55,417 bases of DNA, taken from a bacterium. GTDB taxonomy: Bacteria; Patescibacteriota; Minisyncoccia; Moranbacterales; UBA2206. Under the pieces are notes generated by a model. That model worked only from the letters and a program-made list of their open reading frames with translations, searched no databases and was not told where the DNA came from. How positions within the stretch are numbered: position 1 is the first letter of the stretch; the number at the start of each line of letters is the position of its first letter. Location of the stretch: positions 1-55,417 of the forward strand of contig JAJYKZ010000003.1 in the NCBI GenBank assembly GCA_021788105.1, written 5' to 3'. Below, piece after piece: positions 1-55,417 of this stretch. The position numbers and the translations under genes are program-made.

Positions 1-30
1 AAAAGCGGGTGAAAGCTCGCTTTTGTTTTT
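1..30 (+). terminator. Probable intrinsic terminator of an upstream gene
   Basis: aaaagcggg-tgaaag-ctcgctttt hairpin followed by a T-rich tract. Confidence 0.5.
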
Positions 31-54
31 ATATAATTTAAAATTTCCAATTTT

Positions 55-552
55 ATGTCAATTTACAAAGAACAACGTGTCGGCGTGCTCGTCGACATCC
101 AAAACATGTACTACTCCGGCCGAGTGCTTTTTAAAAAGAAAGTAAACTTCGGCGCTCTTCTGAAAGAAGCGGTGGAAGACCGCAAACTGATTCGCGCCAT
201 TGCCTACGGAATAGCAACTGTTGAAGGCCAGGAAGAAAAATTTTTCGAAGCTTTGGAAAAACAAGGGTTTGAAGTTAAAACCAAAGACCTGCAAATTTTT
301 CCCGGCGGAGCCAAGAAAGGCGATTGGGATGTCGGAATTGCTGTTGATGCCATCAAGATGTCCAAAAGCCTGGATGTTATCGTTTTGATTGCCGGCGACG
401 GCGACTATATTCCCGTCGTGGAATATATCCAAAACACGACCGGCTGCCGCGTCGAATGTTTCGCCTTCCTCGAATCCGCCAGTAAAAAACTAGTGGAAGC
501 GGTCGACAAATTCACCAACATTTCGGAAAATAAGAAGAAGTTTTTGATATAA
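55..552 (+). CDS. NYN domain protein (LabA/DUF88 family, PIN-like fold)
   Basis: Motifs VLVDIQNMYY, KKGDWDVGIAVD, LIAGDGDY. Confidence 0.9.
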   Translation: MSIYKEQRVGVLVDIQNMYYSGRVLFKKKVNFGALLKEAVEDRKLIRAIAYGIATVEGQEEKFFEALEKQGFEVKTKDLQIFPGGAKKGDWDVGIAVDAIKMSKSLDVIVLIAGDGDYIPVVEYIQNTTGCRVECFAFLESASKKLVEAVDKFTNISENKKKFLI

Positions 553-557
553 AAATA

Positions 558-590
558 AAGAGACCCGAAATAAATCTGGGTCTTTTTTTA
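558..590 (+). terminator. Intrinsic terminator after the NYN gene
   Basis: agaccc...gggtct stem followed by a T run. Confidence 0.6.
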
Positions 591-675
591 TTTGCAAAAT
601 TCTGAAAATTTATTTAGAATTCATCCTAGCTTTTTAAAAGACAAAATGAAAAAATATTGGGAGGCATAGATAAAA

Positions 676-1380
676 ATGGACTGGAAATTTTGGCTGCTTA
701 CGTACCCGTCAGGAATTATTGGTGGTAGTATTCTCCAATTATTCAGACTTCCCGGACTTGTTAAAATAAAAAATAGAGAAAGACTCCCGAAAGACTTGAG
801 CGGCTGCATACTAGCCTCTAATCACCCATCTTTATGGGAACCGATCCTGCTTCCGCTCAGCATATTTTTTTGGAAATATCTTTTCCATCCCACTAAGTAC
901 GCTCCTTGGAGTGTAGCGGACAAGGAAAATTATTTTCAAAAATGGCGCTGGATTTATTTTGTTGTAAAGAGTCGTCTCCTGGCTGTTAACCGCAAAGACA
1001 AAAGAGAAGCCATAGAGGCACTCAGTGAAATGAGAAGGCTTGTTCAGGCGGGAAAAATTTTAATCATCTTTCCCGAAGGCGGAAGAACCGAAAAGGGAGC
1101 CGAGGTTCTGACTTCTCCAAAAGGAAATCGGATCCGCCCACTCCAAAACGGCGTGGGAATCATTGCTCAAAAAAGGAGAGGAGATAAACTTGTCCCTAAA
1201 ATAATCCCGATCTGGGTCTCAGGATCTGACAAAGTGCTTCCCATCGGGAAAAAACTTCCCAAATTATGGAAAGAAACAGAAATAAAAATCGGCAAACCGA
1301 TAATTCCAAATGGAGAATCAGTTACTGATTTGACCAAAATAATAACCCAGCAACTTTTAAACCTTGCTGACGAAAATTAA
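676..1380 (+). CDS. plsC: 1-acyl-sn-glycerol-3-phosphate acyltransferase family
   Basis: ASNHPSLWE (NHxxxxD-like with E), IFPEGGRT, GVGIIA, IPIWV motifs. Confidence 0.8.
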   Translation: MDWKFWLLTYPSGIIGGSILQLFRLPGLVKIKNRERLPKDLSGCILASNHPSLWEPILLPLSIFFWKYLFHPTKYAPWSVADKENYFQKWRWIYFVVKSRLLAVNRKDKREAIEALSEMRRLVQAGKILIIFPEGGRTEKGAEVLTSPKGNRIRPLQNGVGIIAQKRRGDKLVPKIIPIWVSGSDKVLPIGKKLPKLWKETEIKIGKPIIPNGESVTDLTKIITQQLLNLADEN

Positions 1381-1393
1381 GGAGGGTAAAAGC

Positions 1394-1654
1394 ATGCGCA
1401 AAGGTTTTAAAAGCCGCGAAGCAATCGAATACGCCGAGGGAATTAACATACCATCGGAGGTAAGAGATTTTTTAGGAGATGGTCCGTTTCACGTAAAAGA
1501 AGTCTGCGGAGATCAGATAAGCCTCATGGGCTTCCCTGGTCATTTTTTTCCCGCGCGACTGTTCCAACATTATAAATTTAACAAAATCCCGCCTGAAGCA
1601 TACGTCGGCGGGATAATTCCCAAAGACAAAGGAATTCCCGGAGGATCATCATGA
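1394..1654 (+). CDS. Hypothetical protein (86 aa)
   Basis: ORF with aaggagg RBS at 1378-1384 ahead of ATG 1394; no recognisable domain. Confidence 0.6.
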   Translation: MRKGFKSREAIEYAEGINIPSEVRDFLGDGPFHVKEVCGDQISLMGFPGHFFPARLFQHYKFNKIPPEAYVGGIIPKDKGIPGGSS

Positions 1655-1816
1655 TCCTCCTTTCTTTTTGACAAAAATCCAAAAATAGGCTACGATTTAG
1701 ACGCTTAACAATTTATTAAAGCCTTTCTTGGCGCGTCACAGGCACAATAATAGCCTTAATCCCTTGAGCTTATTATCGTGTTTATAACGTCGCTAGCGTA
1801 AGGCAGCACGTTTTTT

Positions 1817-3925
1817 ATGGAACATAAAAAATGGTCTCTCCAGATCGGAGGAAGAATTTTAGAAGTCGAAACCGGACTTCTGGCCGGACAAGCCAATGGG
1901 TCTGTTACCGTCCGCTACGGCGACACGGTCGTTTTGGCGACCGCCACAATGAGCAAGGGCGCTTCGAAAATAAGCGGCTATTTCCCATTGATGGTTGACT
2001 TTGAAGAAAGATATTACGCCGCCGGAAAAATCAAAGGCTCCCGCTTTATCAAACGCGAAGGACGCCCATCGGACGGTGCCATCCTTTCCGGAAGAATCGT
2101 CGATCGCACTATTCGTCCGCTTTTCAACGGTCGGATGAGAAACGAAGTGCAAGTTATTGTAACGGTTTTGTCTTACGACGGAGAAAACGATCCGGATACC
2201 ATTTCCGTCATCGCCGCTTCCGCCGCTCTTACCCTTTCCGACATTCCTTGGAACGGTCCGGTGGCCGCTGTCAAAGTTGGAAAGACCAATGGCGAATTTG
2301 TTTTGAATCCGGTTAATGGAGAAGCGGAAGAAAGTCCGTTGGATCTTTTGATTTCAGGAACCAAAGATAAAATAAACATGCTGGAAGCCGGCGCTAAAGA
2401 AGTTCCGGAAGAAGAAATTATCAATGCTTTTGCGTTCGGACAGGAAGCTATCAGAAAAATCACCGAGTTTATCGAAAATATCGCAAAAGAAGCGGGCAAA
2501 GAAAAATCCGAGCCGGCGCTTCTGCAAGGAACATCGGAATTTGAAACCAAAATCAAAGAAATCGCGTTGTCCGAAGGTTTGGCAGAAGCTTTGTATGATC
2601 CGAGCAAGCAAGTTATCGCGGAAAAGACCAAAGCTATCCGTGAAAAAATCAGCGAACACATCAAAACCAACTTTACGGAAGATTTGAGCAGACTGGAAGA
2701 AATCGCCGAGCAAGTTTTTGAAGAAACTTCCGATGAAATCGTACACAAAAATATTTTGGAAAAAGAGCAGCGGCCAGACGGACGCAAACTTGATGAAATC
2801 AGAAAAATCACTTGCCAAGTCGGACTTCTTCCCAGAACTCACGGTTCCGCGTTGTTTACCCGCGGAGAAACCCAGGCACTGACCGTGACCACGCTGGGTT
2901 CGCCCGGAGATCAACAAATTATCGACACGATGGAAGTTGATACTAAAAAAAGATATATTCATCATTATAATTTTCCTCCCTATTCGGTCGGCGAAGTTCG
3001 TCCGATGCGCGGTCCAGGAAGACGAGAAATCGGCCACGGCGCTTTGGCGGAAAAAGCTCTGGTTCCAGTTATTCCTTCCAAAGAAGAATTTCCCTATACC
3101 ATTCTTTTGGTTTCTGAAATCCTCGCTTCCAATGGCTCATCCTCAATGGCTTCCACTTGCGGATCAACTTTATCTCTGATGGACGCCGGCGTGCATATTA
3201 AGAGGCCGGTTTCCGGAATCGCAATGGGAATTATCGTCGGTCAAGACGGGAAGTTTAAGGTTCTGACTGATATTCAGGGAGCGGAAGACCATTATGGCGA
3301 TATGGATTTCAAAGCGGCCGGAACCGAATTAGGAATTACCGCCTTGCAGATGGATGTCAAAGTAGATGGCGTCACGCTCGATATGCTTCGCGCCGTTCTG
3401 ACCCAATCCCACCAAAACAGATTGGAAATTATGCAAAAAATGCTGGCAACCATCCCGACACCGCGAACGGAAATGTCGCAATACGCTCCGAGAATCATCA
3501 CTATGAAAATCAATCCGGATAAAATCAGAAATGTCATCGGAACCGGCGGCAAGATCATCAATGAAATCATTGATGAGACAGGCGTCCAAATCGACATCGA
3601 AGACGACGGATCGATTTTCATCACTTCTCCAGACGCTACTTCGGCCGAGAAAGCTCGTCAGTGGATCGACAATCTGACTCATGAAGTCAAGGCCGGAGAA
3701 CTTTTTAATGCCAGGGTTACTAGAATTATGAACTTCGGAGCCTTTGCTGAAATTTTGCCGGGACAAGAAGGACTCATACACATTTCCGAAATCGCCGACA
3801 AGCGCGTAGAAAAAGTGGAAGATTATTTAAAAATCGGCGACGTCGTTCCGGTCAAAGTCAAAGAGATCGACAGTCAAGGACGAATCAATCTTTCCATCAA
3901 AGCAGTAGCCAAGCTCGTGAAGTAG
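1817..3925 (+). CDS. pnp: Polyribonucleotide nucleotidyltransferase (PNPase)
   Basis: FTRGETQ, RREIGHGALAE, SNGSSSMAS, GDMDFK motifs; C-terminal KH and S1 domains. Confidence 0.99.
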   Translation: MEHKKWSLQIGGRILEVETGLLAGQANGSVTVRYGDTVVLATATMSKGASKISGYFPLMVDFEERYYAAGKIKGSRFIKREGRPSDGAILSGRIVDRTIRPLFNGRMRNEVQVIVTVLSYDGENDPDTISVIAASAALTLSDIPWNGPVAAVKVGKTNGEFVLNPVNGEAEESPLDLLISGTKDKINMLEAGAKEVPEEEIINAFAFGQEAIRKITEFIENIAKEAGKEKSEPALLQGTSEFETKIKEIALSEGLAEALYDPSKQVIAEKTKAIREKISEHIKTNFTEDLSRLEEIAEQVFEETSDEIVHKNILEKEQRPDGRKLDEIRKITCQVGLLPRTHGSALFTRGETQALTVTTLGSPGDQQIIDTMEVDTKKRYIHHYNFPPYSVGEVRPMRGPGRREIGHGALAEKALVPVIPSKEEFPYTILLVSEILASNGSSSMASTCGSTLSLMDAGVHIKRPVSGIAMGIIVGQDGKFKVLTDIQGAEDHYGDMDFKAAGTELGITALQMDVKVDGVTLDMLRAVLTQSHQNRLEIMQKMLATIPTPRTEMSQYAPRIITMKINPDKIRNVIGTGGKIINEIIDETGVQIDIEDDGSIFITSPDATSAEKARQWIDNLTHEVKAGELFNARVTRIMNFGAFAEILPGQEGLIHISEIADKRVEKVEDYLKIGDVVPVKVKEIDSQGRINLSIKAVAKLVK

Positions 3926-3996
3926 TCAAAAAATAAATCTTGGTATAAAATAGAGGTGTGATAAGCACTTCTATTTTAATTTTATAAAACAAAAAA

Positions 3997-5277
3997 ATGT
4001 CCGAAGTCCAAAATCAAAATCAAAATGAAAATGTAAATAAAAATATTCAGGTCCATACCATGGCCGAAGATTTGAAGGAACTCGAACATCCTCAAAAAAC
4101 CGAACCGCGAACTTCCAAACCAAACGTCGCAGAAAAAGTCTCGCAATCAAAACCCGCCCAATTGACCGAGGAACAAAAAAATAATCCTTTTTTAAATCCG
4201 GATTTTAAAATTTCACCACTGGCACCTCAAAAAGACAGTGCAACACTGACGGAAACAACAAAAGAATCTGCAAAACCTGTTGCAACTCCCAATATTCACG
4301 ACGTCAAATCAAATAAATCCGCGCCGACTCCAGCCAAAAACGCTTCTCATTCTGCCAATAAAATTCTCTTTGCGGCAATCATAGCAATAATCATTTTAAT
4401 TATCGGAGCGGGAACTTATTATTTCATCGCCACAAAAAAACAACCTGCACAAACAACACAAAACACTGCTTCAAATCAAAACCAGCAGCAAACATCCGAC
4501 CAAAACCAGGCTTCCCCTCAACCGCAAAACAATACCCAAGACCAATCTCATAACAACGCCCCGACCGCCGATTCAAATAGTGCCGTGTACTCTGCCACCA
4601 ATCCGAATTACATGAATATCGACATTGCCAATGCCGATGGAGTTGCGATTAAAAATACCATCGATCAATACGCCCATAACGTTTCTGCTTCCAAAGCGAC
4701 CGCACCGATCGAATTTTCCGTCGTCGATCTGCAAAATAATCCGATATCTTTTTCCACTTTTGCCAAAAAAATTGGACTTGATCTTTCTTCTGCCGTTATG
4801 AGTGATTTGGGGGATGATTTTAGTTTGTATATATACAACGATCAATCTAACACCAGATTGGGATTGATTGTTAGTGCCAAAAATCCAACTGGTTTAAAAA
4901 CCGCCCTTCTAACCGAAGAAAAAACTTTGCCGTCAGATTTACAAGCATTATTCTTAGACTCCGATTATTCCATTAACAGTGGAAAAGTTTTTGCCTCCAG
5001 CGCTTATGACGGAGCTGATGTCCGCTATGAAAACATCGTCTCTCCCGAAGATTTGTCGGTTGATTACACGGTTTTCAACAATTCTCTGATGATCGGAACG
5101 ACTGAAATGACTTTGCGGGCGATGATTGATAAAATTTCTTCAGCGAACATTCAAACAAATCAAGACAACACCTCCGCATCAATGCCCTCTTCTTCCGCTA
5201 ATCAAGCTGGCGCAACTTCCAACACAACGACGACAACCACAAATACCGATTCAACTTCTGCAATAAGCACAAATTAG
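3997..5277 (+). CDS. Single-pass membrane protein with low-complexity N-terminus and an extracellular domain
   Basis: One hydrophobic segment ILFAAIIAIIILIIGAGTYYFI; Q/N/T/S-rich linkers. Confidence 0.8.
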   Translation: MSEVQNQNQNENVNKNIQVHTMAEDLKELEHPQKTEPRTSKPNVAEKVSQSKPAQLTEEQKNNPFLNPDFKISPLAPQKDSATLTETTKESAKPVATPNIHDVKSNKSAPTPAKNASHSANKILFAAIIAIIILIIGAGTYYFIATKKQPAQTTQNTASNQNQQQTSDQNQASPQPQNNTQDQSHNNAPTADSNSAVYSATNPNYMNIDIANADGVAIKNTIDQYAHNVSASKATAPIEFSVVDLQNNPISFSTFAKKIGLDLSSAVMSDLGDDFSLYIYNDQSNTRLGLIVSAKNPTGLKTALLTEEKTLPSDLQALFLDSDYSINSGKVFASSAYDGADVRYENIVSPEDLSVDYTVFNNSLMIGTTEMTLRAMIDKISSANIQTNQDNTSASMPSSSANQAGATSNTTTTTTNTDSTSAISTN

Positions 5278-5286
5278 CACATAACC

Positions 5287-5295
5287 TGTGGATAA
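5287..5295 (-). promoter_or_regulatory. Perfect DnaA box
   Basis: TGTGGATAA, the reverse complement of TTATCCACA. Confidence 0.5.
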
Positions 5296-5441
5296 CTTGG
5301 TGAAAACTCTGATTTTGGGATAAAAATAGAAAAGAAAATTACTTTTTAAAATTTAATTTAAGAATAATTTTTGTCAAAAGTTCTCCGCAAATAATTTTTT
5401 GGCAAAAACTCCAGCAAATTGAAAGATTGAATGAAAGATTG

Positions 5442-5470
5442 TTGACTCATGCTTATTTTTTTGCTATAAT
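5442..5470 (+). promoter_or_regulatory. Near-consensus sigma70 promoter with extended -10
   Basis: TTGACT (5442-5447), 17 nt spacer, TGc-TATAAT (5462-5470). Confidence 0.85.
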
Positions 5471-5476
5471 GGGTGT

Positions 5477-6055
5477 ATAGTGAACATTGAAAATGAAATA
5501 ACGGAACGGTAAAAGAGTTTTCAATCGCAATTTCCCCCTATTTGCGGTTGAAAATTCTCTTACTGTTCAAGCGTATCGATCATTGCATCGATGCCGCTCC
5601 CGATTTCTGACCGGGAGACCCTAAAACAAAAACAAAAACTTGGGACCTACCCGGAACAGTTATTAAAAAATGACTGCTGCGGGTAGGATCCCAAAAATTT
5701 TTTCAAAATAAAAACAAAAAGAAAAAATTGAGTTCTTTAAACATTCAAAGGCGAAAGCCAGAGAATGGTAAGAGGAAAACATCTAAATAAGTCAGAATAG
5801 ATGTTAAAAAACAACATATACATGAAATTCATATGCATTATATAATTTGATGCCTACTCACCCGGGCTAAAATTATTCCGTGTCGTATGACAGTATATGT
5901 CAAAAAACTGGGGCATCGGTCCGTATTTATATATATTGGGGCTTAGATGCCCCGGTTACCATACCAGCCAGCCGGGAAAATATCGGCAATAGACAACAAA
6001 AACAAAAAACATTCGGCAATTCAGTTCTGGGCACCACGAAAGAGGTGTTTTTTTG
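5477..6055 (+). ncRNA. Candidate large structured non-coding RNA (~575 nt), unknown family
   Basis: Bounded by a promoter and a terminator; about ten helices, several with G-U pairs valid only on the + strand; A/C-rich single-stranded linkers; no credible ORF. Confidence 0.65.
6029..6054 (+). terminator. Intrinsic terminator
   Basis: gggcacc-acgaaaga-ggtgttt followed by a T run. Confidence 0.65.
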
Positions 6056-6090
6056 TTGGCAAAAATGATAGAATAAAATTAAATTTCACA

Positions 6091-6105
6091 AGGAGCTTAG
6101 CTCCT
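6091..6105. repeat. Short palindromic element AGGAGCTTAGCTCCT
   Basis: Same sequence recurs twice at 20179-20213. Confidence 0.75.
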
Positions 6106-6120
6106 GATATAAACTAAAAA

Positions 6121-6498
6121 ATGCAAACTACATCGAGCATTGGAAAGACCGGTGAACAAATCGCCGCTAATTTCCTTGAAAAACACGGCTTTAAGATTTT
6201 AGAAACAAATTACCAAAATGATTCCGGCCGCCGGATCGGAGAAATCGACATTGTCGCTCAAGACAAGGATGAAATAGTTTTCGTGGAAGTCAAAACCCGG
6301 GACATCAAATATTTCAACACGCTTCCGGAAGAAAACATAACCTACTCCAAATTAAGAAAGCTTTCCAAAATCGCCAGTGTTTTCCTGAGAAAACGAAAAT
6401 TGGATGGCGAGCCCTATCGATTTGACGCGATTTCCGTATGGATCGACTTTGAAAACCGGAATGCCAAAGTAAAACATTTGCGAAATATTTATTTATAG
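6121..6498 (+). CDS. yraN: YraN family (UPF0102) putative endonuclease
   Basis: GKTGEQIAANFL, GEIDIVA, VFVEVKTR, RFDAISV. Confidence 0.93.
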   Translation: MQTTSSIGKTGEQIAANFLEKHGFKILETNYQNDSGRRIGEIDIVAQDKDEIVFVEVKTRDIKYFNTLPEENITYSKLRKLSKIASVFLRKRKLDGEPYRFDAISVWIDFENRNAKVKHLRNIYL

Positions 6499-6553
6499 AC
6501 ACAAAAGTGGTTTTTTGCTAAACTGAACATGCTAAACAAATTATTCAATCATT

Positions 6554-6910
6554 ATGGCTATCGATCCAAAAACTTTAGAAGAATTAAAGGAAGCTCTAAC
6601 AAGAGAAAAAGAAGAATTGGAAAAAGACCTGGCAAGAATCGCCAAGCCGGCCAGTGAAAAAGAAGGTGATTACGAACCGGCTTTTGAGGATATTGGCCGA
6701 GACATTGACGACAACATCACGGAAGTCGAACAATTCACCGACAATCTTCCCGTTGAAATAACCTTGCAAAAAAAATTACACGACGTTTTGGAAGCATTAG
6801 AAAGAATGGAAAAGGGAACTTACGGCATTTGCGAAAACTGCCATCAGGAAATTGACATTGAACGTTTGAAGGCTAATCCGTCGGCCAAAACCTGCATTAA
6901 GTGCCGTTAA
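6554..6910 (+). CDS. TraR/DksA C4-type zinc finger protein
   Basis: Coiled coil followed by GTYGICENC...ERLKANPSAKTCIKC. Confidence 0.9.
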   Translation: MAIDPKTLEELKEALTREKEELEKDLARIAKPASEKEGDYEPAFEDIGRDIDDNITEVEQFTDNLPVEITLQKKLHDVLEALERMEKGTYGICENCHQEIDIERLKANPSAKTCIKCR

Positions 6911-6920
6911 TATTAATGCA

Positions 6921-7346
6921 ATGCAAATGAAAAAAAGTTTTCTTTTGATTATTTTTTTCATATTGCTGGATCAGCTTTCTAAATATATTGTCCGCTCAAG
7001 TGGCGGATTTTATATTTGCAACAAAGGAGTGGCATTTGGAATTAATATTCCTTATTTTGTAATCTGGTCCGTTGCATTAGTGCTATTTTTTTACCTGATT
7101 TACTTAATTTCAAATTCTAAATTTCAAATTTCAAATGAATTTTCAAATTCTAAATTTTTAAATATCGGGGTTGTTTTTATACTTGCCGGCGGAATCTCCA
7201 ATATCATTGACAGGCTGTTTTTCGGCTGCGTCATTGACTTTATTAATTTAAAATTTTGGCCGATTTTTAATCTGGCCGATACATTTATCGTTTTAGGTGT
7301 TATAATTGTAATATTGCAGAGCTTAATTAAAAATAATAATCAATAA
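6921..7346 (+). CDS. lspA: Lipoprotein signal peptidase II with a repeat-derived loop insertion
   Basis: LDQLSK, NKGVAFG, GGISNIIDR, VIDFI, IFNLAD; ISNSKFQISNEFSNSKF insert. Confidence 0.9.
   Translation: MQMKKSFLLIIFFILLDQLSKYIVRSSGGFYICNKGVAFGINIPYFVIWSVALVLFFYLIYLISNSKFQISNEFSNSKFLNIGVVFILAGGISNIIDRLFFGCVIDFINLKFWPIFNLADTFIVLGVIIVILQSLIKNNNQ
7106..7157. repeat. Heptamer-periodic repeat (aatttca/aattcta) inside lspA
   Basis: 29 nt (7106-7134) identical to 19883-19911. Confidence 0.8.
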
Positions 7347-7348
7347 TT

Positions 7349-8875
7349 TTGTCTTCCAAAGTTTTATCCGCTGCCACCATCGGCCTTTCCAGCGAACTGA
7401 TCGAGATTGAAGCTGATACGGTTTCGGCCGGACTCCACCAATTCAATATTGTCGGGTTGCCTGACGCCGCCGTCAAAGAAGCGCGCGACCGAGTGGGTGC
7501 CGCCATCCGCAACAGCAAATTCCGGCCGCCCCACCAGTGCGGACGAGTTACCATCAATCTGGCGCCGGCTGATCTGAAAAAAGAAGGTCCGATTTACGAT
7601 CTGCCGATCGCTCTGGGATTTCTTCTGGCCACCCGGCAAATAAAATTCGACCATCGAGACAAAATGTTTTTGGGCGAATTGTCTTTGGACGGCAAAGTGC
7701 GGCCGGTCAAAGGCATTCTTCCAACAACTATTTTGGCCAGAGACAGGGGAATTAAGGAACTTTACGTTCCCAGTGAAAATGCGGCCGAAGCTTCAATCAT
7801 CCGGGAAGTTTCAGTTTTTCCGGTCGATAATTTAATCTCATTGGTGCTGCACCTTTCCAGCCAAGAAAAAATAACTCCGGCCGATCCGATCGATTTGGAA
7901 AACTTTTTTTCCGATGAAAATTATTCGGTCAATATGTCTTTCATTAAAGGCCAAGAGCATGCCAAACGCGCATTGGAAATTGCTGCGGCTGGAGGACACA
8001 ATGTCATTCTCAACGGCCCGCCCGGATCTGGAAAAACTCTTCTGGCCAAAACGATGGCCTCCATTCTTCCCAAACTTTCCATTGACGAAGCGCTGGAAGT
8101 CACTAAAATATTTTCCGTGGCCGGCCAGTTGCCGCGCGGAACGGCTCTTATGACCAGAAGACAATTCCGTTCGCCTCACCACAGCGCCAGCGCCGTTTCT
8201 TTGGTTGGCGGAGGAACCTATCCCAAGCCGGGCGAAATCAGTTTGGCTCACCGCGGAATTTTATTTTTGGACGAGTTTCCGGAATTCGCCCGCTCGGTTC
8301 TGGAAAACTTGCGCCAGCCCTTGGAAGACGGGCTGATCACCGTTTCGCGCGCCCAAGGCACTTTGGAATTTCCGGCTCGCTTCACGCTCGTTGCCGCTAT
8401 GAATCCTTGTCCGTGCGGCAATGCCAGCGATCCGGAAAAAGTCTGCACCTGCAGTCCGGCCAGCGTCATTAAATATCAAAGAAAAATTTCCGGTCCGATT
8501 CTTGACCGCATCGATCTTCACGTCGAAGTGCCGCGCATCAAATTTGAAAAACTAGCCGCTGATTCTCCGCAAGAAACTTCGGAAAGTATCCGTTCGCGCG
8601 TTGAAAACGCCAGGGCAATCCAAAAGGAACGTTTTAAAAATTCTCCCATTGTCGCCAACAGCGAAATGGGGAACGAGGAAATAAAAAATTTTTGCCGGCT
8701 GGATGAAACTTGCGCAACTTTGATGAAAAATGTAGTATCCAAATATTATCTGAGCGCCCGGGGATATTACCGCATAATCAAAGTCGCCCGCACCATTGCC
8801 GACTTGGCCGGAAGCCCGGAAATAAAACCGGCTCATATCGCCGAATCCATCCAATACAGATTCAAAACGGAATAG
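7349..8875 (+). CDS. comM: YifB/ComM family Mg-chelatase-like AAA+ ATPase
   Basis: VTINLAPADLKKEG, GPPGSGKT, RSPHHSAS, LFLDEFPEF, AMNPCPCG, SARGYYRIIKVARTIADL. Confidence 0.97.
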   Translation: MSSKVLSAATIGLSSELIEIEADTVSAGLHQFNIVGLPDAAVKEARDRVGAAIRNSKFRPPHQCGRVTINLAPADLKKEGPIYDLPIALGFLLATRQIKFDHRDKMFLGELSLDGKVRPVKGILPTTILARDRGIKELYVPSENAAEASIIREVSVFPVDNLISLVLHLSSQEKITPADPIDLENFFSDENYSVNMSFIKGQEHAKRALEIAAAGGHNVILNGPPGSGKTLLAKTMASILPKLSIDEALEVTKIFSVAGQLPRGTALMTRRQFRSPHHSASAVSLVGGGTYPKPGEISLAHRGILFLDEFPEFARSVLENLRQPLEDGLITVSRAQGTLEFPARFTLVAAMNPCPCGNASDPEKVCTCSPASVIKYQRKISGPILDRIDLHVEVPRIKFEKLAADSPQETSESIRSRVENARAIQKERFKNSPIVANSEMGNEEIKNFCRLDETCATLMKNVVSKYYLSARGYYRIIKVARTIADLAGSPEIKPAHIAESIQYRFKTE

Positions 8876-8880
8876 TTTCT

Positions 8881-9816
8881 ATGTTGAAAAAAATAATTTT
8901 CCTTGTAATTTTAATAATTATTCTGGCGTATTTTGGAATACGCTTTTTTAAAAAACCAAGGACTCTCGTTTTTTCCGGACTAAAATCAATTGTTTTGACG
9001 GACAATGGCCTGGAATTCGAAGCCGCCACTTCCGCCAAAACAGTTGGAGATTTTCTGAAAGAAAATAAGATTGATTTAAAAAATCACGACGAGCTCTTGC
9101 CTGGCAAAAATTCTGTTTTGTTTCCGGGCGTTCACATTTTTATCCGCAAGGCATTAAACCTAACCATTGAAGCGGACGGCAAAACCGTCCATGGCTACGC
9201 CCTGGGAAAGACTGTCGGCGAAGCGCTAAGCGAAAACAACATAAGCCTGAGCCATCTCGACAAAGTCTCTCCAACCGTCGATTCTTTGCCGCAAGAAAAC
9301 ATGGACATTAAAATCACCCGCATTAATATTGAAGAAAAGACCATAACCGAAGACATAGATTTTCCGATCCAATATAAGAATGATCCGGCATTAGGCTGGC
9401 AACAACAAAAAATCGACCAGCCCGGCGTCAAAGGAAAAGAAGACACGGTCTATCGCATCACCTACAAGAACGGCGCGGAAATTTCCCGCGCGGCGCTTTC
9501 CAAGACTGTGACGCAACAGCCGACGACGGAAATCGTGACACAAGGAACCTATATGCAACTGGGAAAAGACGAGAGAGGACAAGGGACTTGGTATTCTTAC
9601 ATGGGCGGCATGTTTGCGGCCAGCACGACAATTCCGAAAGGTTCTTATGTTAAAGTTACGGACATGGACAACGGTCGGTCGATCGTGGTACAAATTAATG
9701 ATTACGGTCCGCAGGGAAAAAACAGAATTATCGATTTAGACAAATTCGCTTTCCCTAGAATCGCCCCGCTTGGCGCGGGAGTAATTAATGTAAAAGTAGA
9801 GCCGATACTAAATTAA
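8881..9816 (+). CDS. Membrane-anchored DUF348/G5 protein with C-terminal RlpA-like (DPBB) domain; probable cell-wall remodelling
   Basis: N-terminal TM; ubiquitin-like repeats TVGDFL/TVGEAL; G5 (QPGVKG...EIVTQGT); INDYGP..RIIDL; start moved to ATG 8881. Confidence 0.85.
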   Translation: MLKKIIFLVILIIILAYFGIRFFKKPRTLVFSGLKSIVLTDNGLEFEAATSAKTVGDFLKENKIDLKNHDELLPGKNSVLFPGVHIFIRKALNLTIEADGKTVHGYALGKTVGEALSENNISLSHLDKVSPTVDSLPQENMDIKITRINIEEKTITEDIDFPIQYKNDPALGWQQQKIDQPGVKGKEDTVYRITYKNGAEISRAALSKTVTQQPTTEIVTQGTYMQLGKDERGQGTWYSYMGGMFAASTTIPKGSYVKVTDMDNGRSIVVQINDYGPQGKNRIIDLDKFAFPRIAPLGAGVINVKVEPILN

Positions 9817-9821
9817 AATTT

Positions 9822-10670
9822 ATGCCAACCAAGCTCGGACAAAATTTTCTGAAAGATACATCAATCGTCGATAAAATTATTTCAGCCGCCAATTTGCAAC
9901 CGGACGATTTTGTCATTGAGATCGGTCCGGGAGAAGGCGTTCTGACCGAGGAATTAATTAAGCGCGCCGGCAAAGTCATCGCCATTGAACTTGATAAAAA
10001 TTTAATATCTTCTCTTGAAAATAAATTTAAAGATAGAAAAAATCTTGAAATTATCAATGCCGATATTTTAAAAATAAACCTGCTAAATCTTATTTCTGAA
10101 AAAAAATACAACGTAATTGCCAATATCCCGTACTACATCACTTCGCCCATCATCCGTTTGTTTTTGGAGCAAGGAAATCCGCCATCGGAAATGATTCTGA
10201 TGATCCAGAAAGAAGTGGCGGAAAGGATTGTGGCTAAGCCCGGAAAAATGAGTATTTTAGCGGTGGCGGTGCAATATTATGCCGATCCGAAAATTCTTTT
10301 CAATGTCCCCAGAACCGCTTTTGAACCCGCGCCGGAAGTGGACAGCGCCGTCATAAAGATTGTTCCTTATTTCTCCTCTCCCTATTTAGGGAGAGGATGT
10401 CGCGAAGCGACAGGAGAGGGTGAGGAACAGCTTCCCTCTCCTCTAAATCCTCTCCCAAAGGGAGAGGAGGAAAGTAGGAAGAAGTTTTTTCGTATTGTCC
10501 GCGCCGGCTTCTCCGGAAAAAGAAAAACTCTTCTTAATAATTTTTCCACAAGCTTTCATTTGGACAAAAAAGAAACCGAGGAAAAATTAAAAGCCGCCGG
10601 AATTAATCCGACGGCCAGAGCCCAGGAACTCTCAATAGAGGATTGGAAAAGGTTGGTAAAAATATTTTAG
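9822..10670 (+). CDS. rsmA: 16S rRNA adenine dimethyltransferase with an ~30 aa repeat-derived insertion
   Basis: LGQNFL, VIEIGPGEG, ANIPYYITSP, QKEVAERI, VDSAVI, KRKTL, RAQELS. Confidence 0.97.
   Translation: MPTKLGQNFLKDTSIVDKIISAANLQPDDFVIEIGPGEGVLTEELIKRAGKVIAIELDKNLISSLENKFKDRKNLEIINADILKINLLNLISEKKYNVIANIPYYITSPIIRLFLEQGNPPSEMILMIQKEVAERIVAKPGKMSILAVAVQYYADPKILFNVPRTAFEPAPEVDSAVIKIVPYFSSPYLGRGCREATGEGEEQLPSPLNPLPKGEEESRKKFFRIVRAGFSGKRKTLLNNFSTSFHLDKKETEEKLKAAGINPTARAQELSIEDWKRLVKIF
10374..10480 (+). repeat. Multi-hairpin REP-like element inserted in frame in rsmA
   Basis: Perfect hairpins tcctctccct-attt-agggagagga and tcctctccc-aaa-gggagagga; sister copy at 54429-54538. Confidence 0.8.
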
Positions 10671-12311
10671 TTACAAAAATAAAATTTTTACCAGGATTGT
10701 TCCATAAACAGAAACCACTCCCAAAACCCACCAAAACAAACGGCGCGGGTTTATTTTTTGATTGACGATAATCAAAAACGCCGCGGCTCCCGCCAAAAGC
10801 GCCCAGAAAAACAAACCCGGATCGTTCAAAAAGAAAACACTGGAAACAAAAGAGCCAAACACTCCGATGGCCACAATCAACCTGCCCTTCTCCTCGCCAA
10901 AGACAACCGGGATTGTCCAAACGCCATCTTTTTTGTCGCCTTCGATGTCTTTAAAATCTTTGACCGGCAAAGAAAGTGTGAACGCCAACAAAAGCATCAG
11001 AATTATATTGGGAGACAATTTTTGAATATTATCATCCCCGGAAAAAAGAATAAACCCGAGAAACAGAATCACAATTGAAGCCACCGCGCTGAAAAATGTC
11101 GCCACCAAAGGAAATCTTTTCAGCCGGTATGGGCGGGAAGAATAAACCCAGGCTAAAAATTGGTAAATGGCCAGCAAGGCGGCGAACTTCAATCCGATAA
11201 TCAACCCGCCCAAAAGAGAGAGTGTAAAAATAATAATTCCAAACTGCTTGTATTCTTCAATGCTAAAAATTCCTTGCGGCAACGGACGGTCCGGATTAGA
11301 GACGCTGTCGATTTTGTAATCATTGATGTCATTCACCACCACAGAAGCCATCCAAGCCAGCCAAATGCTTATCAGCAAAATCAAAACGGCCGAAACGGAG
11401 AATACATTTATATTTAAATTGTCGCGGTAAGCCAAAAATCCCAACCCCAACCCGATGAAAAACAAGCCGAAATGATAAATTATTTGTGGAAACCTGGAAT
11501 TTTTCACAACCGCCAAAAATTTCTTTTTGTCCGCCATAAAAAACAATGCGGCAATTAAAACAAAAGATAAAATATAAAAAATCAAATTGAGATTATAGGC
11601 CATCAGATAGCCCAGATCGGAAAATTTGAGCCCGAATATCTGCGTCGAACCGACATAAAACTGCATAATATTGATCGCGTAAGCCTGGCTTGTGCTTCCA
11701 ACTTTTCCAAAAAATGAACAGGCATAATAAAAAAGACTTGGGAAAGCCCCCATAAAAAAGAAAATCCCATAAATGACAATTGCGCTTAGGAAAGTTTTTA
11801 AAATATTTTTAGTTTTGAAATAAATAAGGCCGGAAATAAGAATTGTCGCCGCGATAAAAACAATCTTAGAACCGAAATAATAAATGCCGGAAGGCAAATT
11901 TCCAAAAATTGTGATAAATTCCCGCCACAACTGGGACGGACTGCCGATAAGATAAAAACTCCAATAAATGCCTCCGCCGGTTCGGATAATGTCGATAATT
12001 GGAGGAAGGATTATTATCCAGGACGCCCAAAACATTAGCCCGATCAGTTTTTGCGGTTTTCTTTTTAAAATCAAACTGAGAAAAATCCAAATCAGAGCGA
12101 AAATGAGAAAGAAAAAGAAGAGGTTGTGAATATTGTATATGATGACCTTCTCTTCAGTATAGTATTGTGCGCGAACAAGGAAGCTTTCAATAAAAGTACG
12201 CAGCGCCATTATTCCAAAAAAGCCTGCAAACCATGCAAGCGGACTTATTTCCAGTTCAAAAAACCGTTCTATTGCCCCGCCTATGCTTTTTTTTATTTTT
12301 CCTATTTGCAT
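10671..12311 (-). CDS. UbiA-family prenyltransferase with a long N-terminal multi-TM extension
   Basis: NDINDYKIDSVSNPDRPLPQG, YSSRPYRLKR, KDFKDIEGD motifs in the C-terminal half. Confidence 0.85.
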   Translation of the reverse strand: MQIGKIKKSIGGAIERFFELEISPLAWFAGFFGIMALRTFIESFLVRAQYYTEEKVIIYNIHNLFFFFLIFALIWIFLSLILKRKPQKLIGLMFWASWIIILPPIIDIIRTGGGIYWSFYLIGSPSQLWREFITIFGNLPSGIYYFGSKIVFIAATILISGLIYFKTKNILKTFLSAIVIYGIFFFMGAFPSLFYYACSFFGKVGSTSQAYAINIMQFYVGSTQIFGLKFSDLGYLMAYNLNLIFYILSFVLIAALFFMADKKKFLAVVKNSRFPQIIYHFGLFFIGLGLGFLAYRDNLNINVFSVSAVLILLISIWLAWMASVVVNDINDYKIDSVSNPDRPLPQGIFSIEEYKQFGIIIFTLSLLGGLIIGLKFAALLAIYQFLAWVYSSRPYRLKRFPLVATFFSAVASIVILFLGFILFSGDDNIQKLSPNIILMLLLAFTLSLPVKDFKDIEGDKKDGVWTIPVVFGEEKGRLIVAIGVFGSFVSSVFFLNDPGLFFWALLAGAAAFLIIVNQKINPRRLFWWVLGVVSVYGTILVKILFL

Positions 12312-12348
12312 AATTTAACTTTATCAAGACCGGCGCATTTCCGCAACC

Positions 12349-12364
12349 TGCTTGCCGGCAAGCA
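12349..12364. repeat. Perfect 16 bp palindrome in a divergent intergenic region
   Basis: tgcttgccggcaagca. Confidence 0.6.
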
Positions 12365-12402
12365 AGCTTCGCAAAAAATAATTATTATGGTATAATTTTA
12401 GC

Positions 12403-13386
12403 ATGAAAATAAAAAACGTAAAAACATCCTTGCTCATACTTTCCGGCTTGATTATTTTAAGTTTCGGTTTTTTTGTTTACGCCCAGGATAATTCCGTCGG
12501 GACTAATATTTTTGACAGTACTGGACAAGACGGAGCCGCAACAAGCTCAAACAATCTTTCATCACTGCTAAACTCTTCTGATTTATCCGCAACTCCTTCC
12601 GATGCTTCGAATGGAACAACCGATTCCAATAACCTAACTCAGCAAGCAGCCCAGCAGATTGTCGGCTTGATTAATGGCTCTGAAAATTCTTCCGATTCCA
12701 GCAATTCCGGAATAACAATGGATCAGATCCAAGCCCTAGTGGACAGTTCAACAGTTAATTCACAAACCATCAACCTGCCTCAAATTTCCAAAAGCGATAT
12801 CAAAATTAAAAAGCAAGATTATGCCGGAACTGCCGCTGAAATACAGAAAAAAAAGCAAGACGATTTTGACAACTATATTGTCGCTATGTCCTATATTATA
12901 GCCAGCAATTCTCCGACACCGATCACTTCAAACGTTTCGTTGACCGATTTAGCCACGACTATTTTCAATAAAGTTACTTTGGCACTGACTACTCGCAGCG
13001 AAACGCCCCTGGAAGATTTGAGTGTGAGCGCGCAAAAATCACTCGATCAAATGAAAGATATTGAAGTGCCTGAAGATTTGGTTGATGTTCACATCAAAGG
13101 AATGGAACTTATGGAATATGCCATCCAAATTAAAAATTACCTGAATCCGACATCTTCCGATCCGCTTGCCGACATTACCAACCTGTCCAAATTGGAAGGA
13201 TTGGTTTCTGCGGCTTCCGATTTTTATTCCCAAGCGGAAACCAAATTTTCCCAATATAACATGGATGAAGGTGCCATACAAAGCAAATTAAACAGTTTGG
13301 GAATTTCCATCCCAGTCGTCCCAGATTCATCCGCCGCCGACAACACAAATACAAATTCTACAAGTTCAAATGCTCAAGCTCAATAA
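12403..13386 (+). CDS. Secreted or membrane-anchored hypothetical protein
   Basis: N-terminal hydrophobic signal ending VYAQ; S/N-rich linker; helical C-terminal region. Confidence 0.8.
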   Translation: MKIKNVKTSLLILSGLIILSFGFFVYAQDNSVGTNIFDSTGQDGAATSSNNLSSLLNSSDLSATPSDASNGTTDSNNLTQQAAQQIVGLINGSENSSDSSNSGITMDQIQALVDSSTVNSQTINLPQISKSDIKIKKQDYAGTAAEIQKKKQDDFDNYIVAMSYIIASNSPTPITSNVSLTDLATTIFNKVTLALTTRSETPLEDLSVSAQKSLDQMKDIEVPEDLVDVHIKGMELMEYAIQIKNYLNPTSSDPLADITNLSKLEGLVSAASDFYSQAETKFSQYNMDEGAIQSKLNSLGISIPVVPDSSAADNTNTNSTSSNAQAQ

Positions 13387-14404
13387 AAAAATTTCAACAA
13401 TCTTGGCGATATTTTTGATTATTGCCACTTTTTCATTTTTTCACATTCCGAAATCCGAGGCAGCTTGGATACCGGGAATCGATCCGATCATTAGCGAGAC
13501 ACTAAAGGACATTCATGACCAAATAAACGGAGTGATTATGGGTGCCGCTAAGCAAGCCGCCCTGTCTGCTCTAAATATGCAGATAAGCATTCTCATTGGA
13601 GGCGGGAAGGGTGGTGGATCATTAATAATAAGCGACTATAACGACTATTTGTTCAAACAGCCTGAAGCTAAGGCCAATGCTTTTTTAAACGATTACCTCA
13701 GTCAAACTACTGCCGGCCGAGGTTCGGCATCTTACATACCCAACAATGAGGGTTTTGGAAATAATGCTGTTGCTGAAGATATGATGCAAAACAATCCCTC
13801 TTACGCCAGCCTGGTCAACACCGCACAAGCCGCCGGCATCAATCTGAATATAAACAGCATGGCTGGAAATTATATGCAAAAGCTTGTCAACTCTGCAAAG
13901 GCCAGCATCCTGCCCCCGTCTTCCGCTCCTCAGGTGACTTACACCGGCGATCCATCCCAAATGTTTGCTTCGGGAAATTTTCGAAATATGAGCCTCTACC
14001 TTTCCGGAGTCAATAATCCTTGGGCTTTTAATTTAAACGCTCAGCAAGCCTATCAAAATAATTTGCAGCAACAACAAACAATCGCCGACACGCAGGCGAA
14101 AATCGGCCAGGGATATGCCAGCAAAACCGCTTCAAACGGACAAGTGATCACTCCCGGATCAACCATTAAAGACTTGGAATCGGGTATTAACGATCTTCCA
14201 AATAAACTTATCGCTCAAGCAAATAGTTTGCCGGAAATCTTAACGGCTTTTGTTGGAAAGATGGTCGCTCAAACCATAACCCAGGGCATCGGAAATATTT
14301 CCGCCCAAATAGGGAAAAATGTCATCAATGTCAAAGCTCAAGCAACACAGCAACTAAATTCAGAAGTTCAACAAATGGGTCCGGCGGCATTGTTCAAACA
14401 TTGA
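13370..14404 (+). CDS. Secreted hypothetical protein, probably part of the T4SS-like locus
   Basis: Signal peptide ending SEAA; Q/N-rich helical body; overlaps the upstream stop. Confidence 0.8.
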   Translation: MLKLNKKISTILAIFLIIATFSFFHIPKSEAAWIPGIDPIISETLKDIHDQINGVIMGAAKQAALSALNMQISILIGGGKGGGSLIISDYNDYLFKQPEAKANAFLNDYLSQTTAGRGSASYIPNNEGFGNNAVAEDMMQNNPSYASLVNTAQAAGINLNINSMAGNYMQKLVNSAKASILPPSSAPQVTYTGDPSQMFASGNFRNMSLYLSGVNNPWAFNLNAQQAYQNNLQQQQTIADTQAKIGQGYASKTASNGQVITPGSTIKDLESGINDLPNKLIAQANSLPEILTAFVGKMVAQTITQGIGNISAQIGKNVINVKAQATQQLNSEVQQMGPAALFKH

Positions 14405-14458
14405 TTTTAAAAACATCTTTTGCTTGTTTTCCAGGTTCAATTGTAGTAATATCAGATT

Positions 14459-14776
14459 ATGGGCGAAGAAATGAAGAAAAAACTCAAAGAAATAACCGAC
14501 AAGATCGTGCGGGAGCATAAACCGGAAAAGATTATTCTTTTTGGCTCTTATGCATGGGGAAAACCAACAGAAGACAGCGATGTTGATTTGTTTATCGTGA
14601 AAGAAACAGACAATGTACAGAATACGGAAATACAAATAGACAGCTCGATTTTTCCTCGCCCGTTTCCGATCGATATTATTGTTTATCGCCCCAAACAATT
14701 TAAAGAGCGGTTGGAGCGGGGAGATTTTTTTATAAAAGATATTTTTTCCAACGGCAAAGTCATCTATGAATCCTGA
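14459..14776 (+). CDS. Minimal nucleotidyltransferase (MNT), pair 1
   Basis: ILFGSYAWGKPTEDSDVDL (GS...SDxD). Confidence 0.92.
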   Translation: MGEEMKKKLKEITDKIVREHKPEKIILFGSYAWGKPTEDSDVDLFIVKETDNVQNTEIQIDSSIFPRPFPIDIIVYRPKQFKERLERGDFFIKDIFSNGKVIYES

Positions 14777-15155
14777 TTCAAAAAATTATATTGATTGGTT
14801 CAAAAAAGCAGACGAGGATGAACTGAATGCATTATCCATCCTCAAACATCGCGACGGAACGCCCAGCGGCGTATGTTTTTTTTCGCAACAAATAGCTGAA
14901 AAATATCTTAAAGGCCTGCTTGTCTATCGCGATAAACCATTTAGAAAAGTGCATGACCTCATAGACCTGGAAACTCTGCTGAAAGATTTTTATGCCGACA
15001 TTACAAATTTTCATAATGACTTTGCTCTTTTAAATCGTTTTTACATAAAGACTCGCTACCCGGGTGATTTTCCGGAATTTTCCTGGCAAGACGCGGAAAA
15101 TGCGTACGAAGCAGCAAAAGGAATCAAGCAGTTTGTTTTGTCGAAAATAAAATAA
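14766..15155 (+). CDS. HEPN domain protein, pair 1
   Basis: WFKKADED, QQIAEKYLKG, KVHDL, TRYPG; 11 nt overlap with MNT. Confidence 0.92.
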   Translation: MNPDSKNYIDWFKKADEDELNALSILKHRDGTPSGVCFFSQQIAEKYLKGLLVYRDKPFRKVHDLIDLETLLKDFYADITNFHNDFALLNRFYIKTRYPGDFPEFSWQDAENAYEAAKGIKQFVLSKIK

Positions 15156-15181
15156 GAAATATTCCTTTATTTTAGCCAAAA
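15138..15181 (+). repeat. Direct repeat copy 1 (end of HEPN plus downstream)
   Basis: 35 nt identical to 15971-16005, 43 of 44 nt over the extended match. Confidence 0.9.
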
Positions 15182-15288
15182 AACCGCCCAGGACTTGACA
15201 CGAAGGCGCTTTTTTACATTTAGCTAAATAATACGGCATTCCGGGATGTTAATTTGATGGTTGAGTAAAATTGTAGTATATTAAAGCC

Positions 15289-15606
15289 ATGGGAAAATAC
15301 GAAGCTAAAATTCCAGAGATAAGGGAAAAAATAATCAGAGAGATCGATCCGGAAAAAATTATTCTTTTCGGTTCTTATGCGTGGGGAAAACCGACTGAAG
15401 ACAGCGACGTTGATTTGTTTATAATCAAAAATTCCAATGAGCCGCGCAGAGTTAGGCAGGTTTCACTCCGAAAAAAGCTTTTTGGAAGCGGCGTACCGAT
15501 GGATTTGCTTGTGTACACTCAAGAAGAATTAAACCGCCGGCTGGAATTAGAAGACTTCTTTTTTGAAAAAATAATTAACAATGGAAAAGTCATATATGCC
15601 AAATAA
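15289..15606 (+). CDS. Minimal nucleotidyltransferase (MNT), pair 2
   Basis: ILFGSYAWGKPTEDSDVDL. Confidence 0.92.
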   Translation: MGKYEAKIPEIREKIIREIDPEKIILFGSYAWGKPTEDSDVDLFIIKNSNEPRRVRQVSLRKKLFGSGVPMDLLVYTQEELNRRLELEDFFFEKIINNGKVIYAK

Positions 15607-15988
15607 AGGGCTTATAAAATTCAAAGAGTGGCAGAAAAAGGCCGATGAAGATTTTCAATCCGGGCACATATTGATTGAACATGAAGGCGCCCCTGCCAAT
15701 ATTGCGTTTCTTGCTCAACAGGGAGCAGAAAAATATTTAAAAGGCTTCCTCGTGTTTCACGACAAAGATTTTGAAAAAACTCACCATCTTGATGAACTTA
15801 TTGCTGAGTGCAAAAAAATTGACAGCTCATTTAAAGATTTTATAGATGAAGCAGCCATTCTTAATGATTACTACATAGAAGCGCGATACCCTGTTGATAT
15901 AAAAGAGGATATTTCTCTTGAAGAAGCCAGGGAGGCCCTTGAAAAAGCGCTTGCGATACGCGATTTTGTGTTGTCGAAAATAAAATAA
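15596..15988 (+). CDS. HEPN domain protein, pair 2
   Basis: WQKKADED, QQGAEKYLKG, KTHHL, ARYP; ATG 15596 gives the same 11 nt overlap as pair 1. Confidence 0.92.
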   Translation: MPNKGLIKFKEWQKKADEDFQSGHILIEHEGAPANIAFLAQQGAEKYLKGFLVFHDKDFEKTHHLDELIAECKKIDSSFKDFIDEAAILNDYYIEARYPVDIKEDISLEEAREALEKALAIRDFVLSKIK

Positions 15989-16014
15989 GAAATATTCCTT
16001 TATTTAAGCCAAAA
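15971..16014 (+). repeat. Direct repeat copy 2
   Basis: ttgtcgaaaataaaataagaaatattcctttattt(a)agccaaaa. Confidence 0.9.
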
Positions 16015-16027
16015 TCCCGCTCAAACC

Positions 16028-16056
16028 TTGACAAACGAGCGATTTTTTGATATGCT
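16028..16056 (+). promoter_or_regulatory. sigma70 promoter for the lipoprotein gene
   Basis: TTGACA, 17 nt spacer, TGa-TATGCT. Confidence 0.7.
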
Positions 16057-16114
16057 GGCAAATCAAGTTTTTTAACAACTAAATTTGGCCAAAGAGCCAA
16101 GGAGGAGGACTCGA

Positions 16115-16546
16115 ATGAAAAAGTTTTTGATATTATTAGCTTTACTGTCTTCGATTGTGATGGTTATCGGATGCTCTTTCGACAAAGGCCCGTCAAATCA
16201 GCAAATAGCTAAAAGCCTGATGACCTACTTTTCAAACGGCGGCCTCCCGGTTTCCTGGGCTGGGAGCTGGCTCGGAGCCACAAAGGTCACGGTCAACCAG
16301 GCATGGGTAGTTGCCAGAGGAAAGTCTCTTAAGGCAATCAACGGCGGCCGCATGCCCGAGGAGTATGCGGGACAATATCAAAACTGCTGGCCAATTAAGT
16401 TAAAAGTGGAAGGTGTAGCGCAATCAAAGCTTTTTTTTAATCAAACGCAAGCGCATCCATTTCTTGGAGAAAAGACCTTCCTATTCTGCAAAGACAGTTT
16501 TGGAAAATGGAGCGCGCAAAGCGCTTCAGGATCGATTCTTAATTGA
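16115..16546 (+). CDS. Predicted lipoprotein
   Basis: ggaggagg RBS; MKKFLILLALLSSIVMVIGC lipobox-like signal. Confidence 0.8.
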   Translation: MKKFLILLALLSSIVMVIGCSFDKGPSNQQIAKSLMTYFSNGGLPVSWAGSWLGATKVTVNQAWVVARGKSLKAINGGRMPEEYAGQYQNCWPIKLKVEGVAQSKLFFNQTQAHPFLGEKTFLFCKDSFGKWSAQSASGSILN

Positions 16547-16561
16547 TTTGAAAGCAAAATC

Positions 16562-16596
16562 GGTCCCGCTTGGGAAAACAAGCGGGACCTTTTTAT
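16562..16596 (+). terminator. Intrinsic terminator
   Basis: ggtcccgcttg-ggaaaa-caagcgggacc, perfect 11 bp stem followed by Ts. Confidence 0.85.
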
Positions 16597-16682
16597 TTTG
16601 AAATATATTCAAAAGTTTTGCTGTTCTTAAAAATAACTTTTTGTGTTATAATTCAAGCAAGAAAAAATAATAAAAACAGAAA

Positions 16683-18944
16683 TTGAAACGTATTAAGAAA
16701 AATAAATCTTTCAATTTATTTTTAGCAATTATATTTATTATAATTGCAAGTTTTTTGTTTTTAAAAAATGATGCTCGTGCCGCAACTCCATGTACATTTC
16801 AAGATACAAACCCGGCAACTGCAAAAAACAATACTTGCGTATGCACACTTTCATCAAATAATCCGGCGCCGACTGGAAATAGCTGCGAAGTAGCCTCAGT
16901 GGCAAGTGCAGCAGCCTGCCAAGACATGGCAAACCAAGGAACAGCAACCAGCCCGACATATTCTAGCTGCCAATTTTTCTCCAACGGATCATTTGGACCA
17001 GCACTTACAAGCAAGTTTGTTGATGTAAGTAAACAATCAGGAGTATTCCAACATCCAGCAAGCGCGCTTGTTGGTGCTCCAACAGCATCAATTATGAATC
17101 CAGCAAACTGGGTAGAAACAGCCATAATCTGGATCCTTGATGCCATCCTAAGCTTCATGGGAATGCTAGTCTCATTAGCAGCCACTCTCTTTGCTTGGGT
17201 AATTTATCCCGGCAACATAAATGCCATTTACAATAACCCGACTATTTACTCTATCTGGGGAACTGTGAGAGATTTTTTAAATATTGCTTTTATTTTAGTT
17301 CTTCTTTTTTCCGCCTTCTCAACCGTTTTTCAAGTTGAGAAATACAGTTATAAAAAAATTCTTCTCACCTTGATAATTATGGCACTGCTGGTTAATTTTA
17401 GTTTCCCAATTGCCAGATTTTTCATTGATGTTTCGAATGTTTTGATGTATACAATTCTTAATGCCACTTTTCCCAACATGCCTAGCGATCCCTCTGGGGG
17501 TTCTTATCTTTTCTCACAATTCGCAGGCACTGGACAATTTGCAGCAATTTTAAAACCAGATAATGCCTCTATCACAACTTTAATCGCATCAATTATTTTT
17601 GCCTTTCTTTTGGGCGTGACATTTCTAACTATGGCAATCCTATTTGCTATTAGGTTGGTTGCATTAGCTATAATAATAATTTTTTCACCGATTGCCTTTG
17701 TTGGAGAAATTATATCTTTCGGACAATCATTCGCCAGTAAATGGTGGAACTATCTTTTTAAATACTCATTCTTTGCTCCAATTATGGTATTCATGTTGTA
17801 TGTAGCCACAAAAATGCTAGCAGCAGCAAATCAATTAGGGGCTGTACAAATGCAAAATATAGCCAATAGCCAATCAGTTAATGGAAACTATTTGGGCAAT
17901 ATGGCGTTCTTTGCTATTCCAATTATAATTCTTTGGATGGGCATGGGCATTGCCAGTTCTTTCAGCATCGCCGGCGCCAACGCCGCGCAAAAGTGGGCGA
18001 CAAAAGGGATGAAATTTGCAAGCACAGCGCCAGGCAAAGCTGGCCGGTGGGGAGTAAAGAAGGGTGCCAAGAAAATTGATCGCGACTACATCGGTGTACG
18101 AGGAGCTATAAAAGCATGGAAAGACAGATCGGCTGAAGTCGACACAGACAAAGTTGGCGAACAAGCAGCCCTATCAAGAGATTTTCTTGGCCGCATTTTT
18201 GACAAAGGAAAAAGAGATCCCAAATTCTATCAAAAAGTAGAGAATGCTAATAAAATTGCAAAATATAAAAAGGAGCAGGATCTTTTTTCCACAACAGAGG
18301 AGGAAATACTTGGAGCTATGAATAAATTAGATGGAAAGACGGACAAAGAATCCGGCCAGAGAACACAAGCCTTTCTTCAAACTTTAGCTGGAAATAAAGA
18401 TCTTAATGAGTTTGCAAAAAGTAAAACTGGCGAATTTGATCCATACACAGCTAAAGAGGCTCTTTATAAAAGACTTAAATCAAGCCTAAACGAAACCGAA
18501 ACCGTTGACGCACTCCATGACCTTGAAAATATAAACCTTGCAAACGGCGTTTATTCTATGTTTGGATTAACTCATGTTTTAACATCGGCAGATGTTGCAA
18601 TGGATCCTTCTAGAGGCTCCGCTGGTCAGCGAGTGAAGAGCACATCCGCTGAGCAAAAAGCTGCCGCTATTGCAAAAATGAAGCAAGTTGATTATCAAAA
18701 GTTTGTGATCAACTTTCATCGCGACTCAGCCATAACCGAGGATGCTAAGGGCAATACGACCGGGCTTTCTGATATTGGAATGGATTCACTGAAATTTATA
18801 GAAAGCCAGGGAGCTAAGTATGCCGATAGAATGCGAGGGGAAAATAAAGCAGAATTGCTTAAAGCTATCCAGGAACATTCCAAAAAGGATAGTGGAGTGT
18901 TTGAAGCGAGTATTCCGAAATTAGTAGCTGAATTAAAAAAATAA
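16683..18944 (+). CDS. virB6: VirB6/TrbL-like polytopic membrane protein with Cys-rich N-terminal domain and long cytoplasmic tail
   Basis: WGTVRDFLNIAFILVLL, LLVNFSFPIARFFID, IRLVAL...IFSPIAF, WW.YLFKYSFFAP; TTG start. Confidence 0.75.
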   Translation: MKRIKKNKSFNLFLAIIFIIIASFLFLKNDARAATPCTFQDTNPATAKNNTCVCTLSSNNPAPTGNSCEVASVASAAACQDMANQGTATSPTYSSCQFFSNGSFGPALTSKFVDVSKQSGVFQHPASALVGAPTASIMNPANWVETAIIWILDAILSFMGMLVSLAATLFAWVIYPGNINAIYNNPTIYSIWGTVRDFLNIAFILVLLFSAFSTVFQVEKYSYKKILLTLIIMALLVNFSFPIARFFIDVSNVLMYTILNATFPNMPSDPSGGSYLFSQFAGTGQFAAILKPDNASITTLIASIIFAFLLGVTFLTMAILFAIRLVALAIIIIFSPIAFVGEIISFGQSFASKWWNYLFKYSFFAPIMVFMLYVATKMLAAANQLGAVQMQNIANSQSVNGNYLGNMAFFAIPIIILWMGMGIASSFSIAGANAAQKWATKGMKFASTAPGKAGRWGVKKGAKKIDRDYIGVRGAIKAWKDRSAEVDTDKVGEQAALSRDFLGRIFDKGKRDPKFYQKVENANKIAKYKKEQDLFSTTEEEILGAMNKLDGKTDKESGQRTQAFLQTLAGNKDLNEFAKSKTGEFDPYTAKEALYKRLKSSLNETETVDALHDLENINLANGVYSMFGLTHVLTSADVAMDPSRGSAGQRVKSTSAEQKAAAIAKMKQVDYQKFVINFHRDSAITEDAKGNTTGLSDIGMDSLKFIESQGAKYADRMRGENKAELLKAIQEHSKKDSGVFEASIPKLVAELKK

Positions 18945-19007
18945 CCACGAACATAACAGATGAAACGTAAGAAAATTATTCTGAGAAAATTTTAAATAAA
19001 AAAATAA

Positions 19008-20174
19008 ATGTTTAATCCAAGATTAGAAGAAAAAATTGAAAATTTTTCCAATCTTTCCAATCAAGAGTGTGCTTTGATAATCAAAGACAACTTTCTAGAA
19101 GCATTGGAAAGCGACAATTATATTGACTGGGATATCGTTACTAAATTTATAAATACGCCTTACGCGGATCGTGAATTATTATGTAAACTTTTTAATTCTG
19201 CCATCAAACAAAATAGCCAAAAAATTGGAAACTTTAAAATCAGCGACTGGATTAGAAAATATCAAGATCAATATCTTGGAAAAGAAAGAAATCCCAACAC
19301 ATTTTTTGAATATACCAACAATAATCCGGAAATAAAAAAATTATCCAAACACGATCGATTGTTGATAGCTAGAATTTTAAGAATTTATGACTATTTATTA
19401 GTTATTCCAATTGTCGATCTCGAAGGGCCCGTGGAAAGCATTCTGCGATTTGCAATGCGTTCTGAACCTACGCAAGAAAAAAGACCGCTCAATTCGATTG
19501 CAACAGAAAATAGAATTCAACGAAAAATACCACTGGTTAAGTTGCTGTTTGATTCCGCCCTTCAGCAGCTTCCTGAACTCGGCGAGCAGTTGATTACTTC
19601 CGAAAGAATTTCTCTTAAAAATTTCCCCGAACCGGTGCGGCCGTCGATCAAAAACTGGATTGCTGATTACACATTCTCTCTGGGCGGATTTGACGCCCAG
19701 CACAGCACGATCGCCCGCGGCAATTACCTTTTCCACGGCGACAACACTATGCATCTTTCTTCGGACGAGCGGGAAAAACTCTCCTACATCTTGAAAGCCT
19801 ACGATGAAAATTCGGAAGTTACAATCAACAAAGAAACAAAGCAAATAATATTTCCTGAAATTCGCCAACAATCGGGTGATAAAATTTCAAATTCTAAATT
19901 TCAAATTTCAAGTCAAACTCAAAGATCAAATGATCAAATTTCAAGGCCATCGTCTCAAGAAATTAACCCGTCGGCAACGCCGCAAATATCACAAAAATCA
20001 AATCCGGAAAACATGCCTGGCAACATAAATTCCATAAAATTTTCCTATCCGCAAAAATTGCCGTACGAAAATAACAATCCGTACGTGATTAAGCCAGTCT
20101 ATCCAAATGAACAAAAACCGGAACAATCAAAAACGAAACCATTGCCAAAAAACGTGGTTAATCTCAAAGAATAA
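19008..20174 (+). CDS. Hypothetical cytoplasmic protein in the T4SS-like locus
   Basis: Long ORF; block PSIKNWIADY...RGNYLF; heptamer repeat insert near the C-terminus. Confidence 0.8.
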   Translation: MFNPRLEEKIENFSNLSNQECALIIKDNFLEALESDNYIDWDIVTKFINTPYADRELLCKLFNSAIKQNSQKIGNFKISDWIRKYQDQYLGKERNPNTFFEYTNNNPEIKKLSKHDRLLIARILRIYDYLLVIPIVDLEGPVESILRFAMRSEPTQEKRPLNSIATENRIQRKIPLVKLLFDSALQQLPELGEQLITSERISLKNFPEPVRPSIKNWIADYTFSLGGFDAQHSTIARGNYLFHGDNTMHLSSDEREKLSYILKAYDENSEVTINKETKQIIFPEIRQQSGDKISNSKFQISSQTQRSNDQISRPSSQEINPSATPQISQKSNPENMPGNINSIKFSYPQKLPYENNNPYVIKPVYPNEQKPEQSKTKPLPKNVVNLKE

Positions 20175-20176
20175 TT

Positions 20177-20215
20177 TTAGGAGCTAAGCTCCTTGGAAAG
20201 GAGCTTAGCTCCTAA
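20177..20215. repeat. Perfect 17 bp inverted repeat made of two AGGAGCT(A/T)AGCTCCT units
   Basis: ttaggagctaagctcct-tggaa-aggagcttagctcctaa. Confidence 0.85.
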
Positions 20216-20223
20216 AGAATGCT

Positions 20224-20631
20224 ATGCTATTCAACATTCCACAATTCATAGAAAAAGAAGATAAGATTGTCGGACCGCTGACCGCCAAACAGCTGGGCTG
20301 GATGGCCGGCGCGGGCGTGACGCTTTTGGTGCTGTACAGCCTTTTGGACACCGCCACGTTTTATATTTCCGCCATTCCGGTTATAATTATTTTTGGAGGC
20401 CTGGCTTTTTATCGTCCGTACAACCAATCGCTTTTCAGCTTTGTCGTTTCCGTCGTCTTTTTTTCCTTTCATCCGAAAGTTTATGTCTGGCGCCGAGTGC
20501 CGGAAGCGATCAAACCGCCAAAACGCGTAGTCGCCAAAAAAATCGAAAAGAAACAGGAAAGAATTGTTACTTCCGGAAAAATTGAAGAAATATCAAAACT
20601 GCTGGATAGAAATAAAACGCTGAAATTCTGA
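20224..20631 (+). CDS. prgI: PrgI family protein (VirB3-like)
   Basis: IPQFIEKEDKIVGPLTAKQ, two TMs, PKVYVW. Confidence 0.88.
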   Translation: MLFNIPQFIEKEDKIVGPLTAKQLGWMAGAGVTLLVLYSLLDTATFYISAIPVIIIFGGLAFYRPYNQSLFSFVVSVVFFSFHPKVYVWRRVPEAIKPPKRVVAKKIEKKQERIVTSGKIEEISKLLDRNKTLKF

Positions 20632-20732
20632 ACCACTGATTACCACTGACTTCACTTGATTTCACATGAATTTTAAAATTTAAAAACCACAATCACGTGT
20701 ATTCAGAAAAATCACGTGCTAATCATGTGGTT
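20631..20732. repeat. ~100 bp imperfect inverted-repeat element with 10 nt periodic arms
   Basis: aaccactgattaccactgact... / ...atcacgtgctaatcatgtggtt; central ttttaaa-a-tttaaaa. Confidence 0.6.
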
Positions 20733-20739
20733 CTGACAT

Positions 20740-21423
20740 ATGGAAACTCTCCACTCCAATAAAATAACCAAGCAAACTTCCACTTCGCCCACCCAGCAGT
20801 TTGTCGATGTGGCGGAAGTCAAGGAAGACGTTGTTGTTCTGAAAAGCGGATCACTGCGGTCGGTTTTGGCCGTGTCCGCCATAAATTATGATCTGAAATC
20901 CACCGACGAACAAGAGGCGATTATTTCGCAATACCAAAATTTTCTCAACTCGCTCGATTTTCCGATCCAAGTTTTAATCAGCTCCCGCAAGTTGAATATG
21001 GATCACTATCTGGAATTCTTGGAAGGCAAAGAAAAAGAACAGCCCAACGAACTGCTGCGGCTGCAGATTTCGGAATATAAGAATTTTATTTCCGAACTGG
21101 TTACCGTTTCCAATATTATGGACAAAGATTTCTATATCATTATTCCTTTTTCCCCGGTGGAAAACAAGGAAAAAGGATTTTTCAGCAACATTTCCAGCAT
21201 GATGAATCCCAAGAAAAATATTATAGAGAAAATGGAAACTTTCGAAACTTACAAAAACCAGCTGTTTCAAAGAGTCGACCACATCACCGCCAGTCTTTCC
21301 GGCATCGGCCTGCGCATCACGCCGCTCAAGACCCAGGAACTGATCGAACTTATGTATAATTCCTATAACCCCGCCGTGAACCTGAGCAAGATTCCGGATA
21401 TTGCCAATCTCGATTTGAAATAA
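20740..21423 (+). CDS. TraC/TrsD-like VirB4-associated protein
   Basis: VSAINYDLKSTDEQEAI...FLNSLDFPIQVLISSRKL; lies between prgI and virB4. Confidence 0.7.
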   Translation: METLHSNKITKQTSTSPTQQFVDVAEVKEDVVVLKSGSLRSVLAVSAINYDLKSTDEQEAIISQYQNFLNSLDFPIQVLISSRKLNMDHYLEFLEGKEKEQPNELLRLQISEYKNFISELVTVSNIMDKDFYIIIPFSPVENKEKGFFSNISSMMNPKKNIIEKMETFETYKNQLFQRVDHITASLSGIGLRITPLKTQELIELMYNSYNPAVNLSKIPDIANLDLK

Positions 21424-21473
21424 AAATATTTTCAAAAAATTAGTTTTTGAATTTCTGAAAATTTGCAAAATTT

Positions 21474-23333
21474 ATGTTTGATTTTTTAAACAAAAACAAA
21501 ACTGCCAAGCCGGCTCAGCCAGCCGCCGCCAAACCAATTTCCATTCCAAAAGAAGAACGGGATGAAATTTTGCAAGCGGAAAAATATTATCAGGAAGGAT
21601 TGGCCAAGCTTCACGACCTGATCGCTCCGGCCGCCATAAAAGTTACGCCGCGCTACATTCGGGTCGGGGAAACGCTCGCCCAAACGCTGTTTGTCATAAC
21701 TTATCCGCGCTACCTCCAAAGCAACTGGTTTTCGCCGATCATCAACATCGACCTGCCGATTAATATTGCTATGTTCGTCCATCCGATCGAGACTTACGAA
21801 GTGCTGAAAAATTTGAAAAAAAGCGCCACCCAAGTCCAGTCCCAAATCCATATGTCCGAAGAAAAAGGAATGATCCGCGATCCCTCTCTGGAAACCGCGA
21901 TGCAGGACATCGAAGATTTGCGCGACAAGCTCCAGCAGGGAACGGAAAAATTTTTCCGCTACGGTTTGTACATAACGATTTTTGCCAATGACGAAAAGGA
22001 ATTGGAGAAAGCCTCCACGTCGATCGTTTCGATTTTGGAAGCCCAGTTGATTTACGCCAAGCCTTCCATTTTCAAAACCGAACAAGGATTCAATTCCACG
22101 ATTCCTTTGGCCAACGACGAGCTGGATGTCGGCACCAGCATGAACTCCGCGCCGCTTTCCACGACTTTTCCATTCGTCTCTTCAACGCTTTCCAATGATG
22201 AAGGAATTTTGTACGGCATCAACCGCCATAACAACAGCTTGATTATTTTCGACCGCTTCAAAATGGAAAACGGCAATATGGTGGTTTTCGCCAAATCCGG
22301 CGCCGGAAAAAGTTACACTGTCAAACTGGAAGTTCTGCGTTCTCTTATGGTTGGAACATCGGTCGTCATTATCGATCCGGAAAATGAATACAAGCATCTC
22401 TGCGAAACAGTCGGCGGGACTTTCATTAAAATTTCCCTTAATTCTTCCAATCACCTGAACCCGTTCGATTTGCCGAAAGTCATTGAAGACGAGGATCCGG
22501 AAGATATTTTGCGAAACAATATTGCAAACTTGATTGGCTTGCTTCATTTGATGCTGGGCGCCATCACGCCTGAAGAAGATTCCATTTTGGATCGCGCCAT
22601 CCACGAAACTTACGCGATGCGTGATATTACCAAAGACACGGATTTCAACGCCTTAAGCAAAGATTCTTTCCCGACGATGATTGATCTCTACCACGTCCTG
22701 AAAAACATGGAAGGCGGGGAAGATTTGGCAACCCGCCTGGAAAAATACACGGTGGGTGTTTTTGCCGGATTTTTGAACAATTCTACCAACATCAACATTG
22801 AAAATTCTCTTGTTGTTTTTAATATCCGCGATATGGAAGAAGAATTGCGGCCGATTGCCATGTACACTGTGCTTCAATTTATTTGGAATGAAATGAGAAC
22901 CAACATGAAAAAAAGGCTGGTTCTTGTTGATGAAGCCTGGGTCATGATGAAGTCCGATGACGCCGCTTCATTCCTTTTTGGAATTGCAAAACGCTGCCGA
23001 AAATATTATACTGGACTTACAACCATCACTCAGGATGTCAATGATTTCCTCTCTTCGAAATACGGCAAGCCGATCGTTACCAACTCATCCATCCAGCTTC
23101 TTTTGAAACAGTCGCCGGCCGCCGTTGATATGCTGGCTGAAACGTTCTATCTGACCGATCAGGAAAAATTTTTGCTCCTGGAAAGCAATGTCGGAGAAGG
23201 AATTTTCTTTGCCGGCACCAAGCACGTGGCCATTAAAGTTATCGCCTCCTACAGCGAAGATCAGATCATCACAACCGATCCGGCCCAGCTTTTGGAAATC
23301 GAACAAGCCAAAAGAGAATTCAGCGAAGAATAA
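21474..23333 (+). CDS. virB4: VirB4-like ATPase (FtsK-HerA superfamily)
   Basis: Walker A FAKSGAGKS, IIDPENEY, Walker B LVLVDEAW, RCRKY...TITQDVNDF. Confidence 0.93.
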   Translation: MFDFLNKNKTAKPAQPAAAKPISIPKEERDEILQAEKYYQEGLAKLHDLIAPAAIKVTPRYIRVGETLAQTLFVITYPRYLQSNWFSPIINIDLPINIAMFVHPIETYEVLKNLKKSATQVQSQIHMSEEKGMIRDPSLETAMQDIEDLRDKLQQGTEKFFRYGLYITIFANDEKELEKASTSIVSILEAQLIYAKPSIFKTEQGFNSTIPLANDELDVGTSMNSAPLSTTFPFVSSTLSNDEGILYGINRHNNSLIIFDRFKMENGNMVVFAKSGAGKSYTVKLEVLRSLMVGTSVVIIDPENEYKHLCETVGGTFIKISLNSSNHLNPFDLPKVIEDEDPEDILRNNIANLIGLLHLMLGAITPEEDSILDRAIHETYAMRDITKDTDFNALSKDSFPTMIDLYHVLKNMEGGEDLATRLEKYTVGVFAGFLNNSTNINIENSLVVFNIRDMEEELRPIAMYTVLQFIWNEMRTNMKKRLVLVDEAWVMMKSDDAASFLFGIAKRCRKYYTGLTTITQDVNDFLSSKYGKPIVTNSSIQLLLKQSPAAVDMLAETFYLTDQEKFLLLESNVGEGIFFAGTKHVAIKVIASYSEDQIITTDPAQLLEIEQAKREFSEE

Positions 23334-23360
23334 TTTTAGATATATTTTTGAGATATTTTT

Positions 23361-23846
23361 ATGGAGGCGACTTACGAACAACTCCAGCACCAAGCAAGGC
23401 TAAACCAAGCCAGAAGCACTGCCAGAGTTTACGCCAATTCTGCGGCAATCGCAAAAAAATCAGCCAAAAAAGCTCCGCTTACGAATTATATTGAACTAAT
23501 AACAGACTGGGCTTTCGTTCCGGCAACAATGCTGGCTATTTTGGAAGATATTTTGGATCTGGTTGGAATTGGAGAAATTCCGGGATTTTCTCTCATCTCT
23601 TCAAGCACCACCGGCTTCGCCCTAAATTTAGCAGGCTCGCCAGATTTAGTTAATATAAAAACAAACAAACAGGATAGGATGGGTCTTTTTACAAATACGA
23701 AAACTGAAGGCCTGGGACCAATTGGAAAAATTTTAATTTTAATTGCTTCCGCAATAATAGAAATGTTTGGGATTCCCGATGAGACCGCCACCGCTGTCTA
23801 TTTGTTTTATTCCGTTTTAAAATCCAGGCGAGCCGCTGATCAATAA
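23361..23846 (+). CDS. Hypothetical membrane protein
   Basis: Co-oriented ORF with hydrophobic segments; operonic spacing. Confidence 0.7.
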   Translation: MEATYEQLQHQARLNQARSTARVYANSAAIAKKSAKKAPLTNYIELITDWAFVPATMLAILEDILDLVGIGEIPGFSLISSSTTGFALNLAGSPDLVNIKTNKQDRMGLFTNTKTEGLGPIGKILILIASAIIEMFGIPDETATAVYLFYSVLKSRRAADQ

Positions 23847-23885
23847 AATAGACAGCTATTGCAATTTTTCAGATAAAAATAAAAA

Positions 23886-24548
23886 ATGAAAAAAAATAAT
23901 TATTATCTCCATATTTTTTCCGCATGGAACCGGGAAATCATCACTTCTTTGGTGATTGTTCTTTGTTTGGTTTTGTTTATTTTGTTTCCGGTTGCCGGAG
24001 CGGCCCAAAATTTCACCCGAAGCATATTTTTTCTGGTTGTCGTTCCGATTTTGTACATAAAATTCATTCTTCGCAAAAGCTTGACGGATTTCGGCTTCAG
24101 CTTAAAAAACAAAAAGGAAGGTCTTTACTGGGGAGGCGGAATGCTTTTAGTTTCCTTATTGGCCGCTTTCTTGCTTATAAAATTTACCGGTTTTAAAAAT
24201 AACTATGCCATTCCCGCTTACGCTTTGAATAATTTCTGGCTTTTCCTGGCGTACGAGTTGATTTTTGTAAATATCTTTTTTGTTCTCCAAGAATTTTTCT
24301 TCAAGGGTTTTATCTTATTTTCTTTTTTCGAAAGGGCTGGCTGGTGGTCGGTTGCGATTTCCTCGGGCATTTTCCTTTTGGTTCTGGCATTCACCGGCAG
24401 TTTCGTCTGGCAGCTCGTGCCAATGATTATTTTATCCATCACCGGAAGCATCGTCGCCTACAAAAGCCGCTCCTGGATATATTCATATTTAATGGGGTTG
24501 CTGTTTCTTTTGCTGACTGACGCATATTTAATTTCAATTATAAAATAA
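23886..24548 (+). CDS. CPBP/Abi (CAAX protease-like) membrane protein with degenerate active site
   Basis: DFGFS, QEFFFKG for EExxFRG, SSGIF, KSRSW; catalytic His residues absent. Confidence 0.7.
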   Translation: MKKNNYYLHIFSAWNREIITSLVIVLCLVLFILFPVAGAAQNFTRSIFFLVVVPILYIKFILRKSLTDFGFSLKNKKEGLYWGGGMLLVSLLAAFLLIKFTGFKNNYAIPAYALNNFWLFLAYELIFVNIFFVLQEFFFKGFILFSFFERAGWWSVAISSGIFLLVLAFTGSFVWQLVPMIILSITGSIVAYKSRSWIYSYLMGLLFLLLTDAYLISIIK

Positions 24549-24549
24549 A

Positions 24550-27500
24550 ATGAAGAAATTACTCGTACCCATCCTGATTTTAATAACATCTTTTTCACTG
24601 TCCGCGCCCGCCCTTGCGTTCAGCTATCCCAACCCGTTTGATGCCGCCCAGCAAGGGATGAGCGGAATTATGGGTATGATGGGGCTCAATCAAAATGTCC
24701 TGCAAACCTATTCCCAATCCCTCAATGTGTCCAGCCAAAAAGAAACACCTCCGCAAGTCCTTTTAAATTTTTCTCCCACCAACCCTTCTGACGGGCAGCA
24801 AGTTACCGTCACCGCCCAGCCGGAATATTTCATGAACGACAAATCACAGGAATATTTTACTTGGTATTTGAAGCATAGTTATTGCCACACAGGCGCAGAC
24901 AAAGGAGCCGCCAACTATGATTCGCGCTGCGACTTAAATGATGACGGAACAATTAGTGTTGAAGATTATAAAATAGCCGCCGCCCGAATTTTGGCCGCTA
25001 ACGGATTTGATTGGAACACCGCCCTGGGACAAGACAGCCAGAATTGCAGCGGAAACTCCAGCGCTGACATAAGCTACTGTTCACAGCCGGACAAATATGA
25101 TCACGCCGGCGATGACGAATATTTGGCCGCTTTTGGAGGAGATAATCAGACGGAACCCACTTACGGCTACCATTGTTATGTTCACGATTTCCAGTCCGGC
25201 ATAGATTCTGAAATAAAATGCCAGCAGTTATTTCCGGACTCATATTCAATGGATGCCAATTGGAAAATTAAAGACGATGGGAGTTTGGCCGATTCACACA
25301 ACGGGCTAAGTAAAAATGAGGAAAGATTTTGGCATCTTGATCCTAATAACAAAGACACGGCCGGAACGGGAAATACAAACGTAGCCAACATTATCGGCCT
25401 GGGAGAATTTCAATTCAGCTGGAATTACGAGTCGGGCGATGAAGTCGGAGTGGCAGTGGAAGGAATTTCCATTTCACCAACCAACTACAACGATTCTTCC
25501 TATAAAATAATGTGGGCGCTGCCTAAAAACAATTTCAGCAATTGCATGTCATCAGAAAGCTCCTCCCAAGACCATTTTCCCCAATTTGTTTCTGACTATG
25601 ATTTGGGCAGTGAAATTTCTGACCCATCCGGATTTGAAAAGCAATATCTGCAGCCGGACAATTCAAATGACTATTCCACCGCCCAGCCGGTGACTGCAAC
25701 TTTAAGCAACGGTTACACAGCCACCATAACGAAAAAAATAGTCAACTCTGATTCCAGCGCTTTCGGCCTTACCGGCAAACTGGAAATAACCGCCGTAATA
25801 CAGAAGCCGGCACAAATAAGCGGAATCAATTCAAGTTACTCCTATATTCCCGACTCCTATGTTTTCACCCAGACCTATTCCCTGGGAAGCGATTCTTTTG
25901 GAAATTCTACCTATACAAACGAAGATTCTTCTTACACCGAGGCACACTACACAATATCCGATTCCGACAACTCTGATACTCCGCCAATTAAAACTGAGAC
26001 TCTGACGGCGGCAGAAAATAATGTCGTGTTTACCTCTATTGGCAAAGGAGACACCACAACAACCAAAACTACAAAATATACAGTCAGCGCCAGCTATAAC
26101 CCGGTCGTCACTTCAACCACCAATCCAATAACCTATAAAACGACTCAGCAAACAACGTATAATTATACGCCGTCCGGTTCTACGGTAGATTATACTGATT
26201 TTAATTTTCCCTCAGTTTCGGGAACGGGTACGCTGTCAGCGGCGCCGTATTGGAGCAGCATAACCAGCACCGGCCCTTCGGTGACCACGAGCTCAAATAC
26301 GCCCGCGCCTCCCGAAGACAGTCTTAATAATTGCTTGAAAGATAATATGGTTACCCCGACCGAAGGCGGACAGACTGCCCGCATTGAAGTCGATCTCTCC
26401 GCCATTCCAACTTCTCCCACCAATGATCCCACCAACAGTCCTATCGTCGCTCACAATTCTGCGGAAGAAAGTGGGCCTAATTCCGACGAGTTGGCAATAA
26501 CCTCTTCAGTCCTTAATGTTGATGACCCAAGTTCTTTGAAATACACTTGGGAAGTCTATACTGCGGATGATGCCAACTCAGATTCCTGGATTCCAATTCC
26601 CAAAACAGACTTATCTGAGTTGGGAGCGACCAAGCTTTCGGGAATGGGATTGAATAAAATCCAATTTAAATTGAATTTTCCAAAAGATTTTCTGAAAAAA
26701 TATATCAAAGTGAGACTCACTGCCGAGGAAACTGCCAATGACAGCACTCGCGAGGGTTATGGAGAAGTAGTGGTTCCGGTGTCTTCTTCCGCTGATTCAA
26801 TCCAGGTTTTCAGCACAACCACAACTGAACCGGTCACAAACACAACCGAATCGGGCAACAACATTATCCTAGGACTTGATCCTTCCGGAGAAAGATGCCA
26901 AACCGGCATGGACAAAATCACCTGTCCGGTTGTCAAAGATGAAATTGTCGGACTGAAGCTTGACGACTCCAATCTGAGCAATTTTTCTTGGAGTTTGGAC
27001 GGCACGCCTTTTTCCTATCAGCAAGCCGGTACGCCCGATTATGAAGCTTTTTTTCCAGTTCTGAAAGAAGTGGGCGATCAATACACCGTAAGCGTAACCG
27101 CCACCGACAAAACGACCGGCGATCCGATAACCATAACCAAAAATTTTCAAGTAGATGATCCAAAAATCGGAATAATTTCCACGGACAACAACGCTTCGCC
27201 GGTGCTTTTGGGAAATTATGTCGATCTTAACAAGAAACTCTGGCCAGACTACAGCACCGATCAGTTTCTAGCCCAGCCGGGAAGCAACATTACCCTAAAA
27301 GCAGACTTTGCCAATATTCCCGCTTCATTTCTTTATGGAGGAACTTACACCTGGTTCATCGACAACACACCGATCGTTTCTGGTTCACCCAATGATTTCG
27401 GCGCAACCATAAATTCCGACGGCAGCTTATCATTCCCAGCCAACAAGTCCATTGGAGATGTTTATACGGTTGACATCGGAGCAACCTATAGCCAAGACAA

Positions 27501-27771
27501 CGACACCAAAAAATTGCTTAACCAAAACTGGAACGTCGCCCTTACCGATTTCGCGGAACAGCCGATCGGCGCGGAAATCACTATTCAAATGACAAACACT
27601 CCCGCTCCCGCCGCGTCCGCCATGGGCCCCGGGCGCAAAATCATGGCTTCATTGATTTCCGCTTTTCCGTCATATTTCACCTTTCTGTTCAAAATAGTTT
27701 TAACGACATTATTGTTTCTGGCATCAATCTGGGTTATACTGGCATTAATACCGAGAAAAAATGAAAATTAA
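24550..27771 (+). CDS. Large (1073 aa) surface protein with signal peptide, Ig-like beta-rich domains and C-terminal membrane anchor
   Basis: Signal ending ALA; DLNDDGTISVED Ca-binding-like loop; S/T-rich; C-terminal TM. Confidence 0.85.
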   Translation: MKKLLVPILILITSFSLSAPALAFSYPNPFDAAQQGMSGIMGMMGLNQNVLQTYSQSLNVSSQKETPPQVLLNFSPTNPSDGQQVTVTAQPEYFMNDKSQEYFTWYLKHSYCHTGADKGAANYDSRCDLNDDGTISVEDYKIAAARILAANGFDWNTALGQDSQNCSGNSSADISYCSQPDKYDHAGDDEYLAAFGGDNQTEPTYGYHCYVHDFQSGIDSEIKCQQLFPDSYSMDANWKIKDDGSLADSHNGLSKNEERFWHLDPNNKDTAGTGNTNVANIIGLGEFQFSWNYESGDEVGVAVEGISISPTNYNDSSYKIMWALPKNNFSNCMSSESSSQDHFPQFVSDYDLGSEISDPSGFEKQYLQPDNSNDYSTAQPVTATLSNGYTATITKKIVNSDSSAFGLTGKLEITAVIQKPAQISGINSSYSYIPDSYVFTQTYSLGSDSFGNSTYTNEDSSYTEAHYTISDSDNSDTPPIKTETLTAAENNVVFTSIGKGDTTTTKTTKYTVSASYNPVVTSTTNPITYKTTQQTTYNYTPSGSTVDYTDFNFPSVSGTGTLSAAPYWSSITSTGPSVTTSSNTPAPPEDSLNNCLKDNMVTPTEGGQTARIEVDLSAIPTSPTNDPTNSPIVAHNSAEESGPNSDELAITSSVLNVDDPSSLKYTWEVYTADDANSDSWIPIPKTDLSELGATKLSGMGLNKIQFKLNFPKDFLKKYIKVRLTAEETANDSTREGYGEVVVPVSSSADSIQVFSTTTTEPVTNTTESGNNIILGLDPSGERCQTGMDKITCPVVKDEIVGLKLDDSNLSNFSWSLDGTPFSYQQAGTPDYEAFFPVLKEVGDQYTVSVTATDKTTGDPITITKNFQVDDPKIGIISTDNNASPVLLGNYVDLNKKLWPDYSTDQFLAQPGSNITLKADFANIPASFLYGGTYTWFIDNTPIVSGSPNDFGATINSDGSLSFPANKSIGDVYTVDIGATYSQDNDTKKLLNQNWNVALTDFAEQPIGAEITIQMTNTPAPAASAMGPGRKIMASLISAFPSYFTFLFKIVLTTLLFLASIWVILALIPRKNEN

Positions 27772-28762
27772 ACTTAATAAAAGTTTGAAAATATTCTTTT
27801 TCTTTCTGATTGCTTTTCCGCTGGCGGCCAGGGCTTCTTTTGATTACAAATTAATGGAAGGCATTCCGGGCTTTGCCAATCCCGGAGACAGCATCAATTT
27901 CTACACTTATGTTTCCGATGTGTACAAATTCGGGATTTGGGCAATCGGAATCGCCGCTCTTCTGATGATTGTGGTCGGCGGATATATGTACATTATGTCG
28001 GCCGGCAACAATTCGCAGATGGAAAAAGCCAAAGGCGTGATCACCGACGCCATCATTGGAATAATTATGGTGATGTCTGCTTATGTTCTGCTCTATGAAA
28101 TCAATCCCGATCTAGTTAAGATAAAACCATTTTCAGGCCCGGCGGTGTCGGGAGTGACAGGCACACCAATAACTCCACAAAATTTAGCTGTTGGTTGTTC
28201 TAATTACACACAAGACTTCCAAAATGCTTCGGGTGGAGACAAAAATTTACAATGTCTGCTTGAAGCTATGGCAACTCAAGAAAGTAGTTGTGATCCAAAC
28301 AAAACAAGTCCTGCTAACCCTCCTGCCTGCGGCATTATGCAATTAGAACCTGCCACAGCATCTTTAGTTGCAAATAATTCTGTAGATTGTCAATATTTAA
28401 TTCAACACCCGGCAGACAGCATCACTTGGGCCGCTGATCTTCTCAAAAAATCCATAAATTCCATTCCCACCAATGCTGGATTCTCTTTGGGAACATCTTA
28501 TGATCTCGGCAATGGCACAATACAATATGGTCAATATACTTATGCGATTGGAAATGATGACTTAATTGCTTCTTACAATGCCGGATATGGCGATGGCGTT
28601 TCATCTAGTGGAAAAAAAGCTCCCTTCGCCGTTTCTTCTGATTGTAAAAATCCAGTGACTCCAGCTTGGCAGTGCGATAAAAACTCAGGCGGCTTCAACC
28701 AAACCCAAGACTACGTTACAAAAGTCCAAGCCTATCAAAAAGCTTGTTTAACCAGCAGTTAA
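27761..28762 (+). CDS. CPR-type (VirB2/TrbC-like) pilin fused to an SLT lytic transglycosylase domain
   Basis: Two-TM pilin AALLMIVVGGYMYIMSAGN..KAK..ITDAIIG; SLT motifs AMATQESS, GIMQLEP, ASYNAG, TQDYV. Confidence 0.82.
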   Translation: MKIKLNKSLKIFFFFLIAFPLAARASFDYKLMEGIPGFANPGDSINFYTYVSDVYKFGIWAIGIAALLMIVVGGYMYIMSAGNNSQMEKAKGVITDAIIGIIMVMSAYVLLYEINPDLVKIKPFSGPAVSGVTGTPITPQNLAVGCSNYTQDFQNASGGDKNLQCLLEAMATQESSCDPNKTSPANPPACGIMQLEPATASLVANNSVDCQYLIQHPADSITWAADLLKKSINSIPTNAGFSLGTSYDLGNGTIQYGQYTYAIGNDDLIASYNAGYGDGVSSSGKKAPFAVSSDCKNPVTPAWQCDKNSGGFNQTQDYVTKVQAYQKACLTSS

Positions 28763-28769
28763 TCTATTT

Positions 28770-29906
28770 ATGACTCTCTCCAAAAAAATCTTTTTGACAT
28801 CAACAATTGCCCTGATTGTGCTTTTGCTTTTTTGGGGCATTTATAATTTATCTTTCAAGCGACCGGCGTTGCCGACGCAAACCACTTCTCAACAGTCCAA
28901 ACAGGCGGATGTTTCAGCAGTGCAGAATGCTCCGGAAGTTTCCGCCATTTCCGACGAAGCTGTTCTGGCGCCCACTCTTTCATCCGACAGCCAGCACATC
29001 GAATATTATTCCAAGAAAACCGGAGAAACATATGAAATTAATTTTGACGGAACCGGCAAACAAACCGTTTCTACCGAAGAATTGCCGGGATTGTCCTATG
29101 CCATTTGGTCGCCCGACGATTCGAAAGTCATTCGGGCATTTCCCCAAGGCAGCTACACCAAATTTGTTTTCCATGATTATGCGGCAGGTGATGATATTGC
29201 TTTGGGCAACGGAATTGATTGGATTGCTTGGCTGAATAACAATAAAATAATATACAAATATTACGACCAGGGAACTAAAGAAAATTCCCTAAACATTTCA
29301 AATCCCGACGGATCAAACTGGTTGAAAATAACAGACTTGAAATATTCATCAATGTCCTTGGCTCCGATTCCAAAAACCGGTTTGGTTTCTTTTTGGAACA
29401 GTCCGGATGCCAACACCGCAACAGATTTTGAATCCATTTCGGCCCTGGGAGGAGACGCGACCCCTTTGATTCAGAATTATTTCGGCGCTGATTATTTGTG
29501 GAGCCCGGACGGCACCAATATTTTGATGAGCCATACCGACCAGCAGGGCGGGAACAAAATCACTCTGGCCGTAACAGACTCGCAAGGAAATAACTACAAA
29601 GACTTGGGCGTTGCCACTTTCGTTTCAAAATGCGCTTGGTCGGTGGATGACAAGACCGTTTACTGCGCCGTGCCTGATTCTCTGCCCGATGATGCGACAT
29701 TGCCCAATGACTATTCCGATGGGAAAATAACCACGAGCGATTCTTTTTGGAAAATCAATACTGAAACCGGAGACAAAACAATCATCGCCGGACCCAATCA
29801 GTTGGGCGGAAAATTCGACGCCTCCAATTTATTTTTGAATCTTAATGAAAGTTCGCTGTTTTTCATAAACAATCTTGACGGAAAGCTTTACAAAATAGAC
29901 TTATAA
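28770..29906 (+). CDS. Membrane-anchored TolB/PD40-like beta-propeller protein
   Basis: N-terminal TM; repeats PTLSSDS, WSPDDSK, WSPDGTN, WSVDDKT. Confidence 0.8.
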   Translation: MTLSKKIFLTSTIALIVLLLFWGIYNLSFKRPALPTQTTSQQSKQADVSAVQNAPEVSAISDEAVLAPTLSSDSQHIEYYSKKTGETYEINFDGTGKQTVSTEELPGLSYAIWSPDDSKVIRAFPQGSYTKFVFHDYAAGDDIALGNGIDWIAWLNNNKIIYKYYDQGTKENSLNISNPDGSNWLKITDLKYSSMSLAPIPKTGLVSFWNSPDANTATDFESISALGGDATPLIQNYFGADYLWSPDGTNILMSHTDQQGGNKITLAVTDSQGNNYKDLGVATFVSKCAWSVDDKTVYCAVPDSLPDDATLPNDYSDGKITTSDSFWKINTETGDKTIIAGPNQLGGKFDASNLFLNLNESSLFFINNLDGKLYKIDL

Positions 29907-29907
29907 A

Positions 29908-30657
29908 ATGAAAGCTGAATCTTTTTCTTACGCCGATGCCGAAGCGGCACGGGCTTATATTTCATATGTCGAGTCGCCGGACGGACAGGCGGAACGCCAA
30001 TTGCTTGGACAAGCGATTTTTTCAAATTTGCCCGAAGAAAAAAATATTTCTATTCTGGACGCCGCCTGCGGCACCGGTTGGCTGACTGATTTGCTCAAAA
30101 AAGAAAATATCAACGCAATCGGCTGCGACGCAAGTCCGCGGCTTCTGAACTACGCCCGCCAAAAATATCCGGACTGCACTTTTATTGAAGCGGACATCAC
30201 AGAAAATCCAAAAGACAAATTGCCAATTACTCCCTTTGACTTAATCGTTCTCTCGCTGGCTTCCCACGACATCGAAAATTTATCGAAAGCATATGGCCGG
30301 CTGTCTCAAATCCTGAAACCGGGCGGAAGTTTGATAATCACAACAGCCAATCCATATTATTCTTTTCCGGTGGGCCGTTGGAAGCGGGGAATGCTTGGCA
30401 GGCTTTTGGCAAAACAACCGTCCTTGCGCCTAAGTCCGTATAATTTTTTTATAAAAACCCAAAGGAAGTTTTTTTGGAAGAAAAATATTCCGTCTTTTTT
30501 CCATACTTTGCCGGAAACAATCAATGAAGCGCTGCAAAACGGCTTTGACTTGAAAAAAATCGAGGAGTTGGCGCGCAAAAACAACTCTTCTTCCGGCCGG
30601 GCGCGCCAGATGCATCTATATCCGATGATTTTCCTCTTTGTTTTCAAAAAGAGGTAA
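29908..30657 (+). CDS. Class I SAM-dependent methyltransferase
   Basis: ILDAACGTG, GCDASPRLL, FDLIV, LKPGGSL. Confidence 0.9.
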   Translation: MKAESFSYADAEAARAYISYVESPDGQAERQLLGQAIFSNLPEEKNISILDAACGTGWLTDLLKKENINAIGCDASPRLLNYARQKYPDCTFIEADITENPKDKLPITPFDLIVLSLASHDIENLSKAYGRLSQILKPGGSLIITTANPYYSFPVGRWKRGMLGRLLAKQPSLRLSPYNFFIKTQRKFFWKKNIPSFFHTLPETINEALQNGFDLKKIEELARKNNSSSGRARQMHLYPMIFLFVFKKR

Positions 30658-31794
30658 CATTGCCAGCCAAAAAACAATTGCCAAGTCGTTTTTAAAGTAG
30701 GTGGTGTCGACCAGTCCGTGAAGCAAAAAATAAAATATTATTCCAAAAGAAGCGAGTCGAAGAACGCTTTTTTCTTTTTTAAAAAAATTACTGATCCAAA
30801 ACCAGATCAGCAGGAAAAAACCGGCCAAACCAGTTATTCCGGAATATAGCCAGAAAGCCAGATATAAATTATGCGGATGAGGAACCGCCCATTCCAAATA
30901 AGGCGGAAAATATTTTTGATAAGCCAGATATTCGGCTTGGAAATTGCCCGGGCCGATTCCCCAGAGCCAATGGTCGGCAAGCATTTTTTCGGCCGACTCC
31001 CAAATCATGATTCGCGAAGCTAGCGACGAGCGAGAATTGAGACTAGCAAGGCTCTCGAATTTATTTGAATGCATTTGCGATAATAAGAACAAGCTTATTC
31101 CAAAAAATATCAGTCCGATTGCGATTTTCTTGCCATATTTCTTGTTATATTTTTTATTTGTCGCAACAACCAGCAATATCGCGATCGCGGCCGCCAGCCA
31201 GGCGCCGTAAGAAAAAGTAAAATAAAAAGCGGTGAAAATGATCGCGAGCGAAGCGCCGTAATAAAATTTATTCTCCCTAAAAAAAAGTACGCCCATAATC
31301 AGCGCCGGCGCCAGATACATCGCCAGGTAATTAGGCGAATTATAAATAGCTTCCAAACGGAAATCATACGTCACTCTTCCCAACAACAAAAAAATCAGCG
31401 CCGCAATCGCAACCAAAAAAGCGGAAAAATAGAGCGCTTTAAAGGCATTCGCATATTTTTCACTAGGCAAGCTTGTCGCCGCAATCAAAAGAAACAAAAG
31501 CGGCAAAACGAACCAGCCCTTGATAATTCCCAGTCCGACTGCGTAATTGCCGTTGGCAACTGTGGAAAGAAACAGGCCGGCCAGAACCAAAATGATTGCC
31601 GCGCAAAAAATTTTATATCGCGAAATAAAATCTTTAAGGCGCATCTTTTGATATTTTTTTTGCCAAATCCAAACCGCCAGATCAATAATAATCATTATTT
31701 CTAAAAAATTTGAAAAAGAAATCCGGATTAAATAAAGCGGGATAGCGGCAATGGTAAAATAAATAAAATTTTCCGAGCTAAACTTTTTTTTCAT
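30616..31794 (-). CDS. O-antigen ligase (WaaL/Wzy_C) family protein 1
   Basis: PNYLAMYL, TFSYGAWL, RIMIW, WGIGPGNF, HPHNLYL, HGLVD; probable start ATG 31794. Confidence 0.88.
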   Translation of the reverse strand: MKKKFSSENFIYFTIAAIPLYLIRISFSNFLEIMIIIDLAVWIWQKKYQKMRLKDFISRYKIFCAAIILVLAGLFLSTVANGNYAVGLGIIKGWFVLPLLFLLIAATSLPSEKYANAFKALYFSAFLVAIAALIFLLLGRVTYDFRLEAIYNSPNYLAMYLAPALIMGVLFFRENKFYYGASLAIIFTAFYFTFSYGAWLAAAIAILLVVATNKKYNKKYGKKIAIGLIFFGISLFLLSQMHSNKFESLASLNSRSSLASRIMIWESAEKMLADHWLWGIGPGNFQAEYLAYQKYFPPYLEWAVPHPHNLYLAFWLYSGITGLAGFFLLIWFWISNFFKKEKSVLRLASFGIIFYFLLHGLVDTTYFKNDLAIVFWLAMLPLFENKEENHRI

Positions 31795-33040
31795 ATGAAA
31801 ACTGGGAATTGTCAAAACTGATTATGATAAGAAGCAATGTTAAAACATGCGGGGAATAAATGCTCGTTTCTACCAGAGAATGGGCGGCAAACACCACCAG
31901 ACTGGCCGCCGCTCCCAAAAACAGCAGGCTGCGCGAAGATTTTTTTATCAGATTGAAAATGGTTGCCGCCAGGAGCCAAATCCAAATCAAGGCGTTCAAA
32001 ATTCCCGTCTCTGCCGCAATATCAAAATAGGCATTATGGGCATAAATAGGCTCGCGATAATCAGCCGTCGGATTTATTGCCAGCGGATAATTGCCCAGAC
32101 CCACGCCCAAAATCGGATGGCTTTCGATTACATTTAAAGCTTCTTTCCAAGTTTCAATCCTTCCCTGATTGGAGCCTTCTTTAAGATTAAAAGTCGAGTA
32201 GGCTCTTTCTGAAATTGGATTTGGAAAAGCAAGCAGCATTAATCCGGCGCCGATCAGGCCGATGATGGCAATCTTGTAATTTTTATTTATTCTTCTCCAG
32301 AAAAAAATCAAAACAAACACCGCGCCGGCCGCCAAACCAAGATAACCGCCCCTGGAAAAAGTAAGAAGATCCGCGGCCAGTAAAATAACTAGTGCCAAAG
32401 AAAGAAATTTTTTCTTCTTGGAAATAAAAAGCAAGGCAATATTTAACGGCACCAGCATCCCCAAATAAAAAGCCAGCATATGCGGATCGGGGAAAAAAGA
32501 AATGCTGCGCATATAAGTTTTGCCGCCAATATTCACCAGCCAGCTGGGATTTTGCAAAACTTCCCGGGAAAAACTGTTGCCCAAAAAAGGAACAACGATT
32601 TTCGCCCAAATTTTATACGCGCCGTTCAGCCCGACCGCAAATTGCAGCAGAAATTGAAAGATTCCGATCGCGCCGATCGCCGCGCCGGAAAAAACCAACG
32701 CCTTTGTCAGCCTAATCAGTCTTTTTTCACTATTAAGAAGCTGTGAGGCGACAAAATAAATCGGGAAAATCGAAAGCAAGAAAAGCAGCTTCCTTAGGTA
32801 CCAATCCTGATTCTTCGCGGCCAATATGGAAAAGAAATTTATAAAAAGAAACGCCAGGATTAATGCCGTGCCGGCAGTTTTATTGATAAAAATTTTTTTA
32901 TTTTTCAGGCCCTGCGCCAACCAAAGAAAAAACAGCGCCAGCACAAAAATTCTAACGGAAGCCAGATCGACGCCTTGCCCGGGATTTAAGGCTACCTGAA
33001 AAGGCAAATATAACGCTAATAATAAAAATAAACTGAACAT
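31778..33040 (-). CDS. O-antigen ligase (WaaL/Wzy_C) family protein 2
   Basis: FPDPHMLAFYL, TFSRGGYL, GRIETW, GVGLGNY, YAHNAYF, HSLVE. Confidence 0.88.
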   Translation of the reverse strand: MFSLFLLLALYLPFQVALNPGQGVDLASVRIFVLALFFLWLAQGLKNKKIFINKTAGTALILAFLFINFFSILAAKNQDWYLRKLLFLLSIFPIYFVASQLLNSEKRLIRLTKALVFSGAAIGAIGIFQFLLQFAVGLNGAYKIWAKIVVPFLGNSFSREVLQNPSWLVNIGGKTYMRSISFFPDPHMLAFYLGMLVPLNIALLFISKKKKFLSLALVILLAADLLTFSRGGYLGLAAGAVFVLIFFWRRINKNYKIAIIGLIGAGLMLLAFPNPISERAYSTFNLKEGSNQGRIETWKEALNVIESHPILGVGLGNYPLAINPTADYREPIYAHNAYFDIAAETGILNALIWIWLLAATIFNLIKKSSRSLLFLGAAASLVVFAAHSLVETSIYSPHVLTLLLIIISFDNSQFSYEKKV

Positions 33041-33060
33041 CTGATGTTTTTCCTGAATTT

Positions 33061-33855
33061 TTATTTAAATATTTTTCTCAGTATTTTTAAAAAAACGGTT
33101 TGAGTTTTTCCCAAATGCTTTTCAAAAAAATAATCTTGCGATCGATAAAAACTTTCTTTTTGTTCTTTTTTTCCCGTGGCGCTTCCGCCGCAAAAATGTT
33201 TTACTTTAAAATCGGGGAAATAAACTATCCTTTTGTTTTTTTGCCTTACCCGCCGGCACAGATCCATATCTTCAAAATACATAAAAAATTTTTCATCGAA
33301 TCCGCCGGCACGGCCGAATAAATCTTTTTTTATCAAGAGGGCGGCTCCGCTGGCCCAGTCGACATCAATTTTTTCCGAGCTTTCCCAAATCTTTTTGCTC
33401 TTGGGAAAACCCAGATTGTTTCTTATTATATCCCAAAGACCGACTTCTGCGCCAACGCTCCACTCTTGGGTTTTTCCATTCCCGTCCAGCAACCGCGGAG
33501 CAACGATGCCCGTTCTTTCATCCGAAAGTTCCTTGAAAAAATTCTGCGGATTACCGGATAAATCGCCGGAAATTTCCGTATCGGGATTCAAAAAGAATAA
33601 ATATTCTCCCTGTGCGTTCTGCGCGCCCAAATTGCTGGCCGCTCCGAAGCCCGAATTTTTTTGATGACTGATGATTTTTGCCTGAGGAAAAATTTTCGCG
33701 ATTTCTTCAAGGCCGGCTTCCGGGTCGTTGTTGACAATGATGATTTCCGGATCGATGAAAGCCAGCGCATTATAAACAGAAGCGAGACATTTATGAAGAT
33801 AATGTTCGCTTCTGAAGTTGACGATTATGACAGATAGTTTTTTAGAATTTTGCAT
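33061..33855 (-). CDS. Glycosyltransferase family 2
   Basis: SVIIVNF, NSGFGAASN, LNPDT, GGFDEKFFMYFEDMDLC; probable start ATG 33855. Confidence 0.92.
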   Translation of the reverse strand: MQNSKKLSVIIVNFRSEHYLHKCLASVYNALAFIDPEIIIVNNDPEAGLEEIAKIFPQAKIISHQKNSGFGAASNLGAQNAQGEYLFFLNPDTEISGDLSGNPQNFFKELSDERTGIVAPRLLDGNGKTQEWSVGAEVGLWDIIRNNLGFPKSKKIWESSEKIDVDWASGAALLIKKDLFGRAGGFDEKFFMYFEDMDLCRRVRQKNKRIVYFPDFKVKHFCGGSATGKKEQKESFYRSQDYFFEKHLGKTQTVFLKILRKIFK

Positions 33856-34702
33856 TTTTAAAATCCTTATACGCCCGCCGGACGGTTGGGGCCAGCTCAT
33901 TTTTTTTCAAAAAAAGATCGTACCTGTTTTTCATTTTCCTTAAAAACAGAAAGCAGCTTCCCCATAACTTCCTTAAAAAATTGGAATTTTTTTTAAAAAA
34001 TATCAGTCCGGAAACAACCAGCCAGTAAGTTTTATTTTTTTGCGTTTCTTCGCTTTTTTCAAAATGATACACCCAGCTTCCGGAAACAACTATGTTTTTA
34101 AATCCGGATTTTCCGGCCCGGGCGCTGAAATCCGCGTCTTCCCAATAAAGAAAATAATCCTCGTCCAACAGCCCGATTTTCTTAAAAACCTCGGACCTCG
34201 CAAGCATCGCGCAGCCGGTGATGAATTCCGATTCATAATAATCCTTGGTGACGGCTTTTGTTTTATGGAAAGATTTCATCCGCAACCAGCTTATTCTGCC
34301 TCCGGAAAACCAAATTTTTTTATTTTGATCGAAGATAACCGGACTGAGCAGGCCGAAATTTTTATTTTTTTTCCCAACTTCTATAAGTTTAGCCAGAAAA
34401 TCTTTTTCGACTTCCGTGTCGTTGTTTAGGAGCAAGACGTAATCCGCCATCCGTTCCAAGGCAAACCGGATCCCGACATTGTTGCCCGCGGAAAATCCGA
34501 GATTGGTTTCGTTCTTGATAAAATTCGCTTTGGAAAAATTAGTTTTCGCCAATTCAAGCGAACCGTCCGCGGAATTATTGTCGACAACCACGACTTCAAA
34601 ATTGGGATAATCAATCTTAAAAACGCTCGCCAGGCATTTTTTTATCACATCCTTGCCATTATAATTCAAAATGACTATAAAAACCTTAGGGTAGTTCTTC
34701 AT
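33842..34702 (-). CDS. Glycosyltransferase family 2
   Basis: IVILNYNG, VDNNSADGS, NLGFSAGNN, LNNDTEV, LYWEDADF. Confidence 0.92.
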   Translation of the reverse strand: MKNYPKVFIVILNYNGKDVIKKCLASVFKIDYPNFEVVVVDNNSADGSLELAKTNFSKANFIKNETNLGFSAGNNVGIRFALERMADYVLLLNNDTEVEKDFLAKLIEVGKKNKNFGLLSPVIFDQNKKIWFSGGRISWLRMKSFHKTKAVTKDYYESEFITGCAMLARSEVFKKIGLLDEDYFLYWEDADFSARAGKSGFKNIVVSGSWVYHFEKSEETQKNKTYWLVVSGLIFFKKNSNFLRKLWGSCFLFLRKMKNRYDLFLKKNELAPTVRRAYKDFKNAKF

Positions 34703-36128
34703 ATTCTTCCACTCCTTTTTTAGTGATTATACTGGTGATTTCTGATGACTTTACCGCCTGGAACGCCCATAAAGAAACAAAATAAACCAGAGCGCTGCTC
34801 AAGGCCGGCAAGAAAAAACCATGCCCCCTGAAAGCAAGCAGAAAAACCGCCATAATTATTCCGGAGAACAAAATGCCCCCCATCTTTTCCACCTCCGGAA
34901 AATATTTCAACTCTTTAATTACAAAATACGAAGCAGCTCCGGCCACGACGGTTTCCGTCAGGACCGAAACATAAGCGGCGGCAAAATAGGAAAATTTAGG
35001 AATAAAAATCAGATTTAGGACTATATTTATGACTGCGGCAAAGCTCCAAATATAAAGCAGCTTTTTTTGCCTGTTTCCGGCGATCAAAATATTGTTAAAG
35101 AAAGACCCGAAGAAAATCGCAGTCAGGGCGAAAACTAAAACTCTCAACACGTTGGCCGACGCGCCGAAAGCTCCGCCCCCAATCAAATTGATTATGCCCT
35201 CAGAAAGAAAAAGCGTGCCGATAATCATTGGAACAACCAGGATGACGAAAAATTTTATCGTATTATCAGCCACTTCCTTGAACCTTTTTTTATTGTGAAA
35301 AATGGTATTCGACATAATCGGAAGCACCAGCCCGACAATCATGGCCGGGAAAAAAGTGATATTTTCCAAAACTTTATACGCCGCATTATAAATTCCCACG
35401 TCTCCGGCGTTTTTCATCACAGAAAGAAAAATGGTGTCGATTTTGAAATAAACAAAAACTATGGCTGATCCGATTCCGATCGGAGCCGCTTCTTTCAAAA
35501 ACTTTTTCCAATATCCGAAATCAAACCTTAGCTTGAAGCGAATATACTTTCTCGACCATAAAAATACGATTAAGAAATTGATAATCATATTTATCAGAAG
35601 CGAGGCTATTATCCAATTGAATCCCAGCCTCAATTTCACGGCAAAAATAATTATCACAACCTGAACCGCTTTGCCGATCAACTCGCCCAGCGCCACTTTG
35701 TCCATCGCCAGGTTTTTCTGAAAAACCCCGTTGAGAACCTGATAGCCGGAAGAAAAAACAAAGGAAGCGACGGCGATTAAAATGCCTTCCTTAACCTCGG
35801 CAGGGTATGGGAAAAACATAATTATGGCGGGGGAGATGATGAAAACAGCCAGGGAAGAAATTAAGCGCAGTGAAAAAATATTGCCGATTATTTTCTCTTC
35901 GTCAGCGCCATGGCGAGAAATTTCCCGAGTTGAAATGGAGTACAGGCCGAGGTCGGCAATGGCGGCAAAAAAAGATAAAAACGCGAGCACCGTCGCGTAA
36001 TCTCCAAAGCCATCCGTTCCCAGATAGCGCGTGATAAAGCCTATAGAAACCAGCGCCAGGACGGTGGAAAGCAGCTTGGAGATGCTACTGGCCACAACGT
36101 TATACGCTATTTTTCTGGCAATAACCAT
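34686..36128 (-). CDS. wzx: Polysaccharide flippase (Wzx/MOP family)
   Basis: ITRYLGTDGFGDY, DLGL, YFKIDTIFLS, VGIYNAAYK; about 12-14 TMs; probable start ATG 36128. Confidence 0.9.
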   Translation of the reverse strand: MVIARKIAYNVVASSISKLLSTVLALVSIGFITRYLGTDGFGDYATVLAFLSFFAAIADLGLYSISTREISRHGADEEKIIGNIFSLRLISSLAVFIISPAIIMFFPYPAEVKEGILIAVASFVFSSGYQVLNGVFQKNLAMDKVALGELIGKAVQVVIIIFAVKLRLGFNWIIASLLINMIINFLIVFLWSRKYIRFKLRFDFGYWKKFLKEAAPIGIGSAIVFVYFKIDTIFLSVMKNAGDVGIYNAAYKVLENITFFPAMIVGLVLPIMSNTIFHNKKRFKEVADNTIKFFVILVVPMIIGTLFLSEGIINLIGGGAFGASANVLRVLVFALTAIFFGSFFNNILIAGNRQKKLLYIWSFAAVINIVLNLIFIPKFSYFAAAYVSVLTETVVAGAASYFVIKELKYFPEVEKMGGILFSGIIMAVFLLAFRGHGFFLPALSSALVYFVSLWAFQAVKSSEITSIITKKGVEEYEELP

Positions 36129-36164
36129 ACTCGAAATTTTAAATTTCAAATTTTATTTTTGAAT

Positions 36165-36650
36165 TTATAGATCTTCTGCCGGCTTGATAACTATTTTTCG
36201 ATCTTCTCCTTCTCCTATGCTTTCCGTTTTCACTTGGCTGTTTTTGGCCAGTTCCATATGGATAATTCTTCTTTCATAAGGAGACATCGGACGTAAAACA
36301 ACTGCTCTTTTTTCTCGAACCGCCTGCTCGGCCATGTCTTTCGCCAATTGAACAATGGAGCTGTTTTTATCTTCGCGATATGAGTTGACGTCAATTATAA
36401 AATTAACTTTGTCGTCCGTTTTTTTTCTAACCAAAAGGCGCGCTATGTGCTGAATGGCTTGCAAATTGACTCCGTATTGTCCGATAAGAAAACTTGAATC
36501 GCTGGTTTTAATATTGCAAACTATATTTTCTTTCTCGCCGTCCGAAATCACTTTCAATTCAATTTCTCCCTTGAAGCCCATTTTTTCCAGCATTTCCCGG
36601 ACCGTTTCCTTGATTATATCTTCGATTTTTTTCTTTTCTTGATTTTCCAT
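36165..36650 (-). CDS. jag: Jag/EloR/KhpB RNA-binding protein (KH plus R3H), short form
   Basis: LIGQYGVNLQAIQ, PMSPYERRIIH, SIGEGEDRKIVI. Confidence 0.92.
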   Translation of the reverse strand: MENQEKKKIEDIIKETVREMLEKMGFKGEIELKVISDGEKENIVCNIKTSDSSFLIGQYGVNLQAIQHIARLLVRKKTDDKVNFIIDVNSYREDKNSSIVQLAKDMAEQAVREKRAVVLRPMSPYERRIIHMELAKNSQVKTESIGEGEDRKIVIKPAEDL

Positions 36651-36673
36651 ATTATTTAAACTTAACTATTAAG

Positions 36674-37447
36674 CTATGCTCCCTGCTTTTTCGCTTTTTC
36701 CTCTTCTTTTTCCAAATAATATTGCTGGACTATCATAAAGGCCGTTGAGACCAGCCAGTAAAGCGAGAGGCCGGCGGGAAATTTTATACCGATAAACAAG
36801 GTGAGCAGCGGCCCGAAATAAAGCATTTGTTTCGACATTGTTTGACTGAAGTCTGAATTTTTCTTGTCGGACGGTTTCAGTATTTGTTTTCCCATAAGCA
36901 TCTTCGTCTGATAATACTGCGACGCAGCCGCCGCTACTACAAGAAGGATTTGCGGCAAATCCTTCAAAGCAAACTTGCTTAGATTGATCCTTGAAGACAA
37001 ATCTACTAACCCGAGAAAAAACTTGTTTATTTGGCCCGGATTATGGACAAAAGGATAGAGGCTGGCCGTATCCACAGTCAGACCGGCTTGGGAAATGTTG
37101 AAAAATACCCGATAAATAGCGATCAAAAACACCAATTGCACAATCATCGGCAAGCAACCCGAAAAAGGATTGGTCTTTTTTTCTTTATACAACTCCATTA
37201 ACGCCCGGCTTTGTTTTTCTTTGTCGTTTTTGTGTTTTTCTTGAATCTCTTTGATTTTAGGCTGCAAGTCCTGCATTTTTTTCTGAGATTCTATTTGTTT
37301 GCGACTCAGGGGAACCAGCAAAAATTTAATGATGAGAGTTATAATAATGATCGCGATTCCGAAATCATGCAGGGGAAAAACGTTATAAACAATTACCAGC
37401 AAGTTATATAGAGGCTTATATATGAGTTCGTTGAATAAAAATGCCAT
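36674..37447 (-). CDS. yidC: Membrane protein insertase YidC/Oxa1
   Basis: FGIAIIIITLIIKFLL, QPKIKEIQEKHK, NPFSGCLP, PAGLSLYW. Confidence 0.95.
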   Translation of the reverse strand: MAFLFNELIYKPLYNLLVIVYNVFPLHDFGIAIIIITLIIKFLLVPLSRKQIESQKKMQDLQPKIKEIQEKHKNDKEKQSRALMELYKEKKTNPFSGCLPMIVQLVFLIAIYRVFFNISQAGLTVDTASLYPFVHNPGQINKFFLGLVDLSSRINLSKFALKDLPQILLVVAAAASQYYQTKMLMGKQILKPSDKKNSDFSQTMSKQMLYFGPLLTLFIGIKFPAGLSLYWLVSTAFMIVQQYYLEKEEEKAKKQGA

Positions 37448-37457
37448 TTTTTTTCTT

Positions 37458-37799
37458 TTAGATTAATTGGCTTCTTTTTAAAAGCTCGTCAGCGTCGGCC
37501 TTTAGATTGTCAAATTTTATTTTTTCACCCTCCCGTTTTCTTATCGAAACGACAATGTCCGCGCCTTTTTTAATATTCTCCAAACGGCTTCTGAAAATTT
37601 CCCGAAGCTGCCGCTTGGCGAGGTTTCTTTCCACGGCTTTTTTTGAAAACCGAAGACTTACAACAAATCCTATGCGCGGTTCTTCAAGATCATTCTCTAA
37701 AATTTTCATCGTCAGATTATTTAACGCATAAAACGTTCCTTTTTTGTAAACTTTTTCGAAGTCTTTTCTTTTTGTCAGACGATTTTTATAAGGAAGCAT
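37458..37799 (-). CDS. rnpA: Ribonuclease P protein component
   Basis: RLTKRKDFEKV, RIGFVVS, KKAVERN..KRQLRE. Confidence 0.95.
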   Translation of the reverse strand: MLPYKNRLTKRKDFEKVYKKGTFYALNNLTMKILENDLEEPRIGFVVSLRFSKKAVERNLAKRQLREIFRSRLENIKKGADIVVSIRKREGEKIKFDNLKADADELLKRSQLI

Positions 37800-37802
37800 A
37801 GT

Positions 37803-37943
37803 TTATTTAACAGTTGTCAATCGTTTTCTTCCCTTGCTTCTGCGGCTTTTCAACACTTTTTGGTTGTTTTTAGTGCTGTTTCTTTTGCGGAATCCGTGTC
37901 TCCTTTTTCTTCTTGTGCTTGAAGGTTGGTATGTTTGGCTCAT
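37803..37943 (-). CDS. rpmH: 50S ribosomal protein L34 (absent from the ORF track)
   Basis: Manual translation [46 protein letters not shown]; canonical position between rnpA and dnaA. Confidence 0.95.
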
Positions 37944-38176
37944 ATTGATTAAAACTAACTTATTAACAAATTACAACTACTTAAAAGATTAGCAACTAAT
38001 ATGGTAAAAGTCAATCTTCGAAGGACTTTACCGGGGTTGCTTTTTTATACAGTTCTTGTATATTATAAACACAATTAACATGTTATCAACAGGTTTGCCA
38101 CAGATTTAGCTTGGACGCAATTTTTTCTTCTGTGCTATACTTTTTAAACAAATCCAACTTAAACTAATTTGGCATT

Positions 38177-39553
38177 ATGACGAACGAGGAGCTTTGGCAG
38201 TCGGCATTGGGGGAAATCGAGCTTTCCATTTCAAAGGCTAACTTTGTTACGTGGTTTAAAAACACTTCGATTATTTCTAATAATTCGGGCCGTGTGATTA
38301 TCGGAGTGCCTAATGGGTTTGCAAAAGAATGGCTGGAGAATAAATACAACCTCTATATCCTTCGCTCCTTGCGCAATATTCAAAAAGATATTAGGGAGGT
38401 TTCTTGCGCCATAACCACAAACCAACCGGCAACTCCCAAAGAAACCTTTGGAATTGATGCGGTCATTGCTCCAAAAAAGCAGCTTAACACGGTTCTGTAT
38501 GTTGAAAAAAAACCTGAGATAAGCCAGGAAAATAATCTAAATCCCAGATATACTTTTGATAATTTTATCATAGGCGGCAGCAATGAACTGGCTCGCGCCG
38601 CCTGTTACGCAGTATCCCAAAATCTGGGAAAAATATATAACCCCCTCTTTATTTATGGAGGCGTCGGCCTTGGAAAAACCCATCTTTTACAATCAATAGG
38701 GAATGAGATTTTAAAAAGAACTCCTACCAGCCGAGTCAAATACATCACTTCTGAACGCTTCACTAATGAACTCATCGACTCCATTAAAAACCAGCGAATC
38801 AACGAATTTAAAGAATATTACCAAAGAATAGACCTTCTTATTATTGACGACGTTCAATTTTTATCCGGCAAGGAAAAAACTCAGGAAGAATTTTTTCACA
38901 TCTTTAATTATTTGCATCAACTGAACAAGCAAATAGTTTTAAGCAGCGATCGGGCGCCGAAAGCTATCCCAACTCTTGAAGAGCGCCTGCGTTCTCGATT
39001 TGAAGGCGGGATGATTGCTGATGTTTCCAAGGCTGATTTCGAAACGCGCTTGGCGATTTTGCGAAAAAAAGCCGGCAATGACGGCCTCATTATTGACAAT
39101 AAGGCGCTGGAATATATCGCGGAAAATATCACCAATAATATTAGGGAGCTGGAGGGAGCGCTTAATCGCGTAGCCGTGTCTGCTCAACTCACTAATCAAG
39201 AAATCACGCTAGACTTTGCCAAACCTCTTTTGTCTGAACTTATTTCCAGCGGAAAGAAAAAGGGCGTTAACCATACGCACATTATAAAAGCAGTCTCTGA
39301 ATTTTATGATATAAGCCCGGAGGATTTAATAACTAAGGGGCGAAAAAAAGAAATAGTCAGGCCGCGCCAAGTGGCAATGTATCTTATGCGCAGCGAATTA
39401 AATTATTCCTACCCGGGAATCGGGGATAAATTCGGAGGCCGAGACCACACCACCGCCATTCATGCTTACGAAAAAATAAACCAAGAACTCGCTAATAATA
39501 CAAAACTAAACGAAGAGATTACTTGTTTAAAAGAACACCTATACACCGTTTAG
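38177..39553 (+). CDS. dnaA: Chromosomal replication initiator DnaA
   Basis: YTFDNFI, NPLFIYGGVGLGKTHL, LIIDDVQF, RELEGAL, RQVAMYL, GGRDHTT. Confidence 0.99.
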   Translation: MTNEELWQSALGEIELSISKANFVTWFKNTSIISNNSGRVIIGVPNGFAKEWLENKYNLYILRSLRNIQKDIREVSCAITTNQPATPKETFGIDAVIAPKKQLNTVLYVEKKPEISQENNLNPRYTFDNFIIGGSNELARAACYAVSQNLGKIYNPLFIYGGVGLGKTHLLQSIGNEILKRTPTSRVKYITSERFTNELIDSIKNQRINEFKEYYQRIDLLIIDDVQFLSGKEKTQEEFFHIFNYLHQLNKQIVLSSDRAPKAIPTLEERLRSRFEGGMIADVSKADFETRLAILRKKAGNDGLIIDNKALEYIAENITNNIRELEGALNRVAVSAQLTNQEITLDFAKPLLSELISSGKKKGVNHTHIIKAVSEFYDISPEDLITKGRKKEIVRPRQVAMYLMRSELNYSYPGIGDKFGGRDHTTAIHAYEKINQELANNTKLNEEITCLKEHLYTV

Positions 39554-39834
39554 TTGATAACTTGTGGACAAGTAGAGGATTAATTATGTTTTTCTTTGTT
39601 CATAATAACAGTATTAAGCGGCAATAAAAAGTGTTTATATTATCAACTCCTAAAAATCTATAACTTTATCCCCTTCTGACAATTTGGTTTTTAAATAAGT
39701 TATCCAGCAGTTATCCACACATTTTATCCCTTATTTAAAGCTTTTAATAAAGCTATCCACAGAAATAGCTTTCCTCTATAATATCAATATTTTTATATAA
39801 ATATATACTTAATAAATATTATTAAATTAAATAT
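39554..39834. other. Probable replication origin (oriC)
   Basis: DnaA boxes TGTGGACAA 39563, TTATCCACA 39711, CTATCCACA 39753, TTATCCAGC 39700; AT-only stretch 39778-39835; lies between dnaA and dnaN. Confidence 0.8.
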
Positions 39835-40992
39835 ATGAAATTAACTTGTACTCAAGACAATTTTAAAAAAGCTATCTATAATTCTGAACGAGTAGTTTCC
39901 AAACAAAACACTCTGCCTATTTTAAATAATATTTTATTTGAAGGAGATAAAAGCGGACTCAGAGTGTCGGCCACTAATTTGGAAATCGGAGTTACGGTAA
40001 AAATCGGAGCAAGGGTGGAAAAAGAGGGGAAAATTACCATTCCAGCTAAAATAATAAGCAGTTTTATAAATAATCTTCCGGCGGGAGAAAATATAACACT
40101 GGAAACATCAGATCAAAGCCTAAAAATAAAAAGCGGAAGTGCCAGAGCGACGATAAAAGGTTTGTCGGCTGAGGATTTTCCATTATTGCCTAAAAAAACC
40201 GCCAATCCAATTTTATTTATTCCGGGCGAGAATTTGAAAAATATTATAACCAGAGTTATTTCTTGTGTGGCGTTTAATGAAACGCGTACGGAATTAACCG
40301 GGGTTAATGTTGTTTTTGGCGAGAAAGAGATTTTTTTTGCTGCGACGGACGGATTTAGATTAAGCGAAAGCATTTTTGCATTGGATGATAAGAATACAAA
40401 CAAAGAAGAATATGATCTGTTTCGAAATAAAAAGGATAATGTGATAATTCCCGCAGCCACTTTGGTTGAATTGCTTCGCGTGATTCAGTCAAAAGAGGAT
40501 AGTGAAGTTAAAATTACCATCGAAGAAGGGCAAATATTTTTTGAAGCGGATGGGACAATTATTATTTCAAGGCTGATTAATGGAAAATATCCGGAGTACA
40601 AACATATTATGCCAAAAGAATATAAAACCAGGGTTGTTGGAGAAAGAAGTGCATTGCAAAGCGCAGTAAAAATGGCTAGTCTTTTTTCCGGAGGAAAAGC
40701 AAGTGAGGTGGCTCTTAAAATAAGCGCAGAAGAAAAAAAGATGGCTGTTGGGGCAATGAGTGCTGAGGTGGGTGAAAATTCGTCAGAACTCAAGCTGGAC
40801 GTTGTGGGGCCGTCTCAGGAAATGGTTTTCAATTCAAAATATTTATTGGACGGGCTGAACACTATTGCGACTTCCAAAATGACACTGCTTGCAAATAATG
40901 GTTCAACAGCCGCGGCCCTGAAAGAAATTAATGAACAGACTGGAGAGGTGCTTGAAGGCTACACTTATATCGTCATGCCGATCAAGAATTAA
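39835..40992 (+). CDS. dnaN: DNA polymerase III beta sliding clamp
   Basis: LPILNNIL, SATNLEIG, ATDGFRLS, RLINGKYPEY, FNSKYLLD, IVMPIK. Confidence 0.98.
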   Translation: MKLTCTQDNFKKAIYNSERVVSKQNTLPILNNILFEGDKSGLRVSATNLEIGVTVKIGARVEKEGKITIPAKIISSFINNLPAGENITLETSDQSLKIKSGSARATIKGLSAEDFPLLPKKTANPILFIPGENLKNIITRVISCVAFNETRTELTGVNVVFGEKEIFFAATDGFRLSESIFALDDKNTNKEEYDLFRNKKDNVIIPAATLVELLRVIQSKEDSEVKITIEEGQIFFEADGTIIISRLINGKYPEYKHIMPKEYKTRVVGERSALQSAVKMASLFSGGKASEVALKISAEEKKMAVGAMSAEVGENSSELKLDVVGPSQEMVFNSKYLLDGLNTIATSKMTLLANNGSTAAALKEINEQTGEVLEGYTYIVMPIKN

Positions 40993-41017
40993 AAAGCGAG
41001 TAAATTTAAAAAAACAG

Positions 41018-41040
41018 AAAGGCCCTAAAAAGCCTTTTTT
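41018..41040 (+). terminator. Probable terminator after dnaN
   Basis: aaaggc-cctaaaaa-gccttt followed by Ts. Confidence 0.5.
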
Positions 41041-41082
41041 GCGTTGATACAGATGTGAATTTGAAAAAAAGAAATAAAAAAT

Positions 41083-41121
41083 TTGACAAAAAATGAACAA
41101 AGCGATACTCTGGGGGAGTAT
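41083..41121 (+). promoter_or_regulatory. Promoter overlapped by a CsoR/RcnR-type operator
   Basis: TTGACA-17-TACTCT; operator ATACT-CTGGGGG-AGTAT (41105-41121). Confidence 0.75.
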
Positions 41122-41171
41122 AAGGATAAATTACATATTAAAAACCAAGATTAAATCAATTAATTTAAAAT

Positions 41172-41438
41172 ATGGCGCAGAAAAAAACAATTTCCAAAAA
41201 AGAGGCGCATGATAAAATTTTAAAAAGGATTGCCCGGATCGAAGGACAGCTAAGCGGGATCAAAAGAATGGTACTGGAAGAACGGGAGTGTATTGACATT
41301 ATCCAGCAGATAACCGCCATCCGACAGGCAACGGCCATGCTGGGAATAGAGCTTTTGAAAGACGAGTTTATTTGCAAAAGAAAAGATCAGGAAGAAATAG
41401 ATGAAAAATATTTGAAAACATTGTTTAAAATACAATAA
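41172..41438 (+). CDS. CsoR/RcnR/CstR family transcriptional repressor
   Basis: RIARIEGQLSGIKRM, ECIDIIQQITA; Cys40 and Cys68, no His at the Cu-ligand position. Confidence 0.9.
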   Translation: MAQKKTISKKEAHDKILKRIARIEGQLSGIKRMVLEERECIDIIQQITAIRQATAMLGIELLKDEFICKRKDQEEIDEKYLKTLFKIQ

Positions 41439-41548
41439 TTCAGATAACTGGCTATCTGAAATGTATAATAAATAACTGTTGAAATGAGTAGTTGATTAAT
41501 TTTTAAAATTCCAAATTGCTTCATTGGAGCGAGGAGGGCGGTAAAATT

Positions 41549-41878
41549 ATGAGTAAAGTGATTAATCTCACGGAAAAAACTTTCGAGCCGGAAGTTTTGA
41601 AATCCAACCTTCCTGTTTTGGTTGATTTTTGGGCGCCATGGTGCGCGCCGTGCCGGATGATGGCGCCGGTTCTGGACGAATTGTCGGAAGAGCTGGATGG
41701 TAAAATTAAAATTGCCAAACTGGACGTCGAAAATCCGGCGCATGGGGAGTTGGCAATGCAATATAATATTCAAAGCATCCCGAATATGAAACTTTTCAAG
41801 GGTGGAAAAGTGGCGAAAGACTTTATCGGATTTCGGCCGAAAGAAATTTTCGCTGACGAACTGAAGGCGGAATTATAA
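41549..41878 (+). CDS. trxA: Thioredoxin
   Basis: VLVDFWAPWCAPC, IQSIP; gaggagg RBS ahead of ATG 41549. Confidence 0.96.
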   Translation: MSKVINLTEKTFEPEVLKSNLPVLVDFWAPWCAPCRMMAPVLDELSEELDGKIKIAKLDVENPAHGELAMQYNIQSIPNMKLFKGGKVAKDFIGFRPKEIFADELKAEL

Positions 41879-41934
41879 TTTTTTATCACCGCAAAATTTC
41901 TTGCGGTGATCGTTAAGTCATAATTCAAAAAAAT

Positions 41935-42858
41935 ATGGACGAAAAAATATACGATTTGATAATTATCGGCGCCGGTCCGGCCGGACTTTCCGCTTCCATT
42001 TACGCTTCCAGGTTCGGCATAAAACATCTGGTGGTTGGAAGTTTGATGGGAGGATTGATTTCCGAGACGCATCTGATTGATAATTATCCCGGAGTTGAAG
42101 ATGCGAGCGGTTTTGATTTTTCTCAAAAACTGGTGCACCACGTGAAAAAATACGGCGCGGAAATTATGCCTGTAATGGTGAGAAAGATCAACAAAAAAGC
42201 TGATCGTTTTGAATTGGCGCTGGATGGCGGAAAAAAAATGGAAGCCAAATCCATCTTGTTGGCCACCGGGACCAAGAGAAGGAAGCTGGGCGCCAAGGGC
42301 GAAGAAGAATTTTCCGGCAAAGGCGTTTCCTATTGCGCCACCTGCGACGGGTTTTTCTATAAGGACAAAACCGCGGCGGTTGTCGGGGGCAGCGACAGTG
42401 CGGCCGGCGCGGCGCTGTATCTGGCGGAAATTGCTCAAAAAGTCTATTTAATTTATCGCAAGGATAAATTGCGGGCCGAATCTCACTGGATAAATTTGAT
42501 TGAGAAAAACGAAAAGATCGAAGTGATTTTTAATACTAACGTGACGGAAATATCGGGGGAAGGAAAAGTGGAAAAAGTGAGACTGGACACTCCTTACAAA
42601 AATCAAAACGAATTGAAATTGGACGGAGTGTTTATTGAAGTGGGCTCGGATCCTACGGTAGATTTTGCAAAAGACTTGGGATTGGCGATCGACGAAGGCG
42701 GATTTATTAAAATCAATAAAGACGCATCAACTTCTCTGGCAGGCGTTTGGGCGGCCGGCGACATCACGGACGGATCCGATAAATTCCGACAAGTAATCAC
42801 CGCCGCGTCTGAAGGCGCGATCGCAGCCAGGAGCATTTCGAATTATTTGAAAAAATAA
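41935..42858 (+). CDS. trxB: Thioredoxin reductase
   Basis: IIGAGPAG, GVSYCATCDG, VVGGSDSA, WAAGD. Confidence 0.95.
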   Translation: MDEKIYDLIIIGAGPAGLSASIYASRFGIKHLVVGSLMGGLISETHLIDNYPGVEDASGFDFSQKLVHHVKKYGAEIMPVMVRKINKKADRFELALDGGKKMEAKSILLATGTKRRKLGAKGEEEFSGKGVSYCATCDGFFYKDKTAAVVGGSDSAAGAALYLAEIAQKVYLIYRKDKLRAESHWINLIEKNEKIEVIFNTNVTEISGEGKVEKVRLDTPYKNQNELKLDGVFIEVGSDPTVDFAKDLGLAIDEGGFIKINKDASTSLAGVWAAGDITDGSDKFRQVITAASEGAIAARSISNYLKK

Positions 42859-42875
42859 TTATTAAAATAAACTTT

Positions 42876-44126
42876 ATGCCGAATAAAAGCAATCACGATC
42901 CGTTCAGCAACGCGCTTAGACAGCTGGCCAATATAAAAGACATTATCAAGCTTGAAGAAAATATTTATACCCAGCTGCAAGCGCCGCAAAAATTTTTGGA
43001 AGTGAATATTCCGGTCAAGATGGATGACGGGAAAATCAAAATCTTCAAAGGCTATCGTTCGCAATTTAATGACGCGCGCGGTCCGTTCAAGGGCGGCATC
43101 CGTTTTCATCCGGATGTTAACGAATCGGAAGTAAAGGCGCTTTCAGCCTGGATGGCCTGGAAGACGGCCGCGGTCAACATTCCGCTCGGCGGAGCGAAAG
43201 GCGGCGTAATTGTCGATCCGCGGGAGCTTTCCGACCGCGAACTAGAAGAATTATCGCGCGGGTACATGCGCGGAATTTACAAATTGATCGGCTCGGCGGT
43301 GGACGTGCCGGCGCCGGATGTTTACACTGATCCGCGCATTATGGGCTGGATGATGGATGAATACGAAAAACTAACCGGCCAGCATGATCCGGGCGTGATT
43401 ACGGGCAAACCCTTGAGCATCGGCGGATCAGAAGCGCGGTACTATTCAACAGCTCAAGGAGGATTTTATGTTCTGGATGTGGCAGTCAAAAAAATGGGGC
43501 TTTCTAAAAATGCCACCGTGGCTGTTCAAGGTTTTGGCAACGCCGGAGCGCATATGGCGAAAATTTTGCAAAAAGCCGGCTACAAGATTGTGGCGGTGAG
43601 CGATTCCAAGGGCACGATCGCTAATGTGATGGGGATTGACGTTGAAAAATTAGAAGCGCATAAGAAAAAAACCGGTTCCGTGGCCCACTATCCCGGCTGT
43701 GAAGATCTAGGCGCGAAACATTGTTTGGGCCAGGAAGTGGACATTTTGATTCCGGCGGCTCTCGAAAATTCCATCACATCTGAAAATGTCGAAGCGATCA
43801 AGGCGAAATTAATCGTGGAGCTGGCCAATGGGCCGATCACGCCGGAAGCGGATGAAGTTTTAAAAAAGAAAAACATTTTGGTGGTGCCGGATATTTTGGC
43901 CAACGCCGGAGGAGTGACGGTAAGTTATTTCGAGCAGGTTCAAAATGCTTACAGTTATTACTGGACGGAAAAAGAAGTTTTGGAAAAACTTTCCAAGATA
44001 ATGTATGATTCTTTCGAGCAGATTTGGAAAAAGAAAGAAGAATATTTGACCGACATGCGCACCGCCGCTTATATTTTGGCGGTTGAACGCGTAGCGCAGG
44101 CGATGAAAGACAGAGGCCGGGCGTAA
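42876..44126 (+). CDS. gdhA: Glutamate dehydrogenase (Glu/Leu/Phe/Val family)
   Basis: GPFKGGIRFHP, GGAKGG, DVPAPD, ITGKP, QGFGNAG, ELANGP, ANAGGVTVSYFE. Confidence 0.95.
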   Translation: MPNKSNHDPFSNALRQLANIKDIIKLEENIYTQLQAPQKFLEVNIPVKMDDGKIKIFKGYRSQFNDARGPFKGGIRFHPDVNESEVKALSAWMAWKTAAVNIPLGGAKGGVIVDPRELSDRELEELSRGYMRGIYKLIGSAVDVPAPDVYTDPRIMGWMMDEYEKLTGQHDPGVITGKPLSIGGSEARYYSTAQGGFYVLDVAVKKMGLSKNATVAVQGFGNAGAHMAKILQKAGYKIVAVSDSKGTIANVMGIDVEKLEAHKKKTGSVAHYPGCEDLGAKHCLGQEVDILIPAALENSITSENVEAIKAKLIVELANGPITPEADEVLKKKNILVVPDILANAGGVTVSYFEQVQNAYSYYWTEKEVLEKLSKIMYDSFEQIWKKKEEYLTDMRTAAYILAVERVAQAMKDRGRA

Positions 44127-44207
44127 ATTATAGAATTATTTTTTTAAACTTAATTTAGTTTAAGTCTCTGGTTATCGCTAGAAAATTCAACCAATCAAAT
44201 AGCCAAA

Positions 44208-44241
44208 TAATCAAAAATGTGCAATCGCACAAATCTGATTA
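44208..44241. repeat. 34 bp palindromic site, copy 1
   Basis: TAATCA-aaaa-TGTGC-AATC-GCACA-aatc-TGATTA. Confidence 0.9.
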
Positions 44242-44331
44242 CATAAAAAAATAAAATATAAATAAACATCCGAGAAAGAAAAAACCATTCTGATTTTTTA
44301 GGGCGGTTTTTTTCTTGTGCATAACTCTTCC

Positions 44332-44362
44332 TTGTCAAGATGCGTTGGGGGGGGGGTATTAT
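44332..44362 (+). promoter_or_regulatory. Promoter with a G10 homopolymer in the spacer (possible phase variation)
   Basis: TTGTCA 44332-44337, 19 nt spacer including G x10 (44347-44356), TATTAT 44357-44362. Confidence 0.65.
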
Positions 44363-44385
44363 GGAATTAAAGAAAAAAACTTTTT

Positions 44386-44715
44386 ATGTCTAAAAAAACA
44401 AAGATCATAATCATTTCTATTGTAAGCGTAATTGTTATCATAGCCGTCGTTTGGGCGATCATTGACGCGAACAAAAGTAAGAAAGCCAACACTTCTCCAA
44501 CTGTCAATACTTCAGAAAACCAAACTCCAAAACCAACACCTTTATCGCAGGAAGAAATCAACCAAGCTCTCAACAAGAAAGCCTCTGCTACCGCTTCTCA
44601 AACTGCCATTAAAGAAAGCGACATTAACACCGCCTTGGCTCAAAAAGCCGTCGCTCCGGCTAAACCATTATCAACCCAAGAAATCCAAACTGCGCTTACC
44701 AAAAAAATTCAATAA
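44386..44715 (+). CDS. Small membrane-anchored protein with three amphipathic repeats
   Basis: N-terminal TM; LSQEEINQALNKK / IKESDINTALAQK / LSTQEIQTALTKK. Confidence 0.8.
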   Translation: MSKKTKIIIISIVSVIVIIAVVWAIIDANKSKKANTSPTVNTSENQTPKPTPLSQEEINQALNKKASATASQTAIKESDINTALAQKAVAPAKPLSTQEIQTALTKKIQ

Positions 44716-44735
44716 ATTAATTTTCAAATATAAAT

Positions 44736-54406: not shown

Positions 54407-54428
54407 AAAAAAAGTTTTTTCCGCATTT

Positions 54429-54538
54429 TCCCTCTCCTTGATTAAGGAGAGGGATTAAGGGAGAGGTTAAAAAAGAAAGTAATTCTCAACCTCTTCCCTG
54501 ACCCTTTTCCTTGTCTAAGGAGAAGGGGAAAGTAGGAA
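54429..54538 (+). repeat. Intergenic sister copy of the rsmA REP-like element
   Basis: Perfect hairpin tccctctcctt-gatt-aaggagaggga, internal stem, second hairpin, shared 3' tail ggaaagtaggaa. Confidence 0.8.
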
Positions 54539-54778
54539 ACTATGAGCGTGCTCGTGTGCTTTTTTGGTTTAATGACGATATTTTAAATTAATGTGAATAA
54601 GTTAGCATTTAATCTTTATATTGTCAACAAATTTGATAAAAATATTTATATTTTCTCTAAAACAGGCCTAAACATGACATAACACATTGCAAAAATATTG
54701 ATATTTAATCAGAATTATATAAAATAAAGCGTTCCATCATTGATGGAGGGATCTTTGAAAATAATAGGAGAAAATAAA

Positions 54779-55243
54779 ATGACCTGTCCAAAATGTGGTA
54801 GTCAAGGAGAAAACGAGAATTATTGCGGCAATTGCGGAAACAAGCTCAAAGAAAAGTGTTCCGAGTGCGGGCAGATGGAGGCGATCGGGAGGCCGGTTTG
54901 CGAAACCAAAGTTGCAAATTCAAAATTTAAGGCTGATGAATATAGTACTTCTAGATTTTTCGAATCGCTTTTTTCAATTTTTCTTTTTACTTTGTTTTTG
55001 GCCTTAGCGTTTTCAATATCCGCAGTTCGTTTTTCTCAGGATAAAGGATTGATGGTTGCTGCAGCAGGAGTTTGGGGATTGGCATCGCTCGAGATGTTCA
55101 TGTTCATTCCAATTACGTATAGGATGGATAAGAGAAAGAAAAACTTTTTTCTTCTCCATCCCGACTATGCGGAAATGATCCGCCAAGCTGAGAAGTTCGA
55201 GAAAAAAATCAACCAGCCGATCGCGGCAAAGGAGGAAAAATAA
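54779..55243 (+). CDS. Double zinc-ribbon protein with two TM helices
   Basis: CPKCG..CGNCG..CSECG..C; aggag RBS ahead of ATG 54779. Confidence 0.8.
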   Translation: MTCPKCGSQGENENYCGNCGNKLKEKCSECGQMEAIGRPVCETKVANSKFKADEYSTSRFFESLFSIFLFTLFLALAFSISAVRFSQDKGLMVAAAGVWGLASLEMFMFIPITYRMDKRKKNFFLLHPDYAEMIRQAEKFEKKINQPIAAKEEK

Positions 55244-55252
55244 CAAACCAAG

Positions 55253-55282
55253 CCCCGAGCGCAATGACGCTCGGGGTTTTTT
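55253..55282 (+). terminator. Intrinsic terminator
   Basis: ccccgagcg-caatga-cgctcgggg followed by Ts. Confidence 0.85.
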
Positions 55283-55417
55283 AATTCATGTATTCCTTTA
55301 TTTTTAAAATTATCCCTTCTAAATTATGGTTAATTTCATTGTTCCAGAATCTAATCACTTTAATTCCTAAATAATTAAAATATTCTGATCTTAATTTGTC
55401 ATATTTCTTTTGTTCTT

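Follow-up and report, generated by a model that had tools for sequence, protein, structure and literature searches.

The window analysed here, a 55,417-nucleotide stretch of a Moranbacterales genome, carries the gene order pnp - membrane protein - RNA - yraN - dksA-like - lspA - comM. This order is found almost everywhere in the lineage, and the position of the RNA upstream of yraN-dksA-lspA-comM is constant in ~100 loci. The membrane protein upstream has a low-complexity N terminus and a C-terminal domain. The RNA itself occupies the plus strand between this gene and yraN, and the coordinates of all features discussed are collected in Table 1.

An earlier reading made from the sequence only had proposed that a near-perfect promoter and an intrinsic terminator bracket a stretch with no credible open reading frame. 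Both parts of this proposal held. The promoter is the best match within 5440-6060 and scores 11/12 plus the TG extension, and the pattern TTGAC-N16-19-TAWAMT, or TTGAC-17-TGnTATAMT with the extended -10, was present in 129/129 loci reaching far enough upstream. The terminator is a stem at 6029-6050 followed by a T run, and a crude test recovered it at no fewer than 70 of 95 loci. Open reading frames overlapping 5477-6056 are short (31-62 aa) and unconserved. The plus strand of the region folded at -189 kcal/mol, with z = -11.1 relative to shuffles, compared with z = -5.2 for the minus strand. We conclude that 5477-6056 is very probably a stand-alone gene, representing an undescribed family of large structured non-coding RNA. 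The ends of its transcript, and the abundance that we presume for it, are predictions from sequence signals alone.

Directly after the terminator, the promoter of the yraN-dksA-lspA-comM operon is conserved, with the typical form GGTGTTTTTTTGTTGCCAAAAATGnTAnAAT. Because this conserved promoter directly follows the terminator, we regard the RNA as its own transcription unit and not as a leader. The -35 of the yraN promoter falls within the U tract of the terminator of the RNA, an overlap that is conserved across the order. On the upstream side, past the membrane-protein gene and ~150 nt before the -35 of the RNA promoter, stands the conserved word CTGTGGATAACTTGT (5285-5299), which contains one of only two perfect DnaA boxes in the whole 55-kb window. 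A perfect DnaA box was found at the matching relative position in 69/105 Moranbacteria loci, and DnaA may control the RNA gene from this site.

Table 1. Features of the RNA gene and its surroundings, numbered from the first nucleotide of the window.
Feature	Position	Strand	Description
Membrane-protein gene	3997-5277		426 aa, no Pfam match, one membrane span
DnaA box, perfect	5287-5295	-	TTATCCACA inside conserved word CTGTGGATAACTTGT
RNA promoter	5442-5470	+	TTGACT (5442-5447), 17-nt spacer, TGcTATAAT (5462-5470), extended -10
RNA gene	5477-6056	+	Inferred transcription start to end of terminator T run; conserved core 5477-5966
5' boxA-like element, single-stranded	5482-5494	+	GAACAUUGAAAAU; family consensus GAACAUUAAAAAC
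P1, long hairpin	5507-5565	+	95-99% paired, 9 pairs changed on both sides
X' strand, CUGUUC	5563-5568	+	Pairs with 5507-5509 (P1 base) or with X2 5763-5768
P2 hairpin	5571-5597	+	95-97% paired, 8 pairs changed on both sides
P3 hairpin	5598-5616	+	Loop AUUUCUGAC (5603-5611) supplies UCUGAC for the kissing loop
Linker GACCCUAAAACAAAAACAAAAAC	5617-5639	+	Conserved; near-invariant A and C columns
Lineage-variable inserted hairpin	5640-5694	+	Absent from most relatives; in ~12/57 sequences
A-rich linker	5695-5731	+	
Internal boxA-like element	5732-5741	+	GUUCUUUAAA; can also pair with AGAGAA 5760-5765
P5 mini-hairpin, GGC-loop-GCC	5750-5759	+	Invariant CCAGAGAAUGG follows
X2 strand, GAAUGG	5763-5768	+	Long-range partner of X'
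P6 hairpin	5780-5803	+	Loop GUCAGA (5791-5796) pairs with the P3 loop
P7, long interrupted helix	5815-5899	+	5815-5823/5892-5899 and 5830-5835/5884-5889
P8	5852-5855/5864-5867	+	Enclosed by P7; invariant CACCC in loop
P9, two-tier G+C-rich hairpin	5908-5955	+	A/U-rich loop; model R2, 11 pairs
Conserved GGUUACCAUACC	5954-5965	+	After P9
3' tail	5967-6028	+	Non-conserved; absent or unrelated in most relatives
Intrinsic terminator	6029-6056	+	CACC...GGUG stem (6029-6050), then U run
yraN-dksA-lspA-comM promoter	6056-6085	+	-35 overlaps terminator T run; -10 = TGaTAGAAT

Homologues of the RNA were present in 61/61 sampled Moranbacterales genomes; a DNA search detected 60 of them and a covariance model of the 5' domain (R1) the last. 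The same model found no match among 145 genomes sampled from other orders of the class. One copy of the exact P1 apex motif, CAATCRCRATTTCCCCCTATTTGYGRTTG, was found in each of 113 species-level genomes, of which nearly all carry the label Candidatus Moranbacteria or Moraniibacteriota. Within the Moranbacterales the RNA is universal, with one copy per genome. It takes up 0.05% of a ~0.9 Mb genome with almost no spare DNA, and this investment, together with retention in every genome of the order, argues for an important cellular role.

Measured from the start to GGUUUCCAUACC, the core of the RNA spans 340-560 nt in relatives, and length differences are due to optional hairpins at fixed sites (5640-5694, and a second one after GUUCUUUAAA) and to the non-conserved 3' tail. 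The hairpin at 5640-5694, which the sequence-only reading had drawn as part of the fold, is real, although only about a fifth of relatives have it. Those that do are scattered through the order, and in them its sequence (UUGGGACCUACCCGG...CGGGUAGGAUCCCAA) is unusually well kept, so that it may be a self-contained module.

The secondary structure was derived from RNAalifold and a mutual-information scan of 104 distinct sequences, which recovered P1, P2, P3, P9, the X':X2 helix, P7 enclosing P8, and a loop-loop helix between P3 and P6. Over 99 model-aligned sequences, P1 and P2 were 97.2% paired, compared with 77.2% in shuffles and 31-51% in slid controls, and changes on both sides were counted in 529 cells against 143 in shuffles. 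An 88-pair model was 82.8% paired over 57 full-length sequences, compared with 72.9% in shuffles, none of 500 of which reached as high, and with 36-48% in slid controls. These 57 sequences were aligned with MAFFT, and P5, P6 and P9 scored poorly there because the register slips; for P9, alignment A5 and model R2 provide separate support. P7 was 86-90% paired, with 13 of its 14 pairs changed on both sides, and its domain contains a UAUAAU-like single strand. Within P1, the stem 5522-5530/5542-5550 and a 13-nt C-rich loop, AUUUCCCCCUAUU (5530-5542), are invariant in sequence. The suggestion of an undescribed stable structured RNA of CPR bacteria was thus supported by homologues with covariation across the order.

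Two long-range contacts tie these hairpins together. The X':X2 helix (5563-5568/5763-5768) was 98.5% paired, and its pair 5567-5764 is U-A in 41 sequences and C-G in 15. The kissing loop between P3 and P6 (5606-5611/5791-5796) was 99.3% paired, with five of its six pairs changed on both sides; compensated forms comprised UUCUGAC/GUCAGAA (20 sequences), UUCUGAG/CUCAGAA (9), UUCUAAC/GUUAGAA (5) and UUCUGGC/GCCAGAA (1). In one genome (G009) the P6 hairpin is lost, and there the P3 loop is unrelated too. The fold is compact and pseudoknotted, X':X2 and the P3/P6 kissing loop joining P1-P3 to the central domain; the long helix P7 closes the 3' domain, of which the two-tier P9 is the last element.

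Strands around X' and X2 have more than one partner. The base of P1 (5507-5509/5563-5565) varies in a pairing-compatible way, pair 5507-5565 being C-G in 46 sequences, U-A in 6 and U-G in 5. UUCUUU (5733-5738) and AGAGAA (5760-5765) are pairable in 97% of cells, with no both-side change. The P1 base, X':X2 and UUCUUU:AGAGAA are mutually exclusive, and this competition suggests an ordered folding path or a switch.

Several of the helices drawn by eye in the sequence-only reading reappeared in the comparative fold. The rod placed at 5504-5568 is supported by covariation from 5507-5565 inward, and so are the helices at 5573-5594, 5597-5617, 5778-5805 and 5906-5917/5946-5957. The remark that G-U pairs fix the strand was correct, as illustrated by one P1 pair that is G-U in 85/98 sequences, and the A/C linkers described between domains proved to be conserved. 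From the helix proposed at 5742-5767, the GGC/GCC mini-hairpin (5750-5759) is kept; the outer part found no support, GAAUGG (5763-5768) pairing with 5563-5568. The hairpin at 5835-5853 was likewise unsupported, 5815-5835 pairing instead with 5884-5899. A junction closed by 5861-5868/5970-5976 had to be abandoned, as it showed neither conservation nor covariation and its 3' partner lies in the tail that most relatives lack. We also considered a local helix CAUUC:GAAUG and rejected it for the same lack of conservation and covariation.

The boxA element is defined as a word similar to GCUCUUUAACAA to which NusB-NusE binds in the nascent RNA. Two segments of the RNA had been noted to resemble the boxA of rRNA, a resemblance that was partly upheld. 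A loose pattern for the 5' element was matched in 99/104 relatives, and the internal word (GUUCUUU/GUUCUUUAAA) was exact in 88/104. Similar elements occur in the 16S leaders of three Moranbacteria, which carry GGCUCUUUACCAA, GUGAACUUUGACAA and GUUCUUUAAA. The strength of the promoter, the two boxA-like elements and their likeness to the 16S leaders of the lineage suggest that the RNA may be transcribed and folded in an rRNA-style, Nus-assisted manner.

We compared the region with known RNA families. None of the 4227 families of Rfam 15 matched anywhere in the window at the gathering cut-off, and a scan of the RNA region at E <= 10 returned chance-level hairpin matches only, the best sub-threshold one being a plastid 3' UTR hairpin (26.5 bits, cut-off 62). 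The models of OLE, ROOL, GOLLD and raiA matched the region neither at gathering nor at E <= 10, and our literature searches found no description of this RNA. The sequence-only reading had been unable to equate the RNA with tmRNA, RNase P RNA, 6S, SRP RNA, ROOL or OLE, in agreement with these results. RNase P RNA, expected once per genome, was rejected as an identity, RF00010 being silent on the region and the genome's own copy lying at C36:17418-17789 (124.8 bits). A tmRNA is recognised by its tRNA-like ends and tag reading frame; this identity was rejected as well, RF00023 being silent on the region and matching elsewhere, at C31:14313-14700 (140.5 bits), a copy missed by ARAGORN alone. As a separate observation on this assembly, six contig ends (the starts of C5, C8, C12 and C25 on the minus strand and the ends of C20 and C26 on the plus strand) share more than 120 nt beginning GGCTCTTTAACAAATAGTGTGTTGAATTAACATAAAGAGTGGG, which resemble the terminus of a mobile element present in multiple copies and breaking the assembly.

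SRP RNA, whose hallmarks are the helix 8 motif and the protein partners Ffh and FtsY, was considered since no SRP RNA was detectable: RF00169 and RF01854 matched neither the RNA region nor any of 26 genomes of the order. The protein partners are missing class-wide too, and the identity was rejected. No full match to the SRP54 GTPase domain of Ffh/FtsY was obtained in 13 genomes of the order, the sole trace being a partial P-loop match of 27.5 bits (G008); across 41 genomes of the class, no match reached E <= 1e-10, and a motif scan of the present genome for Ffh/FtsY agrees. Since the loss of SRP from Parcubacteria has already been published (Nelson and Stegen 2015, PMC4508563), the RNA is not a hidden SRP RNA.

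Beyond the order, the dksA-like gene could be placed in 28 further families of the class. In about 9 of the 28 it is preceded by a gap of 400-850 nt that is free of ORFs, and several of these gaps include a promoter and a terminator. Model R2, describing the two-tier 3' hairpin, matched inside four of these gaps on the correct strand, with E-values of 2e-4 (L164), 4e-3 (L162), 0.012 (L171) and 0.038 (L169). GTTCTTT was enriched in the gaps of other families (7 observed, 0.95 expected, P = 6e-5). Predicted promoter-to-terminator RNAs of 280-800 nt lie between the membrane-protein and dksA-like genes in several other families, and a diverged form of the RNA, with the 3' hairpin and the GUUCUUU element, appears to lie upstream of dksA in some of them. 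In many families the dksA-like gene is preceded by a homologue of the membrane-protein gene, whether or not a gap large enough for the RNA separates the two. Because this gene order persists in the class even where the RNA is missing, the neighbours are a poor guide to its function, and the membrane protein and DksA, considered as partners by adjacency, were rejected on the same grounds.

Most likely, the RNA is abundant and acts in trans. As to mechanism, we tentatively favour a housekeeping ribonucleoprotein scaffold or a sequestering RNA, a reading to which we give somewhat less than an even chance. Its invariant C-rich P1 loop and A-rich single strands would be likely docking sites for a conserved partner, and the three exclusive pairings around X' and X2 could provide a folding or functional switch. 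A search for the complement of the C-rich loop returned nothing notable in the genome, whose assembly is largely without rRNA genes, and a trans target of the loop was rejected, there being no conserved complement. A regulatory RNA directed at RNA polymerase, a highly expressed analogue of 6S or Ms1 binding the polymerase or the adjacent DksA/TraR-type factor, is quite improbable. 6S RNA is recognised as a ~180-nt rod with paired ends and a central bubble. The present RNA has neither rod, paired ends nor central bubble, and identity with 6S RNA itself was rejected, RF00013 being silent on the region even at E <= 10 and the fold being multi-domain with unpaired ends. What speaks for an analogue is the UAUAAU-like single strand in the P7 domain, the DksA-type gene near the RNA here and directly downstream in other families, and the lack of any RF00013 match in 21 genomes of the order. 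That absence is weak evidence, because the same search recovered only 5/10 bacterial controls (and 0/4 archaeal ones), and the adjacency of membrane-protein and dksA genes in the class is independent of the RNA.

The conserved promoter of yraN bears on a further reading, that of a cis-acting leader or attenuator in which a ligand- or factor-dependent choice of pairing would set read-through into yraN-dksA-lspA-comM. Its constant place before one operon, the mutually exclusive pairings and a terminator immediately preceding the operon fit such a device, which is nevertheless highly improbable: yraN has an independent, extended -10 promoter just past the terminator, and the alternative pairings, located 260-490 nt before the terminator, leave it uninvolved. 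The specific attenuator pairing that had been put forward, 5758-5767 with 6010-6030, fails as well, its anti-terminator partner lying within the non-conserved tail. At 340-560 nt with tertiary contacts, moreover, the RNA would exceed any leader known to us. The pseudoknotted kissing-loop architecture and invariant single-stranded nucleotides could instead be those of a ribozyme, or of an RNA-only homo-oligomer like ROOL, GOLLD or OLE; there is precedent for the latter, large ornate bacterial RNAs having been shown to form homo-oligomers (PMC12286853). We consider this the least probable of the readings, as no catalytic motif or cleavage site is recognisable and no similarity to ribozyme or ornate RNA models was found.

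The favoured reading, a ribonucleoprotein scaffold or sequestering RNA, can be extended to the class. The RNA might be the best-preserved branch of a Paceibacteria superfamily that would supply the RNA subunit of a housekeeping ribonucleoprotein so far unrecognised in these ultra-small bacteria without SRP, an extension that we regard as speculative and rather unlikely. Such a superfamily would be synthesised in an rRNA-type, Nus-assisted manner, possibly under DnaA control, and could act through strand exchange among X1, X', X2 and the boxA-like strand.

Bacterial RNAs that are both large and intricately folded are rare, and RNase P, tmRNA, OLE, ROOL, GOLLD and raiA each revealed new biochemistry or RNA architecture. 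The CPR accounts for a large part of bacterial diversity and has almost no cultivated members; an RNA machine shared by a whole lineage would offer a direct way into the unusual biology of these bacteria. Structure determination and pull-downs of partners have well-defined targets in the covarying kissing loop, the long-range helix and the invariant loop.

Among known systems, rRNA leaders with boxA resemble the RNA in their strong consensus promoter and in the boxA-like word that follows it close to the 5' end; the RNA has another such word, GUUCUUUAAA, at a more internal position. The RNA differs from them in having no rRNA downstream, a terminator after ~580 nt and a conserved fold of its own, and the boxA likeness is one of sequence resemblance. 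Like 6S and Ms1, it is presumed to be abundant, has its own strong promoter, is lineage-wide and lies beside the gene of an RNA-polymerase factor; unlike them, it has neither the rod shape nor the central bubble, exceeds them two- to threefold in length and matches no model. OLE (RF01071), ROOL, GOLLD and raiA differ from it by the lack of any match in sequence or structure to their models and by phylum, the present RNA belonging to the CPR. As OLE does with oapA, it adjoins a membrane-protein gene; unlike the neighbour of OLE, the protein here is single-span, has no Pfam match and sits beside dksA even where the RNA is missing. In general character it resembles these ornate RNAs, being in the range of 400-600 nt, single-copy and rich in helices and long-range tertiary contacts, with lineage-wide conservation and a transcription unit of its own.

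Follow-up and report, generated by a model that had tools for sequence, protein, structure and literature searches.

A chromosomal type IV secretion system (T4SS) or pilus cluster that has no relaxase and lies beside the replication origin was described between 2023 and 2025 in nearly all ultra-small Patescibacteria (PMC10633639, PMC12102498). Southlakia epibionticum cannot grow epibiotically without this system, in which no relaxase or coupling protein is recognisable (PMC10633639). A survey of 3,035 genomes found the genes for VirB4, TrsD, PrgI, VirB6, and VirB2 adjoining dnaA, ksgA, and rnpA; relaxases were all but absent (PMC12102498). Cryo-EM has revealed tubular structures at a parasite-host interface, suggested to be T4SS pili (bioRxiv 10.64898/2026.06.21.733656).

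Here we investigate a T4SS-like locus of the Moranbacteria, contained in a window of 55,417 nucleotides (the whole stretch of DNA analysed). A first-pass annotation, made from the letters of the window, had reported VirB6-like, PrgI, TrsD, VirB4, pilin-SLT, 1073-aa surface, and beta-propeller proteins; in the list of open reading frames all of the genes it named were found where it had placed them, on the + strand between 12.4 and 29.9 kb. The closest described system is the Patescibacteria-clade T4SS, SEML1_0006-0019 of Ca. Southlakia epibionticum ML1 (PMC10633639; survey PMC12102498; review PMC12857230). We consider, with a probability of about 0.8, that 12403-29906 is the core of this system, which descends from monoderm conjugation machinery of the MPF_FATA type. 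The system, its absent conjugation genes, and its origin-side site have already been published (Wang 2023; Quinonero-Coronel 2025); the Moranbacteria-type copy is a correct rediscovery.

Results and Discussion

Genes of the locus

The features of the locus and its surroundings are as follows, with the basis of each assignment in brackets.

12403-13386, +, secreted 327-aa protein, TSP3 family, first gene of the conserved block (signal peptide)
13370-14404, +, secreted protein of 344 aa, mainly helical by prediction (signal peptide)
14459-15988, +, two tandem MNT-HEPN toxin-antitoxin pairs (PF18765/PF01909, PF05168)
16085-16546, +, small lipoprotein gene, likely start 16116 (lipobox VIGC)
16683-18944, +, VirB6/TrbL-like polytopic membrane protein, 753 aa (TM profile; PF04610 matches of homologues)
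19008-20174, +, cytoplasmic 388-aa protein, CPR-only family (alignment, AF2)
20176-20216, no strand, perfect hairpin with a 19-bp stem, between the 19008 gene and prgI
20224-20631, +, PrgI (VirB3-like), two TM segments (PF12666, 39 bits, cut-off 27)
20740-21423, +, TrsD, the VirB4 N-terminal domain as a separate polypeptide (NF041427 at 4e-8)
21474-23333, +, VirB4 ATPase, C-terminal two-thirds, MPF_FATA type, CD1110 family (NF045971, PF19044)
23361-23846, +, small membrane protein, 161 aa (positional orthologues)
23886-24548, +, polytopic membrane protein, 220 aa, CPBP/Rce1-like family (PF02517 matches of homologues)
24550-27771, +, surface protein, 1073 aa, signal peptide and C-terminal TM anchor (sequence features)
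27761-28762, +, VirB2-type T4SS pilin (signal peptide and two TM) fused to an SLT lytic transglycosylase (PF18895 and PF01464)
28770-29906, +, beta-propeller, TolB/WD40-like, N-terminal TM anchor (profile against PDB)
29908-30657, +, class I SAM methyltransferase, beginning two bases past the end of the locus
Flanks: upstream ksgA and UbiA; downstream two Wzy, two GT2, a flippase, jag, yidC, rnpA, dnaA, and dnaN

As judged from their sequences, the core genes encode a membrane translocon made up of a VirB6-like channel protein, PrgI/VirB3, and a two-chain VirB4 ATPase (TrsD plus motor). VirB4 scores 378 bits with NF045971, against a cut-off of 325, and 102 bits with PF19044; its Walker A (AKSGAGKS) and Walker B (LVLVDEAW) motifs are readable and intact. 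TrsD also aligns to positions 92-268 of a VirB4 model. Among the 80 related loci that formed our comparison set, trsD is present in 79, a median of 11 bp upstream of virB4, and prgI in 69. The VirB6-like protein carries a signal peptide and an exported, Cys-rich domain at its N-terminus; 6-7 TM segments follow, and the C-terminal part is a hydrophilic domain of some 300 aa. It has no direct Pfam match, and PF04610 (TrbL/VirB6) is matched by three of its 36 aligned homologues (best 6.7e-10); the gene is present in 34 of 51 upstream-complete loci, always on the strand of virB4. No VirB8-like subunit was recognised.

The pilin is joined to an SLT domain predicted to be VirB1-like, which would place a wall-cutting activity at the pilin's outer end. 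In orthologues the fused domain varies, being SLT, SLT_2, SLT_3, or Peptidase_C39_2. The genome has 12 matches to the PF18895 pilin domain, 11 of them outside the locus, including a seven-gene array on another contig, and many of the 12 are fused to Cys-rich or lytic head domains.

Comparison with known systems

Like the Patescibacteria-clade T4SS, the cluster has VirB4 with a separate TrsD, PrgI/VirB3, VirB6, VirB2-type pilins, and a wall hydrolase; the two also share the lack of a relaxase, the distant coupling protein (T4CP) homologues, the dnaA/rnpA/ksgA neighbourhood, and a near-universal presence. It differs in its Moranbacteria layout, in which the sole in-cluster pilin is fused to SLT and the seven-pilin array is on another contig, in its fixed accessory set, and in the two toxin-antitoxin pairs inserted mid-locus.

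The monoderm MPF_FATA systems compared were pGO1/pSK41 (TrsC-TrsD-TrsE), C. difficile CTn2 (CD1110), pCF10 (PrgH-PrgI-PrgJ-PrgK-PrgL), and pIP501. Shared with these are a VirB4 above the CD1110 cut-off, the TrsD-type split of the VirB4 N-terminus, PrgI, a VirB6-like protein, a lytic transglycosylase, and the absence of outer-membrane core proteins. Unlike them, the locus has no relaxase (six families searched), oriT, or linked coupling protein, and no recognisable VirB8-like protein (PrgL/TraM) or PrgB-type adhesin. A VirB2-type pilin is present, and the locus is a fixed chromosomal core set rather than a plasmid or ICE; its VirB4 is at most 36% identical to plasmid VirB4s.

Pilin-bearing monoderm loci, namely the Mycoplasma ICE families of Mbov_0395-0397 and a Pontibacillus sp. 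megaplasmid locus (NZ_CP062975.1), have a similar order of genes: pilin-like, large polytopic, PrgI-sized, TrsD-sized, VirB4 (35% identity), and large peptidoglycan hydrolase. NZ_CP062975.1 is typed as non-mobilizable and, as here, its annotation shows no relaxase within 14 kb of virB4. In contrast to our locus, these are carried by ICEs or megaplasmids, and their pilin and hydrolase are separate; among the genes annotated by name there, none is a propeller or CPBP-like accessory gene.

Conservation and mobility

Is the locus a mobile element? The first-pass annotation had proposed a host-contact, secretion, or uptake machine rather than a conjugative element, and had named an ICE context or a patchy distribution as signs to the contrary. 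Neither was found. Of the 61 genomes of the family, 57 carry a single copy of VirB4, which occurs in 31 of 32 genera. In about 20 genomes whose VirB4 is 75-81% identical, the genes stand in the same order throughout, both flanks included. This argues that the locus is vertically inherited and is not a mobile element. VirB4 identity within the CPR is 54-97%; outside the CPR the closest VirB4s belong without exception to monoderms and do not exceed 36%, and the closest plasmid homologues, likewise all in monoderms, are 28-36% identical. As had been annotated, housekeeping genes lie on both sides, ksgA and UbiA upstream and the Wzy genes to dnaN downstream; dnaA is 8 kb downstream of the locus and the GC skew turns near 39 kb.

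The annotation had also reported no relaxase, VirD4, or integrase, which holds for the locus and its contig. Six-frame searches for these families covered the whole 921-kb genome, and none of them put a VirD4, relaxase, or tyrosine recombinase on the window's contig. PF03432, PF03389, PF01076, PF02486, PF08751, and PF07514 have no match anywhere in the genome, these six families being a set that does not extend to MOBC, MOBB, or novel relaxase types, and the assembly being 94% complete in 40 contigs, so that a missing gene could fall in a gap. No flanking att-like repeats were found and there is no compositional break at the locus. For VirD4 its picture needs a correction: the search elsewhere in the genome, which it had recommended, recovered two VirD4-family ATPases on other contigs. 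The statement that a coupling protein is lacking is therefore true of the locus only. Both ATPase genes lie among housekeeping genes and both are core to the family (60 of 61 genomes). Because they are conserved, coupling-protein-dependent transfer could still take place.

Might the locus then still conjugate or mobilise DNA, as a degenerate or domesticated ICE or by serving relaxases in trans? It would need to use the VirD4-like proteins encoded elsewhere together with a relaxase type missed by the searches. Its ancestry in monoderm conjugation, seen in the CD1110 family and the TrsD/PrgI/VirB6 gene order, is in keeping with this, as are the two T4CP-family genes and the 103 of 3,035 surveyed genomes with relaxases (PMC12102498). 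However, the genome-wide absence of the six relaxase families, the lack of an integrase, att repeat, or compositional break, and the housekeeping surroundings of both T4CP-like genes make this highly improbable, and a single-copy, near-universal locus that is syntenic with its flanks is not distributed as mobile elements are. The locus is very probably the known Patescibacteria T4SS rather than a mobile element, in agreement with the same conclusion drawn in PMC10633639 and PMC12102498, and it is likely to be a vertically inherited, fixed chromosomal organelle of host-dependent bacteria.

The fixed accessory genes

From sequence comparison, a fixed envelope set accompanies the translocon: the propeller, the giant anchored surface protein, an inactive CPBP-like protein, the small membrane protein, and the two secreted proteins. 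The cytoplasmic protein of 19008-20174, with its tail motif, also belongs to the set by the same comparison. Accessory genes are present in 14 of 14 to 18 of 18 loci. No mention of the propeller, inactive CPBP-like, small membrane, tail-motif cytoplasmic, or TSP3-family protein was found in PMC10633639 or PMC12102498. The genes at 12403, 13370, 19008, and 23361 had been annotated as candidate subunits or substrates, and each has positional orthologues in related genomes, which supports that suggestion.

The 327-aa protein (17/17 Moran-type loci) has orthologues with bacterial, Ca-binding TSP3 repeats (PF18884, TSP3_bac) followed by a helical C-terminal domain; the equivalent of the repeats in the window's copy is S/N-rich and of low complexity. 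A promoter-like site (12368-12396) lies ahead of the gene. The 344-aa protein, also in 17/17 loci, has no Pfam or PDB match and a poor AF2 model (pLDDT 52). The 388-aa protein has an alpha/beta domain of about 110 aa (residues 175-285, AF2 pLDDT ~97), a disordered linker, and the conserved C-terminal motifs FSxPQK and N-V-V-N-L-K; the tail motif occurs in 20 of 29 and 110 of 120 sequences. Foldseek gave no PDB match with E<1, and the family comprises 182 database clusters, all hypothetical proteins without a Pfam domain.

Orthologues of the small membrane protein, 154-210 aa long and mostly with three hydrophobic segments, are directly 3' of virB4 in almost all related loci examined. The CPBP-like gene is in 18/18 loci and 15 of 24 homologues match PF02517; motif 1 is degenerate, no His is conserved, and the catalytic His motifs are missing, and the protein is probably not a protease. 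The 1073-aa protein (15/15 loci) has conserved ends, a variable middle, and no Pfam domain match, and is a candidate adhesin. The propeller is weak by its sequence alone (PD40 at 0.038), yet a profile of 37 homologues matches WD40/TolB propellers (2ymu 2e-14, TolB 1e-7). It is present in 37 of 50 downstream-complete loci.

What ties these genes to the T4SS is solely their conserved neighbourhood, which suggests a common system. Instead, the propeller, 1073-aa, CPBP-like, and two secreted proteins might serve ordinary envelope biogenesis, their genes happening to sit in one origin-proximal operon with the T4SS and the Wzy/glycosyltransferase cluster. The propeller does border the Wzy/GT2 genes in Moran-type loci, no homology of these neighbours to known T4SS subunits was found, and most of the families are detected only inside the family or order. 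Yet in 39 of 40 loci the propeller gene follows virB4 in the same orientation at a distance of 4-4500 bp; in four loci it begins 3-6 bp past the stop codon of virB4, in others it lies between pilin genes, and it occurs in 15 loci with no Wzy genes nearby. The gene junctions across 23333-29908 measure 1-39 bp or overlap. We regard the envelope-biogenesis explanation as rather unlikely.

Possible mechanism

As a T4SS, the locus might work as follows. VirB4 would supply the power to extract membrane pilins and build them into a short pilus or conduit across the cell's own wall. The pilin-fused heads and the surface proteins would make contact with the envelope of the host cell and create a local opening in it, and macromolecules could then travel via the conduit, inwards or outwards. 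The chances are about equal for and against pilus assembly and the display of pilin-borne heads being the main demonstrable activity. Protein export and the import of host material are roughly balanced as its further role.

One form of import would be an inward-running VirB4/VirB6 channel taking up host DNA or RNA for a cell unable to make nucleotides, with the two unlinked VirD4-like ATPases as translocases. Sulfolobales Ced and Helicobacter ComB, which move nucleic acid into the cell, are likewise VirB4-family machines without a relaxase. VirB4 matches the CedB DNA-import model at 57.7 bits and a VirD4-like protein matches CedD at 40 bits, but both are far under the 700 and 600 bits that the curated models require and amount to a general likeness within the family, in a search of the Ced and ComB systems that covered CedB and CedD. 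The near-constant pair of VirD4-family ATPases would suit uptake, as would the adjoining of ABY1-class T4SS genes to comF, recG, and radA, and the 2026 preprint that suggests interface tubules to be T4SS pili reports host-RNA feeding by a cultivated relative (bioRxiv 10.64898/2026.06.21.733656). Against this, in Southlakia the T4SS is essential while its T4CP homologue is not, loss of comEC has no effect on viability, and the locus has no recognisable nucleic-acid binder. Nucleic-acid uptake is a tentative and rather unlikely proposal.

Local insertions

Although the core genes of 12403-29906 form one T4SS locus as had been annotated, not everything between these coordinates belongs to it. The methyltransferase at 29908, though co-oriented, is probably outside the system since it is missing from all 80 related loci. 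The two MNT-HEPN pairs were rejected as T4SS parts and are a local insertion: the 80 loci yielded one weak MNT1 match, no HEPN match, and no counterparts of the pairs. The lipoprotein gene, with no homologue in the 80 loci, was likewise rejected as a T4SS part and belongs to the same insertion; it has its own promoter (16028-16056) and terminator (16562-16589). Duplicated segments of 84-115 nt are present at the MNT-HEPN pairs.

Setting and gene content of the locus

The T4SS-like locus at 12403-29906 (+ strand) is an ordinary, well-preserved member of an already published system, accompanied by a few uncharacterised conserved partners. The source genome is 921 kb in 40 contigs and 94% complete, the window being one of these contigs (C40, 55 kb), and the nearest relatives carry the labels Candidatus Moranbacteria/Moraniibacteriota and Parcubacteria. 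Between 12.4 and 30.7 kb there are eighteen ORFs on the + strand, with gene junctions downstream of 23333 that are overlapping or 1-39 bp apart. The gene content and placement proposed by the first-pass annotation were confirmed, with PrgI, TrsD, VirB4 and the pilin-SLT identified by profile and the VirB6-like protein and the propeller via homologues.

Recognised features of the locus and its flanks
Upstream flank: pnp, lspA, Mg-chelatase-like gene, RpfB-like gene, ksgA, UbiA-family gene
16683-18944, +, VirB6-like protein, 753 aa: signal peptide, Cys-rich exported segment, 6-7 TM helices, long hydrophilic tail
20224-20631, +, PrgI/VirB3: PF12666, 39 bits against a cut-off of 27
20740-21423, +, TrsD, 227 aa: matches the TrsD family and the N-terminal 170 residues of VirB4 models
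21474-23333, +, VirB4 ATPase: NF045971 'CD1110 family', 378 bits (cut-off 325); PF19044, 102 bits
24550-27771, +, large surface protein, 1073 aa: signal peptide and C-terminal anchor; no known domain found
27761-28762, +, pilin-SLT: signal peptide, two-helix T4SS pilin domain (PF18895), SLT lytic transglycosylase (PF01464)
28770-29906, +, propeller: single TM helix at the N-terminus; WD40 (2e-14) and TolB (1e-7) propellers are matched by a profile built from 37 homologues
Downstream flank: two Wzy-like genes, two GT2 genes, flippase, jag, yidC, rnpA, dnaA, dnaN

Of the components by which a VirB4-based T4SS is recognised, the locus has the VirB4 ATPase, in which both Walker A and Walker B are intact and readable in the sequence, and its VirB3 (PrgI) and VirB6-like partners. 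The VirB6-like protein has no direct Pfam match. The TrbL/VirB6 model PF04610 is matched by 3 of its 36 aligned homologues (best 6.7e-10), so the label is justified through the protein's family. A VirB8-like bitopic subunit was not recognised among the locus proteins by Pfam, NCBIfam or PDB-profile searches; VirB8 is present in few Patescibacteria only, according to a 2025 survey (PMC12102498).

Near 39 kb of the window the cumulative GC skew changes direction, which places the replication origin about 8 kb from the end of the locus. With the origin there, the putative 16683-29906 operon is read towards it, head-on to replication, unlike the neighbouring Wzy-to-rnpA genes, which are co-directional with replication.

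Absence of conjugative features and conservation among relatives

Is this a conjugative element? The first-pass annotation had read the locus as a host-contact, secretion or uptake machine instead, and that reading is supported. Of the marks of a conjugative element, namely a relaxase, an integrase/att context or extrachromosomal replicon, and a patchy distribution, none was found. Six relaxase families outside the MOBC and MOBB types (PF03432, PF03389, PF01076, PF02486, PF08751 and PF07514) were unmatched at E<=0.1 in a six-frame search of the whole genome. No convincing flanking direct repeats of the att type surround the locus, where the sole true repeats are duplicated toxin-antitoxin modules, and its base composition is even and the same as that of its surroundings. 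The recombinase search covered the tyrosine type, whose matches are confined to two other contigs, C14 and the edge of C36. An ICE context, which would speak for mobility, was looked for and not found.

The same holds for a patchy distribution. VirB4 is single-copy in 57 of the 61 sampled genomes of the family, in 49 of 51 high-quality genomes and in 31 of 32 genera. The synteny comparison that had been suggested bears this out, since some 20 genomes with a VirB4 75-81% identical to that of the window keep the whole order, flanks included. Genes are named below by their start coordinate in the window (g12403 and so on).

Conserved gene order
First part: ksgA, UbiA, g12403, g13370, VirB6-like, g19008, PrgI, TrsD, VirB4, small membrane protein
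Continuing: g23886, large surface protein, pilin, propeller, Wzy, Wzy, GT2

Each accessory gene is present in 14/14 to 18/18 loci, counting the contigs that extend far enough.

Relation to published Patescibacteria systems

At least 560 related stretches were found in species-representative genomes, of which 80 were kept; these are 54-81% identical, and all the informatively named ones are labelled CPR. Within the family the identity of VirB4 reaches 97%, and the best plasmid VirB4s have 28-36%. This gap in similarity (54-97% within CPR versus 28-36% for plasmids) is consistent with membership of the Patescibacteria clade. The closest non-CPR VirB4s are all from monoderms (Embleya, Streptomyces, Pontibacillus, Bacillus and Clostridium).

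That clade has been placed inside MPF_FATA in the survey of 3,035 genomes by Quinonero-Coronel et al. 2025 (PMC12102498), which describes TrsD, PrgI, VirB6, VirB2 arrays, the near-absence of relaxases and a position next to dnaA, ksgA and rnpA. The traits of the clade seen here are a separate TrsD beside virB4, PrgI, a VirB2-type pilin, an origin-proximal chromosomal position and no relaxase. Wang et al. 2023 (PMC10633639) reported that the system is essential in Southlakia, noted the pilins, and found relaxase and coupling protein to be lacking; a 2025 review counts the Patescibacteria T4SS among the new members of the T4SS superfamily. Few other machines have been demonstrated to be indispensable for epibiotic life in this very large, mostly uncultured group. 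The copy in the window adds no new principle and is a clean, strongly syntenic Moranbacteria example.

On the Pontibacillus sp. megaplasmid NZ_CP062975.1 (351-361 kb) there is a similar gene order, with a pilin-like gene and a VirB4 35% identical to that of the window; no gene within 14 kb is annotated as a relaxase. The Pontibacillus cluster includes a 1050-aa peptidoglycan endopeptidase and adjoins a flagellar gene cluster, and the record is typed non-mobilizable.

Pilins and VirD4-family ATPases elsewhere in the genome

The machine's genes are spread over more than one place in the genome. The T4SS pilin domain PF18895 has 12 matches genome-wide, including some on contigs C6 and C9. Just before nusA, at C14:13191-18715, there is a tandem array of seven genes, each combining the PF18895 module with additional Cys-rich or low-complexity domains; a gene for a 316-aa tyrosine recombinase (C14:5379-6329, minus strand) lies ~7 kb upstream of this array.

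The claim that a coupling protein is lacking stands for the locus and fails for the genome. No VirD4/T4CP is present in the window. On other contigs there are two VirD4-family ATPases, candidate coupling proteins, matching PF10412 with 51 bits (C26) and 40 bits (C9); the hits were sub-threshold at the first search, and a full-ORF scan established them as real VirD4-family matches. The first, C26:34830-36656, is a soluble protein of 609 aa with a C-terminal CxxC-x17-CxxC zinc finger. Directly upstream is the gene of a 418-aa single-TM protein, the pair spanning C26:34830-37930 among housekeeping neighbours (mnmA, alaS, ftsA and mltG). The second, at C9:14722-17211, is an 829-aa protein in which this membrane/N-terminal part and the ATPase form a single chain. 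The two count among the core genes of the family (60 of the 61 genomes). Two unlinked VirD4-family ATPases fit two statements of the survey (PMC12102498): genomes have approximately two T4CP homologues each, mostly distant from virB4, and the homologue in Southlakia is reported to be dispensable.

Conserved partner genes

The propeller is the accessory gene most widely linked to the T4SS. It follows virB4 on the same strand, at a distance of at most 4.5 kb, in 39 of 40 loci. Its start is 3-6 bp past the stop codon of virB4 in four Paceibacteria loci, some others have it flanked by pilin genes, and fifteen loci have it without any nearby Wzy gene. The main text of the survey (PMC12102498) does not mention propeller, TolB or PD40, and the word 'propeller' is absent from the main text of Wang et al. 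2023 (PMC10633639). In pilin orthologues the fused domain is SLT in 7, SLT_3 in 4, SLT_2 in 1 and Peptidase_C39_2 in 1.

The g19008 family is found in CPR genomes only, in 182 clusters that are all 'hypothetical', none with a Pfam domain. A domain of ~110 residues is modelled with a pLDDT of about 97 and is followed by a disordered, fast-evolving linker and then by the motifs FSxPQK and a C-terminal N-[VIL]-[VIL]-[ND]-L-[KR]; the latter is present in 20/29 and 110/120 sequences of the family. A Foldseek search of the PDB with the model of the protein, in which this domain is embedded in a mostly disordered chain, gave no match with E<1. The protein was considered as a VirB8-like bitopic subunit and rejected, as its weakly hydrophobic stretch 118-136 is unconserved in the alignment and modelled within a soluble helix.

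The g23886 family is CPBP/Rce1-like, with PF02517 matched by 15 of 24 homologues. An active CPBP protease was rejected: the Glu-Glu-x-x-x-Arg motif is degenerate and the family has no conserved His residues, so that g23886 is probably not a protease. Positional orthologues of the small membrane protein g23361 are 154-210 aa, occur in almost all related loci examined, mostly have three hydrophobic segments and share a KDILD...G-x-G-S-x-P motif. In the window copy (23361-23846) a polar stretch stands in place of the middle hydrophobic segment, between the preserved motifs EDILD..GIGE.PG and E.FG.PDET; this copy may be degenerating.

Orthologues of g12403 (12403-13386), which encodes a secreted protein, carry bacterial TSP3 calcium-binding repeats (PF18884). 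The Ca-binding D-x-D-x-D-G repeats are kept in 17/17 orthologues and lost from the window copy, which has S/N/T-rich low complexity instead. The product of g13370 is predicted to be secreted and mostly helical; its AF2 model, from an 18-sequence alignment, has a mean pLDDT of 52, too poor for a fold search. Profile searches of PDB sequences with the VirB6-like, g19008, g12403 and g13370 families gave chance-level matches only.

What might these proteins do? One tentative suggestion, with the odds somewhat against it, is that the co-conserved unknowns are lineage-specific T4SS parts that take the place of VirB8, VirB5, an adhesin and a coupling protein, whose functions are otherwise missing. 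Were this so, the TM-anchored propeller would serve as a scaffold across the wall or at the pilus base, the translocon would have two more subunits in the small membrane protein and the probably inactive CPBP-like protein, and the cytoplasmic g19008 product would be an adaptor or substrate whose near-invariant N-V-V-N-L-K tail docks on the ATPase. The co-inherited partners (the membrane-anchored propeller, inactive CPBP-like protein, small membrane protein, tail-motif cytoplasmic protein and head-fused pilins) are well-defined candidates for structural and genetic studies of how the machine crosses a monoderm wall and interacts with its host.

Probable activity and direction of transport

The gene set of the locus matches the needs of a VirB4-driven pilus and translocon: VirB6, VirB3, a two-chain VirB4, VirB2-type pilins and a wall hydrolase. 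In the Agrobacterium VirB system a coupling protein is not needed for pilus formation. Taken together, these two points make assembly of a pilus or conduit the best-supported activity; it would be short and built of pilins with lytic or Cys-rich heads. Contact with the host may be aided by the anchored surface proteins, and passage of macromolecules would be a further role, with protein export and uptake of host material about equally likely. A sub-threshold resemblance to the Ced DNA-import proteins and the host-RNA feeding described in a 2026 preprint (bioRxiv 10.64898/2026.06.21.733656) leave room for import. Southlakia genetics speak against dependence on ComEC or a T4CP.

Local insertions and minor features

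At 14405-16600 there are two MNT-HEPN pairs, followed by a lipoprotein gene that has a promoter and a terminator to itself, and a methyltransferase gene (29908-30657) adjoins the locus. Among the 80 related loci, none has a counterpart of the HEPN, lipoprotein or methyltransferase genes, and there is a single weak match to the MNT genes; in Moran-type relatives g13370 is followed directly by the VirB6-like gene. Judged from this comparison of sequences, the MNT-HEPN pairs, the lipoprotein gene and the methyltransferase gene are local insertions, outside the T4SS. An imperfect 20-nt direct repeat (80% identity) is present at both edges of the 2.2-kb insertion (14402-14421 and 16622-16641); a third copy (95%) lies within the 1073-aa gene (24575-24594), so the edge repeat may be due to chance.

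The 49-bp gap between g19008 and prgI contains a perfect hairpin at 20176-20216, with a 19-bp stem and a 3-nt loop. It is not followed by a T-tract on the + strand and is thus not like an intrinsic terminator there.

Follow-up and report, generated by a model that had tools for sequence, protein, structure and literature searches.

In this work, we describe a promoter-like element of an ultra-small, uncultured Patescibacteria (CPR) bacterium of the Moranbacteria type, in which an uninterrupted run of ten guanines fills part of the distance between the -35 and the -10 hexamers. The element occupies positions 44316-44362 of the 55,417-nt stretch of DNA that was analysed (hereafter the window, which is contig C40 of the assembled genome). 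We are highly confident that it is a sigma-70-type promoter with a homopolymer in its spacer. The fuller reading, towards which we lean, is that of a hypermutable-spacer sigma-70-type promoter acting as a mutational dial of expression for an accessory cassette. The G10 tract itself is far from a chance occurrence.

Results

Structure of the promoter region

The elements at 44316-44362 all lie, to the base, where the original prediction had placed them, and the 19-nt spacer that it reported is exact in the sequence, being composed of nine mixed bases followed by G10 (table 1). Each of the two hexamers matches the consensus at five of six positions. The ATG of a 109-aa open reading frame (44386) is found 23 nt past the -10, whose position would put the start of transcription near 44369. 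The site had been missed by a generic promoter scan because only spacers of 16-18 nt were accepted. An uninterrupted homopolymer (of at least about 7) between recognisable -35 and -10 hexamers, one of the marks of phase variation of the porA/tp0126 type, is thus present here.

Table 1. Features between gdhA and dciA in the 55,417-nt window
Feature	Position	Strand	Remarks
gdhA	42876-44126		upstream gene
34-bp palindrome, TAATCA-N4-TGTGCAATCGCACA-N4-TGATTA	44208..44241	.	left border of the cassette
Terminator-like hairpin and U-run after gdhA	44278..44313	+	from folding; ends 2 nt before the module
DnaA-box-like 9-mer, TGTGCATAA	44316-44324	+	one mismatch from TGTGGATAA; 7 nt 5' of the -35
-35 hexamer, TTGTCA	44332-44337	+	TTGCCA in two paralogous copies and in relatives
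Heteropolymeric 9-nt part of the spacer, AGATGCGTT	44338-44346	+	
G10 homopolymer	44347-44356	+	abuts the -10; proposed slippage-prone element
-10 hexamer, TATTAT	44357-44362	+	
Gene 1, 109-aa protein	44386..44715	+	Lys-rich N-terminus, one TM helix, low-complexity repeat tail
Gene 2, 268-aa exported 'fibre-like' protein	44736..45542	+	20 nt past gene 1
Second copy of the 34-bp palindrome	45706..45739	.	right border of the cassette; 34 nt 5' of the true dciA start (ATG 45773)

The promoter geometry of the organism was examined by counting TTGNCW/TANNWT pairs by spacer length, in intergenic and in coding DNA. Intergenic DNA yielded 33 pairs with a spacer of 16 nt, 45 with 17 nt, 18 with 18 nt and 15 with 19 nt, over a background of 5-9 for each of the spacings of 13-15 and 20-21 nt. 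Coding DNA gave flat counts of 22-46 over all spacings (34, 46, 22 and 43 for 16, 17, 18 and 19 nt, and 25-41 for each of those of the background class). Since the peak is restricted to intergenic DNA, the canonical sigma-70 geometry holds in this organism, with an optimum of 16-17 nt, and the intergenic set also favours T at -15 and G at -14. The hexamers, the position after a terminator, the short distance to the ATG and the spacer peak of the organism are all those of a sigma-70-type promoter. In particular, the canonical spacing in the genome and the start of the module right after the upstream terminator-like hairpin make the promoter reading well supported. Both the exact anatomy and the geometry of the genome's promoters therefore bear out the earlier claim of a promoter with a homopolymer in its spacer. 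The same claim held 17 nt to be the optimal spacing, reached by the loss of two guanines (G8), and this agrees with the intergenic peak at 16-17 nt. Given that optimum, G10, with its 19 nt, is predicted to be suboptimal and G8 optimal.

A promoter on the minus strand was considered and rejected: TGTCAA reads as a perfect TTGACA on that strand, but neither a -10 nor a gene comes after it, and the paralogues have TTGGCA at this place. A start site within the G run, with reiterative transcription, was likewise discarded, as the paralogues share no -10 placed 5' of the run at a suitable distance.

The accessory cassette and its products

The gap between gdhA and the module measures 189 nt, is AT-rich and has a fold z-score of -4.75. 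No known RNA family of Rfam reached the gathering score in this gap, and a riboswitch or sRNA reading of it was dropped for that reason. In the copy of the module on contig C10 (described below), a hairpin and a T-run also stand directly before the box. The 34-bp palindrome occurs five times in the genome, namely as the pair that borders the cassette and as three copies around a PaaX/Cas2-like gene of contig C14. In another genome of the same genus (G001), gdhA is followed directly by dciA, and the 1.5-kb stretch including both palindromes is missing, which indicates that the operon is an accessory, lineage-specific cassette. Searches of other public assemblies for the exact 109-aa protein or the exact GdhA found no match.

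From their sequences, both downstream products are predicted to be exported or anchored proteins. The 109-aa protein had no family above the cut-off in Pfam, NCBIfam and PHROGs, the 268-aa protein had no match in Pfam, NCBIfam, PHROGs and a PDB sequence search, and neither of them matched a solved structure in the latter. The 268-aa protein carries a TM/signal segment, a conserved N-domain (GW.EP..PP.GN..APINTS) and a Cys-rich, variable C-terminus. Homologues of its family were found in 16 of 41 relatives, with alignments limited to residues 1 to about 75-150, and one paralogue in its own genome shares with it an identity of 83% that is confined to residues 1-77, the remainder being unrelated. 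N-terminal TM/signal segments in both proteins, an accessory cassette and variable C-termini are features of surface or 'contingency' genes. As for the 'fibre genes' of the original prediction, the predicted N-terminally anchored or exported products, one of them from a family with a conserved N-terminus and variable C-termini, lend them support, and both the name 'fibre' and a role in attachment stay conjecture. Among the fibre homologues of the relatives, only that of genome G021 carries the poly-G promoter; the promoter is therefore not tied to the fibre gene family, and the idea that the two are bound to each other was rejected.

Long guanine runs in the genome

The genome (921 kb in 40 contigs, 42% GC, 94% complete) shows a bimodal length spectrum of G/C runs. 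Runs of 6, 7 and 8 are depleted, with 31, 3 and 1 observed (0.32, 0.15 and 0.23 of the iid expectation), and runs of at least 9 are enriched, with six observed for an expectation of 1.15 (iid) or about 0.08 (by extrapolation of the decay of run lengths in this genome). Avoidance of long tracts, save at sites where they are retained, would be expected to give a spectrum of this shape. Every one of the six long runs lies 5' of a gene.

Three of the six share a module of about 60 nt, found at C40:44316-44362 (G10), C10:27017-27062 (G9) and, on the minus strand, C6:35905-35951 (G9). It consists of a DnaA-box-like 9-mer, 7-8 nt, TTGYCA, 9 nt, G9-10 and TATTAT, and the consensus of the three copies reads TGTG[C/G]ATAAC, 6-7 nt, TTG[T/C]CA, 9 nt, G9-10, TATTAT. 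The DNA flanking the module is unrelated among the copies. About 25-35 nt 3' of each one lies a gene whose product begins with a Lys-rich stretch and a hydrophobic helix, that is, an N-terminal anchor or signal. All three spacers (18, 18 and 19 nt) exceed the genome's optimum of 16-17 nt.

The other three long G runs (C2:5406, C16:2693 and C6:44643) lie between a minus-strand avd-like gene and the reverse-transcriptase gene of diversity-generating retroelements (DGRs), and this siting ruled them out as promoters of the same type. The TR/VR pairs of these DGRs show adenine-specific mismatches (17/19 and 18/21).

No MutS_V or MutL_C domain was detected in the 94%-complete genome, and identical searches were positive in 11 of 14 control genomes.

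The DnaA-box-like element

The perfect 9-mer TGTGCATAA has 33 copies in the genome, of which 21 are intergenic, that is, within the 9% not covered by long ORFs; five control words that differ from it by one mismatch have 0-3 intergenic copies. Many of the copies lie 6-8 nt 5' of a -35. Moreover, a box in either orientation was found at most 30 nt 5' of the -35 in 30 of 71 poly-G promoters (see next section) and in 0 of 348 control windows. This enrichment indicates that the box is a genuine part of the module as well as a widespread promoter-proximal element.

The 'DnaA box' of the original prediction is a real one-mismatch sequence upstream of the promoter, and in this respect the claim stood; the site shows no origin feature and the 9-mer is dispersed in 33 copies, and here it did not. 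In place of an oriC-type cluster there is a single one-mismatch box, with the perfect 9-mers scattered, and neither a GC-skew switch nor a box cluster was seen in the surrounding sequence. The box is a candidate target of DnaA, given its sequence match and its enrichment at promoters.

Recurrence of the module in Patescibacteria

By pattern search, the module was also detected in two further genera of the family, with G7 in G021 and G9 in G035. A scan of one genome per prokaryotic species returned 26 loci, about half of them in Patescibacteria (Paceibacterota, Gribaldobacteria, Kerfeldbacteria, Saccharibacteria and Nomurabacteria), though this group makes up a tiny share of the searched bases; several of the remaining hits have G6 and match within coding sequence or by chance. 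The scanning of metagenomes yielded 72 module loci. After the removal of duplicates, 71 unique loci with G7 or more were kept, in which the conservation of the hexamers is circular, since the genome and metagenome pattern scans required TTGYCAA and TATTAT.

In this set, runs of 7, 8, 9, 10, 11 and 12 guanines occur in 20, 14, 20, 13, 3 and 1 loci, respectively. The part of the spacer not made of guanines measures 9 nt in 38 of the 71 loci and in 25 of the 30 box-bearing ones. Spacers thus differ in length nearly entirely through the homopolymer, which is the footprint of slippage. The commonest spacer across the 71 loci is 18-19 nt and not 17 nt, which may mean either that low states predominate or that the optimum of G-rich spacers is longer than assumed.

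Searches free of these constraints were also carried out. In a survey of all runs of G9 or longer in 61 genomes of the family, made with no hexamer required, runs were found to abut TATTAT, TACAAT or TAAAAT after a TTGACA-like -35 (L143, L153 and L154). Wherever the -10 was not fixed in the search, the G run of the promoter class always abutted TAnnnT (TATTAT, TACAAT, TAAAAT, TACACT or TAAGAT). A search of all species for the box and the -35 only produced 102 hits, 9 in Patescibacteria and 93 in other organisms, and a run of G5 or longer starting 8-9 nt after the -35 was present in 6 of the former versus 0 of the latter. Within the nine Patescibacteria loci, the box and -35 promoters of mraZ and hup have no G run and that of rpsF has only G5, and long runs are found ahead of small ORFans or of a pilin-like gene. 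Elsewhere, some half of the genes that follow the module encode small and charged ORFan products that are not secreted, so that surface variation is not a general rationale for the module.

Other contexts of long runs were observed in the family. The commonest class of G9-or-longer runs, about 12 of 30 sampled, is a 'G10 NNTTAAAAGT' context in the gap between avd and RT genes. In one relative, a G9 run falls within the part of a type IV pilin gene that encodes the signal peptide (L148), and a third conserved G9 context was found at L125, L127 and L146.

Variation in run length among related loci

We compared run lengths and flanks in 17 groups of same-locus contigs. Four groups of near-identical contigs, all from other Patescibacteria and none of them the locus at 44316-44362, differ in run length alone: L010 (G7) and L079 (G9), with 0 mismatches in 3,276 nt; L036 (G7) and L096 (G9), with 2 mismatches in about 3 kb; L046 (G9) and L068, L078 and L080 (G10), with 1 mismatch in about 3 kb; and L037 (G7) and L090 (G10), which come from the same metagenome, Ga0182027, and lie at the ends of their contigs. 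Two more diverged pairs were also unequal (G10 and G9; G11 and G10). Run length was equal in ten groups with G7 or more, plus one group with only G6. Over all 23 pairs, the flanks showed 27 differences in about 71,000 sites.

Such differences between assemblies could in part be due to sequencing or assembly error at homopolymers. Mis-calls could explain those of one base, and they are an unlikely cause of those of two or three bases. Contig ends fall at most 150 nt from the tracts 18 times, compared with 6.2 expected, an excess that fits either real heterogeneity or technical trouble. We hold it to be quite probable that the G run is hypermutable.

The genome that lacks the cassette (G001) has an orthologue of the C10 promoter, with the same box (TGTGGATAAC), a 7-nt gap, TTGCCA, TATTAT and a similar leader and first codons (MKKQK...). 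Its spacer is a 17-nt heteropolymer, GAGCGTGCCAGTTGGAG, without a G run. It follows from this run-less orthologue that the G run is apparently dispensable for promoter identity, and its spacing points to 17 nt as the native distance for these hexamers.

Discussion

Run length as a possible determinant of expression

In our proposed mechanism, the element at 44316-44362, composed of a DnaA-box-like upstream element, a -35, nine bases plus a G run and a -10, would drive a two-gene accessory operon encoding an anchored protein of 109 aa and an exported, fibre-like protein of 268 aa. Because mismatch repair is not detectable, slippage at G10 should add or remove guanines at a high frequency, and with neither MutS_V nor MutL_C detected high slippage rates are, by analogy, likely. 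Each guanine gained or lost would shift the distance between the -35 and the -10 by 1 bp (17 nt for G8, 18 for G9 and 19 for G10), with G10 as the predicted weak state and G8 as the predicted strongest one. The population would then hold heritable and reversible variants that differ in transcription of the operon. Slippage at this very locus, its effect on transcription and a benefit to the cell are steps that we infer. We regard an influence of run length on expression as likely.

The main rival is that the tract is hypermutable and yet no switch, being instead an unstable leftover, grown for example from a G-rich extended -10, which drifts in length and changes expression incidentally and without selection. 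We consider this unlikely. The preference of the genome's promoters for T at -15 and G at -14, beside the -10, would provide a seed for the growth of a run, the spacer of the orthologous promoter in G001 is G-rich yet heteropolymeric, and for many of the downstream genes, which are ORFans, variation has no evident use. Unselected growth, however, is hard to reconcile with the strong depletion of runs of 6-8 and the confinement of those of at least 9 to two regulatory contexts, with the persistence of the long-run module in Saccharibacteria, Paceibacterota, Nomurabacteria, Gribaldobacteria and Moranbacteria, and with the housekeeping promoters of mraZ and hup, which have the box and the -35 and no G run, that of rpsF having only G5.

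It is rather improbable that the run is a fixed cis-element whose functional length is constant and which serves in recognition or structure, being read by a regulator, by a region of sigma or by way of DNA shape. Such an element would account for a run that always abuts the -10 and is conserved with a very similar box and -35 across distant lineages, but the run spans 7-12 guanines while the other part of the spacer stays at 9 nt, its length differs between otherwise identical contigs, and the orthologous promoter of G001 does without any run.

An artefact of sequencing or assembly, whether a poly-G read artefact or a collapsed repeat, has next to no likelihood: two-colour Illumina chemistry does yield poly-G artefacts and contig C6 stops 11 nt past another G/C11 run, but the tract is internal to a 55-kb contig and belongs to a conserved module that has three copies in the genome and occurs in dozens of independent assemblies. 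Equally remote is a DnaA box related to a replication origin, with an adjacent unwinding or structural element, as TGTGCATAA departs from the DnaA box consensus at a single position but stands here as a lone box outside any cluster, the perfect 9-mer is found at 33 sites, mostly 6-8 nt 5' of -35 hexamers, and the other promoters of this kind place the box similarly and in either orientation.

The reading of a slippage-prone promoter spacer thus remains the one that we prefer. More tentatively, the module may be a portable, composite 'contingency promoter' distributed throughout Patescibacteria, by which genomes like this one, with no mismatch repair detected, would stochastically vary the expression of accessory surface, pilin-like and ORFan genes. 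The related poly-G between avd and RT genes of DGRs would then place diversification, too, under the control of slippage, with a possible tie of the whole to replication status by way of DnaA.

Significance

The mechanism itself is textbook, and what we add is a new case of the porA/tp0126 kind, from a phylum for which we found no report of it. New elements are a single module that joins the box to the G run, the spectrum of runs over the genome in combination with undetectable mutS and mutL, the orthologous promoter with no run and a 17-nt spacer, and the setting in an accessory cassette. Our literature search retrieved no paper linking Patescibacteria or CPR bacteria with phase variation by homopolymers or SSRs, and the nearest report retrieved concerns a coding 9-mer repeat in a Gracilibacterium (PMC6851277).

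Almost nothing is known of gene regulation in CPR/Patescibacteria, which are not growable alone and are thought to live attached to hosts. If true, our proposal would offer a testable handle on surface variation in episymbionts and would flag genes important in host contact. From a practical point of view, assemblies break at these tracts, whose length can also be mis-called, and run lengths in metagenome-assembled genomes therefore call for caution.

Comparison with known systems

The closest parallel is porA of Neisseria meningitidis, in which a poly-G tract lies between the -35 and the -10, slippage changes the spacing and promoter strength has its optimum at 17 (PMC7864442). Common to the two is a G homopolymer of about 9-11 that makes up part of a sigma-70 spacer ahead of a surface-protein gene, with each slip altering the spacing by 1 bp in porA and predicted to do so here. 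In the promoter described here, unlike that of porA, the run abuts the -10, follows a fixed segment of 9 nt and is joined to a DnaA-box-like upstream element. Moreover, the organism is an uncultured CPR bacterium without detectable MutS/MutL, in which switching is proposed.

In Treponema pallidum, tp0126 also has a poly-G tract between the -35 and the -10 and is best transcribed at a spacing of 17 nt, and in the case of tprL eight guanines are permissive and ten are not (PMC7864442). The likeness to tp0126 and tprE/G/J/L extends to promoter tracts of G7-G11, to their presence at several paralogous or unrelated genes and to a small genome of an unculturable organism. Variation within isolates and effects on reporters were measured in T. 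pallidum, whereas here the variation is between assemblies of relatives; on the other hand, the Patescibacteria module is common to a phylum-level radiation.

The upstream box invites comparison with DnaA-regulated promoters, such as those of dnaA and nrdAB of Escherichia coli and of dnaA and sda of Bacillus subtilis, in which a DnaA-box 9-mer likewise lies beside a promoter and outside the origin. In the present case the candidate box has one mismatch, is placed at about -50 and belongs to a portable module.

Promoter spacing is set by homopolymers of other bases as well. The vlp genes of Mycoplasma hyorhinis have poly-A in the promoter spacer, by which several surface-protein genes are governed independently, and fim2 and fim3 of Bordetella pertussis have a poly-C tract between an activator site and the -10 that sets the distance between them. 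Here the nucleotide and the lineage are different, and the DnaA-box-like element is only a candidate for an activator site.

As regards the genome as a whole, Campylobacter jejuni offers a parallel. Its genome is small and has no MutS/MutL function, and its G/C runs of at least 8-9 are few, non-random and hypervariable. For this species, 29 poly-G contingency loci have been listed (PMC4965091). Most of its tracts are in reading frames and act at translation, whereas in the genome studied here all six are upstream of genes. If our reading is true, minimal genomes would share a bet-hedging device with host-associated pathogens such as Neisseria, Treponema and Campylobacter.

Borders and Proteins of the G10 Cassette

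The G10 cassette, which carries the poly-G promoter and two genes between gdhA and dciA, is flanked by two copies of a 34-bp palindrome, TAATCA-N4-TGTGCAATCGCACA-N4-TGATTA. In a same-genus genome gdhA directly adjoins dciA, without the cassette found between the two palindromes of the window. The remaining three of the five palindrome copies lie on contig C14 of the same genome, where they flank a gene for a PaaX/Cas2-like protein of 206 aa. The palindrome may be the operator of the PaaX/Cas2-like regulator or, alternatively, a recombination site.

By-eye inspection of the 109-aa cassette protein revealed a loosely repeated motif, (S/T)xEIxxALxKK, in three copies, and similar 'EIDxALKEFE' starts were seen in ORFs following poly-G promoters in metagenome contigs (L055, L071, L093 and L101). 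The fibre-like protein has a paralogue on contig C31, with 83% identity over residues 1–77 and unrelated beyond them. One to three copies are found per relative, sharing a conserved head and differing in their tails.

Locations of the features discussed
Feature	Contig	Positions	Strand	Remark
Palindrome	window	44208–44241; 45706–45739		flank G10 cassette
Palindrome	C14	200–233; 907–940; 981–1014		flank PaaX/Cas2-like gene
PaaX/Cas2-like gene	C14	253–873	minus	206 aa
109-aa gene	window	44386–44715
Fibre-like gene	window	44736–45542
Fibre-like paralogue	C31	12519–11755	minus
TGTGGATAA	window	5287; 44316
TGTGGATAA	window	39719	minus
DGR poly-G region	C2	4443–5515		outside window
DGR poly-G region	C16	1812–2802		outside window
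DGR poly-G region	C6	44543–44664		outside window
L265 promoter	G001:C2	~2313–2380
L148 pilin gene G9	G009:C1	~544452

Promoter Elements and Copied Promoter Units

The perfect DnaA-box 9-mer TGTGGATAA occurs 33 times genome-wide. Its 21 intergenic copies lie mostly 6–8 nt 5' of a -35, and control words with one mismatch have 0–3 intergenic occurrences in the whole genome. The 9-mer looks like a general promoter-proximal element in this lineage.

Locus L265 is the same-genus orthologue of the poly-G promoter on contig C10. Box, -35 and -10 are identical in the two, but the L265 spacer is a 17-nt heteropolymer. The downstream gene stops after 11 codons (MKKQKQILISS*) and is followed by unrelated, possibly structured sequence. 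In Gribaldobacteria-type metagenome loci (L010, L021, L045, L050, L051, L077, L079, L094 and L100), with runs of G7 or G9, the segment from the -35 to the leader is identical at three different chromosomal sites, with a type IV pilin gene (MNKSFTLLELL...) under its control. The segment is a copied promoter-plus-leader unit.

Long G Runs Elsewhere in the Genome and in Relatives

Genome-wide, G/C runs of length 6–8 are depleted, at 0.15–0.3 of expectation. No MutS_V or MutL_C domain was detectable in the whole genome (94% complete).

The other three long G/C runs of the genome (length 10–11) each lie in the gap between divergent avd-like and reverse-transcriptase genes of a diversity-generating retroelement (DGR). 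Mismatches in the TR/VR pairs are A-specific (17/19 and 18/21). The context 'G10 NNTTAAAAGT' is the most frequent long-G-run class in the family, accounting for ~12 of 30 sampled runs. Poly-G in the avd/reverse-transcriptase gap could be a switch for DGR activity.

A third conserved G9 context, found at L125, L127 and L146 (genomes G078, G027 and G069), consists of ttgaattttattgtt, ~25 nt, G9 and then ..gattgtcaa; it does not fit the promoter or the DGR class. Separately, the type IV pilin gene of locus L148 carries G9 within its signal-peptide codons (MKKMLSTRGGFTLIELL), a candidate site of translational phase variation in a relative.
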